64,000 nt of DNA, taken from NCBI GenBank assembly GCA_964506525.1, contig CAZDLA010000001.1, positions 155,047 to 219,046 of the forward strand, in the 5' to 3' direction. Position 1 is the first letter of the stretch, and each line of letters begins with the position of its first letter. The position numbers were made by a program, and so were the translations under genes. The notes beneath the pieces are model-generated. The model saw only the letters and a program-made list of their open reading frames with translations, did no database searches and was not told the origin of the DNA. This document shows positions 1 to 64,000 of the stretch, piece after piece. The stretch is from an uncultured Nitrospiraceae bacterium. GTDB taxonomy: Bacteria > Nitrospirota > Thermodesulfovibrionia > Thermodesulfovibrionales > UBA6898.

Positions 1-450
1 GGCAATAAAAAGAAGGGAATCACCCAGCACCATCGTATCACCATTCTGAGCGGGCAATGCTTGTATTACTGAGTTATGCAGGCCAACGATAACCGCTACA
101 ATCGAGACAAGAAAGCCGGCAATCGGCCCTGATGCGCCGATATCCATAAGCGCATTTTTTGTGGTTATACTGGACCGCATTTTGATAAAAGCGCCAAGTG
201 TTCCGAACATGGTCGGGGCAGGTATGAAGTACGGCAGTGATGCCTCTATGCCATGATGCCGTGACGTCATGTAATGTGAAAACTCGTGAACAAGAAGTAT
301 CGAAAGCAGCGTAATGGAAAACGGCAAGCCTTGGGAAATATCCTGCGGGGCCTTTATAGGGTCAACTCCCGCATGGATGGCGCCGACTACGAGCGTTGAA
401 ACAAACGTGAGCAGAAAGAGAGAAAGATTAAGAAGAGGAAACCGCCTCAT
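1..450 (-). CDS. Site-2 protease family (M50) zinc metallopeptidase, N-terminal part (gene continues beyond left window edge)
   Basis: Manual translation of the minus strand from ATG at 450-448: MRRFPLLNLSLFLLTFVSTLVVGAIHAG...ILLVHEFSHYMTSRHHG...GPIAGFLVSIVAVIVG. The HExxH motif (HEFSH) lies inside hydrophobic segments, as in M50 peptidases. The start overlaps the rimO stop (ATGA). Not in the ORF track because it is truncated by the window edge. Confidence 0.7.
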   Translation of the reverse strand, partial: MRRFPLLNLSLFLLTFVSTLVVGAIHAGVDPIKAPQDISQGLPFSITLLSILLVHEFSHYMTSRHHGIEASLPYFIPAPTMFGTLGAFIKMRSSITTKNALMDIGASGPIAGFLVSIVAVIVGLHNSVIQALPAQNGDTMVLGDSLLFIA

Positions 451-1724
451 TCAATAACTGTCCCCTGCAGGTCATAGTCGAAAGCCTGATCGATCCTGAT
501 CTGAACGAACTCATGTTTCTTAAAACCCGATCCTTTCAAAAACACCACCCCATCGATTTCAGGTGCCTGGGAATAGATCCGTGCAATGCCGACACCATCA
601 TCTATCTCATCTACAAGCGCCCTGAAAACCCGGCCGATAAGACGCTTGTTCCTTTCAAGCGAAATAGACGACTGCACCTCCATGATCCTGTCGCGACGTT
701 TCGCCCGCACAGGTTTCGGCACCTGACCCTTCAGACTGTAAGCAGAACTTCCCTCTTCCCGGGAATACGTGAAGACACCTAGCATGTCTAATTTCACGCG
801 TTGCACAAAATCGAGCATAGCAGCAAAATCCTCTTCTGACTCCTGAGGGAAACCGGTTATCAGAGTACTCCTTAGTGCAACATCCGGCACGATCTCCCTG
901 ATCTTTTGTATAAGCTTCTCGTAATAATCTCTATTGCCTCCGCGCTTCATCAGCCTAAGGATTGTCTCTTCTGTGTGTTGTAGCGGTATATCAAGATATT
1001 TGCAGACCTTTTCCTCTGTCCTTATTGTTTCGAGGAGTTCATCCGTAATTGCGGTCGGATAGAGGTAGAGAAGGCGTATCCAGAAATCACCGCTGATCGA
1101 GGCAATATCCCTTATAAGACGCGAGAGGCCATATCCGTCAAGGTCCTTGCCATAAGCTGTAATATCCTGGGCAATAATGATGAGTTCACGCCGCCCTGCC
1201 CTGATCATCGCTTCTGCCTCTTTCAGTATCTCCTCAGGCATCCTGCTTCTGAAACTGCCGCGGATATCAGGGATAACACAGTAAGAACAGCCTCTGTCAC
1301 AGCCTTCCGCTATTTTGAGGTACGCATAGGCTGTATCAGAAAGTCGAATCTCAGTTTCGGTTGTATCCGACACTGTCAGGAAACTGGCGCAGTAATCAAC
1401 AATTTTATCGTCATCGCCAACACCGTAAAGCATATCGATCTCAGGGATCTCTCTTTTAAGTTCATCTCCAAACCTCTTGGCAAGACATCCGAAGACCACA
1501 AGCTTCCTGTTCCCTGGCTCCTTGCCCGCTGCCAGGTTAAGGATCTCTTCTATTGATTCCTTTTTAGCAGCATCGATAAATCCGCAGGTATTCACCAGAA
1601 GGAGGTCTGCCTGGTCACGGTCATCAGTGTAGGACAACCCCCTCGCAGCAAGCTTCTTCAGCAGGTTTTCTGAGTCAACCAGGTTCTTGGGGCAGCCGAG
1701 GCTTATTAGCGATATCTTAGACAC
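447..1724 (-). CDS. rimO: Radical-SAM methylthiotransferase, RimO-like (ribosomal protein S12 methylthiotransferase)
   Basis: 425-aa ORF. N-terminal MTTase motifs (ISLGCPKNLVDSE, VNTCGFI), radical-SAM CxxxCxxC (CDRGCSYC) and a C-terminal TRAM-like tail. Length and N-terminus fit RimO better than MiaB; this was not verified by search. Confidence 0.8.
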   Translation of the reverse strand: MSKISLISLGCPKNLVDSENLLKKLAARGLSYTDDRDQADLLLVNTCGFIDAAKKESIEEILNLAAGKEPGNRKLVVFGCLAKRFGDELKREIPEIDMLYGVGDDDKIVDYCASFLTVSDTTETEIRLSDTAYAYLKIAEGCDRGCSYCVIPDIRGSFRSRMPEEILKEAEAMIRAGRRELIIIAQDITAYGKDLDGYGLSRLIRDIASISGDFWIRLLYLYPTAITDELLETIRTEEKVCKYLDIPLQHTEETILRLMKRGGNRDYYEKLIQKIREIVPDVALRSTLITGFPQESEEDFAAMLDFVQRVKLDMLGVFTYSREEGSSAYSLKGQVPKPVRAKRRDRIMEVQSSISLERNKRLIGRVFRALVDEIDDGVGIARIYSQAPEIDGVVFLKGSGFKKHEFVQIRIDQAFDYDLQGTVIE

Positions 1725-2064
1725 GGTTCTTCTTCACCGTTCTGTATATGATGAAGTAACTGAGCACTGCAGACACAGTGCCGAGAACTGTTGTTCCCAA
1801 AAGAAATGGCATAAGCAGAGGCCCCATGGTATGGAGAAGTTCCTTCAGGGACAGATGAGCCCAATCAATGTCCGGGATGATATGATTCACGGCAAGGAGC
1901 TTTGCACCGATCCAGATACCGAGCGAATAGATCGGCACAATGGTCCATGGATTGGTCACGTAGATGCCAACAATGCTCACAAACTTATTCAGCCTAAAGA
2001 CCCATGCAACAAGAAGACCGAGCACCGTGTGCAGACCAATGAGCGGAGACATGCCGATAAACAC
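1717..2064 (-). CDS. DUF2062-family small membrane protein (start uncertain)
   Basis: Hydrophobic 115-aa ORF (GMSPLIGLHTVLGLLVAWVFRLNK...) resembling DUF2062. The reading frame stays open upstream to about 2190 and encodes a conserved-looking SPHRIALAFSVGVF segment, but with no ATG/GTG/TTG upstream of the GTG at 2064. Confidence 0.55.
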   Translation of the reverse strand: MFIGMSPLIGLHTVLGLLVAWVFRLNKFVSIVGIYVTNPWTIVPIYSLGIWIGAKLLAVNHIIPDIDWAHLSLKELLHTMGPLLMPFLLGTTVLGTVSAVLSYFIIYRTVKKNRV

Positions 2065-2128
2065 ACCGACAGAGAATGCCAGAGCTATTCTGTGAGGCGA
2101 TTCTTTAATGGTGAGGATCTGCCTGAAC

Positions 2129-3115
2129 TTATCCCTGAGATGAGAAATGCTGGTACCCCCGTGCGGAGACTTGTATTTGTTTGCCCTTATCGTCTATGAC
2201 CGAGATTCCCGAACGCGTAATTTCACCGATGCAAAAGGCCTTAATCTCTGCTTTTGCTGGAGCGGTGAAAAGGAGTTCATAATCCTCGCCGCCGCCCAAG
2301 GCAAGATCAAGTGCTGAAATCCCCATGCATGCCGATACCTCTTTCATCTCGTCCGAAACAGGTATGTCAGCGGCACGGATTCGTGCGCCAACGCCGCTCG
2401 CCTTGCAGAGCCGAGATAGATCAATTAATAAACCATCGCTGATATCAATCATCGCAGTAGCAACGCCTGATATTCCCTTCGGATTTCTGGCAAGCGGCAG
2501 CAGATGTCTTTTGAGCATGGGCGCAGCAACATCCCACGACACAGGCAGACCTTTTCTTTTGCGCTTCGAAAAATCGATCGTCCTGCACAAATTCTTGAGC
2601 ATTGCCAGCCCACAGGCTGAATCACCGACCGTACCGGTCACGTAGATCCGGTCGCCAACACGGGCTCCCATTCGTTTCAGGATTTTCCCGCCTGTTCCCA
2701 CTGCAGTAAGAGAAAGCATAATTCTGTCTGCAGAGGATATATCGCCGCCAACAAGGCTTACATTGTAGCTCTTCAGTGCTTCTTCAACGCCATCGAAGAA
2801 TTGGTCAAAAAATGCCGTCGTACTGTCTGCGTGCGCCGAGAAGTTCAGGAGAACATATTGAGGCCTGCCGCCCATAGCGAAAATGTCGCTGATATTTACT
2901 GACACCAGCTTGAACCCTAACTGAAAAGGAGTTATCCATGACAGATCAAAATGCACGCCTTCCACCATCATATCTGTGGTAAGCAGAACATTTTGTCCGC
3001 TTCTGATCACAGCAGCATCGTCGCCAATGCCGACTATAACGCCCGGAAATCTCTTCCCAAATCGCTTTTTGAGAATCTCAAGAAGAGAGAGCTCTCCTGC
3101 CTGAGAGATCTTCAT
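2129..3115 (-). CDS. thiL: Thiamine-monophosphate kinase
   Basis: 328-aa ORF with an AIR-synthase-like fold signature: IGDDAAV, TTDMMVEGVHF, NISDIFAMGG, LVGGDIS, YVTGTVGDSA. Confidence 0.85.
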   Translation of the reverse strand: MKISQAGELSLLEILKKRFGKRFPGVIVGIGDDAAVIRSGQNVLLTTDMMVEGVHFDLSWITPFQLGFKLVSVNISDIFAMGGRPQYVLLNFSAHADSTTAFFDQFFDGVEEALKSYNVSLVGGDISSADRIMLSLTAVGTGGKILKRMGARVGDRIYVTGTVGDSACGLAMLKNLCRTIDFSKRKRKGLPVSWDVAAPMLKRHLLPLARNPKGISGVATAMIDISDGLLIDLSRLCKASGVGARIRAADIPVSDEMKEVSACMGISALDLALGGGEDYELLFTAPAKAEIKAFCIGEITRSGISVIDDKGKQIQVSARGYQHFSSQG

Positions 3116-3125
3116 AGTAGAAAAA

Positions 3126-5486
3126 TCAGGATTTCTTCTTGGCCTTAAGAGCCGCTTTCAAGACCTGATCCATGGTCTCGGCAAAGATAAACTCCATATC
3201 CTTTTTGATATACTTCGGGATATCTTCAAGGTCCTTCTTGTTGCGCTTCGGCAGGATGATCTTCATGATGCCCATGCGCTTGGCTGCAAGGGTCTTTTCC
3301 TTCAACCCGCCGATCGGCAGCACCCTGCCCCTGAGCGTAACTTCGCCGGTCATCGCAATGTTCTTGTTAACTGGCCTGCCATTAAATACCGAAGCTATGG
3401 CAGTAGCTATCGTGATGCCGGCGGAAGGCCCATCCTTGGGTATTGCGCCAGCAGGTACATGAATATGGACATCAGTCTTAGCAAAGATGTCATCCTTGAT
3501 TCCGAGCAGCTTTGCGGTTGACCTGACATAGCTCAGCGCTGCCTGCGCAGATTCCTTCATGACATCTCCTAACTGTCCGGTCAGTGTAAGATTGCCCCTG
3601 CCCTTCATGGTGGTCGCTTCAATATAGATGATATCTCCACCGGCTTCTGTCCAGGCAAGTCCTGTGGAGACACCGACCTCATCCTTTGCCATCTCCTCTT
3701 CAGGAAGATACTTCGGCACACCAAGGAAACCATGAAGATTTTTGGCTGTTGCAATAAACTTCTTCTCCTTGCCTTCAGCGATCCTCTTCGCCACCTTCCT
3801 GCAGAGATTTGCTATCTCACGCTCAAGATTGCGTACACCAGCCTCACGCGTATACTGAGATATGAGCAGGTTCAGTGCCTGGTCAGTGATGGAAAGTATT
3901 GTACTGGTCAGGCCGTGCTCCTCAAGCTGCTTTGGCAGCAGATATTTCTTGGCAATACCGAGCTTCTCCTCAGTGGTATACCCTGAGAGATATATTATTT
4001 CCATCCTGTCCCTGAGCGGGCCCGGTATCGTGTCGGCAAGATTGCCTGTTGTGATGAACATGACTTTGCTCAGATCAAATGGCACTGACAGATAATGGTC
4101 AGCAAAGGCAAAGTTCTGCTCAGGGTCAAGCACCTCAAGCAGCGCTGATGAGGGATCTCCGCGGTAATCCATACCGATCTTATCGATCTCATCGAGCATA
4201 AAGAGCGGATTGTTCGAGCCTGCAGTCTTGATACCCTGGATGATCCGGCCCGGCAGTGCACCTACATAGGTACGCCTGTGGCCGCGAATCTCAGCCTCAT
4301 CACGAACACCGCCAAGAGACATGCGCACGAACTCTCTGCCTAATGCCCGTGCAATAGACCTGCCTAATGATGTCTTGCCAACACCCGGAGGTCCGATAAA
4401 ACAGATGATCGGCCCTTTCGTCTTTTCCTTGAGTTTGCGCACGCTGAGATATTCGAGGATCCTCTCCTTCACCTTTTCGAGATCATAGTGATCGTCATTG
4501 AGAACCTTCTTGGCCGCCTTGATATCAAGGTTATCCTTTGTGCTCTTTGACCAGGGAAGCTCCACGAGCCAGTCCAGATAAGTCCTGATCGTTCCGGATT
4601 CTGCGCTATCAGGATGCATCTTCTCCAGCCTCTTGAGCTGCTTCTCAGATTCCTTCAGGACCTTTTCAGGCATCTTTGCGTCAGCTATTTTTTGCCTGAA
4701 CTCTCTGATCTCCTCAGCCCGCTCATCAAAATCACCAAGCTCCTTCTGGATGGCCTTAAGCTGTTCTCGCAGGAAGTATTCGCGCTGCGTTTTATCGATT
4801 TCTCCCCTGGCCTCTGACTGTATCTTCTGCTGCACGATCAGGAGCTCAATCTCATGACCAAGAATGTCGCTCACCCGCTTCAGTTTCTTGATGGGATCTG
4901 CAAGCTCCAATATTTCCTGGGCCTGCTCTGTCTTCAGCCCGAGATTGGATGCCACGAGGTCTGCAAGCCTTCCCGGTTCATCAAGGTTCTCGATCACGAC
5001 CATAATGTCAGGGAGTATTGTCTTGCCATAAGAGACCGCCTTATCAAGCTGCTCCTTGACAGTGCGGATCTGGGCCTCTTCCTCGATGGTGACCGTTGCC
5101 GGCTTTGCATCTTCTATCTTGGTGATTTCAGCCTCCATGTAAGGTGTCGCACGCAGAAACTTCTTCACCTTTGCCTTTGACAGACCCTGCACCAAGATCT
5201 TCACCCTGCCGTCCGGCAGTTTGAGCATCCTCATGATCATACCTACCGTGCCGCTCTCATACAGGTCAGCAGCAGTTGGATTTTCAATGCTCATGTCTCT
5301 CTGTGTGAGCAGAAGGATCATCCGGCTTTCAGCAAGCGCCTGCTCGATAGCCTTGATGGACATCTCCCTCCCAACGAAAAGGGGAATGATCATATAGGGA
5401 AAGACCACGATATCCCTGACCGGCAGCACCGGTATGATCTCAGGGATCTCGGTCTCTTTATCGTTATCTTTTACTTTCTCCGCCAT
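3126..5486 (-). CDS. lon: ATP-dependent Lon protease
   Basis: 786 aa. N-terminal LON substrate domain ([22 protein letters not shown]), Walker [10 protein letters not shown], and a C-terminal protease domain with the catalytic-Ser motif PKDGPSAG. Confidence 0.95.
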
Positions 5487-5511
5487 TGCTTCTCCTTATG
5501 CATTTCTTGAA

Positions 5512-6390
5512 TTAATGTTTAAGCTTTTTGGCAACTTCAAGCAGATATTTCCCGAAGTCCTTTGCAAGCTCCTTATTCTTGAGGGCAAAATCCACGGTTG
5601 CCTTGAGATAACCAAGCTTGTCGCCCGCATCATACCGTCTGCCTTCAAAAAGATATCCGTATACAGGCCTTTTCTGAAGCAGCACACTAATGGCATCTGT
5701 CAGCTGAATCTCCCCGCCTTTGCCGGGCTTAATCTTAGCGAGAATATCAAAGATGTCAGGGGTCAGTATGTACCGACCGATGATAGCCATATTGGAAGGC
5801 GCATTTTCAGGATCAGGTTTTTCAACAAGGCTGTTGATCCTGAAGACATTGTCCCGCTCCTTCGCACCGCTGATGATTCCATACCGATTGACTTCATGAT
5901 TCGGCACCCGTTCCAGCGCAAGTATCGGACTCTTCAGTTTTCGGTATAATTTGATCATATCAAGAAGCAGCGGCTCTTCAGGGGGAATAATGTCATCGCT
6001 CAGAATGACCGCAAAGGGCTCGTCTTTCACATAAGGTTTAGCGCAAAGGATAGCATGACCGAGGCCGAGAGCATATCCCTGCCGGATATAGGCAATATTG
6101 ATCTCGCTCAGCCTGTTGATCTCCGCAAGAAGCTTTTCCTTACCGCTCTTCTTGAGTTTATCTTCAAGCTCAAAGGCATAGTCAAAATGGTCCTCAATAT
6201 TCCTCTTGTGCTTGCCCGTAATGATGATAAACTCCGAGATATCGCATGCTATAGCCTCTTCAACGCCATACTGGATCATCGGCTTGTCCACGATCGGCAG
6301 CATCTCTTTGGGAGAAGCCTTGGTTGCAGGAAGAAACCGTGTCCCAAGTCCGGCTGCAGGAAAAATCGCCTTTTTTATATCATCTGACAT
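5512..6390 (-). CDS. galU: UTP--glucose-1-phosphate uridylyltransferase
   Basis: 292 aa. N-terminal nucleotidyltransferase motif PAAGLGTRFLPATKASPKEMLPIVDKP and a GalU-type body (VEKP, IGRYILTP). Confidence 0.9.
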   Translation of the reverse strand: MSDDIKKAIFPAAGLGTRFLPATKASPKEMLPIVDKPMIQYGVEEAIACDISEFIIITGKHKRNIEDHFDYAFELEDKLKKSGKEKLLAEINRLSEINIAYIRQGYALGLGHAILCAKPYVKDEPFAVILSDDIIPPEEPLLLDMIKLYRKLKSPILALERVPNHEVNRYGIISGAKERDNVFRINSLVEKPDPENAPSNMAIIGRYILTPDIFDILAKIKPGKGGEIQLTDAISVLLQKRPVYGYLFEGRRYDAGDKLGYLKATVDFALKNKELAKDFGKYLLEVAKKLKH

Positions 6391-6549
6391 ATTTGTACCC
6401 CATAATGAAATTTCTTAATTATACCATAGATGAACAGGGGGATTTGGTTACTGGGCAAAATGGAATGCCAGCCATTCCTGCAACTCACTAATCCGTAAAA
6501 AAGCATCTTGAGGTTTTCACTACAACTATTTAGTCTTACGGAAAAAGAT

Positions 6550-6589
6550 TGACAAAAAGAAGGCAGGAGTTGCCTGTCAACTCCTGCCT
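6550..6589 (-). terminator. Rho-independent terminator downstream of the giant ORF
   Basis: Perfect 11-bp stem AGGCAGGAGTT / AACTCCTGCCT (6561-6571 / 6579-6589) with a 7-nt loop. On the minus strand it is followed by TCTTTTTGT. It sits 25 nt after the stop codon at 6614. Confidence 0.65.
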
Positions 6590-6613
6590 GGCTAAAGCTC
6601 AGCGCACTGAGCC

Positions 6614-9600
6614 TTAAGGCACAATCGTAAATGCCTCATCACTTGCATCAGAAGTCAGGGTTAAGCCCTTTGAATCCTTCAGCACAATCCTCACCTTACA
6701 GGTTGTCGGTGTTACTACCGTCGGCACTGTCCAGTCATAGAGACCGGGATTGCCCGTTATAGTTATAGCCGGTCCTGCAGGAGCGCATGGTGCTCCTGCA
6801 TTGGTGATGAATTCCACTGCTGCAGACGTTGGCGGCTTCTTCAGCGTGGCGGTATCCCAGAGAACCCGATACACTCTGCCTGATTTGAGATGTTCTCCAC
6901 CATTAGGATACATAAGCCAGACCAGATACATGCTGAAGGGGTCTGAGGTGTCTTCACCTATGACCCCTCTTGAAGCGTTGTATGCCGTTATCTTGAACTG
7001 CATGTTGTCCAGATTGGTCGCAGGGGCCTTCTTCATGCTCCAGCTGAATGAGGTGCCGGTGGATGTCTTTGGCAACTTGATCGCTGTCCATGCTCCTCCG
7101 CTGCCGTAGGATAGCCCTATGCTTGCGACTGTGGGGTCTTTTTCCCATCTGACCGTGTAAGGGGTTCCTGCTTTTATGTGCTCCCCTCCGGTCGGGCTCA
7201 GGAGTCTTACTATCGCAGGGGCTGATGGTGTGTATTCATATGCTCCCATGTCTGGTGCTATGCCCTTGGGTCTGGTTACACCAAGGATATCGTCTGCAGG
7301 TGCCCCTGAGGCTGTGCCTTTGTCTATACAGGGGGATATGGCATCAAGCCGGTAGTCATGGCCTGCAGTATTGAGGAACTCTGGGTCATAGCTGGTATTG
7401 CTGCCAAGGTTGGTGTATGTGCCGTTTCCTATGTTTGAGTTCTGTGCTCTTATCAGAGCGGTTCCACCGGTTGATGCACTGGAGTAGACGTCTGGACCAT
7501 TGGGGTCTGTATTGCCCCAGTTGATGTCGTTCTTCTCTGTTATGGTTACAGATCCTGAGCTTGAGGCTGTGGCATGTATGCCTCCGCCAGCTGTACCAGG
7601 GGTTGCTGTGTTGTCTGTAAGGGTGTTGTTGACCATGTTGACGGTTACAACGCTTCCTGTACCTGTTGCCGTTGCCTTGATGCCACCGCCGCTGTCGGTG
7701 GCGTTGTTGCCTATGATAAGGCAGTTCTGTATGGAAAGATTGATGGTTGCACTGCCTGAGGCTGAGGCATGGATGCCTGCACCGTCATCTGCACTGTTTG
7801 ATGAGATGATACAGTTTGAGAGGCTGATATCTGCCAAGCCTGAAGCAGGGGCGATGTTCATACCGCCGCCTGTAGAAGCATCCCCGTTGAAGAGAGTGAG
7901 GTTGTCGATGGTTACTGTGGCACTGGTTGTTATTGAGAGGACACTGCCTTCCCCGACTCCGTCGTTGTCCGTATCGCCATTGAGGATGGTGATACCTGGG
8001 TCTGCTGTCTGCGTGGTGAAGGTGTTGTTCCAGCCGCCAGAGAGATTCAGGGACTTGTTGAGAAGGATGTTCTGACGATAGGTGCCTTGGGCGATTCTCA
8101 GGGTATCACCAGAACCGGAAGCATCTATACCCTGCTGAACGGTCTGATAGTCGCAACCTAATGCGCAGACAGTTCTTTCTGTCCGGCTGTCATACGTCCT
8201 GCTCAGCTGCGATGCTGCTGTGTTGCCGTTGCTTGCAGCATCAACTGCCACTCCTGCTGCCACGTCGACTGTCACTGCTCCATTGCCTGCAGGTGTTACA
8301 TTGAACGTATAGGTCGTTCCACTACCGCTGAATCCACTGATCGAACCATTGCCTAATGTGACATCCCCACTCACAAACCCTGTAACTATCTTGCTGAAGG
8401 TCACTGTCACAGGTATTGGTGAGACATTCGTCGGATTGGCAGCTGATGAGGTTATCGTTACCGAAGGCTGAGCACTGTCATACGTCCTGCTTAGTTGCGA
8501 TGCTGCTGTGTTGCCGTTGTTGGCAGCATCAACTGCCACTCCTGCTGCAACATTCACTGTCACTGCTCCATTGCCTGCAGGTGTTACGTTGAACGTATAG
8601 GTCGTTCCGCTTCCACTGAATCCACTGATCGAACCATTGACCACGGTAACGTCGCCAGATACAAAATCGGTCACCGTCTCGCTGAAGGTCACGGTCACAG
8701 GTATTGGTGAGACATTCGTCGGATTGGCAGCTGATGAGGTTATTGTTACTGAAGGCTGAGTACTGTCATACGTCCTGCTCAGCTGTGATGCTGCTGTGTT
8801 GCCGTTGCTTGCAGCATCAAGCGCCACTCCTGCTGCCACGTCCACCGTTACCGCTCCATTGCCTGCAGGTGTTACGTTGAACGTATAGGTCGTTCCACTT
8901 CCACTGAATCCACTGATCGAACCATTGCCCACGGTAACATCCCCAGATACAAACCCTGTAACTGCCTCGCTGAAGGTCACTGTCACAGGTATTAGCGAGA
9001 TATTCGTCGGATTAGCAGCCGATGAGGTTATGGTTACTGAAGGTGCCACGGTATCAGAAGTCGTCAGATTGAAGTCTGTCTTTATACTATCCTCTTCTGC
9101 CAGATAAAATGACTCTGTCCTGCTGCCATATCCGGTGGCTGTAACATTGATATTGCACTGGCCTGATGCAACACCTTTTATATAGTAGCCATTCGGCGGC
9201 AAAACAGGCACGGTGATACCGTTTATCGTTACGATCGCATTGAGCAGAGGCTGATTCGTCAGCGCATCACGCAGATATCCGTAAACAAGTCCGCCCGTCG
9301 CATTTGTGTACGTAATCCTGAACCTGTTTGCATTGGAGCTCGTCACTGACATGCCCTTGTTGTCTATGGCCTCGACTTCCCAGTGATAATATTCGTTGAA
9401 TCTGAACAAGTCTGTTCCGTCAGCCCTCAGCTCCTTTGTTCCGTCCAGGGTAAACCACTCCCACCTGATCTGCTCATACCTCATGATCTCTGGGCCTTTG
9501 AACCCTGCATTGTCTTCATAGATTTTTATGGTATACGTCACAATATCTGCAACATCAGGGTCTGTGGACTTTGTCCATAAAAACGCCATGAGGCCGTCCG

Positions 9601-12600
9601 TGATAGTGCTGTTATTTTCTGGGGTAATCAGGCCGAAGGCCCCGGGCGCAAGGTTAGTTTCTGTGTTTACATACAGTGTCCCTGTAACTGGCGGCAGTAT
9701 GTTCTGGTTTCTGTCCTTCGCATAATAGTAGATGGTGTATTTGCCTGCCTCATCGAGCCCTGTAGCGCCGCTTGAGGGTATTGCAAAGTCCCACCTGCTG
9801 CCTTCTGCCCCTGTGTACGCAATCTTCTTCAATTCTAACGAAATCTGTCCCGTGCCGCCTGTGCCTGTTATGTTATACGACGGCTTCTTCAACTCTATCC
9901 ATGTCGTGTCCACGTACGCAGGATCTATCATGCCGAAAGCGGTTTTGCCGCTGCCGGACATGACTGTAATCGTGGGCATAATCTGATCCCACTTCACCAT
10001 CGCAGGGTTAGTGCCGAGGCCCAGGCTTATACCCGAGGCCAGACCACCGTCTTCCTGTCCCTTAACATTCATAGTACTGCCAACACCGTCTCCATTGTCA
10101 TCAAGCAGAGGGTTTTGGCGTGAGCCCACGCCGTTGTTCTGCTTGGTATTGCCATTATTGCTCGGGCAATTAGTCGTACAGGGGAGCTGCTGCCTCGTTG
10201 TCGTTGCCGCATCCTTAAAGGCGTTGATCAGCGTTTCCCCCTGAGACAGGCTACTAAACAGATAGTACACAAAGAACTCCCCATAGGTTGTTGAGCCGAC
10301 AGTCGGGCCCTGCAGGGACTGCTCATCTTCGGAACTGCTTGTGATTATTATCCTTTTCTTGCCCGGCTTTGACAGGGCGCTTACGAACTTGCCTGAATAG
10401 CAGAAACCGTTGATTATTATAATTTTGAACTGATCGCGGCCAGGAATTGAAGTGTCGTTTTGGATCGATGCCTCAAGATCGGTTATCCAGCTGTCAAGCT
10501 CTGAAGGCGTGATGTATTCGTCAGTAACCTGGTCAGGCACAGGCTGATCAATCAAAAATCTGCCTTCGCCAGCGTCGCTGCCGTGATCCATCAATACAAG
10601 GTAAAGCGGAGCAACTCCATTGTCTTTGATCCGGTTGAAAGCCCACGTTTTGATCGCAGCAGCAACATTCTGCTTTGTTGTCAGAGCGTCCACAATGCCC
10701 GTATAACCGGGGCCCGTCTCATAGCTCATATAGTAGATATTGTTATTAATCGGGTCGTCCTTAAAGCCACGGCTCAACATCTTCTGCCTGATATCGTCAA
10801 GGCTGCGGGTATAACTTGCCCTGTATGTGTTGTTGCTGTCGCCTTCAAGCAGAATTGCATACCCTGCTGAATTGGCAACATTAAAGTCAATTGACGCGGA
10901 TTCGCTCATCGTAAAGTTGCTGTTTCCGGCAAATGTCGCTTTTGCATACCAGATTCCGGTCTTGGTGCCGAATTGATTAAACGGCACATTATATCTGCCG
11001 TACGCATCAGTCATTGCGCTTACACTGTGCTTGATGCTTTCCGGGTCAGTAAATTCAATGGTAACCGGCATATTGAGAAGTGAACCATTAGGCACTGTTG
11101 TGGCAGTCCTGAGTGTGCCGGTTGCTGTTATCGAGCCAGTTGGAGATATACTTGCAGCGTTAAGAGACATTGAAAGACTTGTATCCACCCTTGTTACCGC
11201 GAAGTTAGCGGATGCTGTTTTTGAGTTATACAGGCCGTTTCCGCTGAAAGTTGCTGTAACACTCCAATTGCCTGCAATGTCGATCTTTGCAGCATCCACA
11301 AATGTCCCATAATTACCGCTGCTGTTTGTTGACGTACAATCGCCGCTTACCGGAGTAGAAGAAGGAGCGGTGAAACTGAGGCATATCTCGGCAGGGTAGA
11401 CCGAGCCGCCTGTCGATGCGTTAGTCAGTCTGCCGGCTATGCTGACGCCCTGACCAAAAGACGAACTTTGGGTCGGAGTAACCGTAAGGAGCGTATTACT
11501 TAAATTAGGAGCCTTCACGGTTATGGTGTGAGTTCCAAGCCCCCAACTCTCGCTCGGTGAATCCGTAAATCCCGAAGCAGTGATAGTATAAATCCCGGAA
11601 TTGCTATCTTTATAGAGAAAAGTCGCTGAGCTTGAATCTGTTTCAATAAACGGCAGAAGTGAACTGAAATAATCTCCCCCCGTCGAGAAAAGGCCGGTCC
11701 CTGAAGACGAAAATACATATATCTGTGTACGTGAGGTTGCCTTACGCGTCACATCATAATCGTCTATGATCTTCGCCTTGAGCCAGTCTGACGCCACTCC
11801 CTGCTGGACCTCCCATAAATATGAAGGGTTGACACTTTCCACTACGAGCCTTCTGTAGTTAGGGTCGTAAATTCTCATGGAATACTGCTTTGATGCGCTG
11901 TGGCTGGTGCTATCCGTAACCTGTATCGTAAAGATATAGGTCCCTCTCGTTGTCGGTGTTCCGGTAATATTCCCATCAGTGTTAAGGGTCAAACCAGCTG
12001 GCCATGAGCCTGTTTTTGTAAAGGTGAACGGCCCAATGCCGCCCGCTATCACGACAGATGACGAAAATAAAGTGCCTTTGACTCCTGTGCCATCTCCTAT
12101 GACAGTTGTGGTGATGCTGAGCGGTGCTGCCACGGTTACGATTACGTCCCTGAACGCTGTCAGTCCGCCGCCCGTGGCAGTTATTCTGACCGTGTAAGAA
12201 CCCGGTATCGTTGTAGTGCCAGGCGTAAAGGAAAGTGTGGCTATAACGCCGGCAGGTGTCGGTGTAATCATTGTCGGAGATATACTTATGCCAGCATTAA
12301 GAGGCACTGTACCATGCCAGGCATAGGTGAGAGATACAGCCTGGTCGAACCCGCCAAAAGATGTCAGGGCAAGATTCGCCTGCCGGGTTTCCCCCTGGAC
12401 CACACTGAAGTTGTTGGCAGTAATTGTAAAGCCCTGAATGGTATACGTTGGTGCAACAACTCCACCCGGATTACCATTGCTGTCAATTGCAAAGAATTTA
12501 AGGGTTGTGGTTGTGGATATGGTTATCGGTGTTGCATAGACAGTTGAACCTGCGGTCGGCTCGCTGCCATTGGTAGTGAAATAGATTGTCGCGCCCTGCT

Positions 12601-15600
12601 CAGTTGAAAGAGTAACAGTCTGGGCAGAGGTATAGGTTCCTGCCGGCACTGACGGCGTGACTGTCGGGCCTGTGGTGTCAAGCGTAATGTCATCGCTATA
12701 CACAACTGACCAGTTGCCCAAGGTGTCTTTGAATTTGACGTACACCGTACGGATACCGTCAGGGCCGGAGGCCAGTGTCCAAGGCCCGGGATTGGTTGCA
12801 TACGCAACTTCTGAAGCACCGGTGAATGACGCATCATTGCTGATCATCATCGTCGCGACCCCGCTTGGATCAGTGGCAGAGAGAGCGAGGCTTACAGAGG
12901 TAGAGTTGGTCGTCGCCGCACCATTGCTTATCAAGATAGTATCCGCACCAGGCGTGTACAGTTCGGCTGAACTGTGCTTCGTATTCCCCCACGGACCATC
13001 AGCGCCACCCGTTATAAGAACTTTACCATTCAGGAGAAGCACTGATTTCTGCGCAGTTCTTGCATAATTCATATTTCCAGTCATTGAAAAGGTCCCTGTA
13101 GCCGGATCATATATCTCTGATGAATTAAACGCACTCATAGAAGCCCCTGATGATGCATTGCCACCCGTGATAAGAATCTTTCCGTTCGGAAGTGATGTTA
13201 CATCAAAAATACGTCTGGCGACATTTAAACTTCCCGTTGCCGAAAATGTCCCTGTTGCTGGATTATATATTTCTGCTGAACTGAGATAGTCGGTACTATT
13301 ACTTCCACCAGAAACCAGAACTGTACCATTGGATAAGAGAATGGCTCTATGCGACTCTCTTGCAACACTCATGGAACCTGTTGCGGTAAACAAACCGGTA
13401 GCAGGATCATAGAGTTCTGCACTGCTAAGATATCCAAATCCTCTCGCAACTCCACCGGTAATTAATATTCTTCCATTAGGCAAAAGAGTAGCAGTATGCG
13501 AGTCTCGTGGAGTTACCATGGAACCAGTCTGTGTGAAAGTTCCTGTCGAAGAATTATATATCTCTGCGACCTGGGGGTTCGTATTTGATTCATTGTAACC
13601 ACCAATAACCACAACGTTACCGTTTGAGAGCAAGGTCGCTGAATGCACGCCACGCTTATTTGTCATGCTCCCGGAAGCAGTAAATGCATTTGTGACAGGA
13701 TCATATAGTTCAGAGGAAGTATGAAAGCCAACATAAGGAATTTGGCCTCCAATTATAATCACGTCACCGTTTGAAAGCAGAGTGGCCGTATGTACAACTC
13801 TCTGAAGCGACATATTACCTGATGCGGTGAAATTCCCGCTTGCTGGATCATATGTTTCAGCAGTATTTACCGCATGCTCGCCCGTGTCTTCACCGCCGAC
13901 AAGCAATACTTTACCACTGCTCAAAGTGGTTGCAGTGTGCTCTGTTCTTGGCGCATTCATGCTCCCTGTTGCCGCAAAGGACCCAGTGCCGATGCTGCTA
14001 CCTAAAGGCCCTGTCGTATCAACAGTCACCGTATAACTGCCTGAGGTTGACCAGTTGCCTGTGTCATCACGCTCCTGAACGTAGAGCGTGTGTGAGCCGT
14101 CAGACAATCCCGTTAAAGGCGTAAATGATACCGTCGTTGTCTCGGTCGCTCCGCTTATTAAATTACTGCTGTTGAGTTTGTAACGGAATGTCCCGTTACC
14201 ACCGCCGTTAGGACTCCATGTCCATGTCGGTTTGTTATTGCTCGTGAGAGCTGTAGCGCTTGTGACTGTCGGCGCTGTCGGTGCTGCGTTGTCCACCGTA
14301 AAGGTTGCGCTTGGCCCTGCTGCTGCGGTCGGATTTCCCGCTGCATCGCGGCCAGTGCCTGAGGCAAGGCTAATCCCTAATGTTCCGTTGCCAATGATGC
14401 CTGAGATAGTAACCGTCCTCGTGGTATTGCCCGTCCCACTTACGGCAACGGTGCCGTCGGCTGTGCCGGTCTTGTTCAATGTGATGTTGCCCGGCGCAAG
14501 AGTAATCGTGTCGGCTCCGGTGTAGGTAGTTGTATAAGTAACATTATTATTACTTGTTAAAGTTGCAGAAGGGGCGCTTAGCTCCAATGTCGGCACTGTC
14601 AGATCAAGCGTGATCGTGTCGCTATACACGGATGACCAGTTGCCAGCTGTGTCTTTGAATTTAGCATAGACTGTCTTTTCACCTTCGCCTGAAAGAAGCG
14701 TCCATGCCTTACTCACAACATAGTTTTCCTCAACCGCGTCTGTTAAGTTTGAATCATTGCTTACCATCATCTTTGAGACACCATTAGCGTCAGAGGCGGA
14801 AAGACTGAGGGTTACGGATGTGCTGTTGGTGGATGCTGCGCCGTAATTAATGGTTACACCGGTTCCAGCGCTATTTGAAAAACCACCTCGCACCGGCCAG
14901 ACACTGGGACTGCCGGCCGTTTTAACGCCGTCGCCAAGATTTCCATTGGCCATACTAAAGCCACGAGCATTGTTAGTTGCATAAGCGTAGGTAGAAGATG
15001 ACCAGTACAGGTTAGCCTGCGCGTTCACGTTGCTGAAGCCTTGTCCGTTAAGCCATGCCGCCGGTGTTGATATGTAATTTGTCGGCAGGCTTGCCAGTTC
15101 AAGAATATTGGGAAGTCTCCAGTCGCCTGCTGCAGAACCGTCACTCAGTCCGCAACTGCCAGAAGCAAGGTTATTTGCTGATGATAATGCAGCACTCCAG
15201 GGTTGAACTCCAAAACAATTTGCATTTTTTAGCCATAGCAGACCTGTGAGATTATCTGTCACTGTGCCGTTATTATTATCCGTAAATCTTGGGCTCGGCA
15301 CTGCAATTCCCTGTGGGATACTCACAACGTCTGACCAGGCGTTTTTATTCCATGTAATACCGTAGACCTTGTCCGTAACACTGCTACCATTGTCAGTAAA
15401 GGCTGGGCTTGTATAGTCAAGACCTGCCTGCAACGCACCGTCATCACGTGTGCCATAACTCGTGGTCTGCCCTGTCTTGGCTATTACTCCAAAGCCTGCG
15501 CCTGTTGGCCCGGTCTGGTCGATTGTCCATGAATAGCTTGCAGGAGTTAGGTCATAATTGCCTGCCGTGTCCTTTGCCCTTACCTGGAATGTATGAGCTG

Positions 15601-18600
15601 CCACAGACAGGCCGCTGTAATCTTGCGGGCTTGGGCAAACAGCCCAGCCTCCGCTGTCAAGGTTGCACTCAAAGGTAGAGGGTTCGTTCGCCGAGAAGGT
15701 GAACGTTGCCGATGTGCTGTTCGTCACAGCAACCGGATTGCCTGTTATGACAGTGGAAGGCGGAGTAGTGTCACTCCCCTGGACTGCTGTGATGGTGATG
15801 GCATGACTGCCTGTAGCCCACTGCTCGCTCGATGTGCCCGGAACGCCTGCTGCAGTTATCGTAAATGTGTTGACAGTCGAGTCCTTATAGAGGAATCTCT
15901 TTGAGGATGCTCCGGTCGCAATGTCAGGAGAGAAAATGCCAGACCAGCTTGCGCCGTCGGCTGAGAAGAGTCCTGTGCCCGAGGTAGAGGTTATATCAAT
16001 ACCGGTTGGCGATGCCATGGTAACAAGCGCATCATAGTCATCATAAACCTTTGCGTATATCCAACCGCTTGCACTGTTCTGTTCAATGCTCCATAAAGTG
16101 GATTCAAGCACGAGCTTTCTGTATGCAGTGTCATAGACCCGGACAGTGTACTGCTTTGAGTCTGTATGGCTGTCCGTGTCAGCAGCCTGAATTGTGAATG
16201 TGAACGTGCCTCTTGCAGAGAGCGTGCCGCTGAATGAACCATTCGCATTCAAGGACAGTCCCGTCGGCAGTGTGCCGGAGGTGACGATAAAGGTATATGC
16301 CCCTACTCCGCCGGTTGCAGAGAAAGTCGGGCTATATGTCTGGCCTTTTATGCCAGAGGCAAGAGTTGTGGTCGAGATTACCAGCGGTGCAGATACGTTC
16401 ACAAGAATGTCGCCGGTCTGAATGATTGACCCACTTGTGGCAGTGACACGCAGCGTGTACGTGCCAACAGGTGTGCCTGCACCTGCTGTAAAGGAAACAC
16501 TTGTAGTTGCCCCTGAAGGCGTAGGTGTTATGCTTGACGGAGTAATGTTTACTGCTGCACCTGCGGGCGTTGTACTGACCCATGCGTATGTGAGGTCAGC
16601 CGTTTGGCTATACCCGCCATAAGACGAAAGTTTCAAATCTGCCGAGCGAGTATCGCCCTGAACTGCGTTGATAGTGTCTGCGATACCGTAGAGTGCCTGA
16701 ATCTCAGAGACAGAGAGGGCACGGTTGTAGATGCGAAAATCGTCGAGCGATCCATTAAGGAACTGCTGATCGCATGAGCCCGGTACAGAGCCAGGACAAT
16801 AAGCTCCTATCGTCCACGTACCAGTTCGCGCTTTAGCAGACATAACAGCGTCACATTGCTTAGTCACGGCCTGATTCACTCCATCTACCCAAATATTAGT
16901 GCTATGTGTGGCTGCATTCCAGACAGTCACCACATGCTGCCACTGACCGACTGCTAATGCTGATGCGCCGACCGTAAGGTTGCAGCCAATGTTATCATCT
17001 AAATACAAATACGGCCCCGGGCCGTATGCGGGATAAGCCTTTAACGAAAGTTGAAAAGCTCCTACCGGCATCGAGTTGCCTAGGCCTTGCGAATAGCCCA
17101 ACACAAAATTGCTCATAACGTCTTGATTAAGTCTCACCCAGTGGGCAATAGTGAAATTTTTAGTATCATCGAGGGCTGGTGACAAGTTCGTGCCCGGCAC
17201 GTCGACACGGTCGTTGATACCGTCAAACCCATAGGCATTATTCGCATTTCCGAACCTATCCGTTGTCAGCGTTGCGCCATTGACTGTGCCGTTGTTGCCA
17301 TTACCGCTTTCGTCATTGGCATTGCCGTTGAACGGATACCACGCCACAAGGCCGGTGCTGATGTTGCTGGTGTTTGTGATATTAAATCCATGAATGGTGT
17401 AAGCCGCCGTAACAATGGAGCCGGGATTGCCGAGGCTGTCAACAGCAAAGAATTTGAGTGTTGTTGTTGCGGATATGATTATCGGTGTTGAATAGACAGT
17501 TGAACCCGTCGTTGGATCGCTTCCATTGGTGGTGTAATAGATATTCCCGCAGCCTGTGCCTGTCCCGTCGTTGCAGGTAAGCGTCACTGTCTGAGTTGTG
17601 GTATATGTCCCGCCTGCTACTGACGGGGTCACTACAGGACCGGTAGTATCAAGCGTGATCGTGTCGTTGTAAACAGAGGACCAGTTGTTGGCGTTGTCTT
17701 TGAATTTTACGTAGACAGTGCGGACGCCATCGGGTCCAGGGGCAAGTGTCCAGGGGCTTGAAGTGGCATAATCAACCTCTGGTGCGCCAGTAAATGCAGG
17801 GTCATTGCTGACCATCATCTTCGAAACGCCGTTGGCGTCAGTGGCGGATAGTGTCAGGGTTACAGATGCACTGTTGGTTGAGGCTGCGTTAGAGTTGATC
17901 GAGATGGCATCAGATGCAGGGGTGTATGCCTCAACCGTTAGAAGAACGCCGCTCGCGTTACCGCCGCCGACAACGTAGAGAATGTTATTTACCACACCAC
18001 CGACTACGTCTTGTCGTGTTGTAGGCATCGGAGCCGCGGGGGACCAAGTGTTGGTCACAGGGTTATAGGCCTCAGAGGAGTCCGTCGTAGGCGTCACGCC
18101 GTTGTACCCCCCCACAGCGTAGATAATACCATTCACAACACCAACCGCATGACCGCTTCTCCCCGTAGACATTGGAGCAACTGTGGTCCAGGCGTCAGTT
18201 GCCGGATTATAGGCCTCTACCGTCGCTAAATACACACTGTAATTTGCGCCTCCCACAGCGTAAAGAATGCCATTCACCACACCGACACCAAAGTTATATC
18301 TGGCAGTAGGCATTGGAGCCTTCGTGCTCCATGTATTGGTCGCCGGGTCGTAAGCTTCAACGGTAGCTATTATCCCGCCGCCATTACTAATCCCGCCCAC
18401 AGCGTAAAGAATACCGTTTACCGCACCCACAGCAAAGTTTCTTCGGGTCGTAGGCATCGGGGCCTTGGTGGTCCAGGTATTGGTCGCCGGATCGTAGGCC
18501 TCAATCGTGTTCATACCGGGATTCGGGTTGTAACAACCGTCAGTTCCACCCACGACATAAAGTATGCCGCTCACCGCGGCGGAGCTGGGCGCCCACCTTG

Positions 18601-21600
18601 GGCTTGGCATGGAGGTCTTAGCTGCCCATGTATTCGTAGCCGGATCATAGGCTTCAAGTGTCGAGTACGCACCACAGGAATAGTTCGTCCCACCAACTGC
18701 GTAAAGGAGACTATCGATCCCTGTAACGGTGTTGCCAGGACGCGCTACTGGCATTGAGGCTTTGGTCGTCCAAGTGCCACTGCCACCAGATGTCGGTCCT
18801 GTGATGTCAATTGTGATCAATTTAGTTCCTGATATTGACCAGTTGCCTACATCATCCCGCTCCTGCACATAGAGCGTATGCAGGCCTTCGGTCAGATTGC
18901 TTGCAGGCGTGAAGTTCAATGCTGCCGTCTCTGTTACCCCGGTTGTCAGATCACTGTTGTCGAGCTTATAACGGTATGTCCCATTGCCTCCGCCGCCCGG
19001 AGTCCATGTCCATGTCGGCTTCTGATTATTTGTTAGCGCTGTCGTGCTTGTGACTGTCGGCGCAGTAGGAGCAGTGATATCCCACGTCAGCGTCATATCG
19101 CTGTATGTACTGTTGCCTGCAATGTCAGTTGCGGTGAAGCGAATAGTATAAGTGCCGGTTGCACTGGCGGATATGGTCGTTGATAAGGCTGTCGCGGCTC
19201 CAAACGTAACTGTCCCTGGCCCGGCCTGCTTTGTCCATGAATGGGTCATGGCATTGGTGTCTGTCGCTGTTGCTGTCTGGGTGAACTGTGCATTCTTTGT
19301 CTGATTAGCGCCTGCGCTCACTCCTGTCGGCGCGGTTGTATCAATCACAATCGACTTTGAGTCCGCTATGTTCTGGCTCGCCGGAATTGTTGGATTAGTT
19401 CTGCTGTTTGTTGCAGAATCGGTTATGGTTCCTGAGATGGAACTGATACTCAGAGCTGCTGCGGTCTGACCTACGCCGACCGTATAGGTCCCGCTCCAGG
19501 AGCTGCCAAGACTGAAAGCCCCGGTTGTTATGGATGTGCCAGAGTTGAGATTGATGGTCAGACCTGTTGAGGTCACAGGTTCGCTGAAATTCAGGGTGAT
19601 ATTGACTGCACTGCCAGACTTGTAACCGCCGTTTGCAGTTGTGGAGGTTGCGGATAAGATCGTCGGTGCAACCGTATCATTACCCCAAGCAAGTCCAACT
19701 GAGCCGGAACTTCCCTGAGTAATCAGGGTCTGGTTCGTCCCGTCTGTATTGATCCAATACAAATTGCCAAGAGTCGAAACAAGCACCTTGCTGCCGCTTG
19801 GGTACCAGTCATTTGCCGAACCTGAACCGAGAGTTGCGACAAGCTGGTCTCCATACCCGTTGTTATTGATAATATGAATGTTGCCGCCCGTGGAGGAGTA
19901 GAGAAGTTTTGAATCGTCGAAACTGTAAATTGGGCTGTGTGGCGCATAATTGGCCTGAATCTCAAAAGGGCTTGTAAAATCAGTATTGCTTGTATAGAGC
20001 TTATTAGAGGCGTCATTGCCCTCAGTTCCTCTGACGTATGCTGCATTTGTGCCGCCGCGTGACATAGCAACGGTCTGTGTATTGTATCCCACAACATTTG
20101 TAAGCTGCTGCGCCGTGCCCGTGCCGTCAGACTTGATCTTCCATACTTCCCCGTCACCTGAGGCTGCGCTGTTGAAATATATCCACTGTCCGTCTGCAGA
20201 CCAGCGGGCATTGTCTGCCGGGTAAGTTGTATGGTTGTTAGTTATTTGCCTGAGATCAGCTCCGGAGGCAGTCATAGACCATATCTCATTCCGCCCGCTG
20301 CTGTCTGAGGTAAATGCTATACCGCTTCCGTCTTTGGAAAAGGACGGATTACTCTCAATTGCCGCAGTGCTTGTAAGCTGTTGAGGAGTAGCCCCAGTTT
20401 CATTCGTTACCCAGATATCGTTGTTCTTGACATACGCAATCCTGACCTGCGCTGTCTCGCCATACAGTGACTGAATCTCTGCGTTGCTGAGCGCGCGGTT
20501 ATAGATACGGATGTCGTCAATAAGACCATCTATATACTGATAATTAAATTCAGAATCTTTCCCAATATTGATGGGGCTGCTGAGAACATTTATAGAAAGA
20601 GACGCCTCTGCTACTTTTACACCGTCAATATATAGTTTCTGTAAAGATCCGTCATATGTGCCAGAAACATAATGCCATGAATTCAAGGGTAAAGCTTCAG
20701 GTGAAAACAGTGTGCTGCCAGTGATACCGTCAGACATGCCAAAGCGTATCTTTGTGGAATTATCCGTTTCTAGGAAAATGACTCCGGCGCCAAGCTTGAA
20801 CTCCAGTATTTGTTTGACATCGCTACCCGATGACCGGAAATTAACCCATGCCGAATATGTTGCCTGATTTGTGTTAATTGCAATTGTCGTATTTGACCTG
20901 ATGTAATCATTCACCCCATCAAAACTATACGCCTTATTTGAATTGACGAATCTGTCGGTTGTCAGCGTTGCACCGTTGACTGTTCCGTTGTTGCCATTGC
21001 CGCTTTCGTCATTGGCATTGCCATTGAAGGGATAATAGGCAACAAGCCCGTCGGTGAGGGTTAGCGGATTAAGGATTGTCCCGCCGCGAACCGGCCAGAC
21101 ATAATTTCCAGAAGACTTGGCACCAAAAGTCAAATGTCCATCATTCAAACGAATCGTCCATGCCCAGTTCTTATTAAAGCCACAAGTGCTTGATGACCAA
21201 TAATAGTTGGATTGTCCATCCGAGCCCAATAAATTAGCAAATGGGTGTCCACTAAGAAGGGATGGATTGTATTTAGAATAGTCAACAAGACTATGAAGTT
21301 CATTTCTATTTGGTAGACGCCAATCTGAAAAGCCTGAAAAGGCATTTTGATTTAAACAGTTCACATAAGCTAATGCTTGCGACCATGTTTTTGTTGTTGC
21401 CTGTCCGCAAGTTACTGGGCCTAACGAATTAGCATCTTTTGAAAATACTATGCCGGTCAAACTATCTGTAACAGTTCCATCCAAATTATCTGTAAATCGT
21501 GGCAAGGACCAAGTTGCGCCTCTCTGTAGTGCACCATCATCAGCGCCATAGTAGCTCGTTCTTTGTCCAGTTTGCGAGATTACCGAACTACCCAAGGCCA

Positions 21601-24600
21601 GATTCACATTAGAGCGTACAGGCCAGACATAGTGAGAGTTACTTTTGCTTTCGTATGCGAGTAATCTATCAGTATTGATATCCGTATGAATCAACCATGC
21701 AGAAGACGTATCTCCATTAAAAATGCTTGTACTTGACGACCAATATACATTTGATTGAACATTAGTAAAGCCCTGTCCATTCAGCCATGCAAAATTATTA
21801 GATACTTCAATATTACTAAGGCTATCCAGCTCATTAATATTCGGCAGATACCAGTCGTTATGTCCAAGGTAGTTATTCGTGTTTAAACATGCCACATAAT
21901 CAAGCGCGGCTGTCCAGGTCTTTGTACCGCCGGTGCAGGTCGGTGCACCAGGAACGGTCGGAGTGCCGCCATCCTTGCTCCACTCAAGACCGGTGAGTTT
22001 ATCCGCAATGATATTGCTGTTATCGGTTGAAGCCACAAACCTCGGGCTTGGCCATGCCGCACCTGCCTGAATCTCCCCATCCTGCCCCGTGCCAGCGCAA
22101 GAGGCCAGTTCCGTCCCAGCAGCGTTATAACACTTCGTCTGTCCTGTCCGGGGCAGCTGGATCATAGGAATGGGAGTGAAGAGTTCGGCAGAACTGTGAT
22201 AAACTTCTACATCAGTACGTCCACCCGCAATCAATACTTTTCCATTTGAGAGTAGCGTAACTGTATGCATATCTCGCGCAATATTCATGTTGCTGGTAGC
22301 ACTAAATGTTCCCGCAGTGGGATCATATAACTCCGCCCAACCGTTCCCAGAACTATTGCATCCTATAAATACCTTCCCTGACGAAAGTAAAATTGCGTCA
22401 TCACCAAGACAATTTCTTCCAACACTCATAGAGCCTGTTAAACTGAAAGTTCCAGAGCTTGGATCATATAGTTCTGCCGAACCCATGTTTGCACCATTCC
22501 ATCCGCCTGCTACTAATACTTTTCCATTTGGAAGCAAGGCGGCTGCATGCGCATATCGTGCATTGTTCATATTGCCCGTTGCAGTCAGTGTGTTTGTATT
22601 TGGGTCAAATATTTCTGCCGTGCTGACACCAGAACTGCCAAGTCCACCCGCAATTAAAACTTTCCCGTTAGATAGCAAGGTGGCTGTATTTTGTTGTCTT
22701 TCACTGCTAAAATTGCCTACAACTGTAAAAGTACCGCTACTGGGGTCATACAACTCTAACGCAGTCACGGCAGAACTTGAAGATGACCCTCCACCCGTAA
22801 TCAACACCTTCCCGTTGGGTAAAAGCGTTGACATATGATAATGCCTTGCAGTATTCATGGCCCCTGTATTTGTGAATGTCCCAGTTGCGGGGTTGTACAA
22901 TTCCGCAGTAGCAACAGAGGCAGTGCCATTGTGTCCTCCTGTAATGAGCACTCGGCCGTCAGGCAGACGTGTTGCTGCATGCCCATTTACAGCTTGATTC
23001 AGATTCCCCGTTGAGGTAAATATGCCTGTAACAGGCTCATACAATACTGCAGAGCTTAAATTAGTACTGCCATTCCATCCCCCTGCAATCAACGCTTTAC
23101 CATTTTCCAAAAGGGTTGCCGTGTGATAAGCTCTTCCCGTGCCCATACTCCCCGGCGCCGTCCAGTAGCCATTGCCATAATTATTAGCTGCAAAGTTGGC
23201 AGTCACGTTTCTGGCCAGATCCATCGTAACCGTGCATGTGCCAATGCCTGTGCAGCCTTCACCAGACCAACCGGTAAAGACATTACCGCTGTCGGCTGTT
23301 GCAGTGAGCGTTATTGATGTGCCGCTTGCGTATGACGCAGTGCCGGTGTTGCCGGACCAGTTGATCGTGCCGGTATTAGGCGTGACAGTGCCGGTACCTG
23401 TGCCGGTTTTGGTAGCAGTGAGAGTGTATGTCGCGTACAGAGTCTGAATTTCAGCAGGCGATAGGGCGCGATTGTAGATACGGACTTCGTCAATGGCGCC
23501 GTTCCACCAATCATAATTACCCTCACTGTAGCCAATCGCCAAAACTGCGCTGGTAAAGGACCTTAGCGTATAGGGAAACGACTGACTATTATCCAGTTTG
23601 CCGTCAAGATATACATTTACCTGGCTGCCATCAAATACTGTCGCAACATGATGCCAGTTATTGTCATTGACCCGTGTGTTTGTGCCCACAGAGGCAACCA
23701 CGGAGGTGGTGGCGGCATAAAATTGTGGTCTGCGTGGATATGAAGTATATAACTCAAGATTTAATGCGTAATAAGGGTTTTGAGATCCTGACGAAAAAAC
23801 ACCTGCAATCGTGGGAGTTGCATAACCGCCAGTGCCCTTACTGTTAATCCATGCCAAGACAGTGACCTGTGATATTGATGCCTTTGAATCAACCGTGCTG
23901 TAAATTTTATTTGATGATCCATTAAAGTTATAAGCCATATTCGTATTCCCAAACCTGTCCGTTGTCAGCGTTGCACCGTTGACTGTGCCATGATTGCCAT
24001 TGCCGCTTTCGTCATTGGCATTGCCGTTGAAAGGGTAATAGGCGACAAGGCCATAGCTTGTGTTGTTAACAGTCCCGCCTCGGACGGGCCAGACGTAGTA
24101 GCTTCCGGATTTAGCGAATTCATTGCCCAGATGGAAACTGCTTGTATGAGAATGCCACGCATATGACGTTTTTCCGGCAACAGTTGTCGACAGCCAATAA
24201 TAGTTAGACTGCAGGTTTGTGAAAGGATGATCGGACTGTAATGCTGGATAGTTCAGTTCATGGTTCGCCAGGCTTCTAATCTCCTTCCGATTAGGCAGCC
24301 TCCAGTCTCTGAAACCAAGATAATTGTTTGCATTCAGACATGCGACATAATCCAGTGCCCCCTGCCATGTTTTAGTTGTCGCAGGTCCGCACGCACCCGG
24401 CCCCGGCGCGTTGGCATCCTTTGTCCATATAAGCCCCGTAAGGCTATCAGTTACCGTAATACCGCTGTCCACAAAGCGAGGAGAAGGCCAACTAACACCT
24501 TTCTGTAATGCACCATCGTCATTAGCCGCATATTGTGTTGTCTGTCCAGTCCGCCATACTGCCGCAGGCCCCGTTGAAACCGCACGAACAGGCCAAACGT

Positions 24601-26248
24601 AATATGCTTCGGTCTTTCCGTGGCCGCCTACATAGCCACTATAGCCACTGTCCATATAGATGCCCCATGCATTGGTAGTTCCACCGATGTTGGTTGTCGA
24701 TGACCAATAGAAAATAGTTTGAACGCCTGTGAATGGGTGGTTTGCCGGAAGAGGAGGAGTAGACCTGTCAGCATCTACAAGACTCTCCAGCTCATTAATA
24801 TTCGGCATTCTCCAGTCATTATGCCCAAGGTAGTTGTTTGTGTTCAGGCAAGCCACATAATCGAGCGCGGCCGTCCAGGTCTTTGTGCCGCCGGTGCAGG
24901 TCGGAGTTCCTAAAACGGTCGGCGTGCCGGCATCTTTAGCCCACTCAAGGCCAGTGAGTTTATCCTGTATGATATTGCTGTTTTCGCTTGAGGCCACAAA
25001 TCTCGGGCTCGGCCATGCAGCGCCCGCCTGTATCTCTCCATCCTGTCCCGTGCCTGCGCATGATGCAAGCTCAGTCCCAGCTGCGTTATAACACTTCGTC
25101 TGTCCTGTGCGTGGAAGCTGGATCATAGGAATGGGGGTGAAGAGTTCGGCAGAGGAAAGCTTTGTACTGCCAGCGTCAATTCCTCCAGCAACAAGCACAA
25201 TACCATTGAGGAGATTTGCTGCTATGTGGCCACCGCGTGTGCTTGTCATGCTTCCGGTCGCGATAAATGTCCCGGTGTTCGGATCATACAGCTCCGCTGA
25301 ACTAAGAGCTACAGTACTGCTGTAGCCTCCTGTAACCAATACCTTGCCATTAGAAAGAAGTGTTGCTGAGTGATAAGTCCGTTCGATATTCAAGCTCCCT
25401 GTCGCAGTAAAAACCCCGGTAATCGGATCATATAATTCTGCCGAACTAAATGGCGTACCATTGCTGCCACCTGCTATCAGAACCTTGCCGTTAAACAGAA
25501 GTGTTGCTGTTGCAAGAGTCCTTCCAATACTTGTATTTCCTGTTGCAGTAAAGGTTCCTGTATTAGGATCATATAAATCTGCAGAAGTAGTTACAGAACT
25601 TCCCCCGCTAAATGCTCCATTTACAACAAGCACCTTACCATTTTGAAGCAATGCAGCCGCATGTAAATATCTTGCAGAGTTCATGTTCCCGGTAGCAGTA
25701 AATGTCCCAGTGCCCGGATCATACAATTCTGCCGAGCTATGTCTGGTTGAACCGTTCCACCCACCAGTAATAAGCACCTTGCCATTTTGCAGAAGCGTTG
25801 CCGTGCTACCCTGTCTTCCAATACTCATGCTACCCGTAGTCGAAAATGTACCTAACCCCGGGTCATACAATTCTGCTGTGACGGGATAGCCTGAACTGCC
25901 ATACCCCCCTGTGATTAATACCTTACCATTCGTCAGAAGTGTCGCCTGAAAATCATATCTTGCATAGGTCATGCTGCCCGTGGAAGTAAATGTGCCGGTG
26001 CCCGGATCATACAATTCTGCTGAGTTGAGGGAACTGCCGGAGCTGTTGCCGCCTCCAACTACAAGCACCTTGCCGTTTTGAAGCAATACAGATTGAGAGT
26101 ATGGCCGCGCAGTGCCCATACTCCCCGTTGTCGTCCAGTAGCCGTTATCGGCGGCAAAGGCGTCCTTCGACGGGCTCAGAATGACAACTGAAAGAACGGA
26201 GATGACAAGCAGTATTGCAACCAGACAGTTTCTTTTGATGGACCTCAT
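6614..26248 (-). CDS. Giant secreted multidomain surface / adhesin-like protein (6,544 aa)
   Basis: Single uninterrupted 19,635-nt ORF with GGAGG just upstream of the ATG. Sec-type signal peptide (MRSIKRNCLVAILLVISVLSVVILSPSKDAFA|AD). Modules recognised by eye, N to C: Kelch-like propeller; 2x DUF1566 (TGLEW...DWRMPN..EL..L...YWSST...VWPVR); LamG / concanavalin-like (LVAYYPFNGNANDESGNGN...IDEVRIYNRAL); InlB-B-repeat-like domain; a second Kelch-DUF1566x2-LamG copy; PD40/TolB-like propeller; Ig/FN3-like domains; a Kelch_1-type propeller; chitobiase-C-like (IYYTTNGSDPT) domains x2; a third LamG; He_PIG-like Ig x2; more DUF1566 and Kelch; a clan-CD peptidase-like domain; a CarboxypepD_reg-like domain; 3 tandem Ig-like repeats; a right-handed beta-helix; 2 C-terminal Ig-like domains. 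Confidence 0.9.
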   Translation of the reverse strand: MRSIKRNCLVAILLVISVLSVVILSPSKDAFAADNGYWTTTGSMGTARPYSQSVLLQNGKVLVVGGGNSSGSSLNSAELYDPGTGTFTSTGSMTYARYDFQATLLTNGKVLITGGYGSSGYPVTAELYDPGLGTFSTTGSMSIGRQGSTATLLQNGKVLITGGWNGSTRHSSAELYDPGTGTFTATGNMNSARYLHAAALLQNGKVLVVNGAFSGGSSVTTSADLYDPNTGTFTATGNTSIGRTLATATLLFNGKVLIAGGSNGTPFSSAELYDPITGVFTATGSLNIERTYHSATLLSNGKVLVTGGYSSTVALSSAELYDPNTGTFIATGSMTSTRGGHIAANLLNGIVLVAGGIDAGSTKLSSAELFTPIPMIQLPRTGQTKCYNAAGTELASCAGTGQDGEIQAGAAWPSPRFVASSENSNIIQDKLTGLEWAKDAGTPTVLGTPTCTGGTKTWTAALDYVACLNTNNYLGHNDWRMPNINELESLVDADRSTPPLPANHPFTGVQTIFYWSSTTNIGGTTNAWGIYMDSGYSGYVGGHGKTEAYYVWPVRAVSTGPAAVWRTGQTTQYAANDDGALQKGVSWPSPRFVDSGITVTDSLTGLIWTKDANAPGPGACGPATTKTWQGALDYVACLNANNYLGFRDWRLPNRKEIRSLANHELNYPALQSDHPFTNLQSNYYWLSTTVAGKTSYAWHSHTSSFHLGNEFAKSGSYYVWPVRGGTVNNTSYGLVAYYPFNGNANDESGNGNHGTVNGATLTTDRFGNTNMAYNFNGSSNKIYSTVDSKASISQVTVLAWINSKGTGGYATPTIAGVFSSGSQNPYYALNLELYTSYPRRPQFYAATTSVVASVGTNTRVNDNNWHHVATVFDGSQVNVYLDGKLDNSQSFPYTLRSFTSAVLAIGYSEGNYDWWNGAIDEVRIYNRALSPAEIQTLYATYTLTATKTGTGTGTVTPNTGTINWSGNTGTASYASGTSITLTATADSGNVFTGWSGEGCTGIGTCTVTMDLARNVTANFAANNYGNGYWTAPGSMGTGRAYHTATLLENGKALIAGGWNGSTNLSSAVLYEPVTGIFTSTGNLNQAVNGHAATRLPDGRVLITGGHNGTASVATAELYNPATGTFTNTGAMNTARHYHMSTLLPNGKVLITGGGSSSSSAVTALELYDPSSGTFTVVGNFSSERQQNTATLLSNGKVLIAGGLGSSGVSTAEIFDPNTNTLTATGNMNNARYAHAAALLPNGKVLVAGGWNGANMGSAELYDPSSGTFSLTGSMSVGRNCLGDDAILLSSGKVFIGCNSSGNGWAELYDPTAGTFSATSNMNIARDMHTVTLLSNGKVLIAGGRTDVEVYHSSAELFTPIPMIQLPRTGQTKCYNAAGTELASCAGTGQDGEIQAGAAWPSPRFVASTDNSNIIADKLTGLEWSKDGGTPTVPGAPTCTGGTKTWTAALDYVACLNTNNYLGHNDWYLPNINELDSLSNIEVSNNFAWLNGQGFTNVQSNVYWSSSTSIFNGDTSSAWLIHTDINTDRLLAYESKSNSHYVWPVRSNVNLALGSSVISQTGQRTSYYGADDGALQRGATWSLPRFTDNLDGTVTDSLTGIVFSKDANSLGPVTCGQATTKTWSQALAYVNCLNQNAFSGFSDWRLPNRNELHSLVDYSKYNPSLLSGHPFANLLGSDGQSNYYWSSSTCGFNKNWAWTIRLNDGHLTFGAKSSGNYVWPVRGGTILNPLTLTDGLVAYYPFNGNANDESGNGNNGTVNGATLTTDRFVNSNKAYSFDGVNDYIRSNTTIAINTNQATYSAWVNFRSSGSDVKQILEFKLGAGVIFLETDNSTKIRFGMSDGITGSTLFSPEALPLNSWHYVSGTYDGSLQKLYIDGVKVAEASLSINVLSSPINIGKDSEFNYQYIDGLIDDIRIYNRALSNAEIQSLYGETAQVRIAYVKNNDIWVTNETGATPQQLTSTAAIESNPSFSKDGSGIAFTSDSSGRNEIWSMTASGADLRQITNNHTTYPADNARWSADGQWIYFNSAASGDGEVWKIKSDGTGTAQQLTNVVGYNTQTVAMSRGGTNAAYVRGTEGNDASNKLYTSNTDFTSPFEIQANYAPHSPIYSFDDSKLLYSSTGGNIHIINNNGYGDQLVATLGSGSANDWYPSGSKVLVSTLGNLYWINTDGTNQTLITQGSSGSVGLAWGNDTVAPTILSATSTTANGGYKSGSAVNITLNFSEPVTSTGLTINLNSGTSITTGAFSLGSSWSGTYTVGVGQTAAALSISSISGTITDSATNSRTNPTIPASQNIADSKSIVIDTTAPTGVSAGANQTKNAQFTQTATATDTNAMTHSWTKQAGPGTVTFGAATALSTTISASATGTYTIRFTATDIAGNSTYSDMTLTWDITAPTAPTVTSTTALTNNQKPTWTWTPGGGGNGTYRYKLDNSDLTTGVTETAALNFTPASNLTEGLHTLYVQERDDVGNWSISGTKLITIDITGPTSGGSGTWTTKASMPVARPGNTVTGIDSLLYAVGGTNYSCGAYSTLEAYDPATNTWAAKTSMPSPRWAPSSAAVSGILYVVGGTDGCYNPNPGMNTIEAYDPATNTWTTKAPMPTTRRNFAVGAVNGILYAVGGISNGGGIIATVEAYDPATNTWSTKAPMPTARYNFGVGVVNGILYAVGGANYSVYLATVEAYNPATDAWTTVAPMSTGRSGHAVGVVNGIIYAVGGYNGVTPTTDSSEAYNPVTNTWSPAAPMPTTRQDVVGGVVNNILYVVGGGNASGVLLTVEAYTPASDAISINSNAASTNSASVTLTLSATDANGVSKMMVSNDPAFTGAPEVDYATSSPWTLAPGPDGVRTVYVKFKDNANNWSSVYNDTITLDTTGPVVTPSVAGGTYTTTQTVTLTCNDGTGTGCGNIYYTTNGSDPTTGSTVYSTPIIISATTTLKFFAVDSLGNPGSIVTAAYTIHGFNITNTSNISTGLVAWYPFNGNANDESGNGNNGTVNGATLTTDRFGNANNAYGFDGINDRVDVPGTNLSPALDDTKNFTIAHWVRLNQDVMSNFVLGYSQGLGNSMPVGAFQLSLKAYPAYGPGPYLYLDDNIGCNLTVGASALAVGQWQHVVTVWNAATHSTNIWVDGVNQAVTKQCDAVMSAKARTGTWTIGAYCPGSVPGSCDQQFLNGSLDDFRIYNRALSVSEIQALYGIADTINAVQGDTRSADLKLSSYGGYSQTADLTYAWVSTTPAGAAVNITPSSITPTPSGATTSVSFTAGAGTPVGTYTLRVTATSGSIIQTGDILVNVSAPLVISTTTLASGIKGQTYSPTFSATGGVGAYTFIVTSGTLPTGLSLNANGSFSGTLSARGTFTFTIQAADTDSHTDSKQYTVRVYDTAYRKLVLESTLWSIEQNSASGWIYAKVYDDYDALVTMASPTGIDITSTSGTGLFSADGASWSGIFSPDIATGASSKRFLYKDSTVNTFTITAAGVPGTSSEQWATGSHAITITAVQGSDTTPPSTVITGNPVAVTNSTSATFTFSANEPSTFECNLDSGGWAVCPSPQDYSGLSVAAHTFQVRAKDTAGNYDLTPASYSWTIDQTGPTGAGFGVIAKTGQTTSYGTRDDGALQAGLDYTSPAFTDNGSSVTDKVYGITWNKNAWSDVVSIPQGIAVPSPRFTDNNNGTVTDNLTGLLWLKNANCFGVQPWSAALSSANNLASGSCGLSDGSAAGDWRLPNILELASLPTNYISTPAAWLNGQGFSNVNAQANLYWSSSTYAYATNNARGFSMANGNLGDGVKTAGSPSVWPVRGGFSNSAGTGVTINYGAASTNSTSVTLSLSASDANGVSKMMVSNDSNLTDAVEENYVVSKAWTLLSGEGEKTVYAKFKDTAGNWSSVYSDTITLDLTVPTLELSAPSATLTSNNNVTYTTTYTGADTITLAPGNITLNKTGTADGTVAVSGTGNTTRTVTISGIIGNGTLGISLASGTGRDAAGNPTAAAGPSATFTVDNAAPTAPTVTSATALTSNNKPTWTWSPNGGGNGTFRYKLNSSNLISGATETTTVSFTPLTGLSDGSHTLYVQERDDTGNWSTSGSYTVTVDTTGPLGSSIGTGSFAATGSMNAPRTEHTATTLSSGKVLLVGGEDTGEHAVNTAETYDPASGNFTASGNMSLQRVVHTATLLSNGDVIIIGGQIPYVGFHTSSELYDPVTNAFTASGSMTNKRGVHSATLLSNGNVVVIGGYNESNTNPQVAEIYNSSTGTFTQTGSMVTPRDSHTATLLPNGRILITGGVARGFGYLSSAELYDPATGLFTATGSMSVARESHRAILLSNGTVLVSGGSNSTDYLSSAEIYNPATGTFSATGSLNVARRIFDVTSLPNGKILITGGNASSGASMSAFNSSEIYDPATGTFSMTGNMNYARTAQKSVLLLNGKVLITGGADGPWGNTKHSSAELYTPGADTILISNGAATTNSTSVSLALSATDPSGVATMMISNDASFTGASEVAYATNPGPWTLASGPDGIRTVYVKFKDTLGNWSVVYSDDITLDTTGPTVTPSVPAGTYTSAQTVTLSTEQGATIYFTTNGSEPTAGSTVYATPITISTTTTLKFFAIDSNGNPGGVVAPTYTIQGFTITANNFSVVQGETRQANLALTSFGGFDQAVSLTYAWHGTVPLNAGISISPTMITPTPAGVIATLSFTPGTTTIPGSYTVRITATGGGLTAFRDVIVTVAAPLSITTTVIGDGTGVKGTLFSSSVVIAGGIGPFTFTKTGSWPAGLTLNTDGNITGTPTTRGTYIFTIQVTDSTSHSASKQYSMRIYDPNYRRLVVESVNPSYLWEVQQGVASDWLKAKIIDDYDVTRKATSRTQIYVFSSSGTGLFSTGGDYFSSLLPFIETDSSSATFLYKDSNSGIYTITASGFTDSPSESWGLGTHTITVKAPNLSNTLLTVTPTQSSSFGQGVSIAGRLTNASTGGSVYPAEICLSFTAPSSTPVSGDCTSTNSSGNYGTFVDAAKIDIAGNWSVTATFSGNGLYNSKTASANFAVTRVDTSLSMSLNAASISPTGSITATGTLRTATTVPNGSLLNMPVTIEFTDPESIKHSVSAMTDAYGRYNVPFNQFGTKTGIWYAKATFAGNSNFTMSESASIDFNVANSAGYAILLEGDSNNTYRASYTRSLDDIRQKMLSRGFKDDPINNNIYYMSYETGPGYTGIVDALTTKQNVAAAIKTWAFNRIKDNGVAPLYLVLMDHGSDAGEGRFLIDQPVPDQVTDEYITPSELDSWITDLEASIQNDTSIPGRDQFKIIIINGFCYSGKFVSALSKPGKKRIIITSSSEDEQSLQGPTVGSTTYGEFFVYYLFSSLSQGETLINAFKDAATTTRQQLPCTTNCPSNNGNTKQNNGVGSRQNPLLDDNGDGVGSTMNVKGQEDGGLASGISLGLGTNPAMVKWDQIMPTITVMSGSGKTAFGMIDPAYVDTTWIELKKPSYNITGTGGTGQISLELKKIAYTGAEGSRWDFAIPSSGATGLDEAGKYTIYYYAKDRNQNILPPVTGTLYVNTETNLAPGAFGLITPENNSTITDGLMAFLWTKSTDPDVADIVTYTIKIYEDNAGFKGPEIMRYEQIRWEWFTLDGTKELRADGTDLFRFNEYYHWEVEAIDNKGMSVTSSNANRFRITYTNATGGLVYGYLRDALTNQPLLNAIVTINGITVPVLPPNGYYIKGVASGQCNINVTATGYGSRTESFYLAEEDSIKTDFNLTTSDTVAPSVTITSSAANPTNISLIPVTVTFSEAVTGFVSGDVTVGNGSISGFSGSGTTYTFNVTPAGNGAVTVDVAAGVALDAASNGNTAASQLSRTYDSTQPSVTITSSAANPTNVSPIPVTVTFSETVTDFVSGDVTVVNGSISGFSGSGTTYTFNVTPAGNGAVTVNVAAGVAVDAANNGNTAASQLSRTYDSAQPSVTITSSAANPTNVSPIPVTVTFSKIVTGFVSGDVTLGNGSISGFSGSGTTYTFNVTPAGNGAVTVDVAAGVAVDAASNGNTAASQLSRTYDSRTERTVCALGCDYQTVQQGIDASGSGDTLRIAQGTYRQNILLNKSLNLSGGWNNTFTTQTADPGITILNGDTDNDGVGEGSVLSITTSATVTIDNLTLFNGDASTGGGMNIAPASGLADISLSNCIISSNSADDGAGIHASASGSATINLSIQNCLIIGNNATDSGGGIKATATGTGSVVTVNMVNNTLTDNTATPGTAGGGIHATASSSGSVTITEKNDINWGNTDPNGPDVYSSASTGGTALIRAQNSNIGNGTYTNLGSNTSYDPEFLNTAGHDYRLDAISPCIDKGTASGAPADDILGVTRPKGIAPDMGAYEYTPSAPAIVRLLSPTGGEHIKAGTPYTVRWEKDPTVASIGLSYGSGGAWTAIKLPKTSTGTSFSWSMKKAPATNLDNMQFKITAYNASRGVIGEDTSDPFSMYLVWLMYPNGGEHLKSGRVYRVLWDTATLKKPPTSAAVEFITNAGAPCAPAGPAITITGNPGLYDWTVPTVVTPTTCKVRIVLKDSKGLTLTSDASDEAFTIVP
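8186..9049 (-). repeat. 3 x 288-bp near-identical tandem coding repeat (three 96-aa bacterial Ig-like domains) inside the giant ORF
   Basis: The unit PSVTITSSAANPTN(I/V)S(L/P)IPVTVTFSE.VTGFVSGDVT.GNGSISGFSGSGTTYTFNVTPAGNGAVTV.VAAGVA.DAA.NGNTAASQLSRTYDS.Q is repeated three times. Landmark strings recur at an exact 288-nt offset (e.g. GAAGGCTGAG at 8463 and 8751; GTCATACGTCCTGCT at 8189 and 8477). Confidence 0.9.
10290..10880 (-). other. Clan-CD (C13 legumain / gingipain-like) cysteine peptidase-like domain embedded in the giant ORF
   Basis: The segment AGYAILLEGD...APLYLVLMDHGSD...KIIIINGFCYSGKF...RIIITSSS shows the alpha/beta His...Cys dyad layout of clan CD. The His codon is at 10583-10585 (about aa 5222) and the Cys codon at 10400-10402 (about aa 5283). 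Confidence 0.5.
21824..22192 (-). repeat. Intragenic dispersed repeat, copy B (Kelch / DUF1566 junction), paralogous to 24785-25153
   Basis: High nucleotide similarity by eye to 24785-25153 at a constant 2,961-nt (987-codon) offset. Both encode ELFTPIPMIQLPRTGQTKCYNAAGTELASCAGTGQDGEIQAGAAWPSPRFVAS... Confidence 0.75.
24785..25153 (-). repeat. Intragenic dispersed repeat, copy A (Kelch / DUF1566 junction)
   Basis: See copy B. GCCACATAAT occurs at 24852 and 21891, and AGAGTTCGGCAGA at 25141 and 22180, both at an offset of 2,961 nt. Confidence 0.75.
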
Positions 26249-26343
26249 AACCCCTCCAAGGATTCAGAAAATTACTTTCTATTTGTTATCTATAGACGAA
26301 ACGAGAGACGCTTTCTTACATGTCCAAGGAATATTTTTTCGTG

Positions 26344-26380
26344 AAAACAAAAAAACCCATGCCTCTATGGCTATGGGTTT
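26344..26380 (-). terminator. Terminator / attenuator-like hairpin between the outer-membrane barrel gene and the giant ORF
   Basis: The minus strand reads AAACCCATAGCCATAGAGGCATGGGTTTTTTTGTTTT: an imperfect GC-containing stem followed by a T-run. It lies about 200 nt after the stop at 26576 and about 95 nt before the ATG at 26248. Confidence 0.45.
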
Positions 26381-26575
26381 GTCAGTTCAAATATATATAA
26401 ATATCTTGTCATCTACTTCGGCAGCCCTGCAATCCTTTTACATCCCCCAAGGACCAGAAGCTTTGCGCCCTGCCCTTCCAGGCAGTTTGCTCTTATCGGT
26501 AGCGATTCTGGCTAAAAGAGTATCACAACCTGCTAATAATCCGCAATAAATAAGGCATTTGAGTTTATAATAATC

Positions 26576-27904
26576 TCATTTGAAATAATAAATGACCGAA
26601 GCCATAAGCGTATGCTGTTTGATATCCACTTTTCTGCCGGCAATAAAAGGGATATCAGCGCTGACGTTGTTGCCAAACCGAAATTGATATGCGATATCAA
26701 AGGCGAATCTGCCGCGCGCATACCCGGTTCCAAGCGAAAAGCCGTAATAATCATCCAGATATCCTGTCTGTGGTTCGGGGTCGTAAAACAGTCCGAATCT
26801 TGCAGGAATAACATACTTATCCTTGATAAACAGATATTCTGTTCCGACCCTGATCTGCGTTGTATCCTTCAGCCTTCCTTCACTTATGGGTTTTGAGGAG
26901 ACCGGGTTTATCGTATTTCCGGCACTGTTTTTCAATAAGAACGTCGACCAATCAGTCCGGTAAACATCAAGCGCAAGCGTCCATTTGTCAGAATGACGGT
27001 AAGAGAGCCCAAGTCCATACGAAGCAGGCATCTGCATGGTGAAACGCTCTGAGCTATGGGCAGAGTCCTCCGAATACAGTGGTATGTCCAGCCAGTTCTG
27101 GCTCGCAAATTCAGAGGTCTTACTCCGGAGCCTTGCGTCAAACGCGGTTTTATATACTCCGCCAAGAGTGAGGCGCTCATGAAAATTCCACAAAAAACCG
27201 ATATGCGCGTTTATGCCCTTGAACTCGACTGTTTTTTCTATCCGGTCTTTCATAATAACGGAGCCAGGAGGAAGATTACCGCTCTTGGTAGATGAATAGG
27301 TGCTCTGCCAGCCGTTGTTTCCGATATAGTCTCCCCAGAAATTCAGGGTCGCCCCAAGATAAAAACCGGGTGATACCTGCACAGCCATCGCAGGTGAGAG
27401 CGCATAAAGATATCCCTGCTGTTTGAATTTAATATTATCGTAAAGCTTGTCCCCGCCTACATCCCATGTGTAGTTAAAGTTGACATCTTTGTTCATGTCA
27501 TATAACCGCTGGTAATTAAGAGAAACAATCACGTTCCTTTTAAACAACTCAAATGGGTAGGCAATACTGAAATAATTTATGCCGTTTGCATCCATCCGGT
27601 TTACAGATTCAATTTCAGGGTGGATATCAGAGCTATAAGTCTGCTGCCTTGCAAATAATGAATAAACAACCGACATCTCAGGCTTTTCGAGTTGGACAAG
27701 GCCGGCCGGATTCCACGATGCAGCAGTTGCATCATCGGCCACGCCTATGAAAGCGCCGCCCATTCCCATAGCCCTTGCGCCCGAGCCCACAGGATTAAGG
27801 GACGAAGATATCTCTATCAGCTGCCCAAAAGCAGACGCAGGAACAATTGCAATCAAAAATAGTATTAACCGGCAAACTCTTACCCAACTCACTTGTAAAT
27901 TCAC
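26576..27904 (-). CDS. FadL / PorV-like outer-membrane beta-barrel protein
   Basis: 442 aa. GTG start preceded by GAGGAGG. Signal peptide ...IAIVPASAFG|Q. N-terminal hatch-like motif GSGARAMGMGGAFIGVADDATAASWNPAGL typical of FadL/TodX/PorV-type barrels. The remainder has alternating beta-strand character and ends in an aromatic residue (YYFK). Confidence 0.7.
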   Translation of the reverse strand: MNLQVSWVRVCRLILFLIAIVPASAFGQLIEISSSLNPVGSGARAMGMGGAFIGVADDATAASWNPAGLVQLEKPEMSVVYSLFARQQTYSSDIHPEIESVNRMDANGINYFSIAYPFELFKRNVIVSLNYQRLYDMNKDVNFNYTWDVGGDKLYDNIKFKQQGYLYALSPAMAVQVSPGFYLGATLNFWGDYIGNNGWQSTYSSTKSGNLPPGSVIMKDRIEKTVEFKGINAHIGFLWNFHERLTLGGVYKTAFDARLRSKTSEFASQNWLDIPLYSEDSAHSSERFTMQMPASYGLGLSYRHSDKWTLALDVYRTDWSTFLLKNSAGNTINPVSSKPISEGRLKDTTQIRVGTEYLFIKDKYVIPARFGLFYDPEPQTGYLDDYYGFSLGTGYARGRFAFDIAYQFRFGNNVSADIPFIAGRKVDIKQHTLMASVIYYFK

Positions 27905-28012
27905 AAAAACCTCCTCATCCTTTGATACTTATTGGGTTGCTTAGACTGTAGTCTGCCAGGTATAGGCTATAGACTAAACACCTAAATACTACACACCTGT
28001 TATACCCAACCA

Positions 28013-29992
28013 TCACTTTGTCACGATCAGATCTTTGACCACTATCTCCTGAGGTGACGGCTTATCAAGAATCTTTGCCTTTGAAAAATCTTCCCGAATC
28101 TCCTCGAATCTGCCCTCGGCCAGCTTGATCGTATCAAAGCCTAATGACTTGCCCGTTACCGGATGCTTGAGCTCCTTGCCTCTGCGATACACAATGACCG
28201 CAGCGTCCTTGTGTATTTTGACCTTATTGCCGATGTCAGTGTAAATATACCCCTTGTCCTTATTGATCACTATGCCCTCGACAAGCGGGAATGCAACGGC
28301 GATTTTCGCAGCAAGACCTGCCATAAGCTCTTTTACCGAAGGGGCGCTCTTATCCTCAGTGAAGACATCGCGCACTTCCATGACCTGAGAGGTTTCGGTA
28401 TTGATCACGCGGGAGACGATCTCTATCGACTTCTGGTCCTCACGCACGGTAGTGGCCACAATCGCCTCGGCAGACATGAGCCTGCCGATCCTTATTGAAT
28501 GTTCGGGGTCAGTGAGCTTTGCCTTTGTGAGCTTCTGCTCAACCATCACCTGCTCGAGCTTGGAACGCTCTATCATATTAAACCGTTTCTGGTCTGTAAA
28601 AGCCCCGGCAAGATAATCATAGGCAAGGGTCATGAGATCCGTGCTCTTTTTCGTATCAAAGGGGAGCAGGCTGAGACTCATACGCGCCCCGTTCTGCAAA
28701 ACTGAAGGCACATGCTTCGTTATTGTGAATTCTGATACTGCCTTGTTGCCGCTGCTGTCAATTGCTTCGACAAGAATCCTGTTTCTGCCCTCGCTGAGTG
28801 TCAGCATCTTGCTGAAAAAGACCTTTCTGCCATTCTTTGATGATACCTCTTTACCGTTTATCAGGATCTTCTCAACGCTCTTATTGTCTGAAACTTCGCC
28901 ATCGATGTAATAGGAATTAAGAAAGACAAGAGGTATATCAGTCGGGTCTTTAAGTTTAATTTCAGGCAGTTCCTTGTCAGATGAGAGAATTCCCGGGCCA
29001 TTGAAGGCAAGCTGCACCCAGGGTTCTTTGCGTTGAAATACTGCAACTTCCCTGTCAACGTTAATGTCAGCATTTGTTTCATTGCCGAGCGTATCAACTG
29101 CGCGAATGCTGACCATTCCCTTTAAATCCACAGGCACTGTCAGATCGAAAGACTGGTTCTTCCTTTTCCCAGCTTTAACATCCTGTTCATTGATTACTAT
29201 GCTTTGAATTCCGGTGCCGTCTTCGACTTCGCCCATGATCCGTGCAATTTTCTTTCCATCCTGCACTTCAGTATTTACTCCAGTGATTACAATCGACGGT
29301 CCTTGTCTATCGACTATCACAAGAAGCGTCTTATCAGAAATATTACCCATGAGATCTTCAGCCCTGACCAAGATGCGGTTCTCGCCATCAGCGAGACTCA
29401 CGGCCTGTTCGAATGTCATCTGCTTGGCTGCCAGTTCGATATCAACGGCATGACTATTGACCGTCAACTTAGCAACAAGACATTCCCCAGAGACAGATCC
29501 CCTTATGACAATTGACTCGTCCTTTGTTGCCGAGTTTTCAGCAGGGGCATTCAGGGCAATTGCCGGCGGCTTTAATCCTGTCTGCTTCTGCCGAATCATG
29601 ATCGCCTTGCGTACCCTGTTTAGATAGAAAAATGCCTTTGCAGATCCTTCACTTTTTATGGACTCTTCGAGTTCTGCTGATGCACGATCAATATCACCGA
29701 GAGAAAGATAGGCAACGCCAAGCTCCCGGTGGGGAAAATAATCGACAAAATGCATGCCGTAGGTCCTGGCCATACGCTGGTCTTTTTCGCGCAGGGAAAG
29801 TGCTTTCAAAAGGTCAGTAACTGCTTCCTGCCATTTCCCCAGTTCAGCTTTTTCAACTGCACGGTCATAGTAATTCCACCATTTGCCTCTGAAGGTTCCG
29901 CTGTCATCAGCAGCAAGCACTGGAGGAACAAGAAAACAGAAGATAAGGACTATTGAAAAGGTTTTTTTCAATATGCAGGCTATCTCTTTCAT
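28013..29992 (-). CDS. Secreted TPR / Ig-like / CsgG-LpoB-like periplasmic protein
   Basis: 659 aa. Sec signal (VPPVLA|AD). TPR-like helical N-terminal region (aa 35-125). Three beta-sandwich (Ig-like) segments. aa 437-570 carry a CsgG/LpoB/FlgO-like motif (LSLLPFD...RFNMIERSKLEQVMVEQKL...IGRLMSAEAIVATTV), followed by an SH3-like beta domain. The start overlaps the upstream stop (ATGA at 29989-29992). Confidence 0.6.
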   Translation of the reverse strand: MKEIACILKKTFSIVLIFCFLVPPVLAADDSGTFRGKWWNYYDRAVEKAELGKWQEAVTDLLKALSLREKDQRMARTYGMHFVDYFPHRELGVAYLSLGDIDRASAELEESIKSEGSAKAFFYLNRVRKAIMIRQKQTGLKPPAIALNAPAENSATKDESIVIRGSVSGECLVAKLTVNSHAVDIELAAKQMTFEQAVSLADGENRILVRAEDLMGNISDKTLLVIVDRQGPSIVITGVNTEVQDGKKIARIMGEVEDGTGIQSIVINEQDVKAGKRKNQSFDLTVPVDLKGMVSIRAVDTLGNETNADINVDREVAVFQRKEPWVQLAFNGPGILSSDKELPEIKLKDPTDIPLVFLNSYYIDGEVSDNKSVEKILINGKEVSSKNGRKVFFSKMLTLSEGRNRILVEAIDSSGNKAVSEFTITKHVPSVLQNGARMSLSLLPFDTKKSTDLMTLAYDYLAGAFTDQKRFNMIERSKLEQVMVEQKLTKAKLTDPEHSIRIGRLMSAEAIVATTVREDQKSIEIVSRVINTETSQVMEVRDVFTEDKSAPSVKELMAGLAAKIAVAFPLVEGIVINKDKGYIYTDIGNKVKIHKDAAVIVYRRGKELKHPVTGKSLGFDTIKLAEGRFEEIREDFSKAKILDKPSPQEIVVKDLIVTK

Positions 29993-32685
29993 CGTGCTGC
30001 CGACTTTTCACGAACCTTGGCGCCTAAGGCAAGAGGTCCCTTCCCTGAGGCGAGAGATGCCAATGAACTGTCCTTGCCGGCGTCGACCACCTCGAGTTCT
30101 CCGACTGCAACATACATGTCGCCACTTGTGCCTAAAGCTGTTACAACCTCAAGTTTGTCACCTTTTTTCAGGCCATGGCTTTGCCCAATGTTCAGCTGAT
30201 ATCTGTCACCTGTCACGGCAGTTACTTTGCCGCGCAGAGGATATTCAGTCTTTATGGCCTCAAGGATTTTCATGCTCAGGTCATCGGCAGCATCCTTACC
30301 AAGCTCTTTAGACTTGGATTCCACCGTGATTACCTTCTTCACAGCAGTTGTTTCCGTATCTATGATCCGGAGCATGACGATTTGTCCGTGTTCATCCGGC
30401 ATAATGCTGCCGGTGACCATAACTCGGGCAGAAAGAACTCTTCCGACTCTTAGCGCAGTTGCCTGATCAGCAAGCGCAGAATTACTCAGCTTGAGTTCCT
30501 CAAGAAGCCGGTTTATAAGTTCTCTTTCGACCACATTGATGCGGCCTCCGGCTTGAAGTGTCTGTGAGGTATAGCCGATAAGTTTTTCGATTCTCGAACT
30601 ATCAGCCTTGATATCCATGAAGACCAGACTGAGCGGCATGGAACTCCAATTATCGCCCGGCTTGAGAGCATCAAATTTATTCTCCCGGTATTTCTGCGAC
30701 AGTGACGCGACCAGTTCATCAATCCTTTTGGAGTCCGTCTCTTTCTGCATAACCTGCTGCGGCTGATTGGCGGCTTTTTCAGGTATTTCTCCTGACCTGG
30801 TCTTCATATAGAAACCTGCTGCGCCAGCCAGAAGGAGCATGACAAGGCCGGCAACCATGAACACGTTTTTTTGTTTCTTTTTTCCTGGGAACTGCACGAC
30901 ATCTTCACGGTGCCTCAGGTCAGCTGTTGCCAGCGTCTCTCTCTCCACCCTCTCTTCTGCCTTTGTCTCCCGCAGTTCAACCTCTGGCATTACATACTTT
31001 GTGGTCGGATCACCATAGAGCATGTAACTTGCCCATACAATCATATCCTCTCCGTATTTGTCGATAAGCGCCTGGCGCGCCAGCCTCATAGCTTCGCCGA
31101 TTGAACTGCCCTGAAGCAGGTGACGGTAGAAATGTATGGCAAAGTGATAACCTGCCTCATCCGGTATCTCCCAAAAGGTGCCGATATAGTGCTGGACGCC
31201 GGAAATAAGGAAAGCATTGGCAAGACCAAATATCTTTGTCTCATAGTGTTCATCAAGTCGCCACTCATCTGTCTGGCCTGTCTGGCAGGCATTGGAAAAG
31301 ACGAGGGCAGGCATCGGCATAATACCTGACATAGCGATGATATTTTCTGCGCTCAGTTTACCGTTTTTGAGAAGCCAGCCGCTATCTTCAGGTTTCAGGG
31401 CATTGTGATCAGCATGACCTGCATAATGAACAATATCAAAGTTTCTGATCTTTGCCTTCACATAATCAGTCTTGATGTCTGTTGTTTTCAGGGAGACATC
31501 AAGCCAGTCATCTATGCTCTCAATATCGTCCTTGATCCTGACTCCTTCGGTATAGGCAGCCTGAAGATCACCTCTCGCGTCTGCGAGAATCTGCATTTTA
31601 AGTGGCTTGCCAATGGTCCGTATAACCGCGGAAACGCGCTGCCGGGTGCTTACTGCCCGACCAAGGCTGAAACGCTGGCAGAGGAAATTCTCGCCGTCAT
31701 GGAGCAGTTCCCATGGTATATGGACCAGATTGTCGTCTATGCTGATCAGCATATGATTGAAAACAGTCTTCGCGATCCTCTCTTTGATCTGAAGAGGCAT
31801 CAGCGCGTCGAAAAGCAGCCGCCCATATTCCTTCAGCTTGATGAGGAGATCATTGCCGATCTTGCCTCTCTTGTTAGCCCTGTTAAGTAGATCGATTATA
31901 TTTTTTGTATAGTTTCTGATCGTGTCCTGACTGTATTTGATCTCTTCATAGTGCCTGACTGTCCGCTCCTCGCCTTCAGCCTTCTCAAATCCGCTGATCT
32001 TCAGCTTTTCTCCAACAACCGATGCCTCTATAATGAGCGTTCCCTCTCTTTCGGCTGTGGAAGACAGCTTTCTGATCTTGCCCATAGAAACAAGCTCATC
32101 ATGCCAGATGACACGGAAGACCCTCAGAGCATCCTTCTTCCCCTTTACTTCTACCAACTTTTCATGTCTAAAGATAAACTCATCGTTGTTCTTAACTGCC
32201 CTGTACAGGTCTTCAGTAATAAAGATTTCATCGCCATCCGCAAGCGCCTCAACACGGCTCGCGACATTTACAATGTCACCAAAAACATCTGACTCTTCAA
32301 CAAGACCATCACCATAATTCATCCCGATTCTGACATGGATCTGTTCCCTATCGGCCTTGTCGCTGTTGTAGATCTTCAGCCTCCTCTGAATGTCAATCGC
32401 AGTTCGGATGCTGTCCGAAGGAGTATGGTATGCAGACATGGTTGCATCACCGATGGTCTTGATCAGGATACCGTTATGCTCCTTAATAATTGGCAGCACA
32501 ACCTCGTTATGTCTGTGCACCATAGCCCTGCCGGCTATATCGCCACGGGTGTCATACACTGATGTCGAGCCCTTGATGTCTGTGAACATTACCGTGATCT
32601 TTTTAGTGAACTTGGCATGAATCTGCGCATCAAGCTTGTCTCTTTCTGCCAGGATTCTGCCGATATCGGTTTTATTCTCTTCCAT
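29989..32685 (-). CDS. Fusion protein: class III adenylate/guanylate cyclase + CHAT (caspase-like) protease + TM helix + periplasmic CsgG/LpoB-like module
   Basis: 898 aa, with AAGGAG upstream of the ATG. Cyclase, aa 28-195: MFTDIKGST, KTIGDA, GDIVNVASR (metal Asp and transition-state Asn/Arg present). CHAT, aa about 215-560: IVHYAGHADH (His424 codon at 31414-31416) and LVFSNACQTG (Cys467 codon at 31285-31287). Single TM at aa 608-627, preceded by KKKQK (cytoplasmic side). Periplasmic aa 683-898: RINVVERELINRLLEELKL...VGRVLSARVMVTGSI. Confidence 0.8.
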   Translation of the reverse strand: MEENKTDIGRILAERDKLDAQIHAKFTKKITVMFTDIKGSTSVYDTRGDIAGRAMVHRHNEVVLPIIKEHNGILIKTIGDATMSAYHTPSDSIRTAIDIQRRLKIYNSDKADREQIHVRIGMNYGDGLVEESDVFGDIVNVASRVEALADGDEIFITEDLYRAVKNNDEFIFRHEKLVEVKGKKDALRVFRVIWHDELVSMGKIRKLSSTAEREGTLIIEASVVGEKLKISGFEKAEGEERTVRHYEEIKYSQDTIRNYTKNIIDLLNRANKRGKIGNDLLIKLKEYGRLLFDALMPLQIKERIAKTVFNHMLISIDDNLVHIPWELLHDGENFLCQRFSLGRAVSTRQRVSAVIRTIGKPLKMQILADARGDLQAAYTEGVRIKDDIESIDDWLDVSLKTTDIKTDYVKAKIRNFDIVHYAGHADHNALKPEDSGWLLKNGKLSAENIIAMSGIMPMPALVFSNACQTGQTDEWRLDEHYETKIFGLANAFLISGVQHYIGTFWEIPDEAGYHFAIHFYRHLLQGSSIGEAMRLARQALIDKYGEDMIVWASYMLYGDPTTKYVMPEVELRETKAEERVERETLATADLRHREDVVQFPGKKKQKNVFMVAGLVMLLLAGAAGFYMKTRSGEIPEKAANQPQQVMQKETDSKRIDELVASLSQKYRENKFDALKPGDNWSSMPLSLVFMDIKADSSRIEKLIGYTSQTLQAGGRINVVERELINRLLEELKLSNSALADQATALRVGRVLSARVMVTGSIMPDEHGQIVMLRIIDTETTAVKKVITVESKSKELGKDAADDLSMKILEAIKTEYPLRGKVTAVTGDRYQLNIGQSHGLKKGDKLEVVTALGTSGDMYVAVGELEVVDAGKDSSLASLASGKGPLALGAKVREKSAAR

Positions 32686-32696
32686 AAGGGGCTCCT

Positions 32697-33335
32697 TTAT
32701 TCCAGGCTCAGCGTCACAGCGCCGAACAGGTGGTCTTTTTTCCTGATTCTTAATGAATAACTTCCTTTGCCAATCTCCTCAAAAAGCACAAATCCATGTT
32801 CAACAAAATACGACGCAAGTTCCCTCTCGCCTGAGATGAGCTCTATCCTGATCCCTTGAGACTGGAAGCCGGCTGTGGTCGGCACGACAGTGACCTTAAT
32901 ATTGCAGAGCTCTGCTTCTATCTGCTCAATATCAATCTCAGCATTCATTTTCTCAAAGGTCTTCGTAATCACAGCCATCCGTGCGCTGACAGCCTTGCTG
33001 TTTCTCAATTCAAATGCAGGTGCAGGATATGACAACTGAAGGGAAGGAGAGCTCTTTATAACTCTGAGCGTCTCTTTCATGAGGCTTATAACAACATCAA
33101 AGGGAGATCTGCCTTCCCCGTACAGGGCTGCAGCTCGAATGATCGCCCGCTCAGGTATATCTTCTGTATCGTTATCATGCCTGCCGGTCAGTCGCCTGAG
33201 TGCAATCAGTTCCCTCAGGCAATCCGGGCATTCTGCCAGCTTCTGCTCAACAACCTCTCTTCTGTCTATGGCGAGCTTTCCGTCCATATAGGCGCCGAGA
33301 TCAAATTCAGTCAGGCAGCCTCTGTCTTTATGCAT
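32697..33335 (-). CDS. Anti-sigma factor (zf-HC2-like N-terminus, no predicted TM helix)
   Basis: ATG at 33335 is preceded by AAGGAGG (the track GTG at 33356 is less likely). N-terminus CLTEFDLGAYMDGKL....REVVEQKLAECPDCLRELIAL resembles the anti-sigma sigma-binding domain with CxxC. The position immediately downstream of the ECF sigma gene supports the call. The C-terminal 120 aa are beta-rich with no hydrophobic span. Confidence 0.6.
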   Translation of the reverse strand: MHKDRGCLTEFDLGAYMDGKLAIDRREVVEQKLAECPDCLRELIALRRLTGRHDNDTEDIPERAIIRAAALYGEGRSPFDVVISLMKETLRVIKSSPSLQLSYPAPAFELRNSKAVSARMAVITKTFEKMNAEIDIEQIEAELCNIKVTVVPTTAGFQSQGIRIELISGERELASYFVEHGFVLFEEIGKGSYSLRIRKKDHLFGAVTLSLE

Positions 33336-33390
33336 AAGTTCCTCCTTGCAAGTCACTTCTATGCTTATAGACGGAACAGATCAGCATTTC

Positions 33391-33990
33391 TTACAGAACC
33401 CCAACAGATTTCTTCAATTTCTCAGCCAGTCGGTTCTTCCGTGAGTATACAGTTTCAGCACTAATGCCCATAATTACCGCAATTTCCTCGGGAGAAAGTC
33501 CCTTTTCCAAGACCAGGCGAATAATAAGGCTATCTTGTGCACCTAATTGGGTTATAGCCGCATTCAGTCTCTCGTCACGTTGCTTTTCAATAAATAGATG
33601 TTCAATGGACTTTTCTGATGCTGGGATAGACTCATAAATGTCACGCTCCCCATCTTTTGTCTCCACGAACAGCTGACTTTTATCCTGTCTCATATGATCT
33701 ATAGCTGTTCGCGAGGCAATGATGGTCAGCCACGTAGAAAGTGAGCAGGAATTTTCGCTCCTGAACTGGCGGAGCTTTTTGAAGTCATTATCAAGAAGCG
33801 AAACGAATACGGCATTGAATATGTCCTCGAGGTCTTCCTCTGTATGCCGAAATGAATAAGAGAGGAATGTCTTTCTCAGCGTGCCCCAAATAAGTTTTGC
33901 ATAGCGTCTCACAAAAAGCTCCCAGACAACCCCATCCCCTTCATTGAGGCATTTTCTGAGAAGCTCGCTTTCGCTTAAAACGTCATTCAT
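33391..33990 (-). CDS. ECF-type RNA polymerase sigma-70 family factor
   Basis: 199 aa. Region 2 (DLEDIFNAVFVSLL...LSTWLTIIASRTAIDHMR) and region 4 HTH (GLSPEEIAVIMGISAETVYSRKNRLAEKLKK). No region 1 or 3, as in group IV sigmas. Confidence 0.85.
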   Translation of the reverse strand: MNDVLSESELLRKCLNEGDGVVWELFVRRYAKLIWGTLRKTFLSYSFRHTEEDLEDIFNAVFVSLLDNDFKKLRQFRSENSCSLSTWLTIIASRTAIDHMRQDKSQLFVETKDGERDIYESIPASEKSIEHLFIEKQRDERLNAAITQLGAQDSLIIRLVLEKGLSPEEIAVIMGISAETVYSRKNRLAEKLKKSVGVL

Positions 33991-34116
33991 GACATAGCCT
34001 ACTTATGGAACGTATAACCAATGCTCAGCGTTAGCGCAATAAGCAGTCAAACGGTAACAGATTTCTATAATATCCCCCACGGACAATCGGAAATTCTTGC
34101 TGGTACAGGTCAGGCA

Positions 34117-34145
34117 ATATTAAGCAGATAAAGGAAGAATGTCAA
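34117..34145 (-). promoter_or_regulatory. Sigma70-like promoter upstream of the ECF sigma operon
   Basis: The minus strand reads TTGACA (34145-34140), a 17-nt spacer, then TAATAT (34122-34117), about 125 nt upstream of the ATG at 33990. A second TTGACA lies at 34172-34167. Sequence match only. Confidence 0.4.
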
Positions 34146-34221
34146 TATTTATAGGGCGTTATACGCTGTCAAAACAATAATGTCGCGAACAACGTTAGAG
34201 AAAATGCAATGAACATAAAGT

Positions 34222-34308
34222 TGGTACCGAAGACCGGATTTGAACCGGTACGAGGTTGCCCCCGAGGGATTTTAAGTCCCTTGTGTCTGCCAATTCCACC
34301 ACTCCGGC
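34222..34308 (-). tRNA. tRNA-Leu (anticodon UAA)
   Basis: The minus strand reads GCCGGAGTGGTGGAATTGGCAGACACAAGGGACTTAAAATCCCTCGGGGGCAACCTCGTACCGGTTCAAATCCGGTCTTCGGTACCA. It has a 7-bp acceptor stem, anticodon loop CTTAAAA (TAA), a long variable arm, a GGTTCAAATCC T-loop and an encoded CCA. Confidence 0.9.
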
Positions 34309-34424
34309 AATGGATAAAAAGAAGTTTAATGCTATCACAAAAAACTGCGGAGTGTCAAAATGAGACTGAAACAAAAAAACGGATAATATCGGGGCCTTTG
34401 CTCTATTCCCTGCCACGCTGTCCG

Positions 34425-34646
34425 CTATTTTTTTATCGTGATCCTGATCATGCTGTCCACTTCACTGACATCAATCAATTCAAGTTTCAGCCTCTGCGCC
34501 AGATAAACAATGTCGGATTTTGCCGCTGCATCTTTGGTGCTGACTTCCAACAATTGACCAGGCTGCATGCTATCAATCGCCTTTTTGATCTTCAACACTG
34601 GCATGGGACAGAGCAGGCCTGTCGCATCAAGAACAACGTCAGGCAT
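34425..34646 (-). CDS. TusA/SirA-family sulfurtransferase-like protein
   Basis: 73 aa from the ATG at 34646: MPDVVLDATGLLCPMPVLKIKKAI..., containing the conserved CPxP active-site motif. The longer track ORF (to 34841) would overlap cimA and is rejected. Confidence 0.75.
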   Translation of the reverse strand: MPDVVLDATGLLCPMPVLKIKKAIDSMQPGQLLEVSTKDAAAKSDIVYLAQRLKLELIDVSEVDSMIRITIKK

Positions 34647-34656
34647 CACGCTTACT

Positions 34657-36225
34657 TCAGAGTTCTTCTTTAAGGAGCTTGTATTCAACGCTGTCGACAA
34701 TGGCCTGATAGGATGCTTCGATGATATTCTCCGAAACACCGACCGTGCCCCAGCGGTTGTCCTTGTCGCCAGATTCAACAAGAACGCGGACCCTTGCTGT
34801 AGTGCCCTTTCCGGCAGTGAGTACACGGACCTTGTAGTCAAGGAGCTTCACATCTTTCAGGGCGGGGTAGAATTTCTCAAGAGCCTTGCGGAGTGCATTA
34901 TCAAGGGCATTGACCGGGCCCCTGCCGGTGGCAGCCGTGTGTTCAACATGGCCGCTCACCTTCACCATGATCGTTGCCTCGCTCAGCGGTTCCTCGCCTT
35001 CTTTTCTCTTCTCAATAATGACCCTGAAACCGATAAGATCAAAGAACCGCTTGTGCAGACCAAGAGCCTTCTTCATGAGCAGTTCAAAAGAAGCCTCTGC
35101 CCCTTCGAACTGAAAACCCTGGCTCTCAAGTTCCTTGAGCTGCGTAATGATATCCTGCAGCTGAGTTGATTCGTTGGTGAGCCTGATGCCACATTCTTCT
35201 GCCTTGCGCAGGATATTCGCTCGTCCGGCAAGATCCGAGATGAGGATGCGCTGCGAATTGCCTACCAGCTCCGGTCGGATATGCTCATAGGTCTCGGAGC
35301 GTTTCAGAATAGCGTTCACATGCATGCCGCCCTTATGCGCAAACGCGCTGTCTCCGGTGTACGGCTGGCGCTTGAAATGTCTGAGGTTGGCTATCTCGGT
35401 CACAAATCGCGACACATCCCGAAGCTTGGCAAGTTGTTTGTCCGTGATGCAGCGCATGCCGAGCTTGACCTGTATGTTAGGAATGATCGAGATAAGGTTC
35501 GCGTTTCCGCACCGCTCACCCAGCCCGTTGATCGTGCCCTGCACCTGTGTCACACCCTCTTCAACAGCAACGATCGTGTTTGCAACTGCGCAGTCGCTGT
35601 CATTATGCACATGAATGCCGAGGGACGCAGTGCAATGCTTCTTCATCTTTCTGACGATCTCTTTAATAAGCGTAGGTGTACAGCCTCCATTTGTATCACA
35701 GAGCACCAGGCAGTCAGCGCCGGCATCCTGTGCAGCCTCAAGACATTTCAGCGCATAGTCAGGATTATTCCGGTAACCGTCAAAAAAATGCTCAGCATCA
35801 AAGAAGACCTTGTCAGCATGTTTTTTCAGAAAGGCCACAGAATCGAAAATAATATCGAGATTCTCCTTGAGCGGAACCTTCAATGCCTCTCTGACATGAA
35901 AGTCCCAGGTCTTGCCGAAGATCGTTATGACCGGGGTCTTTGCATCAACCAGCGCCCTGAGGGTCTCATCCTTTGAAGCCTTTTTCTTTGGCCTGTGTGT
36001 GCTGCCGAACGCTACAAGTTTTGCATTGGCAAGCTTCAGTTTTGCAGCCTTCTTGAAATAATCAATGTCGCGGGGATTTGATCCAGGGTATCCACCCTCA
36101 ATGAAATGAACACCAAGATCATCAAGCCTCTCGGTTATTCTGAGCTTGTCCTCCAGCGAAAAAGAGATGTCCTCTGACTGGGCGCCGTCCCTGAGCGTAG
36201 TATCGTATATTTCTATTTTGCGCAT
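34657..36225 (-). CDS. cimA: (R)-citramalate synthase / 2-isopropylmalate synthase family enzyme (CimA-like)
   Basis: 522 aa. HMGL-like barrel (IYDTTLRDGAQSE, HVHNDSDCAVANT) plus a C-terminal LeuA-dimer regulatory domain. Overall length and N-terminus resemble the bacterial CimA type. LeuA versus CimA cannot be resolved by eye. Confidence 0.75.
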   Translation of the reverse strand: MRKIEIYDTTLRDGAQSEDISFSLEDKLRITERLDDLGVHFIEGGYPGSNPRDIDYFKKAAKLKLANAKLVAFGSTHRPKKKASKDETLRALVDAKTPVITIFGKTWDFHVREALKVPLKENLDIIFDSVAFLKKHADKVFFDAEHFFDGYRNNPDYALKCLEAAQDAGADCLVLCDTNGGCTPTLIKEIVRKMKKHCTASLGIHVHNDSDCAVANTIVAVEEGVTQVQGTINGLGERCGNANLISIIPNIQVKLGMRCITDKQLAKLRDVSRFVTEIANLRHFKRQPYTGDSAFAHKGGMHVNAILKRSETYEHIRPELVGNSQRILISDLAGRANILRKAEECGIRLTNESTQLQDIITQLKELESQGFQFEGAEASFELLMKKALGLHKRFFDLIGFRVIIEKRKEGEEPLSEATIMVKVSGHVEHTAATGRGPVNALDNALRKALEKFYPALKDVKLLDYKVRVLTAGKGTTARVRVLVESGDKDNRWGTVGVSENIIEASYQAIVDSVEYKLLKEEL

Positions 36226-36304
36226 ATAAAGTATATATCCAAAATCCTGGATTCAACCTGTCCATGCTGCTTGCTGATAGCTGAAAGCCCAAAGCTCATA
36301 AACA

Positions 36305-37522
36305 TTATCCTGCCAGCCCGAATGCTTCGTGAAGCACCCTGACAGCAAGCTCGGTATATTTCAGATCAATAACACAGGAGACCTTGATCTCAGATGTGCT
36401 GATCATGGCGATATTGATATTATTGGCAGCAAAGGTCTGAAACATCTTTGAGGCAACACCAGAATGGGTCCGCATGCCGACACCGATCACAGAAATCTTA
36501 CTGATGTCTTCTCTCTTGTCAACGCGCTCTGCTCCCAGTTCCTTTGCAATGGCTTCTGATACCTCAAGGGCTTTGCGTGTGTCGGTCTTCGGCACCGTAA
36601 AAGAAATATCAGCGAACTTTCCATCGCTGCTCACATTCTGCACGATCATGTCGACCACAATGTTTGAAGCTGCAATCGCCTCGAAAAGCTTTGCAGCGAT
36701 ACCCGGCTTATCAGGCACATTCACGATCGTGATCTTCGCCTGATTCTTGTCATATGCTATACCTGAAACGAAAACATTCTCCATATCCCTATCCTCCTCA
36801 ACAACCAGTGTTCCCGGATTATCATTAAAGCTGGACCTGACAACAACAGGCACCTTGTATTTCATCGCAAACTCAACTGAGCGCGTCTGCAAGACCTTTG
36901 CACCAAGACTTGCAAGCTCAAGCATCTCTTCATAGGATATTTTGTCGAGCTTGCGCGCTTCAGGCACAATGTTCGGGTCAGTAGTATAAACGCCGTCAAC
37001 ATCCGTATAGATCTCGCAAAGATCCGCCTTTATAGCAGAAGCGATTGCAACAGCAGAGAGATCAGAGCCTCCCCTGCCGAGGGTTGTAACATCCTCATTC
37101 GGCGTTATGCCCTGGAACCCTGCCAGCACTACAACAAAACCCTCATCCAGCGCCTTCTTGATACGTTCTCCATTGATACTCTCGATCTTCGCTTTTGTAT
37201 GGACCGCATCAGTAACAATGCCTGCCTGACGACCGGTAAAGGACTTTGCCTTATGGCCCAGCGCATCGATTGCCATGGCCGTAAGCGCACTGGTAACGCG
37301 CTCGCCCGACGACAGGAGCATGTCCAGCTCGCGCTCTGCCGGCGTTGCTGATATCTGATTGGCAAGTCCGATGAGCTTGTCTGTCTCGCCTGACATGGCG
37401 GAGACAACTACAACGACCTGGTTGCCCTGCTTAACGGTCTTTGCAACGCGGTTGGCAACATTCAAGATCCTCTCTGTGTTGCCGACTGATGTGCCGCCAT
37501 ATTTCTGAACTATGAGTGCCAC
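36305..37522 (-). CDS. lysC: Aspartate kinase
   Basis: 405 aa. [25 protein letters not shown], and a C-terminal pair of ACT domains. Confidence 0.9.
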
Positions 37523-37536
37523 TTTCTCTCCTCCGC

Positions 37537-38745
37537 TTATCCTCTGATAAAAAAGTCCATCAGTTTATATCCCTCATCAAAAACCATAATGTCATCTCTC
37601 TCGGTGATCGTCTCATCATAGCCTGACACGGCATTACGCTTCTTCGCACGGCTGTCATAGAGCATGAACGGCACAGGCTCTGCCGAATGGGTTCTGATCG
37701 CCACCGGCGTTGCATGGTCAGGAAGCACCATGATCCTGTATTCAGGGAAATCCTTCATCCCTGCCAGAACACCACCAACAATAAACTTATCAAAATCCTC
37801 GATCGCCTGGATCTTATCCTTGCAGTTACCGGAGTGACCAGCCTCGTCAGGGGCCTCGACATGCAGATACACAAAGTCCACGCTTTTCAGCGCCTCGATC
37901 GTAGCATCAGCCTTGCCCTGATAATTGGTATCAAGATATCCTGTCATGCCCGGGACCTTAAGAATCTCGAAACCTGCATAAATGCCGAGTCCCTTTGTCA
38001 GATCAACTGCTGATACAAGAGCGCCGCTGATACCGTATTTTTCGCGAAAGGTCGGCATCTGAGGTCGCCTGCCCTGCCCCCAGAGCCAGACGCTGTTTCC
38101 GGGGTTCTTCCCCTCCCTGACCCTGTTCCTGTTCACAGGATGGCTCTCAAGAATATCAACTGACTCCATCATGATCTTTCTGATCACCTCTTCACCCTTG
38201 CCTACCGGTAGATAATCGATGATCTCCTTGCCGAGCATGTCATGGGGTGGAACACATTCGATATCAGTTGATCCATCAGCCCAGACCATCAGGTGCCGAT
38301 AGCTGACTCCCGGATAGAATGATATTGTTTCCGTGCCAAGCTGACTGCCCACCTCTTTGATCAATACTGCTGCTTCATCGGTTGATATGTGGCCGCTGCT
38401 GTAGTCTTCCATTACAGCCCTGGTCCTATCCCGATTGTATTTGAGGGTAACGAGATTACACCGGAAAGCAACGTCGTTATTCCGCAGGTCAACGCCGATG
38501 CTTGCAGCTTCAAGCGGAGCTCTGCCGGAGTAATATTTAACTGGGTCGTAACCAAGGATGCTCAGGTTGGCAACATCAGAACCCGGGTGCATGCCTTCAG
38601 GCACGGTTCTCACCTTCCCCAGGATGCTTGTTGAGGCGAGACTGTCCATATTTGGCGTATGGGCCTTCTGCAGCGGAGTTTTCCCGCCGAGCTCTTCCAC
38701 TGGCCTGTCAGCCATGCCATCTCCCAGAATTACGACGTATTTCAT
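37537..38745 (-). CDS. Cofactor-independent phosphoglycerate mutase-like protein, proposed alternative homoserine kinase
   Basis: 402 aa. Archaeal-type iPGM/metalloenzyme motifs ([38 protein letters not shown]). It is sandwiched between thrC and lysC with 3-16-nt gaps, the context described for the proposed homoserine kinase subgroup of this family. Confidence 0.65.
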
Positions 38746-38748
38746 GAA

Positions 38749-38988
38749 TTATTCGATGATATCGCCGACTACCATTTCGACTTCGATGCCTTTTCCCTTC
38801 AGAAAAGCTACGCCCTTATCGAGATCATCCTGAGCCCCCTCGAGCTCAAGCACCATCTCACCGACAGATTCCGTAATCCTGGCTCGCCTGATATTCGGCA
38901 TCACATTGAACTGCTGTGCCATGGTGAAAAGCATCGGCTCCTTGATGAGGTTCTGCGGAAAGGTCAGTTTCACGCGTGTCTTCATCAT
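38749..38988 (-). CDS. NIL-domain protein
   Basis: The 79-aa ORF VKLTFPQNLIKEPMLFTMAQQFNVMPNIRRARITESVGEMVLELEG resembles the NIL domain found at the C-terminus of MetN and in homocysteine-biosynthesis accessory proteins. Confidence 0.6.
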   Translation of the reverse strand: MMKTRVKLTFPQNLIKEPMLFTMAQQFNVMPNIRRARITESVGEMVLELEGAQDDLDKGVAFLKGKGIEVEMVVGDIIE

Positions 38989-38994
38989 GCGCTC

Positions 38995-39273
38995 CTAACA
39001 GGCTCCGCCTGCTATAGCAGGAACAATCGAGACCTCATCGCCGTCCTTTACCAGTGTTTCCTCGGCACTAAGGAAGCGTATGTCCTCATCGTTGAGATAG
39101 ATGTTCACGAACCTGCGAATCTTGCCATTCTCTGAAACTCTCTCTGCCAGCCCAGGGTAAGACCTGTCCAGCTCATTCACCAACGCAATGACTGTTCCCG
39201 CTGTTCCATCGACCTCTTCCTTTCCCTGTGTCAGTTTCTGAAGCGGTGTGGGTATTCTTACTTTCACTGCCAT
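38995..39273 (-). CDS. MoaD/ThiS-family sulfur-carrier protein with GG-AC C-terminus
   Basis: 92 aa with a beta-grasp pattern (VKVRIPTPL...DGDEVSIVPAIAGGAC). The di-Gly codons are at 39004-39009, followed by Ala-Cys and then the stop. Confidence 0.7.
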   Translation of the reverse strand: MAVKVRIPTPLQKLTQGKEEVDGTAGTVIALVNELDRSYPGLAERVSENGKIRRFVNIYLNDEDIRFLSAEETLVKDGDEVSIVPAIAGGAC

Positions 39274-39289
39274 AACTCATCCCTCCTTG

Positions 39290-40531
39290 TTATTGGGCCT
39301 TGTTTATTTTTTCAAGCACTTCCTCGAAAGAGGAGAGGCTCGGCTTTATATAGTGCGGCAATGTTGTCTGTCCCTGCAAAGCTTCCTGAGTCTTCAACCC
39401 GTTTCCGGTAATGCAGATGACCGTCAACTCGTCGCGCTTAATCTTTCCGCTCTCGATCAGCTTACGGGTCGCTGCCAGGGTAACGCCTCCTGCTGTCTCG
39501 GCAAAAATACCTTCGGTCCTTGCGAGAAGCTTTATGGCTTCGATGATCTCCTGATCAGTGACATCCTCAGCATGTCCGCCGGTCTCCCTGATCACCTGGG
39601 ACGCGTAAAATCCGTCTGCAGGATTTCCGATAGCAAGCGATTTTGCGATCGTGTTCGGTTTCACCGGCCGGATAATGTCAGTGCCTGCCTTGACCGCAGC
39701 AGCAATGGGATTGCAGCCTGCAGCCTGGGAACCGAAGATCTTTGTATCAAGCTCCTTCAGGATGCCTATTTCCTTGAACTCCTTGAGCGCTTTCCACACT
39801 TTGGTCAGAAGCGAACCGCTTGCACAGGGCACAACAATATTATCAGGAGCCTTCCATCCAAGCTGCTCTGCGATCTCAAAGCCGATGGTCTTGGACCCTT
39901 CTGCGTAAAAGGGCCTGATATTGATATTCACAAAGGCCCAACGGTATTTGTTTGCAACTTCACTGCAGAGCCTGTTCACGTCATCGTAATTGCCGTCAAC
40001 AGCAATGAGATTCGGTTCATAGACCAGCGATGCCACGATCTTGCTCGCCTCAAGTGTTGCAGGAATGAAGATAAACCGGTTGAAGCCTGCCCGCGCACCA
40101 TGGGCAGACACAGAATGCGCAAGGTTTCCGGTGGATGCACAGGCAACCGTATCGAAATTGAACTCTTTCGCCTTGGTCAGCGCAACCGCAACAACACGGT
40201 CCTTGAACGAAAGCGTAGGATGGACAACGGTATCGTCCTTGATATAGAGCTCATCAATGCCGAGAGCCTTTGCAAGACGGTCTGCCTTAATGAGCGGCGT
40301 GAAACCGGAATTAAGGCCTACCTGGGGTTCGCCGTCAATCGGCAGGAGTTCCCTATACCGCCAGAGGTTTTCCGGACGCTGCTCGATCTTCTTTCTTGTT
40401 ATTGCCTTTGCAATACCGGGGTAATCATACGCTACTTCAAGAGGACCAAAACAGAACTCACAGACATAAATGGGGTCAACCGGATACTCCCTGCCGCATT
40501 CCCTGCATTTGAGTCCTTTTACGTATCCCAT
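39290..40531 (-). CDS. thrC: Threonine synthase family PLP enzyme with N-terminal zinc ribbon
   Basis: 413 aa. CRECG...CEFC ribbon. PLP-lysine motif PTLSFKDR. Body typical of ThrC (ASTGN, GNPADG, ITGNGLK). Confidence 0.8.
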   Translation of the reverse strand: MGYVKGLKCRECGREYPVDPIYVCEFCFGPLEVAYDYPGIAKAITRKKIEQRPENLWRYRELLPIDGEPQVGLNSGFTPLIKADRLAKALGIDELYIKDDTVVHPTLSFKDRVVAVALTKAKEFNFDTVACASTGNLAHSVSAHGARAGFNRFIFIPATLEASKIVASLVYEPNLIAVDGNYDDVNRLCSEVANKYRWAFVNINIRPFYAEGSKTIGFEIAEQLGWKAPDNIVVPCASGSLLTKVWKALKEFKEIGILKELDTKIFGSQAAGCNPIAAAVKAGTDIIRPVKPNTIAKSLAIGNPADGFYASQVIRETGGHAEDVTDQEIIEAIKLLARTEGIFAETAGGVTLAATRKLIESGKIKRDELTVICITGNGLKTQEALQGQTTLPHYIKPSLSSFEEVLEKINKAQ

Positions 40532-40635
40532 CGCACACCTCTCCTGCTTAAAGTCCCTTATTTTACTGCAAACGTGGAATAATTGAAAGTATCAGCAGTC
40601 GTAACACAACCGGTGCTGTGCCGGCAATAGTGCGG

Positions 40636-43305
40636 CTATGAATCGAGGACTTCTCTGACTTTCTGCAGAAGTCTCATGGGCGAAACAGGCTTGGGAATAA
40701 AGGAAATCCCCTTGTCGAGAACCCCTTTTTTGTGAAGCAGATCATCCGTATAGCCGCTCATAAACAGAGTCTTTATGCCTGGTTCCTGAGTCATAATTGC
40801 GTCATAGACCTCTTTGCCATTCTTCTTGGGGAGTATCACATCAAGGAGAAGCATCTGTATGCGACCCTTATTCTCCTGATATCGCAACAGGGCCTCTTCT
40901 CCGTCCTGAGCAACTATGACGGTATACCCGAACTTTTGGAGCACATCCCTGTTGAGCTCTCTGACCATCATGTCATCTTCGACCAGCAGCAGCGTTTCGC
41001 TGCCCCTTTTCACCTGGACATAATCAGGAGACTTCAGCTCCTCCACGGTCTCGGCAATTAACGGCAGCAATATCCTGAATGTTGTCCCTTTGCCGGGCTC
41101 ACTTTCGATCTCGATGAACCCGTCATGCTGCTTTATAATGCCGTATACGATGGCAAGACCAAGACCAGTGCCCTTTCCTACTTCCTTGGTCGTAAAGAAT
41201 GGCTCAAAGATCCTCTCTTTCAGGTTTTTATCCATGCCAACGCCAGAATCACTCACTGATATGAGGGCATACATGCCTGACTTTTCTCCGGCATGCTTTC
41301 TCACAAACTCATCGTCAAGATACACAGCCCTTGTCTCGATGACCAGGTTACCGCCTTGCGGCATTGCATCACGGGCGTTTGTTACGAGATTCATAAGTAT
41401 CTGCTCCATTTGCATACTGTCTGCCATGATGATCAGGTCTCGATTATGGAACAGAGTCTGCAGCCGTATATCCTCACCAATAAGTCTTGACAGCAGCTTC
41501 TCTGTTTTTTCGACAACTCCGTTAAGATTCAGGGGCTTGGGATTTATCACCTGCTTTCTGCTGAAGGCAAGCAGACTCTGTGTAAGATTCGCCGCCTTTT
41601 CGGAAGAAGTGAGAATATGCTCCACATAGGCATGGAGCGGATCGGCCGCATCAAGCTTCATCTTCAGAAGATTGCCATATCCGATTATTGCAGTCAGGAT
41701 ATTATTGAAATCATGGGCAACGCCGCCGGCCAGCTCTCCTACAGCCTCCATCTTCTGGGCATGCATAAGCTGATTCTCCAGATGCTTTCGCTCCGTGATA
41801 TCCCGATACTGCCATACATGACCCAGCACTGCACCGTCAGAGACGATCGGCACGTAATCGCGTTCAAAGATCCTGCCGTCCACAAGCTGAAGCTCTTCAT
41901 TGGCAACAATATTTCCGTTTCTCATCACCTCTTCAATGCGCTGAACATAATGAAGGGGATCTACGAAAAGACCCATACGTTCCTTGGCTGCTTTTCTGCT
42001 ATCAGCACCGATGAACTGCTCCGGACCAGAGGCCTCATTGAACATGCGGCAAAAGGTCTGGTTCGTAAGCGCTATGGTGCGGTCGGCATTCTCAAAGACA
42101 ACGCCGAACTGCAGATTCTCCAGAAGCGTTGAGAGCTTTGCGGTCATATCAGCAAGGTCCCTGTCAGAGCGCATGCGCTCAAGCTCAGCTGAAACACGCA
42201 TCGCAAAGAACTGCAGGAGGGATGAAACAAGCGGCAGTTTCTCAAGAGGTTTACCATCCAAAACAACAAGGATACCTATAACCCTGCTATCGGAATCAAA
42301 GACCGGCGTGCCAGCGTAGCTTTCAATGCCCATCTGGACAAGGAGTTCATCTTTGGGAAACTTCTGTTGAATGCTATCCGGATACATACATATACCTGCT
42401 TCAAGAACTTTACTGCAGGGCGTATGATCGAGATGATACTGAAAATTATCAACAATGCTGCCGTGGGCATAGACACTGACCGTATCAACAAGCCGTGAGT
42501 CATCATTCTTCAGCACCCCGACAAAGACATAATCAACGCCGAGTGTCCTGGCCAGACTGGTTACCAGTCGCCGGAAGAATTCATCACCAGTGGCCATTGA
42601 GATGCCCTCAGAGATCTGTACAAATGTTTCTTCGATCTCCTTCATATCCGTAATATCCTGAATCGTCTCAATCGCGGCAATCATATGACCCTGCGGATCA
42701 TGCAGCGGTGCTGCCTCCAGAACGAGATAACGCCGTTTGCCGCCAAGACTTTCATACCACCCTTCTGCCCGTATGCCGTTCTCGGTCAGGGGAGACATTC
42801 CAACCTTTTTATAATAGAGCGATGCATCTCCGGTGCTGTTATCAAGGATCAGATCGAGAAGGGTCGGTCGCTCTTCTGTGTAAAAAGCCTTCCAATGTTG
42901 ATTGGTATCGATAACTGAAGATGCCGCTGTGCCGGTCAACTGCTCGCAGGCTCTGTTCCAGAAGATAACCTTATGTTCACTATTTATGACAAATGTTGCA
43001 GCAGAACATCGCTGGAGCAGGAGTTCGGTAAACCCCTTCTGCTCATGGAGTGCCTTTTCGGCAGCTTCCCGCTCAATTATATGACGGTGCAGCGGCCTGA
43101 AGATAAAGAAATAGAGCATGGGGAAAACCAGAAAACTCAGAAGGAGCGCATCCAACAGGGCTACCACTGACCAGTCAAGAGACCTGAAGCGGGATAATAT
43201 TGCCATGCTTGCAACTTCAGCCACAAAGATGGAAAGCCCAACAATAAGGAGCAGTTGATAAAGGCTTTTCACCCCACTGCGTGATTTATTTAGTTCTTCT
43301 TTCAT
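40636..43305 (-). CDS. Hybrid sensor histidine kinase (2 TM, PAS, GAF, PAS, HisKA, HATPase_c, receiver)
   Basis: 889 aa. H-box GGVAHDFNNIL. N/G boxes (NLVTNARDAM, DSGVGM, GKGTGLGL). C-terminal REC (LLVEDD...LLDVILP...K). Confidence 0.85.
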   Translation of the reverse strand: MKEELNKSRSGVKSLYQLLLIVGLSIFVAEVASMAILSRFRSLDWSVVALLDALLLSFLVFPMLYFFIFRPLHRHIIEREAAEKALHEQKGFTELLLQRCSAATFVINSEHKVIFWNRACEQLTGTAASSVIDTNQHWKAFYTEERPTLLDLILDNSTGDASLYYKKVGMSPLTENGIRAEGWYESLGGKRRYLVLEAAPLHDPQGHMIAAIETIQDITDMKEIEETFVQISEGISMATGDEFFRRLVTSLARTLGVDYVFVGVLKNDDSRLVDTVSVYAHGSIVDNFQYHLDHTPCSKVLEAGICMYPDSIQQKFPKDELLVQMGIESYAGTPVFDSDSRVIGILVVLDGKPLEKLPLVSSLLQFFAMRVSAELERMRSDRDLADMTAKLSTLLENLQFGVVFENADRTIALTNQTFCRMFNEASGPEQFIGADSRKAAKERMGLFVDPLHYVQRIEEVMRNGNIVANEELQLVDGRIFERDYVPIVSDGAVLGHVWQYRDITERKHLENQLMHAQKMEAVGELAGGVAHDFNNILTAIIGYGNLLKMKLDAADPLHAYVEHILTSSEKAANLTQSLLAFSRKQVINPKPLNLNGVVEKTEKLLSRLIGEDIRLQTLFHNRDLIIMADSMQMEQILMNLVTNARDAMPQGGNLVIETRAVYLDDEFVRKHAGEKSGMYALISVSDSGVGMDKNLKERIFEPFFTTKEVGKGTGLGLAIVYGIIKQHDGFIEIESEPGKGTTFRILLPLIAETVEELKSPDYVQVKRGSETLLLVEDDMMVRELNRDVLQKFGYTVIVAQDGEEALLRYQENKGRIQMLLLDVILPKKNGKEVYDAIMTQEPGIKTLFMSGYTDDLLHKKGVLDKGISFIPKPVSPMRLLQKVREVLDS

Positions 43306-43458
43306 CGATCCTTCCGGTTACATCTCAATTTCAGAATACAACAAGGCAGGGACGAAAACAACTGCGAAAATACCGGATGTCATGAGCTCTTTCGCTGTTT
43401 TCGACTCCGTTGCTGCTTAAGGCACCTACTTTTGGTTAAAGCACCTACTTTTGGCCGT

Positions 43459-44238
43459 TTACACTCCCTTGTGGGGTGGCCTACTTTTGGCCTCATCCCA
43501 GAGCGCGTCCATTTGCGCAAGACTCATATCTGAGAGTTTCTCGCCCTTCTCTGCAGCGGCCATCTCAATATACCGAAAGCGGGATATGAACTTGCCGATC
43601 GTTTTTCTAAGAGCCTCTTCAGGGTTCACGCCGATAAAGCGTGAGATATTCACGATCATGAAGAGTATATCGCCGAGTTCGTCTTCAATAGGGGCTTCCT
43701 TTCTGGTCTTCACCGCCTCTTTGAATTCTGCGACCTCTTCGTCAAGTTTGGCTAACACATCATCGATCTTTTCCCAGTCAAAGCCGACCTTTGCAGCGCG
43801 GTCCTGAAGCTTTTTTGCACGAAGAAGCGCAGGCATGGTCTTCGGTATGCCTTCCAGTATCGACTCTTTCTGCTTGCCTTCCCTTTTCTTGTGCTCGTCC
43901 CATTTGACCAGAACCTCTTCAGATGTTCTGATATCAGCATTGCCGAAGACATGCGGATGGCGTGAGATCATCTTCATTGCTATGCCATCGATAACATCCC
44001 CAAGTCCGAACTCGCCCTTCTCTTCAGCTACCCGACTCTGGAAGACGATCTGAAACAGGAGATCGCCTAATTCCTCTTTCACCGCATCGCTGTCTTTCTC
44101 GTCAATGGCATCAAGCACCTCATAGGCCTCTTCAATAATAAAGGGCTTGAGCGATTCCCGTGTTTGCTCCTTGTCCCAGGGACAGCCTTTCTCTCCCCTT
44201 AGCGCAGCCATGATCTTTATCAGTTCTTCAAGGTTCAT
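43459..44238 (-). CDS. mazG: Nucleoside triphosphate pyrophosphohydrolase MazG
   Basis: Tandem MazG domains (GCPWDKEQTRESL, EEAYEV, EELGDLLF; second EExAE.KEA, ELGDILF). ATG at 44238 is preferred; the track offers an alternative GTG at 44256. Confidence 0.85.
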   Translation of the reverse strand: MNLEELIKIMAALRGEKGCPWDKEQTRESLKPFIIEEAYEVLDAIDEKDSDAVKEELGDLLFQIVFQSRVAEEKGEFGLGDVIDGIAMKMISRHPHVFGNADIRTSEEVLVKWDEHKKREGKQKESILEGIPKTMPALLRAKKLQDRAAKVGFDWEKIDDVLAKLDEEVAEFKEAVKTRKEAPIEDELGDILFMIVNISRFIGVNPEEALRKTIGKFISRFRYIEMAAAEKGEKLSDMSLAQMDALWDEAKSRPPHKGV

Positions 44239-44295
44239 AGAATGTAATAATATCACAATAGTACAGATTTCCCCCTGAATGCCCTACAATATCCC

Positions 44296-45417
44296 ATGGC
44301 TGAATTCCTGTATATCCATATCCCTTTCTGTGCAAAGAAGTGTATGTATTGCGACTTTCTTTCGATTCCGTATGATCAGTCTCTCGCAGAGAACTATACC
44401 CGTGCGGTCTGCAGGGAACTTGAGCTAAAAAAAGATCTTACCAACACCCTGAAAACTATCTTCTTTGGCGGCGGCACCCCGACGATTCTCTCCGATGACT
44501 GCTTTCATGACATATTTGACAAGCTCAGGAAGAACTTCATGCTTGCACCTTCAGCAGAGATTACCGTTGAAGCAAATCCAGGGACCTTGACAGAAAATAA
44601 ACTCGAGACCCTGGCAGCGCTTGGTGTGAACCGGCTGAGCCTCGGCGTTCAATCCTTTCAGGATGATGAACTCAAAACACTCGGAAGAATCCATAATACA
44701 GATGAGGCATTACGGTCAGCAGAGATGATCCGCGCTGCAGGCATCGAGAACTTTTCCCTGGACCTCATCTATGGCATTCCGCAGCAGACCATCACATCCT
44801 GGAAGAAAACGATAGATCAAGCTGTTGCCCTTTCCCCAAAACATATCTCTGCTTATGAACTGACACCAGAGGCGCAGACACCGCTCAAGAGATGCCTTGA
44901 TTCAGGGGAGATGAGAATGCCCGGCGAAGAGCTGATTCTCGACATGTCTGAGCTCACGATCGATCTCCTTGCAGCGTCACGATATGAACAGTATGAGATA
45001 TCGAACTATGCGCTTCCAGGTTATCGCTGTTTACACAACATGAATTACTGGGATCGCGGTGACTATCTTGCAGCAGGTGCAGGGGCCCATGGGTTTATCA
45101 GGGGATATCGGACAAGCAATACCCGTGACATCAAGGACTATATCAAGAAACTGGACATGGGTATTATCCCAGAAGAACGTACCGAAATAACCTGCAAGGA
45201 TTCATTGAAAGAGTTCATCTTCCTCGGTCTGAGAAAAAATAACGGCATCCGCCTCTTGGATGCCGCAGACCTTGACCTCAAACTTCCTGAAACATCAATC
45301 GAAATGGTAAGGGAAGGTTTTGTGGAGCTCACGGAAACGCACTTCCGACTTACCAGAAAGGGCCGGCATATTGCCAATACAGTAATTGTCCGACTGCTTG
45401 AAGACCTGGACCTTTGA
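44296..45417 (+). CDS. hemW: Radical-SAM heme chaperone HemW (HemN-like, oxygen-independent coproporphyrinogen oxidase family)
   Basis: 373 aa. YIHIPFCAKKCMYCDF (CxxxCxxC), a GGGTP motif and a HemN_C-like tail. Confidence 0.8.
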   Translation: MAEFLYIHIPFCAKKCMYCDFLSIPYDQSLAENYTRAVCRELELKKDLTNTLKTIFFGGGTPTILSDDCFHDIFDKLRKNFMLAPSAEITVEANPGTLTENKLETLAALGVNRLSLGVQSFQDDELKTLGRIHNTDEALRSAEMIRAAGIENFSLDLIYGIPQQTITSWKKTIDQAVALSPKHISAYELTPEAQTPLKRCLDSGEMRMPGEELILDMSELTIDLLAASRYEQYEISNYALPGYRCLHNMNYWDRGDYLAAGAGAHGFIRGYRTSNTRDIKDYIKKLDMGIIPEERTEITCKDSLKEFIFLGLRKNNGIRLLDAADLDLKLPETSIEMVREGFVELTETHFRLTRKGRHIANTVIVRLLEDLDL

Positions 45418-45990
45418 TTATGCGTGGATCTTTTTCAGGAGCCAGGCCATATTCTCGCCCAGGTGCGTAAATGTCGTAATGCCCTCTTCATCCTTTAAGA
45501 CCTCGCCGGGGTTCCTGCCCTGGCCAATGCTCCAGTAGCTTGAACCGGGAATAATCATATGACTGATGCCGAAGAAGTAGTTAATGCTTGAATACGCATC
45601 AGTTCCTCCGGCACGCCTGAATGATACAACTGCAGTCCCAACCTTGCGTTTGAAGAGATGGTCATTTGCCCTGGCAACAAGGCCTGCTCGGTCAATAAGA
45701 GCCTTCACCTCGGTCGAGACATTGGCAAAATAGGTCGGGGAGCCGATGATAATCCCGTCTGCGCTGATCATCTTTTCGACAAAGCCATTCAGTTCATCCT
45801 TCTGGATACAGCGGTTATTCTTCAGTTCAAAGCATTTATAACAGGCCTTGCATCCCTTGATGTCTGTGCCGCCAAGCTGAAGATACTCTGTCTCGATTCC
45901 TTCCTTCTTCAATACATCAAGAACGACATTGATCGCATCACGCGTATTTCCTTCTTTTCTCGGACTTCCGTTCAAAGCAACTACTTTCAT
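45418..45990 (-). CDS. Iron-sulfur flavoprotein / NADPH-dependent FMN reductase family
   Basis: 190 aa. MKVVALNGSPRKEGNT. Compact Cys cluster CKACYKCFELKNNRC (Cx2Cx2Cx7C). SPTYF flavodoxin-like motif. Confidence 0.7.
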   Translation of the reverse strand: MKVVALNGSPRKEGNTRDAINVVLDVLKKEGIETEYLQLGGTDIKGCKACYKCFELKNNRCIQKDELNGFVEKMISADGIIIGSPTYFANVSTEVKALIDRAGLVARANDHLFKRKVGTAVVSFRRAGGTDAYSSINYFFGISHMIIPGSSYWSIGQGRNPGEVLKDEEGITTFTHLGENMAWLLKKIHA

Positions 45991-46018
45991 GGCTTAACTC
46001 CTTTATGTAAGAACATTA

Positions 46019-46570
46019 TTACGCGTTTCCTGATCGTTCGGAATAGCGTTGAAAATCAACGCCGATAAGCCTTGCTGCATATCGCCATCGCTCCGCAGGC
46101 TTTACGGAGAAGACAACATCTGCGTCCAGAGGCGCCACAAGCCAGCCGTCTGTCATGAGTTCTTCCTCGAGCTGGTTGGCAACCCACCCAGCATAACCAA
46201 GAGAGAAAAAGTAACGCTGAGGCCCCTTGCCATTGAGAATATCCTGAAGCAGCTCTCTGGATGAGGTCACGCCGATATTCTTCGCTATTTTCAATGAACC
46301 GTATTTCTTTCTAAAGGGTGCATAAATGATATAACCCTGTTCGGGCTGCACAGGGCCGCCATAGTATACCGGCATGTCGACAAAACCTTTTTCGAGATCT
46401 GACCGGAAGGGAAATGATTGAAAGCTTTCAGTGATCACCCTGTTGACCACGATACCAAAGGCTCCGGCATCAGTATGGTCGCACAACAGCACCACGGTCT
46501 GGCTGAAATGAGGATCATCCAGGCCTGGCGAGGCTATCAGGAAATTACCAGTTAGGCTATGCATTTTCAT
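46019..46570 (-). CDS. yqgE: YqgE/AlgH family protein (UPF0301)
   Basis: From the ATG at 46570: MKMHSLTGNFLIASPGLDDPHFSQTVVLLCDH...GAFGIVVNR...YYGGPV. The track N-terminal extension to 46702 overlaps the divergent apgM start and is rejected. Confidence 0.75.
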   Translation of the reverse strand: MKMHSLTGNFLIASPGLDDPHFSQTVVLLCDHTDAGAFGIVVNRVITESFQSFPFRSDLEKGFVDMPVYYGGPVQPEQGYIIYAPFRKKYGSLKIAKNIGVTSSRELLQDILNGKGPQRYFFSLGYAGWVANQLEEELMTDGWLVAPLDADVVFSVKPAERWRYAARLIGVDFQRYSERSGNA

Positions 46571-46659
46571 ATTATATATCGATTCCGGCACTACTATAGC
46601 ACACTTATTTATTCTGCACTTGTTGAAAAGATACCTTACTTTACAGTAATATTCAACCC

Positions 46660-47868
46660 ATGCAGAAACTCCTAAGAAGCCTTGCGCAAAAGAATAGCTC
46701 AAAGATCGTGCTTGTGGTTCTTGACGGCCTTGGCGGCCTTCCGGTCAACGGAAAGACCGAGCTCGAGACAGCGGTAACACCGAACATGGACAGCCTCGCC
46801 CGCACATCAGCCTGCGGCCTGCATACCCCGGTTGCACCGGGCATTACACCCGGCAGCGGCCCTGGCCATCTTTCTCTTTTCGGGTATGATCCGCTTGAGT
46901 TTCAGATCGGCAGAGGGATCCTTGAGGCACTCGGCCTTGGTATTGAGATCAGAAAGACTGATGTGGCGGTCAGATGCAACTATGCGACCATCAAGGATGA
47001 CCTTATCACTGACCGGAGAGCCGGAAGAATACCGACCGAGCAAAGCAGAAAACTGACTGAACGTCTGCAGAAAGAGATCACAAGAATCGACAATGCTGAA
47101 ATAACCTTTGCGCCCGGCATGGAGCACCGCTTTGCCGTGATCATGAGGTTTCCTGAGGATCTTGCGAACGACGCGGCACATATCCCTGACACAGACCCGC
47201 AGATGGAAGGAAAGGCCCCGCTCACCCCTCAGCCGCTTTCAAAGAATGCTGAAAAAGTCGCTGCTGTGGCCGGGAAGGTCATAGCGCAGATACATGAGGT
47301 GTTGAAGAATGAGGAGCGGGCCAACTTCGCTCTTATGAGGGGATTTTCGGTCATGCCCGATATCCCGACCTTTGATCAGGCATATGGCCTTAACGCCCTT
47401 GCTATTGCGACCTATCCTATGTACCGCGGTCTTGCAACGCTTGTCGGCATGCAGGCTCCGGCTCTGGGGGGTTCTGTTGAGGACGAGATCGCATTTCTGA
47501 AAGATCAATATGACAACTATGACTTCTTCTTTCTCCATGTCAAAAAGGTAGATTCGTACGGTGAGGACGGCAATTTTGGGGAAAAGACAAAAAGGATCGA
47601 AGAATTCGATGCACTCCTTCCAAAGATCCTTGCACTGAAGCCAGATGTCCTTGCTATTACCGGTGATCACTCAACACCCGCTCTCATGAAGGGACACAGC
47701 TGGCATCCTGTGCCGATGCTTTTAAGCTCGCCGTATGTTCTTGGCGGTCTCTGCTCATCTTTCTCTGAGCGTGAATGCACAAAGGGAGAATTGGGGATCA
47801 TTCCGACTGTTCAGCTCATGTCGTTCATGCTTGCCAATGCCCTGCGCCTCAAAAAGTTCGGCGCGTAA
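46660..47868 (+). CDS. apgM: 2,3-bisphosphoglycerate-independent phosphoglycerate mutase, archaeal type (ApgM-like)
   Basis: 402 aa. [38 protein letters not shown]. Paralogous to 37537-38745 but not in an amino-acid operon. Confidence 0.7.
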   Translation: MQKLLRSLAQKNSSKIVLVVLDGLGGLPVNGKTELETAVTPNMDSLARTSACGLHTPVAPGITPGSGPGHLSLFGYDPLEFQIGRGILEALGLGIEIRKTDVAVRCNYATIKDDLITDRRAGRIPTEQSRKLTERLQKEITRIDNAEITFAPGMEHRFAVIMRFPEDLANDAAHIPDTDPQMEGKAPLTPQPLSKNAEKVAAVAGKVIAQIHEVLKNEERANFALMRGFSVMPDIPTFDQAYGLNALAIATYPMYRGLATLVGMQAPALGGSVEDEIAFLKDQYDNYDFFFLHVKKVDSYGEDGNFGEKTKRIEEFDALLPKILALKPDVLAITGDHSTPALMKGHSWHPVPMLLSSPYVLGGLCSSFSERECTKGELGIIPTVQLMSFMLANALRLKKFGA

Positions 47869-47894
47869 CGTCCGTGAATCGTAATTCGTGAGCA

Positions 47895-49322
47895 GTGAAC
47901 AGTAAAGACAACAATACCGTTTCCTCTGGCCTAACAGCCCTTGCCCCTCGCCCCTCCATGTCTTTTATAGACACTCACTGTCATCTCGAGATGAAGGAAT
48001 TTGACCCTGACCGTGAAGCAGTGATTCAACGCGCCCGTGAGGCAGGCCTTGAAGCCATGATCACGATAGGCTCTGACCTTGAAGGAACTCTGCAGGGTGT
48101 CAAGCTCGCTGAACAGCATGACTTCATCTACTCCTCTGTCGGCATACATCCCCATGAGGCCAAAGACTTTACGGATCAGACATATGCCCTTCTCAAGGAT
48201 CTTACGCAAAAGCAGAAGGTGATCTCTATCGGAGAGACAGGCCTTGATTATCATTACGATCACTCTCCCAGGGATCTGCAGAAACAAGCCTTCAGAAGAC
48301 AGCTTGAATTGGCGAAGGAGAAAGGCCTGCCCGTTATCATTCATAGCCGTGAAGCAGATGATGACACCATGAATATTGTCCGGGAATCAGGCATCAGTCA
48401 CGGCGTCTTTCACTGCTTCTCCGGAAATACGGATATGGCAGAACAGGTAATGGCATTAGGTTTTTACATCTCTATCGCTGGACCGGTAACCTTCAAGAAG
48501 GCTGTTGGACTGCAGGAGGTTGCCCGAAAGATACCTGACGACTATCTTCTGATCGAAACAGATGCACCCTATCTTACCCCTGAACCGTTCCGGGGCAAGC
48601 GCAATGAACCTGCCTATATTCTTAACACCGCAAAAAAGATCGCAGAGCTAAGAGGTATAAGCCTGCAGGACCTTTCTCGCATCACAACGCTGAACGCCAG
48701 GAGGCTTTTCAGTATAGGCTCGCTCCCTGAAAAAGGAGAGATAACCTACCAGATACGAGACAGTCTGTACCTGAATATCACCAACCGCTGCACCAACAGA
48801 TGCTCATTCTGCGTAAAATTCAGCTCAGATTTTGTAAAAGGCCACAGACTGAGGCTTTCACATGAGCCAACAGTAGAGGAACTGAAGAAAGAGATCGGTG
48901 ATCCTGCGCGGTTCAGGGAGATCGTCTTCTGCGGGTACGGCGAACCCCTTCAGCGGCTCGATGTGGTGAAAGAGATTGCCCGGTGGGTGAAAGAACAGGG
49001 AGGCCGTGTCAGAATTAATACAAATGGACATGCAAACCTGATTCATAAGCGGGACATCATTCCAGAACTGAAAGGGCTTGTCGACAGCATCTCCATAAGC
49101 CTTGATGCACAGGATTCACAGACCTATAACAGGATCTGCAAGCCTTCTTTTCCGGATGCCTATGAAGAGGTTATCAGATTTACGAAAAGGATTAAGGATG
49201 CAGTGCCTGATGTTCAGGTAACGGTCGTGACCCTGCCTGATGTTGATCTGGTAAAATGTGAAGAAATCGCAAAAGAGCTGGGGGTGAAATTCAGGGTCAG
49301 GGAGCTTAATGTTGTCGGGTAG
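47895..49322 (+). CDS. TatD-family hydrolase fused to a TatD-associated radical-SAM domain
   Basis: 475 aa. aa 22-280 are TatD-like (FIDTHCHLE, GIHPH, GETGLDY, IHSR, TDAPYL). aa 290-475 are radical SAM (NRCTNRCSFC, CGYGEP, INTNG). The start may be the ATG at 47958 (MSFIDTHCHL). Confidence 0.75.
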   Translation: MNSKDNNTVSSGLTALAPRPSMSFIDTHCHLEMKEFDPDREAVIQRAREAGLEAMITIGSDLEGTLQGVKLAEQHDFIYSSVGIHPHEAKDFTDQTYALLKDLTQKQKVISIGETGLDYHYDHSPRDLQKQAFRRQLELAKEKGLPVIIHSREADDDTMNIVRESGISHGVFHCFSGNTDMAEQVMALGFYISIAGPVTFKKAVGLQEVARKIPDDYLLIETDAPYLTPEPFRGKRNEPAYILNTAKKIAELRGISLQDLSRITTLNARRLFSIGSLPEKGEITYQIRDSLYLNITNRCTNRCSFCVKFSSDFVKGHRLRLSHEPTVEELKKEIGDPARFREIVFCGYGEPLQRLDVVKEIARWVKEQGGRVRINTNGHANLIHKRDIIPELKGLVDSISISLDAQDSQTYNRICKPSFPDAYEEVIRFTKRIKDAVPDVQVTVVTLPDVDLVKCEEIAKELGVKFRVRELNVVG

Positions 49323-50430
49323 ATAGACCGGCCCAGCCGAGAAATACCTCTACGATCTCAGGATCAAACTGAGAGCCAGAACATCTCTGTATCTCCCTTG
49401 CAGCATCTTCCTTTGACCGCTTCGGCCGGTATGGCCTGTCCGAAGTAAGCGCGTCAAAGGTGTCCGCAACAGACAGGATCCTGGCCAGCAGCGGTATCTC
49501 CTCGTTCTTCAGACCAAAAATACTTTTCCTGCCGTCCCAGTGTTCATGATGGTATTTTATGCCGAGGATAACATCCTTGAACTGTTTCATCTCACCCAAT
49601 ATTTCTGCACCAACACCGGGATGCTTTTTCATCTCCAGCCATTCGCTTTCGCTCAGTGCTTCGTCCTTGTTCAATATCTCTCTTGGAGTAGCTATCTTGC
49701 CGATATCGTGAAGGAGTGAGCAGATTTTCAGCTTCTCAAGCGTATCGCCGTCGAGGTTGAGCAATCTGCCGATAGATATTGCGTACTCCGTGACCCGCTC
49801 CGTATGTCCTGCAGTCCAGTATGAGGTTGCTTCAAGGGCCTTTACCAGAGATTTGATTGCACCGACAAGCAGAGCCTCTAATTCCGTATAAAGAAAAGCG
49901 TTTTCTATGGCAAGGCCTGCCTGAGAGGTGATCGCCATCAGGAGCTTGGTATCGTGAGAAAAGAACTCCTGATCACCCTCTTTATCAGCAACAACAATGG
50001 CACCTACTGTCTTGGCCTTGCCAAGGATGGGGCAGACCATGATAGATTTGATGCCAGGGATATAGTCCCGGTATTCTGAATCTGCAACCCTGCAGAACGC
50101 AGAAGGTTTTTTCGATTCGATCGACTTCCATATGACAGCTTCGTCTTTTGGAAATGTCCGAACAGTATCCCAGATTCCCTTGCAGGTTTTGGTAAAAAGA
50201 AGATCGTTCTTTTCATCGTGAAAGAGAATTGCAGCCGTCTTCACACCAATGGTATCGATCGCCTCATCAATCATGCGGTTACAGATATCATCGATACTGA
50301 GGGACGAAAAGATTCCGGAGACGCGATAAAGCAGCGAGAGTTCCTCATACGCAATACTGAGTTCCTGTATGGTGGCTGCCAGATCCTGCTGATAATCAGG
50401 CTTTTCCAATGATCTCCTGCACCATCTCAA
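49306..50430 (-). CDS. GAF-domain HD-GYP phosphohydrolase (probable c-di-GMP phosphodiesterase)
   Basis: 374 aa. N-terminal GAF-like region. HD-GYP core (LLHDIGKI, HHEHWDG, ADTFDALTSDRPY). TTG start, so the exact start is uncertain. Overlaps the upstream response regulator gene. Confidence 0.75.
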   Translation of the reverse strand: MRWCRRSLEKPDYQQDLAATIQELSIAYEELSLLYRVSGIFSSLSIDDICNRMIDEAIDTIGVKTAAILFHDEKNDLLFTKTCKGIWDTVRTFPKDEAVIWKSIESKKPSAFCRVADSEYRDYIPGIKSIMVCPILGKAKTVGAIVVADKEGDQEFFSHDTKLLMAITSQAGLAIENAFLYTELEALLVGAIKSLVKALEATSYWTAGHTERVTEYAISIGRLLNLDGDTLEKLKICSLLHDIGKIATPREILNKDEALSESEWLEMKKHPGVGAEILGEMKQFKDVILGIKYHHEHWDGRKSIFGLKNEEIPLLARILSVADTFDALTSDRPYRPKRSKEDAAREIQRCSGSQFDPEIVEVFLGWAGLSTRQH

Positions 50431-50764
50431 GAAGTGACCGGGGACTGAAGGGCTTCGTAATGTAACGGCTCACACCGCACTGGATACCCTGCTGTTCATC
50501 AGAATCCTGACCCTTTGCCGTCAGCATGAAAATAGGGATATCCTTCAGTTCAGGATCTGCCTTGATCATCTTGCAAAGATCTATACCGCTCAGTTCAGGC
50601 ATCATCCAGTCGAGGATGATGAGTTCAGGTATATCTTTCTTGATCACCTCAAGGGCATTTCTGCTCTCGCGCAGTGTCGTAACATCGATCTTCGCCTTCT
50701 TGAGCTTGTCCTCTATCATCATCAGGATAAAGGGCTCATCATCGATCACAATAACCTTGCTCAC
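50396..50764 (-). CDS. Single-domain response regulator (CheY-like receiver)
   Basis: 122 aa. VIDDEP, phospho-acceptor context LIILDWMMP, LTAKG, and a conserved Lys (ITKPF). Confidence 0.85.
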   Translation of the reverse strand: MSKVIVIDDEPFILMMIEDKLKKAKIDVTTLRESRNALEVIKKDIPELIILDWMMPELSGIDLCKMIKADPELKDIPIFMLTAKGQDSDEQQGIQCGVSRYITKPFSPRSLLEMVQEIIGKA

Positions 50765-53700
50765 ACAACCTCCCTGTAAGGAATGCTCATTGTTATTTTT
50801 GTTCCCTCGCCGAGCCTGCTCGTAATGTTCATAGTGCCATTGAGCATTACAAGCAACTCATGGCACAGAGCAAGCCCAAGTCCCGTCCCTTTTACCCTGT
50901 CTCCGTGTCTTCCCCGATAAAAACGCTCTGCAAGGTGCGGGATATCCTCATTGGGAATGCCCCAACCGTTATCAGCAATGATGATCTCAAGCATGTCATC
51001 ATTCCGCTTTGTATGTACTTCTATAATACACCCTTCATTAGAGAATGTTAACGAGTTATCGATAAAATTTATCAGGAGTTGTTTCATCTTCTCTTCGTCG
51101 GTTACAACAGTTTTGACTTCTCCCGGATCGTATTTCAGGATCGCATTTTTGTTGGCAAGCAACTGCCCAAAAGTCTCAGCAATTCCCTTCATAAGTTCAT
51201 CGAGAACAACAGAGCTGAATTTCAGCGTTTCTTTGCCGCTCTCGATCCGGGCAATGCTCAACAATTCAGTAACCATCTTTGAAAGCCGTGCTCCTTCATT
51301 CCGTATCGTGCTCAGGTAGGTATTCACCTTATCACCCTCCACATCGCCATGGAGGAGCATCTCGGTCATACCCACAATGGCTGAAAGAGGTGTTCTGAAT
51401 TCATGGGAAACAGACCGTATCAGTTCCGTCTTCATCTTGTCCAATTCCTTCTCTCGACTCACATCGCGCACCAGGTTCACGATCCCCGTGACAGTGTTGT
51501 TTCTGTCAAGGATAGGAGAACTTGTGATCGTAACCGGCACCCTATTGCCATAGAGTGTCGTCAGAAGAGAAGATCGCGTCGTTGATATGCTCTGCTTTGC
51601 CTCTTCCACACTTTCTCCGAGGAGCAGACGGAAGGATATGTTCTCATCACTGAACCTGAAAACCTCGCAGACCGGCAGCGTGATCGCTTGTTCAGGACGA
51701 ATACCGGTCATCCTTTCAAAGGCCTGATTTACCGCGATGATACGGCCATTGAGATCAACCGTTATGATGCCCTCCTGCACGCTCTGCAGAATCGTATCAG
51801 CGAGTTCCTTTTCCTTGCCGGCACGGGCATAAAACTCGGAACGCTCTATGGCAACAGAGATCATATTCGTAATGATCTCCATAAAGCGAAGGTCCTCCTC
51901 CCTGAATTCACGGTACAGGGAATAATACAGGGAGCAGACGCCGACGGGCTTTTCTCCGATGAACATCGGCACTGCCATTGCCGAATGATATGCAGAGACA
52001 TCCTGGGCGATATAGAACTTTTCCTCAGACCGGATATCGTTTACCATGATCGGGTGCCGCTTACTGAGAGCGTATTTTTCAAGCGAGCTCACCTCAGCGG
52101 GGTATATGGTCGTTCCTTCCCTGCCCGTTGATTCAGTAGCAAATCTCAGCAAGAGATTAGCGTCCTGATCTTGCGACAGCATCCAGACAAAATCAGCACG
52201 AAAGACCTTCTTTATGAGAGCAAGCACCTGCATCATGCTGTCGCCGATATCTGCCGCAGCCCCAAGCTTGGCTGATATGTGAAGAAGCTGCTGGTGCTCG
52301 TCAGCCCATCTGTTTCTCTGCTGTTCGAACAGGGAACGCATCCTGTCGTAGAGCCTGATATTCTCAAGCGCCATGCCGGTCATTTCACCTATTGCAGAAA
52401 GTATGTTCTCTTCTTCACCGGTAAAAAGATGCGGATTAAAACTGAAAAGGCAGAAAACACCAATGATCCTCTCCTTGCCCTTTATCGGGAAGCAGCAGTA
52501 TCCTCTCATGCCGGAATGTTTCATGACCGAACGCTCTATCCTCTCATCCTTAGAGATATCCGACGTAGTCATAATCTGTCCTGTTACCGCAACCTTGCCA
52601 GGTATATCGTCGCCGAGCCTTATTCTGCCGAGCATCTTCACATAGTCTTCTGAAATGCCTTTGTGGTACTGGCAATTCATCTCTTTGGAAGCCTCATCGA
52701 GAAAGAAGATGCCGCCGCCGTCCATGCCTATCATCTCGATCATCTTGTCAAGAACCTTGGCGAATATCTCATCAGGCTTGAGCGATCGGTTCAGAATGCT
52801 CGAAATACTGTTGAGCGAGATCAATTCCTTGTTCTTCTGAATGATCTGTTCTTCACTCTTCATCTTGTCCGTAATATCACTGAGGAGTTCTATAACATGA
52901 AGCACCTTACCCGAGGGATCAGTGACCGGGCTTGCAATAATCTCATGGTATTTCCTGCTGCCGTCAGGCTCAACATGCTGGTGGACAGTCCGGTGCGTCT
53001 TGCCTGTGGCGAATACGATCTGGGTAGGACATTCATAACCATCGGTCCAGCATGGCACTGACGACCCGTGAAGAGCATGATGACAGAGCTCTCCGGTAAG
53101 ATCACGCTCAGCGTGCATCATGGAAACCTTGTTTGCCGTAATTATCCGGTAATCTTTGTCAATTACGACGATCTCATCAGGGATACTGTTCATGATTGTC
53201 TCAAAATAATCAAGAGACTGCTGAAGATTATTGCGCAGAGTGTTCTGCTCCCTGAAATCCTTCAGGATACCGATCCTCGCCACTATCCTGTCACCGTCAA
53301 AAATAGGCGAACCGCTTATCAGCACCGGAATCTGGACACCATTTTTGGAAAGGATACTGACCTCGTATATGGATGATTCTCCCTTATCCCGTTTCTCTTC
53401 GATCTGCCTTCTGAGGATTGAAACATTCCTGTCGTCAACAAAATCATATACTGACGAACCGAGCATATCCTCGCGCGAGTAACCGAAGAGCTTTGTAAAG
53501 GCCGGGTTGACATCTGTTATACGGTCCTCCATATCAACAACCCAAAGGGGATCCAGCATCGCACTGATATACATATCTTTCTTGCCCAACTCCAGCGTTT
53601 TGGTTCTGAGCGATTCTGCCATGGCATTGAAGGTGCGCGTCACATCACCCAGTTCGTCATCTGAAATGACAGGGAGCTTTGTGACGAGCCTGCCCTCCTG

Positions 53701-54006
53701 CAGTGCATGAGAGCCTTCCTGAAGATTCCTGAGCGAGATGAGCATCTTTCTGAGGAAAAAGATGGCCATGATAAAAGAGAGGATTAGAATATAGAAAATG
53801 AAAGGGATCATCTGCTCGACCAATTTAGCAGTGAATTCTTTATGCATAAGACTGTATTCCTCAGACTTAACCTGCTCCAGAGCCTCTTCTTTTTCGATCA
53901 TTTTCTGGACCTGTTTGACTACTGACAGGGAGAAGGGAACAATGATCATCATGGCAAAGATCAGAAGAACAGCGATAAATCGGTAGAGAATCTTCGTCTT
54001 GAACAT
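50761..54006 (-). CDS. Multi-sensor histidine kinase (2 TM, HAMP, PAS, PAS, GAF, GAF, PAS, HisKA, HATPase_c)
   Basis: H-box SVSHEFRTPLSAI. N/G boxes (NFIDNSLTF, DNGWGI, GTGLGLAL). ATG at 54006 (MFKTKILYRF) shares one base with the upstream stop (TGATG). The track start at 54054 would overlap the upstream gene by 49 nt. Confidence 0.85.
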   Translation of the reverse strand: MFKTKILYRFIAVLLIFAMMIIVPFSLSVVKQVQKMIEKEEALEQVKSEEYSLMHKEFTAKLVEQMIPFIFYILILSFIMAIFFLRKMLISLRNLQEGSHALQEGRLVTKLPVISDDELGDVTRTFNAMAESLRTKTLELGKKDMYISAMLDPLWVVDMEDRITDVNPAFTKLFGYSREDMLGSSVYDFVDDRNVSILRRQIEEKRDKGESSIYEVSILSKNGVQIPVLISGSPIFDGDRIVARIGILKDFREQNTLRNNLQQSLDYFETIMNSIPDEIVVIDKDYRIITANKVSMMHAERDLTGELCHHALHGSSVPCWTDGYECPTQIVFATGKTHRTVHQHVEPDGSRKYHEIIASPVTDPSGKVLHVIELLSDITDKMKSEEQIIQKNKELISLNSISSILNRSLKPDEIFAKVLDKMIEMIGMDGGGIFFLDEASKEMNCQYHKGISEDYVKMLGRIRLGDDIPGKVAVTGQIMTTSDISKDERIERSVMKHSGMRGYCCFPIKGKERIIGVFCLFSFNPHLFTGEEENILSAIGEMTGMALENIRLYDRMRSLFEQQRNRWADEHQQLLHISAKLGAAADIGDSMMQVLALIKKVFRADFVWMLSQDQDANLLLRFATESTGREGTTIYPAEVSSLEKYALSKRHPIMVNDIRSEEKFYIAQDVSAYHSAMAVPMFIGEKPVGVCSLYYSLYREFREEDLRFMEIITNMISVAIERSEFYARAGKEKELADTILQSVQEGIITVDLNGRIIAVNQAFERMTGIRPEQAITLPVCEVFRFSDENISFRLLLGESVEEAKQSISTTRSSLLTTLYGNRVPVTITSSPILDRNNTVTGIVNLVRDVSREKELDKMKTELIRSVSHEFRTPLSAIVGMTEMLLHGDVEGDKVNTYLSTIRNEGARLSKMVTELLSIARIESGKETLKFSSVVLDELMKGIAETFGQLLANKNAILKYDPGEVKTVVTDEEKMKQLLINFIDNSLTFSNEGCIIEVHTKRNDDMLEIIIADNGWGIPNEDIPHLAERFYRGRHGDRVKGTGLGLALCHELLVMLNGTMNITSRLGEGTKITMSIPYREVV

Positions 54007-54953
54007 CAGACCACTGACCTTAAGAGGTAAATGAGAATCAGAACAACCGCCCAAACTGCAAGAATTACAACCAGCGGGGTCATGCCCTCCTGAACTATGG
54101 CATCAAAGTCCACATTATAACCGATGGCACCCAGCCCTGCTGCTATGCATAACGTGCTGACTGTCCTACTGATATCCTGCAATTGCCGCACTAGGGGAGC
54201 CGTATTTACCAGGATGGCGAGCATTAGAAAGATGACCGCAAACCAGGGGATCTTAATATTGGCCTGTGTTCCCCCAGCTTTGAAAGCAACTATGGGCAGA
54301 ACAAAAAAAAGAAATGCGACGCGTACCAGTTTGATCTGAAGCGCGCTGTCAAGGCATTCAGGGCAAATGTTACCTGCAGCCACTCTCACTTGCCCTATCA
54401 TAGGGAGAGTGGTGCCCGTAAAGAAATTGAATTCCTCCTTGCTCAAAAGGAAGAATTCATAGAGAAGAGGATAAAAGATCATGCCGAAGAGGCCGAGCAT
54501 CATAACAGAAAGTATCGAGATGGATGTCTCCTCCCGCTTTGCCCCTATAAGCGGAGAGATAATCGCAATTGCCGATGCTCCGCAGATCGATAGTCCAGAG
54601 GCAAGGAGCAGGGAGAGATTGCTTCCCAGGGAAAAGACGCGGGAAAGTAACAGCGTTCCGACAAAAAGTGCAGAAAAGACGAGGAAAATACTGAATACAA
54701 GCGCAGGCTGGATAGCGCTTACTGAAAGCTGCATTCCATACAGTGCAATCCCGACAGGCAGAAGCACTCTTGTTCCAAAATCCATACCGCTTTCCATTGC
54801 ACTTCGCCTGTTGATAATGTTTCCAATCACCATACCGATGATGATCGAAATAACAAGCGCATCGAAAGATGCATGAAGCGATGAAAGATAAAGGGAAAAT
54901 GCAGAAATCGCGGAGAGAAGGAGAACACCAGGCATGTATGGTATCAGGTTCAT
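54006..54953 (-). CDS. YeiH/UPF0324-family integral membrane protein (putative sulfate-exporter family)
   Basis: 315 aa, about 9-10 hydrophobic helices. The N-terminal pattern (LVISIIIGMVIGN...) resembles the YeiH family. The family call is by resemblance only. Confidence 0.5.
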   Translation of the reverse strand: MNLIPYMPGVLLLSAISAFSLYLSSLHASFDALVISIIIGMVIGNIINRRSAMESGMDFGTRVLLPVGIALYGMQLSVSAIQPALVFSIFLVFSALFVGTLLLSRVFSLGSNLSLLLASGLSICGASAIAIISPLIGAKREETSISILSVMMLGLFGMIFYPLLYEFFLLSKEEFNFFTGTTLPMIGQVRVAAGNICPECLDSALQIKLVRVAFLFFVLPIVAFKAGGTQANIKIPWFAVIFLMLAILVNTAPLVRQLQDISRTVSTLCIAAGLGAIGYNVDFDAIVQEGMTPLVVILAVWAVVLILIYLLRSVV

Positions 54954-55019
54954 GACCGCGTGTATTTTAGCACAATAAGCGATTTTGCACGATGATGAAG
55001 CAGTAGCTCTTTTCCCAGA

Positions 55020-56282
55020 TCAAGCCTGTGCAACAAGAAACGATTCCATATCTGATATCTTTACTTCACCCTGGGCAGCCTCAGCAAGATTCTTCCATTT
55101 TACTGTGCCTGAATGCAATTCATCGTCTCCCACGATAAACAGATGGCGCACTGCCATTCTGTCGGCTCTTCGCATCTGGCTCTTCAGTGAGCTCGCAGCA
55201 TCGCCAACTTCAACCCAGAGCCCTTTTCTTCTCAACTGCTCAGCAAGAACAAGGCATGCACTGCCTGCGGCATTTCCAAGCACAGCAAAAAAAACAGCAG
55301 GAGAAGGCGGCTTTTGGGGCTCAGTCTTCTTCAGCAATTCGATCACCCGCTCCATGCCAAGGGCAAAACCGATTGCAGGAGTTTCAGGTCCACCGAACTC
55401 CTTTACCAACTTGTCATATCTGCCGCCTGCTGCAACGGCATTCTGGGCTCCAAGACTCTGGCTTGTAACCTCAAAGGTGGTCCTGGTGTAGTAATCAAGT
55501 CCCCGCACCATATCTGCATTAAGGGAGTAGGGAACATGAAGAAGTGACAGCAATTCCTGGAGCTTTTCAAAATGTGACCTACAGCCTTCACAGAGATGAT
55601 CAGTTATCTTCGGAGCTCCCTGCCTCTGCTCCCGACAGGTGCTTGCCTTGCAATCAAGGATCCTCAGGGGATTCTTGTCATATCTTCGCTTGCAGTCATC
55701 GCACAGGTGTTCCTTCTTATCGGAAAAGAAACCAAGGAGGGCATCACGATAGCCCGGCCGGCACTGCTCACAGCCGATGGAATTGATCTGAAAGGAGACA
55801 CCTTCAAGTCCGATTCCTGAGAGCAGGCGCTCCAGCATCGCAATGACCTCAGCATCCATGCTGGGGCTTGAATCTGCAAAGGCTTCCACACCGATCTGAG
55901 AGAACTGTCTGAATCTTCCTGACTGGGGCCTTTCGTACCGGAACATGGGGCCGAGATAATAGAACTTCTGCGGAGCAGGAAGTTTATCGAGATGATTTTC
56001 TACATAACTGCGCACAACAGAGGCTGTGCCTTCAGGACGAAGGGAAACGCTTCGGTCCCCCTTATCCGTAAAGGTGTACATCTCCTTTTCGACAATGTCC
56101 GTGCTCTCGCCGATAGAGCGCGCAAAGACTGATGTGGATTCCATGATCGGCGTTCTGATCTCCTGGAATCCATATACCGAAAAGATCTGCCGGGCAGTCT
56201 GCTCCACCTTCTGCCAGAGAAAAATGTCGGGAGGAAGGATATCCTGCATACCCTTCAGGGTCCTGCACTGCTGGCTGCTCAC
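55020..56282 (-). CDS. hisS: Histidine--tRNA ligase
   Basis: 420 aa. GMQDILP, class II motifs (YYLGPMFRYERPQ, GGRYD) and a C-terminal anticodon-binding domain. Confidence 0.95.
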   Translation of the reverse strand: MSSQQCRTLKGMQDILPPDIFLWQKVEQTARQIFSVYGFQEIRTPIMESTSVFARSIGESTDIVEKEMYTFTDKGDRSVSLRPEGTASVVRSYVENHLDKLPAPQKFYYLGPMFRYERPQSGRFRQFSQIGVEAFADSSPSMDAEVIAMLERLLSGIGLEGVSFQINSIGCEQCRPGYRDALLGFFSDKKEHLCDDCKRRYDKNPLRILDCKASTCREQRQGAPKITDHLCEGCRSHFEKLQELLSLLHVPYSLNADMVRGLDYYTRTTFEVTSQSLGAQNAVAAGGRYDKLVKEFGGPETPAIGFALGMERVIELLKKTEPQKPPSPAVFFAVLGNAAGSACLVLAEQLRRKGLWVEVGDAASSLKSQMRRADRMAVRHLFIVGDDELHSGTVKWKNLAEAAQGEVKISDMESFLVAQA

Positions 56283-56758
56283 TCGGGCATTACTTCCCTG
56301 TCACTAGTCTCCCACCGCTCATCTGTTTCGAGCATCCTCAGATGACCTTCGACAAGTCTCTTCAGCTCTTCCCGGAAATGGCGGCGAATACCTTTCATGT
56401 CCGTTATATCTTCGTGGATCTTGATGACCTTCTCATGTGCTTCTTTGATCATGGAGTCAGCCTTGGACTCTGCTTCCTTAACCAGAAGCTCAGCTTCTTT
56501 CCGCGCATTCGTCTTGTAGTCCTCAACCATCTGTTGGGCAGTCATGAGCGTTTCTCTGAGCGTGGTCTCCATATCGCGGTATTCCTTGATCTGGCTCTCA
56601 GCTCTCTGGATGTTCTCCTTGAGGTTGGAATTCTCTCTAAGCAGATCTTCCATCTCTTCACGGACGATCTCAAGAAACCCGAAAACCTCCTCGACATCAA
56701 AGCCCCTGAACTTCATCTTGAACTGTTTCTGCTGGATTTCCAGCGGCGAAATTCTCAT
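56279..56758 (-). CDS. DivIVA-domain protein
   Basis: 159 aa. MRISPLEIQQKQFKMKFRGFDVEEV followed by coiled coil. Located in the conserved yggS-proC-yggT-divIVA neighbourhood. Confidence 0.85.
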   Translation of the reverse strand: MRISPLEIQQKQFKMKFRGFDVEEVFGFLEIVREEMEDLLRENSNLKENIQRAESQIKEYRDMETTLRETLMTAQQMVEDYKTNARKEAELLVKEAESKADSMIKEAHEKVIKIHEDITDMKGIRRHFREELKRLVEGHLRMLETDERWETSDREVMPE

Positions 56759-57069
56759 ATAACGACTCCCCCTTTGATTTTGATGCCGATCTCAATAAGC
56801 GAACGTATGAGTACCATCTGGATGAACAGGATGCCGAGTATCACCACGATTGGAGAAATATCCACAGGACCAAGTCTGTTACCAAAAAGCCGCCGGATAG
56901 GCCGGAAGACCGGCTCTGTAACATTCCTGAGAAAACGGACGACCGGGTTGTATGGGTCAGGACTAACCCAGCTGATGAGCGCAGCAATGATCACGATCCA
57001 CTTATAGATGTCCAGGAGCATGTCTGCAATTTTAGCAACTGCCATTACCAGGTTTCCGACAATAAGCAT
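56755..57069 (-). CDS. yggT: YggT-family membrane protein
   Basis: 104 aa, two hydrophobic spans, and the conserved (L)ISWV.PD..NP......TEP motif. Confidence 0.8.
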   Translation of the reverse strand: MLIVGNLVMAVAKIADMLLDIYKWIVIIAALISWVSPDPYNPVVRFLRNVTEPVFRPIRRLFGNRLGPVDISPIVVILGILFIQMVLIRSLIEIGIKIKGGVVI

Positions 57070-57165
57070 TCTTACCTCGCTGTTTGATATTGAAGATTAT
57101 TTTACAACGGCTTGCTCTTTTTTATCCATGAACGAAGAACTCTGCTCCCGGCACATGCAGAACCG

Positions 57166-57963
57166 TCAGGCTTTTTTCCCAAGCTCCTCTGCCCGGTTCT
57201 TTGCAGCAAGCAATGCGTCTAAGACAACAGGTTTCAATCCTTTTTCCTCAAAGACCTTCAGACCGGCTGCAGTCGTGCCGCCCGGAGAGGTTACCATCTG
57301 CCGCAGTTTCTCCGTTGACATGCCGGTATCAAGCAGCTTTGCAGTACCAAGAGCGGTCTGGACCGCCAGTTCTGTCGCATCATTTCTGTTCAGCCCGAGT
57401 TTTTCACCTGCTTCGATCATCGCCTCGATAAACAGCGCAATAAATGCAGGGCCGCTGCCTGAGACCGCAGTCACCGCATCCATGAGCCGTTCAGGAAGCG
57501 CAATCACCCTGCCGATGGACATCAGGATGCTTTTGACAACATTGATTTCACTGCCGGCAAAACATTCGCAAAGCGAGTACACGGACATGCCTTCCTGAAT
57601 AAGGGCAGGCGTGTTCGGCATGACCCTGATAATCTTATTAGTCTTCAGCCTGGACTGCAGATAAGAAAGCGTAATGCCCGCGGCAATCGAAACAACAGTT
57701 TTTGTATCATCGATAACTTCAGCTATCTCACCGAGAACCGCTTCCATGATCTGCGGCTTCACTGCCAGGATGATAATATCGCAGGAAGAAACTGCTTCAA
57801 CATTTGAGACTGTTGTCATCACCCCATAAGTTCGTTCTAAAAACAGTCTTCTTTCCGCACCAGGTTCTGAAACGAGTATCTCTTGCATTGCCCCTTGCCC
57901 CTCGCCCCTTGCCCCTTTTATCATCGCCTCTGCCATATTACCGCCGCCGATAAATCCGATCAT
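57166..57963 (-). CDS. proC: Pyrroline-5-carboxylate reductase
   Basis: From the ATG at 57963: MIGFIGGGNMAEAMIKG (Rossmann fold), MPNTPA, and VTSPGGTT in the C-terminal dimerisation domain. The track TTG at 57981 would overlap yggS. Confidence 0.9.
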   Translation of the reverse strand: MIGFIGGGNMAEAMIKGARGEGQGAMQEILVSEPGAERRLFLERTYGVMTTVSNVEAVSSCDIIILAVKPQIMEAVLGEIAEVIDDTKTVVSIAAGITLSYLQSRLKTNKIIRVMPNTPALIQEGMSVYSLCECFAGSEINVVKSILMSIGRVIALPERLMDAVTAVSGSGPAFIALFIEAMIEAGEKLGLNRNDATELAVQTALGTAKLLDTGMSTEKLRQMVTSPGGTTAAGLKVFEEKGLKPVVLDALLAAKNRAEELGKKA

Positions 57964-57964
57964 A

Positions 57965-58666
57965 TCAACACCTCTCTCCAAATATTGCTGTTCCTATTCT
58001 GACCATAGTCGCGCCCTCCTCTATGGCTGCCTCATAATCATGGGACATGCCCATCGAAAGCTCCGGAAGCCTGAATCCGGCCTTTCCCGCTTCATCCCGC
58101 AATTCTCTCAACCTTTTGAAATAAGGGACAACTTCCCTGACATTCTCTCGATAAGGGGGAATGGTCATCAACCCCTCAAGACGCAGATGCTTCAATTGCG
58201 CTATCCCTTGAAGCAGTTCATGCAGGCCCTCTTCATCCACGCCGCTCTTTGTTTCCTCCTCAGAGAGCTTTACCTGCACCAGAATTCTTTGTGTCTTGCC
58301 GATCTTTTCAGCCTGTCTGTCAAGTTCGTCTGCCAGTTCTATGGAATCAACAGAATGGATGACCTCAAAGAGCTGCACAGCATCTTTTGCCTTGTTCTTC
58401 TGGAGATGGCCGATCAGATGCCATTCGAGTTTCTCGGGCAGAGCACGAACCTCATCGCTCAGGATCTTCTTCTTTGCCTCCTGCACCCTGTTTTCCGCAA
58501 AGACCCGTATGCCGCTGTCAACCGCCTCCCGAATAGCGTCGGCGCCGACCGTCTTGGTCACAACAACCAGATGCACGTCATCAGGCCGTCTGCCGGCTTT
58601 CATCGCTCCCTGGGAGATTGTTTTGAGAACTTGCTTTATGTTTTCAAAAACAGCATCGTGTTCCAT
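57965..58666 (-). CDS. yggS: YggS-family pyridoxal-phosphate homeostasis protein
   Basis: 233 aa. LVVVTKT (PLP lysine), HLIGHLQKNK, LSMGMSHDYE.AIEEGATMVRIGTAIFG. Confidence 0.9.
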   Translation of the reverse strand: MEHDAVFENIKQVLKTISQGAMKAGRRPDDVHLVVVTKTVGADAIREAVDSGIRVFAENRVQEAKKKILSDEVRALPEKLEWHLIGHLQKNKAKDAVQLFEVIHSVDSIELADELDRQAEKIGKTQRILVQVKLSEEETKSGVDEEGLHELLQGIAQLKHLRLEGLMTIPPYRENVREVVPYFKRLRELRDEAGKAGFRLPELSMGMSHDYEAAIEEGATMVRIGTAIFGERC

Positions 58667-58718
58667 AGCTATTGATTATAGGACAGCAGCATGATGGAAA
58701 TGCAATACAGAGATACTG

Positions 58719-59336
58719 TCATGCGGCCTTGATGAACCAGGCACCGAACAGGATGAGAAAAACAGCACAGATCGCCAGGACAGTTTTATATGATCTTTCT
58801 CCCATAACCCTTCTCCCTTTTGCAACTGCATAAGAGATGATGCTGTACCAGGCAAGGTCTGCCGAGATATGTCCAAGGAAGAAAACCGCAACGCCGGCAA
58901 GACCGTATTTCATGGAACTCACAAGATAACCAAGACCGATCGTGGCCCACCAGATAACCCAGTATGGATTCGCAAGGCTTGCGACAATGCCGGTCAAAAC
59001 AAGGTTCATACCTCTCTTATTGCCCTCTGCAGACAGGTCAAGTCTCACGCCACGCAGGTCCTTCATGATCATGATGCCCATAAGCACCAGCATACTTCCG
59101 CCGACCAGACTGATCACATACCTTGTTGTTTCATGCTTCAAGAACGGTGAGAGGCCTGACAGGATCAGCACAATTATCACGATCTCGAGAAGCGCGTGGC
59201 CGAGGATCAGAAGCGGTCCTATTGATGCGCCGCGCCGTGCTGATTCGCTAACCGTGATCGTAAAGAGCGGGCCAGGCACCAGCGCCCCAGACAAGGCGAT
59301 CATGAATGAAGAAACTGCAATGACAGCGAGGTTCAT
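58719..59336 (-). CDS. LysE/RhtB-family amino-acid exporter
   Basis: 205 aa, 6 hydrophobic helices, and the N-terminal PGP motif (ALVPGPLF). Confidence 0.7.
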   Translation of the reverse strand: MNLAVIAVSSFMIALSGALVPGPLFTITVSESARRGASIGPLLILGHALLEIVIIVLILSGLSPFLKHETTRYVISLVGGSMLVLMGIMIMKDLRGVRLDLSAEGNKRGMNLVLTGIVASLANPYWVIWWATIGLGYLVSSMKYGLAGVAVFFLGHISADLAWYSIISYAVAKGRRVMGERSYKTVLAICAVFLILFGAWFIKAA

Positions 59337-60976
59337 CCCTTTAAAGCCTTTTGGTATTCAGACCAGAGATGCTCTTTGGTAACTCCGGCATCGATGAAGT
59401 CCCAGGGAAGATGTTCAGAGAAATCCTTCTGTCGGTAAATGAAGGATGCCACATCAACATCTTCAGAGCCTTTTTTTATTACATCGATATTATCAAAAGC
59501 AATCCGTTCAACTACGCTGCCGACACGCCTGTCTCCCAGCGCAAAGAGCCCTTGCATGTGGGCCTGTTTGGGCATATCATGGAGCACCTTAATGCCTTTT
59601 TCCCGGACAAGCCCCTTCTTTATCTGCTGAAGTTTTTCCTTAATACTCTTCAGCGGCTCCATAGGATGCCACTGAAAGGGGGTGAAGGGTTTCGGCACAA
59701 AGGTGCTGACGCTCAAACGAATGTAACCCCTACGTGTATTCCTCCGAATTGCCTTAACCAAATTTATCATCCCGTCAATATCTTCTTTGGTCTCTGTCGG
59801 AAGACCGATCATAAAGTAGAGCCTCAGCGTCTCGACGCCGCACTCCAGGATCTGTTTTGCTGTCTCAAGGATATCCTCCTCAGTGATCTTCTTGTTGATC
59901 ACATCCCTCAAACGCTGCGTTCCAGCCTCAGGCGCAATGGCTATGCTCTTATGACCCTTCATGAGCTGCACAAGCCTGACACTCTTGCGGCTTGCCCGCA
60001 ATGAGGTAATAGAGAAGTCAACGCCCTCCATCTGCAGTATTTCCTCGGCATGGGGATAATCAGACAGAGACGGCCCGATAAGGCCGACCTTCTGAGTTCT
60101 CTGAACCGCGGCCTTCACTTCTGCAGAAAGCTCTGCAAAGTCTTTCTTTCTCGGCGGGTTATAAATATGGCCCGCCACGCAAAAGCGGCAGGACCAGGGA
60201 CAGCCGCGCATTGCCTCAAGGAGATACATATTTGAAAACTGTGCGTTGGGAGTGAGGATCGTTGACCGGAGAAAAGACCGTGCTATATCCTTTATGGCCC
60301 GCTTGCAAACTGTTTCAGGGGCAGAATAAGAAGCCGATCTTCCTGTAATTTTTCCAGCCTCGTCGTAACGCACAGAATAGAACCTCGGGAGATAAATACC
60401 CTTGATCGCAGTCAGTTTCTTCAGAAGTGTTTCCCTGTCTTCTGCTTTACGATACTGAGAAAGGAATTCTTCGAGCATCTCCTCTGCCTCGCCGACAAAT
60501 ATGACATCCATGAAGTCAGCAATTGGTTCGGGATTATAAAAAGCGCATACACCTCCCATGATCACCAGAGGATACTGTAACGAACGCTCTGAACTCCGAA
60601 GCGGAATCCTTGCCATCTTCAGCATTTTCAAAAGATTTGGGTAATCATTCTCAAACGATACGGAAAACGCGATAATATCAAAAGCAGAGAGCGGTCTTTT
60701 CGACTCAAGAGAAAAGGGTTCAGCACCTGACTTCTCGTATTCCTCGACATCTTCCTGGTCAGGAAAAAAAATCCTCTCGCAGACAATATCACTCAAACTG
60801 TTGAAAAAGCCATATATTCCTTGAAATCCAAGACTCGACATGGCAACAGAATACGTGTTCGGAAAACAGAGGCCTATATTGATCCTTCCGCCAGGATCCT
60901 TGAACACCACACCTTTTTCCTGTGATATCAATAAGTTTGCTTTATCTTTCAGTTTTCTGTTCATAATGTATTGCAC
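59333..60976 (-). CDS. B12-binding-domain-like radical SAM protein (uncharacterised family)
   Basis: 547 aa. N-terminal Rossmann-like region (GLCFPNTYSVAMSSLGFQ). Radical-SAM CxxxCxxC (CPWSCRFC). Confidence 0.7.
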   Translation of the reverse strand: MQYIMNRKLKDKANLLISQEKGVVFKDPGGRINIGLCFPNTYSVAMSSLGFQGIYGFFNSLSDIVCERIFFPDQEDVEEYEKSGAEPFSLESKRPLSAFDIIAFSVSFENDYPNLLKMLKMARIPLRSSERSLQYPLVIMGGVCAFYNPEPIADFMDVIFVGEAEEMLEEFLSQYRKAEDRETLLKKLTAIKGIYLPRFYSVRYDEAGKITGRSASYSAPETVCKRAIKDIARSFLRSTILTPNAQFSNMYLLEAMRGCPWSCRFCVAGHIYNPPRKKDFAELSAEVKAAVQRTQKVGLIGPSLSDYPHAEEILQMEGVDFSITSLRASRKSVRLVQLMKGHKSIAIAPEAGTQRLRDVINKKITEEDILETAKQILECGVETLRLYFMIGLPTETKEDIDGMINLVKAIRRNTRRGYIRLSVSTFVPKPFTPFQWHPMEPLKSIKEKLQQIKKGLVREKGIKVLHDMPKQAHMQGLFALGDRRVGSVVERIAFDNIDVIKKGSEDVDVASFIYRQKDFSEHLPWDFIDAGVTKEHLWSEYQKALKG

Positions 60977-61058
60977 TTTCCTGCTGAATCATTATACTTG
61001 ATTTGTAAACCGGTTACAGAAATAGATGATGGCATATTAATTGCGTAATAAATCACAT

Positions 61059-61934
61059 ATGCAACTCGTTATGGACGATAAAGACTTCGCAGCGCTCAAA
61101 ACGCTGATGGAAGATGAATTCGGGCTTTCCCTTAAGGCTCATACCCGCGAGAGCTTTGCCAGAAAGATACAACCGCGTCTCGAAGCCCTCAAGATGAGCT
61201 CCATGAAACAGTATCTAGATTATCTGACCAACGATCCTCTTTCGAAGATAGAACTGCATGATCTGCCGAGCTTTGTCATGAACACTGAAAGCTACTTTCT
61301 GAGGGAATTTGAACAGTTCAAGCTTTTTCTTGATCTTTACCGACAGAAGAGGAAGGACAAGGTCTTACGATCGGACAAATCCATATCCATTCTTTCTGCC
61401 GGCTGTTCAGCGGGGCAGGAGCCATATAGTATCGCCATGCTGCTCAGAAATCAGCCTGAACCCCTGCGCGGATGGAACATCAGGATATTGGGACTTGATA
61501 TTAATGTTATGGCGCTTGAAAAGGCGCGCAGCGGAGTGTACAGCTCATATTCTCTGCGCGGCCCCAACACCGATCTCATTGAAAAGTATTTCAGGAGAAC
61601 GTACGCGGAAACCTGTGAAACGCCAAAAGAATGCTTCAGATTAAAGCCGGAAATCATCAGCAGCATCGATTATGTGCATGGCAATATACTTCAGCCATTG
61701 GTTCTCAAGGGGATCAGCAATCTCGATTTCATCTTCTGCAGAAATGTACTCATGTACATGTCAAAGAAGGCGGCTGACCGGATCGCACTCAGTCTGTGGG
61801 AAGCACTTGCAGATGATGGCTATCTTTTCATCGGCCAGTCAGAGACATTAAGAAAAAGAGATGACCTTTTTGAGCTGGTGAGTTTCCCCGGAGTAACCCT
61901 ATACAAGAAAAGAAGACCGTCCTCTGCTGCCTGA
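61059..61934 (+). CDS. CheR-type SAM-dependent protein methyltransferase
   Basis: CheR N-terminal helical domain followed by a methyltransferase core (ILSAGCSAGQEPYSIAM, ILGLDIN, DFIFCRNVLMYM). ATG at 61059 is preferred over the track TTG at 61041. Confidence 0.75.
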   Translation: MQLVMDDKDFAALKTLMEDEFGLSLKAHTRESFARKIQPRLEALKMSSMKQYLDYLTNDPLSKIELHDLPSFVMNTESYFLREFEQFKLFLDLYRQKRKDKVLRSDKSISILSAGCSAGQEPYSIAMLLRNQPEPLRGWNIRILGLDINVMALEKARSGVYSSYSLRGPNTDLIEKYFRRTYAETCETPKECFRLKPEIISSIDYVHGNILQPLVLKGISNLDFIFCRNVLMYMSKKAADRIALSLWEALADDGYLFIGQSETLRKRDDLFELVSFPGVTLYKKRRPSSAA

Positions 61935-61961
61935 TTAACAAAAATAGTACGTTGCAGCGTT

Positions 61962-62570
61962 CTACAGAAATATCAGGACTGACATCATGGCAACTGACCA
62001 GAGCACGTCAATCGGCAGGTGATTGAGCGCTGTTGAGTCAAACAGGAGATCAGCCCTGGCCTCCCATTCATCATCAGCAAGCCACAGAATGACCGTAATC
62101 GGAAGATGATAAAAAGACGTTAGTTCGATCGCAACATCACCATATTCAACCACCCTGCCCCCATGCAACAGCCCTCGTTCCCTGAATCCTCTCCTGTCGT
62201 GAGCATACTTCTTTGCAATACTGTCCAGAGGAAGAACGTGAGATCCGCGGAAAAAGATATCACCACCGCTCATGCCTGACGGCTTGACCAGTTTATTGGA
62301 AGGCTTCAGATTTGAGGCCTTCACCATATACCAGAGGATTGAAAGTACGAAAAAATAGCGAAGACGCGTCAGAAAGATCTCCCCCTGAGGTTCAAGGCTC
62401 TTGATGATCTTTTTCTGTGCATCAACAGAAAACAGGGTACCAAAGGCAGAAAGACTGTATATTTTGCTGCGCTCGTTATACTCTGCACCCGTTCTTCTGC
62501 AGACATCCTCAGGCAAGAGCCCTGCAAGGATCTCCCATGCCTTGTCTTCTCCTGAAATGATCTCAGCCAT
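61962..62570 (-). CDS. DUF3786-like protein
   Basis: 202 aa. The N-terminus (AWEILAGLLPEDVCRRTGAEY...) resembles DUF3786 family proteins. Resemblance only. Confidence 0.4.
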   Translation of the reverse strand: MAEIISGEDKAWEILAGLLPEDVCRRTGAEYNERSKIYSLSAFGTLFSVDAQKKIIKSLEPQGEIFLTRLRYFFVLSILWYMVKASNLKPSNKLVKPSGMSGGDIFFRGSHVLPLDSIAKKYAHDRRGFRERGLLHGGRVVEYGDVAIELTSFYHLPITVILWLADDEWEARADLLFDSTALNHLPIDVLWSVAMMSVLIFL

Positions 62571-62648
62571 AGCTCATTATACGACAGAATAAGCGATTAG
62601 AAACACGTTTTGTATTCATGGCAAAGTCCTGCGTGGTATGATTCAAGT

Positions 62649-63101
62649 ATGAAAATCGTTGCGCAGAACAGAAAGGCTTTTCATGATTATTTCATAGAAG
62701 AGACCATAGAGGCCGGCATGGTGCTCACCGGCACTGAGGTTAAGTCCCTGAGGGATGCAAAGGCCAATCTCATGGACAGCTATGTGCTGATAAAAGATAA
62801 TGAGGTGTTCCTCTTTAATTGCCATATCAGCCCTTACACGCACGGCAATATCATGAACCACGATCCTGTCAGAACACGCAAGCTCCTGCTACACAAGAAA
62901 GAGCTGATGAAACTGCAGGCTAAAGCAGCCCAAAAGGGATACTCCCTGATACCGCTCAAGATATACTTCAAGGATGGCCGCGCAAAAACAGAGATCGGAC
63001 TGGCTAAAGGAAAGAAGCAATATGAGAAACGGGAAACGATCAAACAGAAAGAGGCTGACCGCGAGATTCAGAGAGCGATGAGGTCGAGGAACAAGGAATG
63101 A
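62649..63101 (+). CDS. smpB: SsrA-binding protein SmpB
   Basis: From the ATG at 62649: [30 protein letters not shown]...; basic C-terminal tail; directly upstream of tmRNA. Confidence 0.95.
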
Positions 63102-63282
63102 GGATAGAGTTAAGGCTGAGACCAGGGTTAATGTTTAGCCTGTGAGATAAAGTCACGGAGATAACAAAAAGCTTATGAGTGTTCAGCTGTGCTATAATAA
63201 AATAGATAGTAAACCGTAATTGTCTGCCGGAGTTCGTTACGGCAGCTAACAATTTACGGATTACTGATCGCAGTCTCACTTC

Positions 63283-63627
63283 GGGGGCGAATGGTCTCGA
63301 CGGGGGTTATGAGACTCATGTGGCATGTCGTGGCTCCATCCCCACGCAAAAAGATGGAACAAACACAAACGCCAATAACGAACTGGCACTCGCTGCTTAA
63401 TTAAGCAGCACGCTCCTTTGGGATTGCCTGCGACCCTTAGATAGCGTCAATCAGCGGGCTGGCTTTCAGGTGCGCTCCCTGCCTGAAGGCGAGACTCAGG
63501 GAGATAGGAGTTTAGGAAGCCTGTCAGCCGGCGAACTGGATTCCGAAGCTGAAAATGACTGACTAAACATGTAGAAGCATGAGAGTAGTACTTTCGGACG
63601 CGGGTTCGATTCCCGCCGCCTTCACCA
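63283..63627 (+). ncRNA. ssrA: tmRNA (ssrA)
   Basis: The 5' GGGGGCG pairs with the 3' CGCCTTC-A-CCA, including the G3:U pair. T-arm GCGGGTTCGATTCCCGC. Tag reading frame GCC AAT AAC GAA CTG GCA CTC GCT GCT TAA (63371-63400) gives ANNELALAA. The stop lies in the palindromic helix GCTGCTTAATTAAGCAGC. Confidence 0.95.
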
Positions 63628-63760
63628 ACAACAGCAGGGATATCAGTTTCCTGCCAGCGCAGCTAAAGAAATTGGCAGAAAAAACCGATAAAAAATGAAA
63701 TATTAGAGAGTAGCAGGCATGATGTCTGCCGCGTATAAGAGGCTGCTGCTGGAGGGTGCT

Positions 63761-64000
63761 ATGAAAAAAATAGGTATTAGCCTTGTTCTTCTGCTCCTTG
63801 TTTCCTGCCTCTTCTCATTACCGGCATCTGCTGTTGAAACCCTCTCTGCAAGCGGATGCTCTGTCAGCAATGTCGGTTATCTGAACGACCTTGCCAAGGA
63901 ATACGAAAAGCTGTCCGGCACCATGATGTTCGTCCGCGGGGGCGGCAGCGTTGTCGGCCTCAGAGATCTGCATCAGGGCAAGATCGACTACGCGGCATCC
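63761..64000 (+). CDS. Periplasmic substrate-binding protein, PstS/PBP-like (N-terminal fragment; continues beyond right edge)
   Basis: GGAGGG lies 5 nt before the ATG at 63761. Signal peptide MKKIGISLVLLLLVSCLFSLPASA. The following LSASGCS......L...YEK.....M.FVRGGGSVVGLRDL..GKIDYAAS resembles phosphate-binding PBP proteins. The frame is open to the window end. Confidence 0.5.
   Translation, partial: MKKIGISLVLLLLVSCLFSLPASAVETLSASGCSVSNVGYLNDLAKEYEKLSGTMMFVRGGGSVVGLRDLHQGKIDYAAS

Follow-up and report, generated by a model that had tools for sequence, protein, structure and literature searches.

Whether six co-directional genes lying between a tRNA gene and a terminator in an uncultured Nitrospiraceae bacterium form a single envelope signalling and display system, as had been proposed from the DNA alone, is the question raised by this locus. 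In the 64,000-nt stretch analysed (the window), all six open reading frames were found on the minus strand where the original prediction had placed them, with the spacing and the ATGA overlap that it described, and both of its borders were recovered: a tRNA-Leu(UAA) at 34222-34308 and a strong terminator 3′ of the last gene (6561..6589, minus strand), with a 12-bp stem containing 7 G-C pairs and a T-run. Outside the locus, housekeeping genes flank it within the window. Profile-HMM annotation of each protein showed nearly all the domain calls to be correct. The proposed six-gene locus stood in part, as five co-directional genes (ECF sigma factor, anti-sigma factor, cyclase-CHAT protein, TPR-Ig paralogue and FadL barrel) form a conserved module, while the gene of the giant protein is a variable partner. 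The five genes appear to represent a widespread, previously undescribed trans-envelope signalling module.

The original prediction hinged on the linkage of these genes in other genomes, and conserved linkage held across three independently seeded searches. A relative of the CHAT protein was encoded in at least 557 species-level genomes. Within the best 80 loci of this search, the recurrent neighbours, all co-directional, were the sigma factor (adjoining the CHAT gene in 45), the anti-sigma factor (50), the barrel (49) and the TPR paralogue, no other neighbour family occurring in more than 7 of these loci. The search seeded with the anti-sigma factor recovered the module in 3 of 3 loci, and a metagenome search seeded with the 659-aa TPR-Ig protein found an adjacent CHAT gene in 57 of 80 loci, most of them short contigs. 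Hundreds of uncultured bacteria from sediment and groundwater carry the module, in the phyla Nitrospirota, Desulfobacterota, Methylomirabilota, Omnitrophota and Planctomycetota, and some genomes hold several, such as the paralogous modules L043 and L064 of one MAG. Moreover, the well-flanked loci comprised 17 with cyclase and sigma factor, 10 with the cyclase only, 10 with the sigma factor only and 0 with neither, a modest complementarity of outputs (P ~0.02 in a one-sided exact test done by hand on these counts, kinship being ignored). The claim that no characterised system has this composition agreed with the literature search, in which no published description of the five-gene module, or of a system of the same composition, was found.

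The first gene (33391..33990, minus strand) encodes an ECF (group 4) sigma-70 factor of 199 aa, which matched TIGR02937 with 91.6 bits (cutoff 42.9) as well as Sigma70_r2 and r4_2. The second encodes an anti-sigma factor of 212 aa at 32697..33335 (minus strand), its ORF spanning 32697-33356 and homologues supporting the ATG at 33335. Its zf-HC2 match is weak (19 bits vs. a cutoff of 22.2); its family profile matched RslA, RsiW and, weakly, DdvA (8rlz), and neither Csx30 nor CalpT was matched in sequence. A topology scan gave no TM helix in either protein, and the predicted pair of an ECF sigma factor and a soluble anti-sigma factor was thus upheld. The anti-sigma factor consists of an N-terminal ZAS-type domain, a linker modelled at low confidence (AF2 pLDDT below 50 at residues 51-112) and a C-terminal Ig-like beta-sandwich (residues 113-212, pLDDT about 90). 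This architecture is uniform in a family of 847 clusters at 50% identity (counted at E ≤ 1e−10), nearly all of 205-250 aa. In particular, R111 (codon 33003-33005) is near-invariant, 40 of 44 homologues having Arg there, and its [VLI]-R-[GSN] motif sits in the otherwise variable linker.

Separated from the anti-sigma gene by 11 nt, the third gene (29989..32685, minus strand) encodes a single-pass membrane protein of 898 aa. Its cytoplasmic part comprises a class III cyclase at residues 24-195 (Guanylate_cyc, 79.6 bits) and a CHAT protease at about 250-560 (128.8 bits) with H424 and C467, followed by a disordered linker, the TM helix, a FlgT-M/LpoB/CsgG-like alpha/beta domain (685-815) and a FlgT_C-like beta domain (818-893). 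A hydropathy scan located the single TM helix at residues 606-628, with KKKQK just before it; both enzyme domains are cytoplasmic and the FlgT-like module is periplasmic, matching the predicted combination of a cytoplasmic second-messenger synthase, a caspase-like protease and a single-pass helix. The AF2 model had a mean pLDDT of 79.6, and its cyclase domain superposed on Ma1120, the closest cyclase and a housekeeping-type adenylate cyclase, with a TM-score of 0.92; K76 and the D residues fit ATP. Across 76 homologues, H424 and C467 of the CHAT domain and R144 of the cyclase were invariant, and D36, K76, D80 and N140 of the cyclase nearly so (90% or more). The CHAT dyad was equally conserved in Geobacter and Rokubacteria loci with no sigma/anti-sigma pair next door, where the protease must therefore have another substrate or the pair be encoded elsewhere.

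The fourth gene (28013..29992, minus strand), which shares the 4-nt ATGA stop/start overlap with the third, encodes a secreted periplasmic protein of 659 aa with a signal peptide ending in VLA/AD, a TPR region, Ig-like (Glucodextran_B/Big_13) repeats and, at its C-terminus, a module paralogous to the periplasmic one of the 898-aa protein. The paralogy of the two modules, as predicted, was clear (29% identity over 141 aa, E 1e−14). Their CsgG/LpoB-like label fared less well, as the CsgG-like match is limited to profile positions 33-99 of 210 and a lipobox is absent; owing to this partial coverage and the missing lipobox, the match does not constitute evidence for a CsgG channel. The C-terminal beta domain matched TsaP (3jc8) with E 5e−6, and the LpoB and CsgG matches were weak, so that a FlgT/LpoB/CsgG-like identity of the module is only tentatively suggested by its weak matches to CsgG, LpoB, FlgT_C and TsaP. 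After a gap of 108 nt, the fifth gene (26576..27904, minus strand) encodes a FadL-family 14-strand outer-membrane barrel of 442 aa. It matched Toluene_X (FadL) with 64.4 bits (cutoff 29.7), and its best PDB match was TodX, in support of the predicted FadL/PorV-like barrel; its scores are below the NCBIfam cutoffs for PorV_fam (49 vs. 90) and BamG (74 vs. 250). Signal peptides are present in the 659-aa protein, the barrel and the giant protein.

The 327-nt gap between the barrel and the giant gene does contain the predicted hairpin; however, this is not a plain hairpin but the terminator of a c-di-GMP-I (GEMM-I) riboswitch. The aptamer, which lies in the giant-gene leader (26417..26501, minus strand), matched the full Rfam RF01051 model (1-87) with 60.4 bits (gathering score 35, E 2.5e−9). 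The intrinsic terminator, presumably its expression platform (26344..26380, minus strand), has the stem AAACCCAU-A-GCC / GGC-AUGGGUUU followed by a U-run, and its fold of −17.3 kcal/mol (z-score −4.4) was equalled by 0 of 200 shuffled sequences. This intergenic region was 91% identical to the closest relative (L001), compared to 83% for the adjacent barrel gene. Since the hairpin is a riboswitch terminator, the six genes form at least two regulatory units rather than one behind a single promoter. The promoter proposed for all of them, TTGACA-17-TAATAT upstream of the sigma gene (34117..34145, minus strand), is present but is a plain consensus match, such matches not being enriched in the region (18 observed vs. 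13 ± 3.7 expected); homology to L001 begins at 34001, and the promoter is not common to it. Furthermore, two crude searches of the regions upstream of the sigma genes and of the clusters found no ECF-type promoter motif in common. Class III cyclases produce cAMP or cGMP, not c-di-GMP. The riboswitch ligand is thus not the product of the module's cyclase, and control of the giant gene must be at least in part separate from the module; given this and its own riboswitch and terminator, the proposed chain from cyclase/CHAT through the sigma factor to the giant gene was unsupported.

The giant gene (6614..26248, minus strand) encodes a secreted adhesin-like protein of 6,544 aa, whose signal peptide ends in AFA/AD. 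The predicted Kelch / DUF1566 / LamG / Ig / beta-helix composition was largely borne out by Kelch propellers, Lcl_C, LamG (Laminin_G_3), Ig-like/Big and choice-of-anchor Q domains, although the full-length protein is not conserved along with the module, being syntenic only in L001. Its residues 5127-5396 (10061..10870, minus strand) form a legumain-like domain (Peptidase_C13, clan CD) with H5222 (DHG) and C5283 (CYSG). In alignment A7 of this domain, the H, the G and C-x-S-G were invariant, 9 of 11 members matched Pfam Peptidase_C13, and the profile matched legumain structures (E 2e−6). The domain appeared in 18 large ORFs beside the module (17 fetched loci and the window). In addition, 45 of 162 loci had a neighbouring gene in the same direction whose product is at least 800 aa long, and 10 of 91 barrels carried an N-terminal extension of 225-1131 aa; Sortilin/BNR propellers were matched in the two fusions scanned (L004 and L043) and in the unfused neighbours L011 and L034. 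The predicted link of the giant protein to the module was in this way rescued in part. The protein can be counted among a heterogeneous, recurrent group of large secreted beta-propeller proteins, which often bear a legumain-like domain; since members of this group adjoin the barrel or are fused with it, the giant protein is probably the surface partner of the barrel or a ligand-binding part of the input.

The explanation that we favour, on balance, is that the locus comprises two linked units, at 33990-26576 (unit 1) and 26501-6614 (unit 2), and that the five-gene module probably relays an outer-envelope signal to the sigma factor through a membrane-anchored caspase-like protease. As regards binding partners, the barrel and the secreted TPR-Ig-FlgT-like protein would be the outer-membrane and periplasmic input side, contacting the paralogous module that the 898-aa protein exposes to the periplasm. 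Both enzyme families need self-association, class III cyclases being dimers and CHAT/caspase-type proteases being switched on by oligomerisation; envelope-driven clustering of the 898-aa protein would therefore activate both cytoplasmic domains by induced proximity. The CHAT protease would then cut the soluble anti-sigma factor in its disordered linker, probably after the hydrophobic-Arg site at R111, freeing the ECF sigma factor to act on its putative regulon. The cyclase would provide a parallel, second cNMP output. In unit 2, the c-di-GMP-I riboswitch with its terminator would gate transcription of the lineage-specific giant secreted adhesin-like protein.

It seems unlikely that the module is mainly a machine for the export, assembly or anchoring of large surface proteins, which was the display idea of the original prediction, with the sigma factor, the anti-sigma factor and the CHAT-cyclase acting as a cargo-load feedback regulator. 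The barrel and the TPR-Ig-FlgT-like protein would then be an outer-membrane platform, like PorV and BamG holding surface proteins or the FlgT and TsaP rings, and this would suit the PorV and BamG models nearest to the barrel, the FlgT_C and TsaP matches, the large secreted neighbours and the propeller-bearing barrel fusions. However, the barrel scores fall below both cutoffs, the CsgG match does not include the channel-forming part and there is no lipobox, many well-flanked loci have no large neighbour, and the large proteins of different loci show no homology beyond domains such as the C13-like one. Moreover, the signalling genes are the most conserved of the module, in which neither an energy source nor a secretin-like component is present.

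An envelope-triggered defence or cell-suicide role, in which phage adsorption or envelope damage would unleash an executioner protease, a Pycsar-like alarm and sigma-driven defences, as with DdvS/DdvA, is rated as quite improbable. CHAT proteases and sigma/anti-sigma pairs do act in type III CRISPR and CBASS defence, several paralogous modules occur in some genomes, and PADLOC matched the cyclase weakly to Pycsar cyclases (best 31 bits), but these matches reflect generic class III similarity, the cyclase is closest to Ma1120 with residues that fit ATP, the window flanks carry housekeeping genes, and no defence genes recurred in the neighbourhoods. Lastly, it is very improbable that the six genes are chance neighbours and functionally unrelated. 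The weak promoter evidence and the terminator and riboswitch dividing off the giant gene would fit such a reading, which for the five-gene core is already contradicted by conserved linkage: three independent searches show the upstream five keeping their linkage and orientation across five or more phyla. In addition, the 4-nt overlap and the 11-nt gap lie inside the set, and a rare domain of the giant gene recurs in module neighbours elsewhere.

Compared with known systems, the riboswitch showed nothing unusual: as in other c-di-GMP-I riboswitches preceding adhesin, pilus and surface-protein genes, a full-length aptamer is followed by an intrinsic terminator. The periplasmic module gave weak, consistent matches to FlgT (flagellar H-ring), TsaP (ring around the PilQ secretin), LpoB and the N-terminal part of CsgG, these being partial or of low significance, and differs from them in having no flagellar or pilus context, LysM, lipoprotein signal or CsgG transmembrane hairpins. 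In FecA-FecR-FecI and RseA/DegS/RseP, an outer-membrane barrel, a periplasmic relay and an inner-membrane protein lead to an ECF sigma factor freed by anti-sigma proteolysis, and the architecture of the locus is alike. However, it contains no TonB-dependent transducer, FecR-type or membrane-bound anti-sigma factor, or site-1/site-2 protease; its barrel is of the FadL type, its protease is caspase-like, and the proposed cleavage would be cytoplasmic. The host phyla are not known to have type IX secretion. PorV (type IX secretion) and BamG (Bacteroidota BAM) are 14-strand FadL-family barrels with protein partners, not lipid transporters (PMC12611786); the module barrel has the same fold with scores far below their cutoffs and, unlike them, is fused in some loci to a large N-terminal domain.

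In DdvS/DdvA of Myxococcus xanthus, an ECF sigma factor, a zinc-finger anti-sigma factor and a CHAT domain are likewise combined in one envelope-spanning pathway, DdvA being itself the anti-sigma factor with the CHAT domain (PMC11506125). However, DdvA is a transmembrane protein with a periplasmic TPR-CHAT of incomplete active site, whereas in this module a cytoplasmic CHAT domain with an intact dyad belongs to a protein other than the anti-sigma factor, which is soluble. There is also a likeness to type III CRISPR modules, where Craspase (Csx29 TPR-CHAT) cleaves Csx30 to release an ECF-type CASP-sigma (PMC10028731) and CalpL cleaves CalpT to release CalpS, SAVED-CHAT and CalpL being activated by oligomerisation (bioRxiv 10.1101/2023.06.23.546230). 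In both, as proposed here, the sigma factor is freed when a cytoplasmic protease, which in Craspase is CHAT, cuts the soluble inhibitor that binds it. In contrast, the input here would be a membrane protein with outer-membrane and periplasmic partners rather than a CRISPR effector or cyclic oligoadenylate, no cas genes lie nearby, the protease carries a fused class III cyclase, and the anti-sigma factor is ZAS-type with an Ig-like C-terminus. By this analogy, the mechanism, if true, would be a variant of the protease/anti-sigma/sigma logic of type III CRISPR.

A total of 763 relatives of the 898-aa cyclase-CHAT membrane protein encoded at 29989-32685 (minus strand) were retrieved at E ≤ 1e-10 in a word-indexed search, many of them at full length, and at least 557 stretches encoding such relatives were counted with one genome per GTDB species. 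The best 80 of these CHAT-seeded loci were compared by tblastn with the window proteins, by ORF clustering and by a gene-order table. Beside the cluster formed by the CHAT protein and its TPR-bearing paralogue (79 loci), the only recurrent families were the anti-sigma factor (50 loci), the FadL-family barrel (49) and the sigma factor (45), the next commonest neighbour family being found at 7 loci, and the module genes were all co-directional. In Nitrospirota the order was mostly sigma, anti-sigma and CHAT, followed by the barrel and the TPR protein either way round; many Desulfobacterota showed barrel, TPR protein, sigma, anti-sigma and CHAT, and the loci of Geobacteraceae and Rokubacteria/Methylomirabilota had barrel, TPR protein and CHAT without an adjacent sigma pair. 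Reciprocally, all three loci seeded with the anti-sigma factor presented a large TIG protein, a small ORF, the TPR protein, sigma, anti-sigma and CHAT, with the barrel next in two of them (L082 and L083), and one homologue came from Candidatus Magnetomorum HK-1. A scan seeded with the 659-aa TPR family yielded at least 468 relatives in metagenomes; among the 80 loci kept, the neighbours were CHAT (57), barrel (48), sigma (39) and anti-sigma (33), and most loci lacking CHAT lay on contigs of 2-5 kb, with L107, L146 and L149 as well-flanked exceptions. The original prediction depended on this neighbourhood recurring in other genomes, and the linkage held in both the CHAT-seeded and the reciprocal searches. 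The module appeared in Nitrospirota, Desulfobacterota (including the cultured Desulfonema magnum), Geobacteraceae, Methylomirabilota, Omnitrophota, Planctomycetota and Nitrospinia, the closest relative (L001) having a CHAT protein 97% identical to that of the window. The original interpretation is partly borne out: a five-gene signalling core does exist, is widespread and seems not to have been described before.

Some loci had further particularities. One metagenome-assembled genome (MFD01721.bin.3.168) harboured two paralogous whole modules (L043 and L064), each with a propeller-barrel fusion, and at two Desulfobacterota loci the module was followed, after a few genes, by one for a Ser/Thr kinase fused to an FGE-sulfatase domain, of 1,112-1,142 aa (L018 9625-12963 and L026 18905-22333). 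Moreover, a sigma, anti-sigma and CHAT set was found on a 3.7-kb contig binned as a Candidatus Hydrothermarchaeota archaeon (L059), an assignment likely due to mis-binning.

In the window, the six minus-strand ORFs were all recovered where the original prediction had placed them, and its spacing was exact: the anti-sigma ATG at 33335 (a start backed by homologues) lies 55 nt past the sigma stop codon, and there follow 11 nt from the anti-sigma gene to the 898-aa gene, an ATGA overlap of the latter with the 659-aa gene (29989-29992), 108 nt to the barrel gene and 327 nt to the 19.6-kb ORF of the 6,544-aa giant protein (6614-26248). The tRNA-Leu upstream was identified as tRNA-Leu(UAA) at 34222-34308, and the strong terminator as a 12-bp stem after the giant ORF (6589-6561). 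The housekeeping flanks comprised GalU-like transferase, Lon, ThiL-like and MiaB-like genes on one side, and a LeuA-like gene, aspartokinase, apgM and ThrC on the other. Profile searches agreed with the domain calls for the six proteins, the zf-HC2 match being weak and the CsgG match partial, and the predicted topology was likewise upheld, with soluble sigma and anti-sigma factors, a single-pass 898-aa protein and Sec-type signal peptides, none of them with a lipobox, in the 659-aa protein, the barrel and the giant protein. The nucleotide homology between the window and L001 begins 11 nt upstream of the sigma ATG (window 34001, L001 8685); since neither the tRNA-Leu nor the sigma70-like promoter is common to both, the module block lies in a different genomic context in each. 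Elsewhere in the window, a tmRNA gene with the tag peptide ANNELALAA was found at 63283-63627 on the plus strand (Rfam, 193.8 bits), and two long ORFs mirrored each other on opposite strands: that at 39290-40531 (minus) is a threonine synthase (PALP) whose N-terminus matches a NinF-type zinc ribbon, and that at 39248-40582 (plus) is probably a shadow ORF.

The 898-aa protein is predicted to carry a CHAT peptidase domain (clan CD, caspase-like) with a His-Cys dyad, as the Pfam CHAT profile matched at 128.8 bits (cutoff 24) and H424 and C467 were invariant in 76 homologues. Its cyclase domain is assigned to the class III nucleotidyl cyclases: Guanylate_cyc matched at 79.6 bits, R144 was invariant and D36, K76, D80 and N140 were conserved in at least 90% of the same homologues, and the AF2 domain superposed on the adenylate cyclase Ma1120 with a TM-score of 0.92 and an rmsd of 1.7. 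The product would presumably be cAMP or cGMP. About a quarter of the homologues lack the cyclase. In the AF2 model (mean pLDDT 79.6), an N-terminal helix (residues 4-26) is followed by the cyclase (27-195), CHAT (about 250-560), a disordered stretch (569-611), the transmembrane helix (612-626 as modelled, 606-628 in the topology scan), a long helix (644-668), an alpha/beta domain (685-815) and a small beta domain (818-893), the last three being periplasmic. As the single helix at 606-628 follows a KKKQK motif, cyclase and CHAT would be cytoplasmic and residues 640-898 periplasmic. A partial CsgG/LpoB/FlgT_C match was also obtained by profile search, and a structure search with the whole model was dominated by cyclases and uninformative on the periplasmic module. 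In the disordered juxtamembrane linker, residues 590-591 form a conserved L-R pair (window about 30913-30918), L being present in 53 and R in 60 of the 76 sequences. The pair is similar to the [VLI]-R in the linker of the anti-sigma factor and might be where the protein cleaves itself. Furthermore, two Nitrospirota loci encode another CHAT protein directly downstream of a cyclase-less CHAT receptor (L061 7909-11328 and L073 13917-17162); it is about 1,100 aa long and has a signal peptide and numerous TPRs.

The 199-aa sigma protein matched Sigma70_r2 and r4_2, and TIGR02937 at 91.6 bits (cutoff 42.9); with above-threshold sigma2 and sigma4 domains only, it is classified as an ECF (group 4) sigma-70 factor. 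Neither it nor the product of the adjoining anti-sigma gene showed any hydrophobic segment in the topology scan. The window anti-sigma factor, a candidate member of class I (ZAS-type), gave a weak zf-HC2 match (19 bits, below the cutoff of 22.2), and 11 of 30 family hits had a precomputed PF13490 match. The N-terminal helical domain of the family carries a C...H-x3-C-x2-C motif, which reads HLxxCxxC in most members and has K in place of the His in the window copy. The family profile matched RslA and RsiW (both at E 0.004) and, more weakly, DdvA (E 0.22). In an AF2 model built from a 29-sequence alignment, residues 51-112 were of low confidence and residues 113-212 formed a confident beta-sandwich; Foldseek returned nothing at E ≤ 0.001 for this model, whose C-terminal sandwich is of a generic Ig-like type and has no specific structural relative. 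Within the otherwise variable linker, position 111 was Arg in 40 and the residue before it V, L or I in 39 of the 44 sequences, and the residue after it was mostly G, S or N. Word-index searches gave five hits with the single sequence and 30 with the profile, all the named ones annotated 'hypothetical protein', and the exhaustive profile search revealed the full family of at least 847 clusters (50% identity, E ≤ 1e-10), nearly all of 205-250 aa and matching end to end. Enumeration of bipartite motifs found only A/T-rich noise upstream of 43 sigma genes and, likewise, of the first gene in 60 clusters, so that no autoregulated ECF promoter can be claimed.

The 659-aa protein presented TPR and Glucodextran_B/Big_13 domains and a partial CsgG match. 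Its periplasmic module and that of the 898-aa protein are true paralogues, as previously proposed (29% identity over 141 aa, E 1e-14). Both modules had been called CsgG-like, and a CsgG-type secretion channel was considered for the 659-aa protein. A CsgG match indeed exists, but it spans only profile positions 33-99 of 210, and the full fold with its transmembrane hairpins and the lipoprotein signal of such channels are missing, the 659-aa protein having a Sec-type signal peptide and the 898-aa protein a TM anchor, neither with a lipobox; PDB CsgG was matched at E 0.3, and the channel was rejected. The C-terminal beta domain matched TsaP at E 5e-6, and LpoB and CsgG only at E 0.2-0.3; this part is best assigned, on these profile matches, to the FlgT-M/LpoB-type interaction modules. 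The barrel matched Toluene_X at 64.4 bits (cutoff 29.7, profile positions 24-385 of 421) and shows a signal peptide and an NPA-type N-terminal motif (SWNPAGL), placing it among the predicted FadL/OMPP1/TodX outer-membrane barrels. Its identification as PorV/PorQ, which would involve type IX secretion, or as BamG was discarded, both scores being below their cutoffs (49 vs. 90 bits for PorV_fam and 74 vs. 250 bits for BamG).

The sixth gene behaved differently from the core. The hairpin previously seen in the 327-nt gap is present, but what had been missed is that it is a terminator following a c-di-GMP-I riboswitch. In particular, the Rfam scan of the whole window placed RF01051 at 26417-26501 (minus strand; 60.4 bits vs. 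a gathering threshold of 35, E 2.5e-9), covering model positions 1-87 of 87, within the leader of the giant gene, and an intrinsic terminator lies about 36 nt downstream of the aptamer (26344-26380, minus strand; −17.3 kcal/mol, z-score −4.4). The leader was 91% identical to that of L001, compared to 88% for the sigma-to-TPR block and 83% for the adjacent barrel gene. This predicted riboswitch with its expression platform makes the giant gene a putative c-di-GMP-gated unit, which corrects the regulatory picture of this adhesin-like gene. Class III cyclases do not produce c-di-GMP, and hence the riboswitch would not read the neighbouring cyclase; the link of the module to the giant protein is looser than originally claimed and runs through the riboswitch. 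Across all 163 loci, a regular-expression search for the GEMM-I core hit only L001, and when seven loci with large neighbours were scanned with Rfam, a single variant aptamer emerged, in L046; riboswitches thus do not generally control the large partner. That variant, a c-di-GMP-I-GGC riboswitch (RF03167, L046 241-325, plus strand, 67.3 bits), heads a Geobacteraceae cluster of a 1,752-aa protein, barrel, TPR protein and CHAT-cyclase gene.

Kelch, Lcl_C, Laminin_G_3 and Big domains were found in the giant protein by profile search, as well as a choice-of-anchor Q domain close to the C-terminus. A whole-length counterpart of its ORF appeared only in L001, and co-directional neighbours of at least 800 aa were present at 45 of 162 loci. 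N-terminal extensions of 225-1131 aa were carried by 10 of 91 barrels (L004, L037, L042, L043, L058, L064, L139, L114, L053 and L063). An arrangement of extension and barrel split into two adjoining genes was observed at L032 and L053. Sortilin/BNR propellers occurred in both barrel fusions scanned (L004 and L043) and in the unfused neighbours of L011 and L034, NHL propellers in L045, and TIG proteins in L068 and L081-L083. Moreover, residues 5127-5396 of the giant protein (window 10061-10870, minus strand) form a candidate legumain-like (C13) domain whose His/Cys dyad is intact; in its alignment (A7), comprising the giant protein and module neighbours elsewhere, H5222-G and C5283-x-S-G were invariant. 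The window sequence alone gave no Pfam C13 match at E ≤ 0.01; Peptidase_C13 matched 9 of the 11 aligned members, i.e. 9 of the 10 window homologues (best E 1.4e-13), and the family profile matched legumain structures at E 2e-6. The same domain was found in large module neighbours at 17 further loci. The large neighbours showed no C-terminal tail in common, and the idea that they share a sorting signal there was rejected. With the giant ORF whole only in L001 and the large neighbours being diverse, the sixth gene is regarded as a variable partner and not as a core member.

By its predicted composition, the conserved set joins an outer-membrane barrel, a periplasmic protein and a membrane protein with two intact cytoplasmic enzymes, and links them with a sigma factor and a soluble anti-sigma factor. 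Being cytoplasmic, the CHAT protease could not process exported cargo, and it would be the only obvious route from a periplasmic event to the soluble anti-sigma factor. A rigid relay is unlikely, since the transmembrane helix and the CHAT domain are joined by a disordered tether of 40 residues. Class III cyclases are obligate dimers. Since these cyclases and CHAT proteases can be activated by self-association, a clustering model is proposed, in which envelope-driven clustering of the 898-aa receptor would activate both enzymes, the CHAT protease would cleave the anti-sigma factor at the conserved [VLI]-R site and the cyclase would supply a second output. SAVED-CHAT, for its part, is activated by oligomerisation (bioRxiv 10.1101/2023.06.23.546230). 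Among the well-flanked loci, 17 had both cyclase and sigma, 10 had the cyclase without sigma, 10 had sigma without the cyclase and none lacked both, a complementarity that fits two alternative outputs on one sensor. The CHAT dyad is conserved also where the sigma pair is not adjacent, which, like the negative promoter search, is a weak point of the proposed model.

A broader reading is put forward tentatively, as one somewhat more apt to be wrong than right. The family might be a new class of single-pass receptor, resembling a death receptor with a built-in caspase, in which the barrel, the TPR-Ig-FlgT-like protein and a large propeller/legumain surface protein cluster the receptor, CHAT and class III cyclase are switched on together by induced proximity, and a dedicated soluble anti-sigma factor is cut after hydrophobic-Arg, freeing the ECF sigma factor. 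If so, it would be the counterpart, on the side of envelope sensing, of the type III CRISPR CHAT/anti-sigma/sigma modules, and perhaps also their evolutionary origin; such CRISPR modules are found in overlapping lineages, Desulfonema being one example.

ECF sigma factors rank among the principal signalling systems of bacteria, and the activation of many of their groups is still unexplained; if true, the proposed mechanism would be a new form of envelope signalling, in which a caspase-like protease tethered to the membrane attacks a soluble anti-sigma factor and a cyclic-nucleotide output runs in parallel. The module is no rarity, with at least 847 anti-sigma clusters and CHAT relatives in more than 550 species-level genomes, and the carrier phyla dominate anoxic sediments and groundwater and are genetically almost unstudied. 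Furthermore, it would connect CRISPR-associated CHAT/sigma modules with ordinary envelope sensing in a testable way, and it suggests that FadL-type barrels may have a new use, in partnership with large secreted proteins that bear propellers or legumain-like domains.

The original prediction named no characterised system of this composition, and full-text literature searches found no description of such a gene set; an automated listing of the neighbourhood may exist in the group tables that supplement the 2021 ECF classification. FecA/FecR/FecI-type signalling was rejected, the TonB-dependent receptor and the FecR domain being absent from all five module proteins, and so was a known anti-phage system, for which PADLOC-DB 2.0 gave weak cyclase hits to PycC (≤31 bits) and one to BovA, but no system match and no hits for the other four proteins. 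The group ECF54 has CHAT proteins nearby, but is actinobacterial and without an anti-sigma factor (PMC8999054). The proposed logic matches the protease/anti-sigma/sigma arrangement of Craspase-Csx30-CASP-sigma (PMC10028731) and CalpL-CalpT-CalpS (bioRxiv 10.1101/2023.06.23.546230), and DdvS/DdvA is related, its CHAT domain lying in the periplasm as a portion of the anti-sigma factor itself (PMC11506125). In contrast to Craspase, CalpL and DdvA, the input of the module would be an envelope receptor and not CRISPR or cOA, and the module has another type of anti-sigma factor, a fused cyclase, and conserved barrel and TPR partners.

Follow-up and report, generated by a model that had tools for sequence, protein, structure and literature searches.

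Which function can be assigned to a single uninterrupted 19.6-kb reading frame in an uncultured Thermodesulfovibrionia (Nitrospirota), and how might so large a protein be exported, held at the cell and controlled? We addressed this question in a window of 64,000 nucleotides, the whole stretch of DNA analysed, to which all coordinates refer.

A giant open reading frame and its domains

The giant ORF and its parts are as follows (aa, position in the protein).

6614..26248, minus strand: giant ORF, 6,544 aa plus stop, ATG start (ORF list)
26251..26257, minus strand: Shine-Dalgarno GGAGGGG, 2 nt 5' of the ATG, read from the sequence
6561..6589, minus strand: intrinsic terminator of the giant gene, a 12-bp stem (7 G-C pairs) and T-run 3' of the stop
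26153..26248, minus strand: Sec-type signal peptide, aa 1-32, from hydropathy and sequence; predicted cleavage after KDAFA, before ADN
20459..26149, minus strand: supermodule of a 7-blade Kelch propeller, two Lcl_C/DUF1566 domains and LamG, present twice, aa 34-940 and 1023-1930 (Pfam)
19679..20446, minus strand: PD40/TolB-like beta-propeller, aa 1935-2190 (PD40 E 2e-14; DPPIV_N; TolB TIGR02800 81 bits, partial)
11504..19678, minus strand: two diverged copies of Ig, Big_13, Kelch propeller, Ig, CHB_HEX_C, (LamG), Ig, He_PIG, Ig (Pfam, self-BLAST)
8186..9061, minus strand: three Big_12 Ig-like tandem repeats, aa 5730-6021 (PF19078 E 5e-42)
7229..8185, minus strand: right-handed parallel beta-helix ending in a choice-of-anchor Q motif, aa 6022-6340 (NF041518 41.8 bits, cut-off 25)
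6617..7228, minus strand: two C-terminal Kre9_KNH-like FN3/Ig sandwiches, aa 6341-6544 (PF10342 28.1 bits, cut-off 24.6; AF2)

The giant ORF looks like a genuine gene under selection. It has the bounds given in the initial annotation, its translation contains a single terminal stop, and it is accompanied by a ribosome-binding site, a signal peptide and its own terminator. At ~50% GC, the chance of 6,544 stop-free codons is about (61/64)^6544, or e^-314. Most differences between paralogous segments fall at synonymous sites (dS 0.37-0.82, dN/dS 0.06-0.18), and the best pair of internal DNA repeats is 89% identical. Together, these dN/dS values and the lack of any closer DNA repeat suggest a selected gene rather than an assembly artefact. 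One could argue for a chimeric assembly or a dead gene from the metagenome-type assembly, the repetitive architecture and the codon usage, which correlates with that of core genes at r = 0.76 when halves of the core set correlate at 0.94. We also looked for a second, independent assembly of the gene and for an ortholog with the full architecture, and found neither. Against this stand the intact start and stop signals, the length of the open frame, the limited repeat identity, the purifying selection between segments and a collinear block of 1,100-1,300 aa in three independent metagenome contigs, and we regard a chimera or dead gene as extremely improbable. The deviant codon usage fits low expression or foreign origin.

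Pfam and NCBIfam profile searches bore out nearly every module that had been listed from the sequence. At least four Kelch-type propellers had been claimed, and four are found (aa ~34-375, 1023-1365, 2490-2775 and 4085-4440), together with the one PD40/TolB-type propeller. The "about six" DUF1566 domains are five full and one partial Lcl_C (=DUF1566), the three LamG domains are Laminin_G_3, and the chitobiase-C-like and He_PIG domains are two CHB_HEX_C_1 and two He_PIG. The pectate-lyase-like element is the choice-of-anchor Q beta-helix, whose homologues match PF13229/PF02415 and are named "choice-of-anchor Q" or "right-handed parallel beta-helix". Further domains are Big_13, a K319L-like PKD and the three Big_12. 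The two Ig-like domains described at the C-terminus were recovered in an AF2 model of the last 206 aa as two FN3/Ig-like sandwiches (pLDDT 87.7), with tandem FN3/Ig pairs as Foldseek matches; the stand-alone proteins P0006, P0007 and P0122 end in the same tandem. The sole hydrophobic segment in the giant protein is aa 3-32, ending AFA/A.

Several of these modules recur within the chain. The two Kelch-Lcl_C-LamG supermodules are separated by an InlB-B-repeat-like Ig, and one junction is nearly unchanged between them (aa 365-479 and 1352-1466: 94% aa and 85% nt identity, dN/dS 0.06; self-BLAST). The two larger, diverged copies (aa ~2191-3580 and 3794-4915) are 45-69% identical by self-BLAST; the fifth Lcl_C (aa 3581-3790) lies between them and only the first has the LamG. 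The Big_12 repeats are 288-nt tandem units, 89% identical (dN/dS 0.15-0.18). The giant protein would have grown by duplicating segments that contain its binding modules: the propellers (Kelch and PD40), Lcl_C, LamG and numerous Ig/FN3 spacers. Its C-terminal quarter comprises a C13 (clan CD) peptidase block, the beta-helix and the two Ig-like domains.

A legumain-type peptidase in a widespread block

9062..11503, minus strand: C13 block, aa ~4916-5729
9974..10876, minus strand: C13 legumain-like cysteine peptidase domain, aa 5125-5425 (PF01650 in relatives, AF2 fold, conserved dyad)
10583-10585, minus strand: catalytic His5222 (family alignment)
10400-10402, minus strand: catalytic Cys5283 (family alignment)

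The domain first described as peptidase-like can be identified further as legumain-type C13. Searched alone against Pfam, aa 5125-5425 gave no match; its closest relatives pass PF01650. The AF2 model of the region (pLDDT 77, pTM 0.84) resembles the structures of legumain and of peptide asparaginyl ligases (E ~1e-9; TM 0.54-0.63 over the two normalisations). Across the family, the catalytic His is kept in 152 of 155 copies and the Cys in 149 of 155. On this modelling, the domain folds like legumain (C13) and keeps both the His and the Cys of the dyad, and enzyme activity is predicted. Since the dyad is conserved family-wide, the giant protein is probably not a passive adhesin.

The surrounding block runs in the order two Ig-like domains, the peptidase, two Ig/FN3-like domains, CarboxypepD_reg-like domain. 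Nearly all of 79 metagenomic loci share this block, as they do no other part of the giant protein, and it is collinear with three of them at 41-42% identity (L082-L084). The peptidase profile matches 7,142 representative clusters, in most cases within or at the C-terminal end of proteins of 1,000-6,464 aa, and the ~800-aa block recurs in thousands of large exported proteins. Most relatives with a visible start have Sec-type signal peptides, as judged by eye. In most, a dockerin-like tail directly follows the block; the giant protein lacks this tail and has 815 extra residues instead, so its attachment may differ from that of most relatives.

A variable island with partner genes and a riboswitch-like leader

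6445..34221, no strand assigned: 27.8-kb variable island, ECF sigma gene to giant ORF (blastn against relatives)
34222..34308, minus strand: tRNA-Leu(TAA), island flank (ARAGORN; Rfam tRNA 53.9 bits)
33391..33990, minus strand: ECF sigma factor, first gene of the cassette (Sigma70_r2/r4; TIGR02937 91.6 bits)
32697..33356, minus strand: soluble anti-sigma-like protein (weak zf-HC2, PF13490 E 0.0016; NCBIfam anti-sigma E 0.004)
29989..32685, minus strand: cyclase-CHAT membrane protein (Pfam, hydropathy)
28013..29992, minus strand: exported TPR/Ig/CsgG-like protein (Pfam, sequence)
26576..27904, minus strand: FadL-family 14-strand-type outer-membrane barrel with signal peptide (PF03349 E 9e-18)
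26417..26501, minus strand: c-di-GMP-I (GEMM-I) class riboswitch aptamer, A at ligand-contacting position 20 (Rfam RF01051)
26349..26380, minus strand: leader hairpin AAACCCAUAGCC-AUAGA-GGCAUGGGUUU and U7 run (RNAfold MFE and centroid structures)

The giant ORF is the last gene of an island between an NTP-transferase gene and tRNA-Leu. In the closest relative (L002, Lon 94% identical), window positions 7..6445 are collinear at 82% and tRNA positions 34222-34279 are matched, yet only 1.3 kb lies between the tRNA and the NTP-transferase side (blastn). In two others (L008 and L011), the tRNA is 26-35 nt from the NTP-transferase gene. By tblastn, the giant protein had no match in any of 81 loci, of which 80 had been selected through Lon and the other was L001, and neither an integrase nor an att repeat was found at the island.

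The genes 5' of the giant ORF form a recurrent cassette. We compared the 79 loci, selected by the C13 motif only, with 80 control loci. Partner genes lie on the same strand as the C13-block gene in 17/79 loci and in 0/80 controls (p = 2.6e-6). Among the C13-block loci whose flanks can be seen, only 14/53, about a quarter, have them, so the link to the block is not obligatory. The full set occurs in L115 and L151, and all but the FadL-like gene in L109 and L147. ECF sigma homologues adjoin the C13-block genes of these same four loci; 5' of the window's own ECF sigma gene we read a TTGACA-N17-TAATAT motif by eye. Homologues of the anti-sigma-like protein, which has no hydrophobic segment, are found in L109, L115 and L147. 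The cyclase-CHAT protein combines cytoplasmic class III cyclase and CHAT protease domains, a single TM helix at aa 606-628 and, in the periplasm, a CsgG/LpoB/FlgT_C-like domain, with homologues (42-45% identity) in L085, L109, L115, L147 and L151. The TPR/Ig protein has TPR, Glucodextran_B/Big_13 Ig-like and C-terminal CsgG-like domains and a signal peptide without lipobox; its homologues occur in 10-11/79 C13-selected loci and 0/80 controls.

The FadL-like gene lies directly 5' of the riboswitch. Its product matches BamG (74 bits), PorV/PorQ (49) and FadL (26) in NCBIfam, all sub-threshold. Full-length homologues (36-53% identity) occur in 11/79 C13-selected loci, with a contig-end fragment in a twelfth, and in none of the 80 controls (Fisher p = 1.4e-4); in seven loci the gene directly adjoins the big ORF (L085, L121, L129, L130, L115, L151 and L126). 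As had been noted for LPXTG, PEP-CTERM and the T9SS CTD, we found no classical C-terminal sorting signal in the giant protein; RTX repeats and a C-terminal TM segment were also searched for and not found. The barrel is a candidate dock and a possible answer to the missing anchor.

The 5' leader contains a GEMM-I match over the full model (1-87; 60.4 bits, gathering score 35, E 2.5e-9), 169 nt 5' of the giant-gene ATG and on its strand. It keeps the GNRA loop, the GCGCAAAGC core and the 3' GCCGAA, and in the Rfam alignment A replaces the consensus G at position 20, just 5' of GCAAAC. This replacement is the hallmark of GEMM-Ib (PMC6140456), and the putative ligand would be cGAMP, alone or with c-di-GMP in a bispecific RNA. 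The hairpin and U7 run follow 36 nt 3' of the aptamer, without overlap, and are probably an intrinsic terminator, that is, the expression platform. A consensus terminator scan did not pick up this hairpin, probably because of a bulged A in its stem. No antiterminator in the leader was better than shuffled controls (171/500 shuffles as good), so riboswitch function and ON/OFF polarity stay putative. No riboswitch was found in nine related partner-bearing loci. The riboswitch with its terminator, like the N-terminal Sec signal and the conserved gene neighbourhood, was absent from the initial annotation.

Known systems, rival explanations and the proposed role

The leader resembles that of Bacillus thuringiensis Bc2/Cap(CbpA), where a GEMM-I aptamer and an intrinsic terminator precede the gene for a large, repeat-rich surface adhesin with a signal peptide and act by transcription attenuation (PMC4933901, PMC7423583), a precedent for a c-di-GMP riboswitch controlling an adhesin (PMC4933901). 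Bc2 is a proven ON switch whose transcripts end at ~121 nt, which puts its terminator near the aptamer; in the giant leader the two elements stand apart, and the switch could be ON or OFF. Cap is an LPXTG-anchored Gram-positive MSCRAMM, whereas the giant protein comes from a lineage that we take to be diderm, lacks a sortase signal, has other domains and contains a protease. [quoted passage not shown] The pilM switch is ON, with mutually exclusive aptamer and terminator, whereas in the giant leader the two can form together, an arrangement shared with the Cd1 OFF switch of C. difficile. We know of no cGAMP synthase for the source organism.

Among adhesins, Legionella pneumophila Lcl is the nearest in kind: a diderm adhesin and biofilm factor with a Sec signal and a C-type-lectin-like, GAG-binding DUF1566/Lcl_C domain, displayed peripherally without a covalent anchor (PMC11162425). 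It forms a collagen-like trimeric lollipop of ~42 kDa, has a single DUF1566 and is exported by T2SS, whereas the giant protein is a 6,544-aa mosaic with 5-6. The T9SS attachment complex has the FadL-like barrels PorV/PorQ alongside the clan CD peptidase PorU. The giant locus, too, includes a clan CD cysteine peptidase, but one that is C13 rather than C25-like and lies within the cargo. As in the T9SS complex and Bacteroidota BamG, the cassette ties a FadL-family barrel genetically to large exported surface proteins, and BamG is a precedent for such barrels docking and anchoring them (PMC12611786). We found no T9SS CTD on the giant protein and no T9SS gene in the window, the barrel's matches to BamG and PorV are sub-threshold, and its functional link is drawn from co-occurrence. 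Gingipain/HagA of Porphyromonas also combines a signal peptide, a clan CD protease and Ig-like and adhesin modules in a large, proteolytically processed surface polyprotein, but is C25, T9SS-dependent and much smaller, with other adhesin domains.

The Lap-type adhesins (LapA/LapG/LapD; Desulfovibrio vulgaris Dvh, PMC13090378) and SiiE (PMC6272769) are likewise giant and repeat-rich; c-di-GMP and a cysteine protease dedicated to the task control their stay at the surface, and their genes come with one for an outer-membrane partner (PMC13090378, PMC6272769). Unlike the giant protein with its N-terminal Sec signal, they are T1SS substrates with RTX-type C-termini; the giant protein has no GGxGxD repeats and its locus no adjacent ABC/MFP/TolC genes. 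In Lap-type systems c-di-GMP acts through a protein receptor, here through a putative riboswitch RNA. The cassette resembles the type III-E craspase-RpoE system, a case of CHAT-linked ECF sigma control, in encoding together an ECF sigma, an anti-sigma of the zinc-finger type and a caspase-like CHAT module. Myxococcus DdvA-DdvS has this combination as well, and DdvA is a precedent for CHAT modules in such control (PMC11506125). The cassette differs in that its CHAT domain lies in the cytoplasm, in one protein with a nucleotide cyclase and a CsgG/LpoB-like domain on the periplasmic side, its anti-sigma is separate and soluble, and its presumed target genes concern the envelope and surface rather than defence.

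Could the protein instead be a released enzyme or "fishing" complex for nutrient acquisition, in which protease and pectate-lyase-like helix work while lectin, Ig and propeller modules, in the manner of carbohydrate-binding modules, target polymers or debris? The conserved dyad, the pectate-lyase and polysaccharide-lyase-like families among helix homologues (PF13229), the frequency of CHB_HEX_C and LamG in glycoside hydrolases, the lack of a covalent anchor signal and the relatives' dockerin-like tails, as in cellulosomal enzymes, would agree with this. However, peptidase and helix make up only ~10% of the chain, no glycoside hydrolase or lyase catalytic family passed threshold in Pfam or NCBIfam, choice-of-anchor Q helices are, by their NCBIfam name, typical of anchored surface proteins, and the gene is linked to that of an outer-membrane barrel; we consider release rather unlikely. 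A role in cell-cell interaction (predation, epibiosis or symbiosis, compare the giants of Omnitrophota and green-sulfur epibionts) appears distinctly unlikely. The embedded clan CD protease does recall self-processing toxins, such as MARTX with its clan CD protease, the CPD. Giant size and strain-specific island presence also fit, and two preprints tie giant genes to such lifestyles (bioRxiv 10.1101/2023.11.21.568195, 10.64898/2026.03.19.712371). Nevertheless, our domain and motif searches of the protein found no toxin, RTX, peptidoglycan-hydrolase or pore-forming domain, and its neighbours are envelope and regulatory genes rather than immunity or secretion-system genes.

Regulation could be doubted separately: the aptamer might be decaying, or the hairpin might end the FadL-like operon, with a constitutive promoter of the giant gene's own in the ~100 nt between hairpin and ATG. 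The lack of a significant antiterminator and the riboswitch-free FadL-to-cargo gaps of 10-155 nt in related loci point this way. Yet the aptamer matches over the full model and exceeds the gathering score by 25 bits, the proven Cd1 switch likewise has its terminator after the aptamer and clear of it (PMC9262584), and no sigma-70-like promoter was found between hairpin and ATG on the minus strand; we give little probability to a leader that does not regulate the giant gene.

We therefore prefer, at a probability of roughly 60%, to read the giant gene as encoding an exported, lectin-rich surface protein with a C13 enzyme, the riboswitch-gated cargo of a conserved cassette. Carbohydrate or cell-surface binding had been proposed from the outset. 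The Sec signal, Lcl_C, LamG, Kelch and Ig modules and the riboswitch all fit it, binding itself and an adhesin-like function being predictions from sequence; the suggestion of prey capture gained no specific support. For the surface-protein reading, transcription of the cassette would start in the promoter region 5' of the ECF sigma gene. Polymerase would meet the GEMM-I riboswitch and then the terminator hairpin before the 19.6-kb gene, and whether it terminates there or reads through would depend on the binding of c-di-GMP and/or 3',3'-cGAMP, the switch being ON or OFF. The protein would be exported by Sec and held non-covalently at the surface, most likely via the FadL-family barrel and/or the TPR/Ig protein. 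Display of its multivalent lectin-like modules could then mediate attachment to glycans, particles or other cells, while the embedded C13 enzyme may process the giant protein or a partner, for example in maturation or release.

A giant gene within a genomic island

The giant is a real gene under selection that carries a Sec signal. Its reading frame is uninterrupted, as the initial annotation had claimed. ORF listing and translation place it at 6614..26248 (-), with an ATG start, 6,544 codons and a sole stop at its end. The chance of such a stop-free frame at 50% GC is about e^-314. A Shine-Dalgarno sequence (GGAGGGG) lies 2 nt 5' of the ATG, and a G+C-rich 12-bp hairpin followed by a T-run (6589..6561) lies 3' of the stop. 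The N-terminus, MRSIKRNCLVAILLVISVLSVVILSPSKDAFA/ADN, is a Sec-type signal and the only hydrophobic segment of the whole protein.

The closest internal DNA repeats are three 288-nt units with 89% identity, and all others are at most 83% identical. Thus, there is no exact long repeat for an assembler to collapse or mis-join. Residues 365-479 and 1352-1466 share 94% identity as protein and 85% as DNA (dS 0.82, dN/dS 0.06), while dN/dS among the three Big_12 copies is 0.15-0.18. Paralogous segments therefore differ mainly at synonymous sites, which indicates old duplications and purifying selection at the protein level. Residues ~4437-5709 have a collinear counterpart of 1,100-1,300 aa, at 41-42% identity, in three independent metagenome contigs. 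A search of 5.8 billion proteins with the N-terminal 1,022 aa as query gave, among the best 120 matches, none that covered more than 40% of it, and a metagenome scan with a mid-ORF segment gave no match. An exact look-up of the neighbouring FadL-like gene returned a single match, in one 3.1-kb Logan contig.

The giant and its partner genes form a cassette within an island. The window's Lon is 94% and 90% identical to those of two Thermodesulfovibrionales/Nitrospirota MAGs. In the closest relative (locus L002), an NTP-transferase-Lon-AIRS-MiaB block is collinear with window positions 7..6445, and the tRNA-Leu also matches. The spacing from the NTP-transferase gene to this tRNA is 1.3 kb in the relative versus 27.8 kb in the window; in two other relatives (L008 and L011) only 26-35 nt separate the tRNA from the NTP-transferase gene. 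No homologue of the giant was found in 81 loci (80 chosen by Lon, plus L001), and this underlies the island interpretation. Synonymous codon usage of the giant correlates with that of core genes at r = 0.76, versus 0.91 for other island genes and 0.94 between halves of the core set, and its GC3 is 0.49 versus 0.55 for core genes.

No integrase or att repeat was seen at the island ends. In L002, an int-alpA RNA (RF02996, 43.6 bits; 5734-5799 (-)), from a family named after int (integrase) and alpA genes, lies ~2 kb from the same tRNA-Leu. This suggests that the tRNA-Leu site is an insertion hot spot.

Features of the island (6445..34221) in transcription order; all five partner genes lie upstream of the giant
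ECF sigma factor
Anti-sigma-like protein, soluble, zf-HC2-type
29989-32685 (-): cyclase-CHAT protein, with class III cyclase and CHAT domains in the cytoplasm, a single TM helix, and a CsgG/LpoB/FlgT_C-like domain in the periplasm
28013-29992 (-): TPR/Ig/CsgG-like protein, exported
26576-27904 (-): FadL-family outer-membrane barrel (Pfam Toluene_X, 64.4 bits against a cut-off of 29.7)
26501..26417, coding strand: riboswitch aptamer
6614..26248 (-): the giant

Elsewhere, the window encodes two large sensor histidine kinases with PAS/GAF domains (at 40636-43305 (-) a hybrid that includes a receiver, and at 50761-54054 (-) one with HAMP), a CheR methyltransferase (61041-61934 (+)) and a tmRNA with the tag peptide ANNELALAA (63283-63627 (+); 193.8 bits in Rfam). 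A pair of cofactor-independent phosphoglycerate mutase-like paralogues (PhosphMutase plus Metalloenzyme) lies less than 10 kb apart, at 37537-38745 (-) and 46660-47868 (+).

The giant is a mosaic of repeated propeller, lectin-like and Ig-like modules. Its layout was drawn from Pfam and NCBIfam scans of ten overlapping segments and from windowed self-BLAST. These support the modules proposed from sequence reading (Kelch, PD40/TolB, DUF1566, LamG, chitobiase-C-like, He_PIG, peptidase and beta-helix).

Domain layout of the giant (amino acid positions)
N-terminus: signal peptide
34-940 and 1023-1930: two copies of a supermodule (seven-blade Kelch propeller, two Lcl_C/DUF1566, LamG)
1935-2190: PD40/TolB-like propeller
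~2191-3580 and 3794-4915: two diverged copies of Ig, Big_13, Kelch propeller, Ig, CHB_HEX_C, (LamG), Ig, He_PIG, Ig
Between these two copies: fifth Lcl_C
Start of the unique tail: two Ig-like domains, peptidase (5125-5425), two Ig/FN3-like domains, CarboxypepD_reg-like domain
5730-6021: three Big_12
6022-6340: right-handed beta-helix, with a choice-of-anchor Q motif at its end
6341-6544: two Kre9_KNH-like sandwiches

The Lcl_C/DUF1566 family (PF07603) matches five stretches, with segment scores of 205.5, 185.6 and 75.4 bits (cut-off 34.9). The choice-of-anchor Q motif (NF041518, residues 6298-6339) scores 41.8 bits against 25. The composition is acidic and rich in T, G, S, A and N, as expected for an extracellular beta-rich protein. 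The final piece of the giant, 3' of Big_12 (beta-helix and Kre9-like), is known elsewhere as a stand-alone protein of ~650 aa.

A GEMM-I-class aptamer in the leader of the giant

A GEMM-I-class aptamer with adenine at position 20, followed by a hairpin and a U-run, precedes the giant. The match to RF01051 (GEMM-I, c-di-GMP-I) at 26501..26417 on the coding strand is complete (model positions 1-87; 60.4 bits against a gathering threshold of 35, E 2.5e-9). It lies between the upstream FadL-like gene and the ATG of the giant at 26248. A hairpin (AAACCCAUAGCC/GGCAUGGGUUU) followed by U7 is predicted at 26380..26349, 36 nt 3' of the aptamer, and is consistent across RNAfold folds. Located ~100 nt 5' of the ATG, it is plausibly an intrinsic terminator.

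The aptamer carries the adenine by which GEMM-Ib riboswitches are recognized. In the covariance alignment, the base directly 5' of GCAAAC is A in place of a conserved G. We take this site, by our mapping to Vc2 numbering, to be position G20. The canonical c-di-GMP contacts are thus incomplete: the A47-equivalent (GCGC-A-AAGC) and the 3' GCCGAA (C92 region) are kept, and position 20 is A. G20 reads one guanine of c-di-GMP, and its change to A defines the cGAMP-sensing GEMM-Ib riboswitches (PMC6140456). The G20A mutant of Vc2 binds both ligands, and some natural A20 aptamers are bispecific (PMC6140456). Adenine at this position therefore predicts that the ligand is c-di-GMP, 3',3'-cGAMP or both. 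No GGDEF gene is present in the 64-kb window. A GAF and HD_5 (HD-GYP-type) protein at 49306-50430 (-) is a candidate cyclic-dinucleotide phosphodiesterase. This shows putative second-messenger turnover enzymes near, yet outside, the island, and suggests that the genome encodes such enzymes.

The layout of the leader resembles that of the Cd1 riboswitch. In the ON switches pilM and Bc2, the terminator lies in or next to the aptamer and the two folds compete (PMC9262584, PMC4933901). The OFF switch Cd1 allows its aptamer and terminator to form side by side, both in competition with an antiterminator (PMC9262584). We examined polarity with minimum-free-energy folds, growing-transcript folds and duplex tests. 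The leader of the giant has the Cd1-type layout, but its candidate antiterminator is no better than shuffled controls: some folds contain an 8-bp pairing of the aptamer 3' strand (GGAUUGCAG) with CUGACAAACC at the terminator base, and 171 of 500 shuffles pair as well. The heptamer UCCUUGG occurs three times in the leader (26249-26501 (-)), in the aptamer P2 loop, ~25 nt past the terminator and overlapping the Shine-Dalgarno sequence. These copies have the same sense and so cannot pair with one another.

The riboswitch looks lineage-specific. No GEMM element was found by regular expression across the 79 loci chosen through the C13 motif (L082-L160) or by Rfam in the nine of them that were scanned as partner-bearing. 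Because none of these nine has one, the element in the window seems to have been inserted, specifically in this lineage, at a junction where barrel and cargo genes otherwise lie tightly together. Rfam also detected no riboswitch in six loci from relatives that were selected by Lon. We found no description of GEMM riboswitches in Nitrospirota in the open-access literature searched.

The legumain-type domain and its gene neighbourhood

The peptidase of the giant has a predicted legumain fold. The region has no Pfam match of its own at E <= 1, PF01650 included. Searches of PDB sequences with the peptidase and C-terminal regions returned nothing useful, so both required structure prediction. Its nearest relatives are annotated C13, and three of these homologues (P0001, P0002 and P0004) reach 26-33 bits on PF01650 against a cut-off of 22.8. 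The AF2 model (pLDDT 77, pTM 0.84) was searched with Foldseek, and the best 50 PDB matches, starting at E 1e-9, are all legumains or (plant) peptide asparaginyl ligases. At the catalytic-dyad positions of the family, the giant has His5222-Gly and Cys5283, which are invariant in a six-sequence alignment. Of 155 copies of the domain, 152 retain the His, 153 the Gly after it and 149 the Cys; an Arg and a Gln are invariant, and a DDNGDG motif is likewise retained. What the initial annotation called peptidase-like can thus be specified, by model, structural search and alignment, as a caspase-like alpha/beta domain of the C13 (clan CD) type with a His-Cys dyad. This fold and the family-wide His/Cys conservation argue that the domain is very probably an active enzyme.

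The domain marks a very large family. An exhaustive profile search matched 7,142 representative clusters, of which 1,227 reach E <= 1e-30. Nearly every top match is an interior or C-terminal domain of a protein 1,000-6,464 aa long.

The C13 proteins and the partner genes share a conserved neighbourhood. We compared 79 loci from a metagenome scan seeded solely with the C13 motif PL[LI]DDNGD against 80 control loci selected by Lon (1.36 Mb). The FadL-like barrel occurs in 12 of the 79 (11 full-length, with 36-53% identity, and one as a fragment where its contig ends), the TPR/Ig/CsgG-like protein in 10-11, cyclase-CHAT in at least five, the ECF sigma in four and the anti-sigma-like protein in three. 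All of these homologues lie on the strand of the C13-bearing ORF. Any partner is present in 17/79 loci versus 0/80 controls (Fisher p = 2.6e-6; barrel alone, p = 1.4e-4); the controls contain no partner, save one weak match to the cyclase domain. Thus, the neighbourhood is statistically supported. The association is partial, with a partner in 14 of the 53 C13 loci that have visible flanks. In seven loci only 10-160 nt separate the barrel gene from the big ORF, which it precedes in four (upstream; L085, L121, L129 and L130) and follows in three (downstream; L115, L151 and L126). A group II intron (RF02005, 102 bits) is located at the end of the cyclase-CHAT homologue in L151 (19369-19631 (+)).

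The only region of the giant common to these loci is the C13 block, ~800 aa around the peptidase (residues ~4920-5735). Most relatives with a visible start have an N-terminal Sec-type signal peptide. In most, the C13 block is C-terminal and followed by a dockerin-like tail of 60-70 aa, and the protein ends 60-140 aa past the block. This tail has a double EF-hand pattern (GDxNGDG...DxNxDGKI), as in L115 (~11700-11905) and L147 (~4420-4613; GDLNGDG...DVNGDGKIG...). No cohesin partner for the tails was identified. Domain and motif scans detect no dockerin in the giant, which instead has 815 aa past the block (Big_12, beta-helix and Kre9-like). Open frames of at least 6,326 and 4,663 aa occur in L113 and L114, respectively. 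In the open-access literature searched, we found no description of a bacterial C13 and FadL/dockerin system, nor of C13 proteins linked to a FadL/PorV/BamG-like barrel and an ECF/CHAT module, which does not imply proof of absence.

The partners themselves offer some hints of function. The TPR/Ig and cyclase-CHAT genes have a 4-nt overlap. By cross-matches, the CsgG/LpoB-like domain at the C-terminus of the TPR/Ig protein is homologous to the periplasmic domain of the cyclase-CHAT protein. This hints that the putative sensor and the putative structural protein share a binding target or bind one another. The only ECF-type promoter motif is a loose AAC-N17-CGT upstream of the ECF sigma gene. The FadL-like protein falls below NCBIfam cut-offs (BamG, 74 against 250; PorV/PorQ, 49 against 90; FadL, 26 against 585); its membership of the FadL/PorV/BamG superfamily is secure, subfamily aside.

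A possible route for surface display

The giant does not fit the established classes of exported surface protein. The initial annotation had noted the missing C-terminal anchor, and domain scans and sequence agree: there is no LPXTG signal, PEP-CTERM or T9SS CTD. The two Ig-like domains it placed at the C-terminus are modelled as two Ig/FN3 sandwiches, ending in ...EAFTIVP. A T1SS RTX-type adhesin such as LapA or SiiE is rejected by the Sec-type signal, the complete lack of GGxGxD motifs and neighbours without T1SS components. A type V or inverse autotransporter would require a barrel family, and the giant has none; its signal peptide is followed by a Kelch propeller and its C-terminus is Ig/FN3. 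Domain, motif and hydropathy checks likewise found no RTX repeats, terminal barrel or C-terminal TM segment. For a sortase-anchored MSCRAMM, the LP.TG strings are internal only (residues 378 and 1365), where Lcl_C domains begin. A PEP-CTERM protein is rejected by the lack of that motif and of a hydrophobic C-terminal tail. T9SS cargo is rejected by the absence of both the CTD and PF18962, so that the choice-of-anchor Q helix has no downstream sorting signal in the domain scans. One relative (P0117) does bear PF18962.

We propose that a second messenger would gate read-through into the 19.6-kb giant gene, and that the protein may be displayed on the cell surface to bind glycans or surfaces. The model is Lcl, a DUF1566 adhesin that is exported by Sec/T2SS and bound to the surface non-covalently (PMC11162425). 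The FadL-family barrel, and possibly the TPR/Ig protein, could dock the giant; we suggest this because the best sub-threshold matches of the barrel are BamG and PorV/PorQ, not FadL, and because BamG, itself a barrel of the FadL family, anchors a lipoprotein at the surface (PMC12611786). The CHAT/anti-sigma/ECF trio would control the cassette, by analogy with CHAT-linked ECF sigma control in DdvA-DdvS (PMC11506125). The C13 enzyme may process the cargo or a partner.

The attachment complex of the T9SS combines FadL-like PorV/PorQ with the clan CD peptidase PorU. The possible parallel with the FadL-like barrel and clan CD peptidase of the window is suggestive. C13-block proteins, barrel and TPR/Ig/CsgG-like protein might form an undescribed, T9SS-independent system that displays very large Sec-exported proteins on diderms. 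The legumain/GPI8-type enzyme of the cargo would act at the barrel, sortase-like and in cis, in processing or attachment (or in release); ECF/anti-sigma/cyclase-CHAT would report envelope status; and, in this lineage, an A20 (cGAMP-capable) GEMM element, possibly an OFF switch, would have been captured to gate only the 19.6-kb cargo gene. This full reading is speculative, and we give it a probability of about 15%.

Giant surface proteins are common in environmental bacteria. In one survey, 580 prokaryotic genomes yielded 3,732 genes above 5 kb, another counted more than 41,000 proteins above 5,000 aa in UniProt (PMC11573180), and a c-di-GMP riboswitch before an adhesin gene is already established in Bc2-Cap (PMC4933901). 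Since such proteins are not rare and this precedent exists, the finding falls within a known kind. It departs from that kind in four respects: an A20 aptamer with a Cd1-like layout in a Nitrospirota lineage; the placement of this aptamer inside an operon, where it would gate only the cargo gene; a cargo from a very large family marked by an embedded legumain-type enzyme; and the linkage of a subset of this family to a FadL/PorV/BamG-like barrel and an ECF/CHAT module.

To our knowledge, there is little explanation of how Sec-exported giants that have no sorting tag and do not use T1SS, T5SS or T9SS cross the outer membrane and are retained on it. A giant adhesin-like gene alone would be ordinary, and its context is what adds value. 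The locus offers a concrete lead: a large exported family with a dyad-intact legumain-type block, and in a sizeable subset of this family, neighbouring genes for a FadL/PorV/BamG-like barrel, a TPR/CsgG-like protein and an ECF/CHAT regulator. With this locus, the GEMM-I-class riboswitches that bear the cGAMP-type A20 signature also reach a Nitrospirota lineage. Placed within an otherwise tight operon, such a riboswitch would meter only the costliest gene, and if its ligand is cGAMP, the known range of riboswitch-based cGAMP signalling would be wider.

Follow-up and report, generated by a model that had tools for sequence, protein, structure and literature searches.

The 64-kb stretch of DNA analysed here (the window) encodes an 898-aa single-pass membrane protein in which a class III nucleotide cyclase and a CHAT caspase-like protease, both with intact and conserved catalytic residues, lie on the cytoplasmic side. 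Its gene stands in a conserved five-gene module with genes for an ECF-type sigma factor, a soluble anti-sigma factor, a secreted periplasmic partner and an outer-membrane β-barrel. We lean towards the view that this module serves trans-envelope signalling, where the receptor would be the inner-membrane hub, its CHAT domain would free the ECF sigma factor, and its cyclase would make cAMP.

The cyclase-CHAT receptor and its envelope partners

The receptor, its parts and the two genes that follow it were located as listed:

29989..32685 (-): cyclase-CHAT single-pass receptor, 898 aa (ORF call, Pfam, AF2 model)
32107..32616 (-): predicted class III adenylyl-cyclase domain, aa 24-193 (Pfam PF00211, Ma1120 match)
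31006..32052 (-): CHAT caspase-like protease module, aa 212-560 (Pfam PF12770, dyad conservation)
30868..31005 (-): disordered juxtamembrane linker, aa 561-606, ending in KKKQK at 602-606 (pLDDT, consensus)
30799..30867 (-): single transmembrane helix, about aa 607-629 (Kyte-Doolittle maximum of 2.21 at aa 608-626)
29992..30798 (-): predicted periplasmic sensor region, aa 630-898, with a CsgG/LpoB-like alpha/beta domain and a FlgT_C-like beta-barrel (Pfam, model)
28013..29992 (-): secreted periplasmic partner, 659 aa, with signal peptide, TPR, Ig-like domains and a CsgG-like domain (Pfam, hydropathy)
26576..27904 (-): FadL/PorV-like outer-membrane beta-barrel, 442 aa (Pfam Toluene_X, E 9e-18)

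The first-pass annotation had placed a cyclase and a CHAT domain in one polypeptide at 29989-32685, and the ORF, the motif positions and the Pfam matches all agreed with this. From the N-terminus, the parts follow one another as cyclase, CHAT, disordered linker, transmembrane helix and periplasmic tail. The ORF overlaps the next gene (28013..29992) by 4 nt, and AGGAG was found within the 11-nt gap between the anti-sigma gene and the receptor gene. The Guanylate_cyc profile (PF00211) matched aa 24-186 with an E of 2.9e-22 and 79.6 bits against a Pfam cut-off of 21.9, and the CHAT profile (PF12770) matched aa 286-559 with an E of 3.6e-37 and 128.8 bits against a cut-off of 24, spanning profile positions 2-289 of 289. 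As sequence matches, both are far beyond chance.

The cyclase motifs were FTDIKGST (aa 34-41), KTIGDA (76-81) and GDIVNVASR (136-144), and the canonical six residues, D36, K76, D80, D133, N140 and R144, were all present. In the alignment of 51 full-length homologues, D36, D80 and R144 were invariant, and K76, D133 and N140 were at least 90% conserved; the earlier claim of intact catalytic residues was thus upheld by this alignment and by PF00211. From the motifs F-x-D-I-x-G-S-T, K-x-x-G-D and N-x-A-S-R, we take D36 and D80 to be the metal residues, K76 and D133 the substrate residues, and N140 and R144 the transition-state residues. Ma1120 was the best PDB match of the cyclase by sequence (E 3.5e-23), and a Foldseek comparison of the AF2 model with Ma1120 gave a TM score of 0.92, an rmsd of 1.4 Å and about 31% identity. 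On profile and fold, the domain belongs to the class III nucleotidyl cyclases. It has the metal, substrate and transition-state residues in common with the Ma1120-type minimal class III adenylyl cyclases (PDB 4wp9, 5d0e), but differs from them in being the N-terminal module of a membrane protein, upstream of a protease. The predicted product is cAMP, because the Lys76/Asp133 specificity pair is of the adenine type. Receptor cyclases mostly carry their catalytic domain on the C-terminal side of the sensor.

The CHAT dyad is formed by H424 (codon 31414-31416) and C467 (codon 31285-31287). Both residues were invariant in 51/51 close homologues of the full-length alignment, and in the AF2 model H424 comes directly after strand 418-423 and C467 after strand 461-466. 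As modelled, this placement has the geometry of a caspase fold. The His/Cys dyad assigned earlier is therefore borne out by the PF12770 alignment, the homologues and the model, and the full-length profile match together with the strand-end dyad place the protein as a putative peptidase among the CHAT, clan CD caspase-like proteins. When the CHAT part was compared with the PDB by sequence, the one CHAT match was marginal (8tl0, a CHAT-domain protein, E 0.0013). The top 50 matches in a fold search with the full-length receptor model were all cyclases, so on the fold of the CHAT and periplasmic domains this search adds no evidence of its own.

The Kyte-Doolittle profile of the receptor showed one hydrophobic segment in all, at about aa 606-628, and no N-terminal hydrophobic stretch, and a single transmembrane helix was found at the equivalent place in most homologues. 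The K+R count was higher on the N-side than on the C-side flank of the helix in 48/72 homologues and lower in 6/72, which supports an N-in topology. The data support a single-pass, N-in receptor with both enzymes, and both intact catalytic sets, in the cytoplasm. Hydropathy and K+R counts agree with the earlier description of a single helix with KKKQK on its N-side, no signal peptide and cytoplasmic enzymes; the periplasmic C-terminus, described as 215 aa, actually comprises about 270 aa (630-898) and is CsgG/LpoB/FlgT-like. The linker before the helix, of some 45 aa, is Arg/Glu-rich and poorly conserved, most positions having no majority residue in the consensus of the 51 full-length homologues, and the pLDDT was below 50 for aa 569-616 of the AF2 model.

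The periplasmic region was well folded in the same model (pLDDT about 85-92), and its Pfam matches were CsgG (E 1.5e-6), LpoB (0.0036) and FlgT_C (8.5e-4). The C-terminus of the protein encoded by the next gene is a paralogue of this region (29% identity, E 1e-14), and sequence comparison of the region with the PDB gave non-significant FlgT matches alone (E about 1). The domain is CsgG/LpoB-like in fold only; a CsgG curli secretion channel (PF03783) was rejected, as the match covered just profile positions 46-99 of 210 and the region is C-terminal to the transmembrane helix with no lipobox. The periplasmic partner matched Glucodextran_B, Big_13, CsgG and TPR in Pfam and has an N-terminal hydrophobic signal, and the outer-membrane protein matched the NCBIfam models BamG and PorV below their cut-offs. 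We propose that an envelope or surface cue would be perceived by the receptor's CsgG/LpoB/FlgT-like domain together with the secreted partner and the FadL-like outer-membrane protein, and that the signal would cross to the cytoplasm via the one transmembrane helix and the disordered linker. Class III cyclases and caspase-fold proteases both need induced proximity or dimerisation for activity. With a single helix and a disordered linker, induced proximity or dimerisation is the most plausible way in which the receptor would be activated.

The conserved module and the predicted substrate of the protease

The survey of the architecture's phyletic spread that had been suggested at first pass was run, and it returned 348 relatives in a set of representative genomes covering 185,579 species. 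Across 83 related loci spanning at least eight phyla, the module order was sigma, anti-sigma, CHAT receptor, and then partner and outer-membrane protein in either order. In about 51/83 loci, the anti-sigma/CHAT genes were immediately preceded by the sigma gene, and the anti-sigma gene was found in 57/83, the periplasmic partner in 63/83 and the outer-membrane protein in 49/83, many of the loci without some module genes being cut by contig ends. A word-indexed search for the anti-sigma factor found 4 proteins with a single sequence and 24 with a profile, few because the family diverges quickly; an exhaustive profile search gave about 650 clusters at 50% identity. The synteny held in both directions, since the reverse search from the anti-sigma profile had a CHAT gene directly downstream in 4/4 informative proteins. 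The conserved operon around the receptor gene had been missed in the first-pass annotation. Upstream of the receptor gene, the window contains:

33391..33990 (-): ECF-type sigma factor, 199 aa (TIGR02937 sigma70-ECF, E 4e-26)
32697..33356 (-): 219-aa ORF for the soluble anti-sigma factor (weak zf-HC2, synteny, model)
33003..33005 (-): codon of anti-sigma R118, a candidate CHAT cleavage site (conservation and loop position)

The sigma factor matched Sigma70_r2 and r4_2 in Pfam and comprises the sigma2 and sigma4 regions only. The likely start of the anti-sigma factor is M8, at 33335, giving a protein of 212 aa. Its zf-HC2 match was weak and sub-threshold (E 0.0016, 19 bits against a Pfam cut-off of 22.2), and the family alignment shows C..H-x3-C-x2-C, where the window protein has Lys replacing the conserved His. 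When any 19-residue window with a Kyte-Doolittle mean of 1.6 was taken as a transmembrane helix, none was found in the window protein, and 56/57 homologues were likewise without a qualifying window. A canonical membrane-anchored anti-sigma factor of the RseA/RsiW/DdvA type, released by intramembrane proteolysis, is thus ruled out; release by the usual periplasmic site-1/RseP route is impossible, and the protein shares its compartment with the CHAT domain. In the AF2 model, the helical N-domain is followed by a disordered loop and then by an Ig-like beta-sandwich, and a fold search with this model gave generic Ig-like sandwiches alone, with nothing at E 0.001 or better.

The operon context, with an ECF sigma factor and a soluble anti-sigma factor, points to a likely substrate for the protease: as judged from synteny, the soluble anti-sigma factor is most likely what CHAT cuts. 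R118 lies in a hydrophobic-R-[G/N/S] motif whose Arg was 95% conserved in the 57 homologues and invariant in alignment A3, and in the model it is at the end of a variable loop (pLDDT <50) that joins two folded parts. CHAT would cut at this hydrophobic-Arg-Gly/Asn/Ser sequence in the inter-domain loop, and the ECF sigma factor would be freed. The Arg as cleavage site is only a guess from sequence and model, because the P1 specificity of CHAT proteases varies, being Arg in separase and Leu or Met in craspases (PMC11506125).

CHAT might instead cut the receptor's own juxtamembrane linker in trans within a dimer, releasing a soluble cyclase-CHAT fragment, with the anti-sigma factor controlled otherwise or indirectly. 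The 45-aa disordered, Arg/Glu-rich linker between CHAT and the helix is in line with such self-processing, as is the trans autoproteolysis of a linker proposed for DdvA (PMC11506125). Moreover, 11 intact-dyad homologues (Geobacter-type and others) had no adjacent sigma/anti-sigma pair, so the protease may have another substrate there, or the pair may be elsewhere in the genome. The linker, however, has no conserved motif, as against the near-invariant Arg in the anti-sigma loop, and self-processing leaves the tight two-way synteny with an anti-sigma factor devoid of a transmembrane helix unexplained. We consider it rather unlikely.

The two enzyme domains separated in evolution. In cyclase-less CHAT homologues, the H/C dyad was kept in 28/28, and the receptor-type ones among them (CHAT-TM-CsgG-like) keep the whole module, with an anti-sigma gene in the locus wherever the upstream sequence was covered. 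Among CHAT proteins that have an adjacent anti-sigma gene and no less than 1.5 kb of sequence upstream, the dyad was intact in all 53. Conversely, the eight homologues with a broken dyad retain the cyclase residues D36, D80, N140 and R144, and none of them has an adjacent sigma/anti-sigma gene (8/8, including 6/6 with at least 1.5 kb upstream). All eight are in one clade (Rokubacteria/Methylomirabilota) and count as a single event in evolution; the Fisher p of 9e-5 therefore overstates the support for a link between dyad and sigma pair. Collectively, the cyclase-less homologues that keep the module and the dead-CHAT clade with no adjacent pair suggest that CHAT most likely cleaves the anti-sigma factor and that cAMP, a diffusible second message, would be a separable output.

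These comparisons bear on the two readings offered in the first-pass annotation. That of two outputs from one sensor fits, given the 28 cyclase-less and the 8 dead-dyad homologues. That of nucleotide-gated proteolysis, in which the cyclase's cNMP would bind and activate the adjacent CHAT domain, as cA3 does on SAVED-CHAT in type III CRISPR, fares worse and appears decidedly unlikely. The fusion of the two domains and the conservation of both speak for gating, and there are nucleotide-activated CHAT proteases (bioRxiv 10.1101/2023.06.23.546230). Profile scans, on the other hand, detected no cNMP-binding, GAF, CARF or SAVED-type domain in the receptor, and the dyad and the sigma/anti-sigma/partner/outer-membrane-protein context persist in receptor-type homologues that lack the cyclase. 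In addition, separate cNMP-binding proteins are encoded beside cyclase-bearing versions in loci L001, L017, L048 and L049, which points away from gating in cis and towards an output that diffuses.

Promoter motifs, the giant protein gene and genomic surroundings

The regulatory features and the giant gene downstream of the module were as follows:

34117..34172 (-): two overlapping sigma-70-like promoter candidates upstream of the sigma gene (consensus matches)
33364..33395 (-): ECF-type promoter motif TGTAAGAA-N14-CGTCTAT, which overlaps the stop codon of the sigma gene and lies immediately before the anti-sigma gene (motif scan)
26344..26380 (-): terminator-like hairpin and U-run after the outer-membrane protein gene (-17.3 kcal/mol, z -4.1)
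26290..26320 (-): the other copy of this ECF-type motif, some 45 nt before the giant gene (motif scan)
6614..26248 (-): giant secreted/surface protein, 6544 aa, a predicted regulon member (domains, signal peptide, upstream motif)

The pattern AAGAA-N13-16-CGTCTA had exactly two matches in the 64 kb, where 0.05 would be expected, and both copies have equal spacing. At least 19 related loci also have the motif at the equivalent place ahead of their anti-sigma genes, and in the related locus L010 an ORF exceeding 2000 aa has a similar motif before it. A gapped-dyad enrichment on 49 regions upstream of sigma genes gave just AT-rich noise and no ECF-type motif. The position of this promoter between the sigma and anti-sigma genes, and not upstream of sigma, is unusual. 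The sigma-70-like candidates read TTGACA-17-TAATAT and TTGACA-17-AATATT, with 10/12 matches each, and are consensus matches only. The hairpin was found by its folding energy and had been missed by a simple terminator scan. We suggest that the freed sigma factor would transcribe from TGTAAGAA-N14-CGTCTAT promoters, and that its targets in the window would be the anti-sigma/receptor operon, in a feedback loop, and the gene of the 6544-aa surface protein.

The giant protein carries an N-terminal Sec signal peptide and Kelch, Lcl_C, Laminin_G_3, Big_12/13, He_PIG and CHB_HEX_C_1 domains, and in 18/83 loci the module has neighbouring non-CHAT ORFs that are 1200 aa or longer. This neighbourhood, together with the resemblance of the outer-membrane protein to the PorV/BamG type, would also suit a module that matures, anchors or secretes the giant protein, in which the FadL/PorV-like barrel would serve as shuttle and CHAT would do the processing. 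Such a role is very improbable: CHAT is cytoplasmic, but the giant protein carries a signal peptide for Sec; for most loci there was no giant gene in the flanks examined; and the sigma/anti-sigma pair and the promoter motif suggest transcriptional control.

The flanks of the module in the 64-kb window are housekeeping, with genes for an HMGL-like/LeuA-dimer synthase, an ACT-domain amino-acid kinase, a phosphoglycerate mutase, Lon and a tRNA, and no defence or mobile genes were found there. CHAT and cyclase domains both occur in defence systems, where they could act as immune effectors in abortive infection (CHAT in Borvo, the cyclase in Pycsar, and proteases that activate gasdermins), and DdvA/DdvS controls a defence island (PMC11506125). 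The receptor also matched PADLOC models weakly (PycC, E 3.9e-8 and 31 bits; BovA, E 1.4e-4), but these matches reflect generic domain similarity, and the other four module genes had zero or one marginal match. Since, besides, the conserved partners are envelope and giant surface proteins and the cyclase carries a K/D pair of the adenine type and not a pyrimidine pocket like that of Pycsar, we consider an anti-phage function highly improbable; the PADLOC result and the housekeeping nature of the flanks led us to reject the defence-system reading. Pycsar itself, as PycC with an effector, was set aside on the weak PycC matches, the K/D pair and the lack of any gene for a cNMP-binding protein in the 64-kb window.

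More tentatively than for the signalling role as such, we propose a possible new route of ECF sigma activation: a membrane-anchored, cytoplasm-facing CHAT protease, switched by proximity through a periplasmic CsgG/LpoB-like sensor linked to a FadL-like outer-membrane protein, would cut the soluble anti-sigma factor at a conserved hydrophobic-Arg-Gly site while the cyclase gives a cAMP pulse, and both outputs would control giant surface proteins in Nitrospirota, Thermodesulfobacteriota and several further phyla; this is possible, though we hold it with less than even confidence.

Relation to known protease-controlled sigma factors

The module can be described as a variant of protease-controlled sigma signalling. 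In the type III-E Craspase, the TPR-CHAT protease Csx29 cleaves Csx30 and relieves the inhibition of the ECF-like CASP-sigma (PMC10028731), and there as here a cytoplasmic CHAT protein is genetically linked to an ECF-type sigma factor and a soluble inhibitor. In Craspase, activation comes from a cut in the inhibitor between two domains, and the same step is proposed for the window module. The latter, however, is without Cas7-11/gRAMP, a CRISPR array or a TPR arm in the CHAT protein, its protease is fused to a cyclase, and its anti-sigma factor is putatively ZAS-like, not Csx30-like; the trigger, target RNA in Craspase, would be the periplasmic sensor acting through the transmembrane helix. The window sigma factor matched the CAS_III-E_sigma model weakly (E 4.5e-10, 39.8 bits against a cut-off of 100) and is therefore not a member of that family. 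With no Cas protein among the 15 Pfam-scanned window products, no TPR in the CHAT protein and a sub-threshold sigma match, identity with Craspase was rejected.

DdvA, a TPR-CHAT anti-sigma factor (PMC11506125), resembles the window system in its ECF sigma pathway, in having CHAT in a single-pass membrane protein that is probably a dimer, and in the signal-induced CHAT proteolysis proposed as its trigger. In DdvA, CHAT is periplasmic and fused to the anti-sigma factor itself, and RseP intramembrane cleavage follows, whereas in the window module CHAT is cytoplasmic on a separate receptor and the anti-sigma factor is soluble, with no transmembrane helix. The FecA-FecR-FecI and RseA/DegS systems likewise have outer-membrane, periplasmic and single-pass inner-membrane proteins encoded together with an ECF sigma factor, and use anti-sigma proteolysis as a switch, as proposed for the window module. 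They differ in that the window outer-membrane protein is FadL-like and not a TonB-dependent transducer, and its membrane protein is not the anti-sigma factor; the window protease is caspase-like and cytoplasmic, in place of a periplasmic serine protease and then a site-2 protease. CalpL-CalpT-CalpS of type III CRISPR (bioRxiv 10.1101/2024.05.08.593097) shares the logic of a signal-activated cytoplasmic protease, a soluble anti-sigma factor and a sigma factor of ECF-like type, but has a SAVED-Lon instead of a CHAT protease, and cA4 instead of an envelope cue as signal. The ECF54 group, with CHAT proteins in its context, was set apart by its description (Actinobacteria, no anti-sigma factor).

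The cyclase-CHAT architecture is annotated in databases, and the five-gene module is widespread. Our literature search turned up no study of a cyclase-CHAT fusion, nor of a module made of sigma, anti-sigma and CHAT receptor. Soluble anti-sigma factors with no known release mechanism are common. If the proposal is true, a receptor-tethered caspase-like protease would be a new release mechanism for them, parallel to Craspase and CalpL outside immunity, and one receptor would have a proteolytic and a second-messenger output. Bacteria have many orphan CHAT proteases, and one of them would thereby gain a testable substrate and a candidate cleavage site. The best 80 genome matches were all metagenome-assembled genomes, and the module thus bears on the control of giant adhesin-like proteins in poorly known environmental lineages.

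The cyclase-CHAT receptor

The open reading frame called at 29989-32685 in the first-pass annotation was found on the minus strand and encodes a protein of 898 aa. The motifs read from it were located where they had been placed, i.e., FTDIKGST at 34-41, KTIGDA at 76-81, GDIVNVASR at 136-144, and KKKQK at 602-606, and the codons assigned to the CHAT dyad were correct (His424, 31414-31416; Cys467, 31285-31287). Pfam searches agreed with the domains that had been proposed. The class III cyclase match covers aa 24-186 (E 2.9e-22), the CHAT profile is matched over its full length by aa 286-559 (E 3.6e-37), and the two scores far exceed the curated cut-offs. Among solved structures, phmmer ranked the minimal adenylyl cyclase Ma1120 closest to the cyclase domain (E 3.5e-23), and when the AlphaFold2 model of the receptor, built from 51 homologues and with a mean pLDDT of 78, was superposed on this structure, the cyclase gave a TM-score of 0.92 and an rmsd of 1.4 Å.

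The claim that both catalytic sets are intact was supported by the alignments. All six canonical class III residues were present, and standard motif patterns assign metal binding to Asp36 and Asp80, an adenine-type substrate specificity to the pair Lys76 and Asp133, and transition-state roles to Asn140 and Arg144. Among 51 full-length homologues, Asp36, Asp80, and Arg144 were invariant, and Lys76, Asp133, and Asn140 were at least 90% conserved. His424 and Cys467 were also invariant in 51 full-length homologues, and in the model they directly follow the predicted beta-strands 418-423 and 461-466, respectively, the arrangement of a caspase fold.

A signal sequence at the N-terminus was not detected, and the only hydrophobic segment spans about aa 607-629, as expected from the single transmembrane helix and missing signal peptide reported before. 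The stretch past the helix is about 270 aa and not the 215 aa first given; it forms a folded domain that partially matches the CsgG, LpoB, and FlgT_C profiles of Pfam. When the flanks of the helix were compared in 72 homologues, Lys and Arg were more abundant on the N-terminal side in 48 and less abundant in 6, and this excess supports the proposed location of both enzymes on the cytoplasmic side.

Gene neighbourhood, anti-sigma and promoter motif

The receptor gene belongs to a module of five genes in the window, and its neighbours within the module are all on the minus strand.

Features of the module and the adjoining giant gene, in transcription order
34222-34308 (-): tRNA-Leu, anticodon taa, immediately upstream of the module
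33391-33990 (-): ECF sigma factor (TIGR02937, E 4e-26)
33364-33395 (-): promoter motif copy, TGTAAGAA-N14-CGTCTAT
32697-33356 (-): small protein, the putative anti-sigma, with a weak zf-HC2 match
29989-32685 (-): cyclase-CHAT receptor gene, 11 nt past the anti-sigma gene, AGGAG ahead
28013-29992 (-): secreted 659-aa protein combining TPR, Ig-like, and CsgG-like regions; 4-nt overlap with the cyclase-CHAT gene
26576-27904 (-): FadL/PorV-like outer-membrane barrel
26344-26380 (-): terminator-like hairpin (-17.3 kcal/mol, z -4.1)
26290-26320 (-): promoter motif copy, same motif
6614-26248 (-): one ORF for a giant 6544-aa protein that carries a signal peptide and is rich in Kelch, Lcl_C, Laminin_G_3, Big_12/13, He_PIG, and CHB_HEX_C_1 domains

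The outer flanks of the region are housekeeping genes, and the tRNA-Leu marks the border between the module and some of them (an HMGL-like/LeuA-dimer synthase and an amino-acid kinase with ACT domains). The periplasmic domain of the receptor has a paralogue in the C-terminal region of the 659-aa protein, with 29% identity (E 1e-14). The FadL-like protein resembles cargo-shuttle or BAM-accessory barrels; its top NCBIfam match, 'BamG family beta-barrel-assembly machinery protein', scored 74 bits against a cut-off of 250 and was followed by PorV/PorQ. No C-terminal sorting signal was recognised in the giant protein.

The anti-sigma family comprises about 650 clusters at 50% identity (E 1e-10 or better), mostly of 210-270 aa. 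In 56 of 57 members, no 19-residue window reached a Kyte-Doolittle mean of 1.6, which argues that the family lacks a transmembrane helix and is cytoplasmic. The likely start of the window protein is Met8. The family carries the pattern C..H-x3-C-x2-C, whose His is found in 88% of homologues; in the window protein the three Cys are kept, and Lys occupies the His position (residue 39 of the ORF), a substitution that may alter zinc binding. The model of this protein (pLDDT 75) predicted a helical N-domain, a beta-hairpin, a low-confidence loop of about 20 residues, and an Ig-like beta-sandwich, for which no informative structural neighbour was found. Among homologues the loop differs in both length and sequence, except for one almost invariant Arg, R118 on the 219-aa ORF, within a hydrophobic-Arg-Gly/Asn/Ser motif. 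An invariant residue in a loop predicted to be flexible and inter-domain makes this motif a candidate protease site.

A typical ECF-style -35/-10 pair, TGTAAGAA-N14-CGTCTAT, straddles the junction of the sigma and anti-sigma genes, covering the sigma 3' end and the short spacer that follows, and its placement was identical in at least 19 related loci. Across the 64-kb window, AAGAA-N13-16-CGTCTA was found exactly twice, versus 0.05 occurrences expected, and the second copy lies about 45 nt ahead of the giant gene, just past the terminator hairpin, which makes this gene a candidate target of the sigma. As the first of these copies overlaps the stop codon of sigma, the sigma gene itself would not be autoregulated from it; sigma-70-like hexamers were found upstream of this gene. 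In the related locus L010, a similar motif was found ahead of an ORF longer than 2000 aa, and very large ORFs adjoin the module in 18 loci. Two loci, L001 and L002, encode giant RCC1/NHL/BNR-type proteins at the position matching that of the 6544-aa gene.

Conservation of the module and loss of the dyad

At E below 1e-5, the protein collection contains 799 members of the receptor family, whose annotations go no further than 'CHAT domain-containing protein' or 'class 3 adenylate cyclase/CHAT domain-containing protein', and a scan of one genome per species gave 348 relatives. One contig, from an uncultured Nitrospiraceae MAG, was 97% identical to the window, and further relatives were found in Thermodesulfobacteriota (Geobacter, Syntrophobacter, Syntrophorhabdaceae), Nitrospinota, Rokubacteria/Methylomirabilota, Binatia, Planctomycetia, and Omnitrophota. 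When the ORFs of 83 loci were called and queried with the five window proteins, the arrangement that recurred was sigma, anti-sigma, and CHAT receptor, after which the periplasmic partner and outer-membrane protein come in variable order. The reverse search, with the anti-sigma profile, placed a CHAT gene directly next in four of four informative cases. Five loci (L042, L059, L060, L066, and L083) have two to four tandem CHAT paralogues after the sigma/anti-sigma pair, some with N-terminal signal-like hydrophobic segments and without the receptor architecture.

Members of this family share a constant CHAT-TM core, to which the cyclase is an optional addition. Cyclase-CHAT-TM-CsgG-like proteins were encoded in 44 loci and CHAT-TM-CsgG-like proteins without a cyclase in 15, and other variants carry TPR or ankyrin repeats past the membrane. 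His and Cys were retained in 28/28 cyclase-less homologues, and those with the CHAT-TM-CsgG-like architecture had an anti-sigma at every locus with upstream sequence available, accompanied by a sigma gene for all but one. Moreover, the dyad was intact in every one of the 53 CHAT proteins that adjoin an anti-sigma and have 1.5 kb or more of sequence upstream. It was broken in eight proteins (L061, L063, L067, L069, L072, L073, L074, and L077), all from Rokubacteria/Methylomirabilota, where Gln, Pro, or Glu replaces His and/or Ser or Ala replaces Cys, and no adjacent sigma/anti-sigma was found at these eight loci. This distribution suggested that the protease tracks the sigma/anti-sigma pair and that the cyclase is an independent add-on. 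The eight cases count as one event since they belong to one clade, and 11 proteins with an intact dyad and no adjacent anti-sigma are a caveat on the coupling. The gene order in the broken-dyad clade was outer-membrane protein, periplasmic partner, and receptor. Its members keep Asp36, Asp80, Asn140, and Arg144, and have Gln/Asn instead of Lys76/Asp133, so they may make a different nucleotide. The homologues of L044 and L051 are about 1200 aa long with the transmembrane helix near residue 890, which implies about 280 extra cytoplasmic residues, and Glu replaces their cyclase metal-binding Asp residues (EKEDNR, EKEDNS).

Proposed mechanism and related systems

The helix of the receptor is joined to the enzymes by a disordered and unconserved linker of about 45 aa; with coupling only through this linker and one helix, rigid allosteric transmission is unlikely. 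The active sites of class III cyclases form across a dimer interface, and proximity activates caspase-fold proteases, so clustering could activate both enzymes. We propose that clustering of the periplasmic CsgG/LpoB-like domains, perhaps driven by the secreted partner with its paralogous domain and by the FadL-like barrel, could switch on both enzymes at once. The CHAT protease would cut the cytoplasmic anti-sigma, which we infer to be its substrate, freeing sigma, and the cyclase would emit cAMP. Of the two readings offered in the first-pass annotation, the data are in line with two outputs from one sensor and not with nucleotide-gated proteolysis; the decisive sigma/anti-sigma context had been missed.

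The module shares its logic with Craspase, CalpL/CalpT/CalpS, and DdvA/DdvS. In Craspase, inhibition of an ECF-like sigma is lifted when Csx30 is cut by the CHAT protease Csx29 (PMC10028731), and in DdvA/DdvS the transmembrane anti-sigma itself carries a fused TPR-CHAT domain on its periplasmic side (PMC11506125). Membership in any of the three was rejected, as there are neither Cas genes nor a TPR-CHAT here. The window sigma scored under the CASP-sigma cut-off, and, unlike in DdvA, the window anti-sigma has no transmembrane helix and the CHAT domain faces the cytoplasm, not the periplasm. PADLOC returned only generic PycC and BovA domain matches for the module. ECF54 sigmas have CHAT proteins nearby according to a review; this group, however, is described as one found in Actinobacteria and devoid of an anti-sigma. 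The fusion is not new as a sequence, since the architecture is common and already annotated in databases. An incomplete literature search found no study of the fusion or of the module, which is absence of evidence only; the module and its proposed mechanism look like a new form of protease-controlled ECF signalling.

Four loci with cyclase-bearing versions (L001, L017, L048, and L049) also encode cNMP-binding proteins alongside, with the architectures cNMP x2 + rhodanese, cNMP + GAF, and cNMP + CBS + DUF294. No cNMP-binding domain was found in the 64-kb window. A 1097-aa ORF at 50761-54054(-), an unrelated signalling gene, was matched only by the L048 cNMP_binding+GAF query and thus probably through its GAF domain. 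Another signalling gene unrelated to the module, at 40636-43305(-), encodes a hybrid histidine kinase with PAS and GAF domains.
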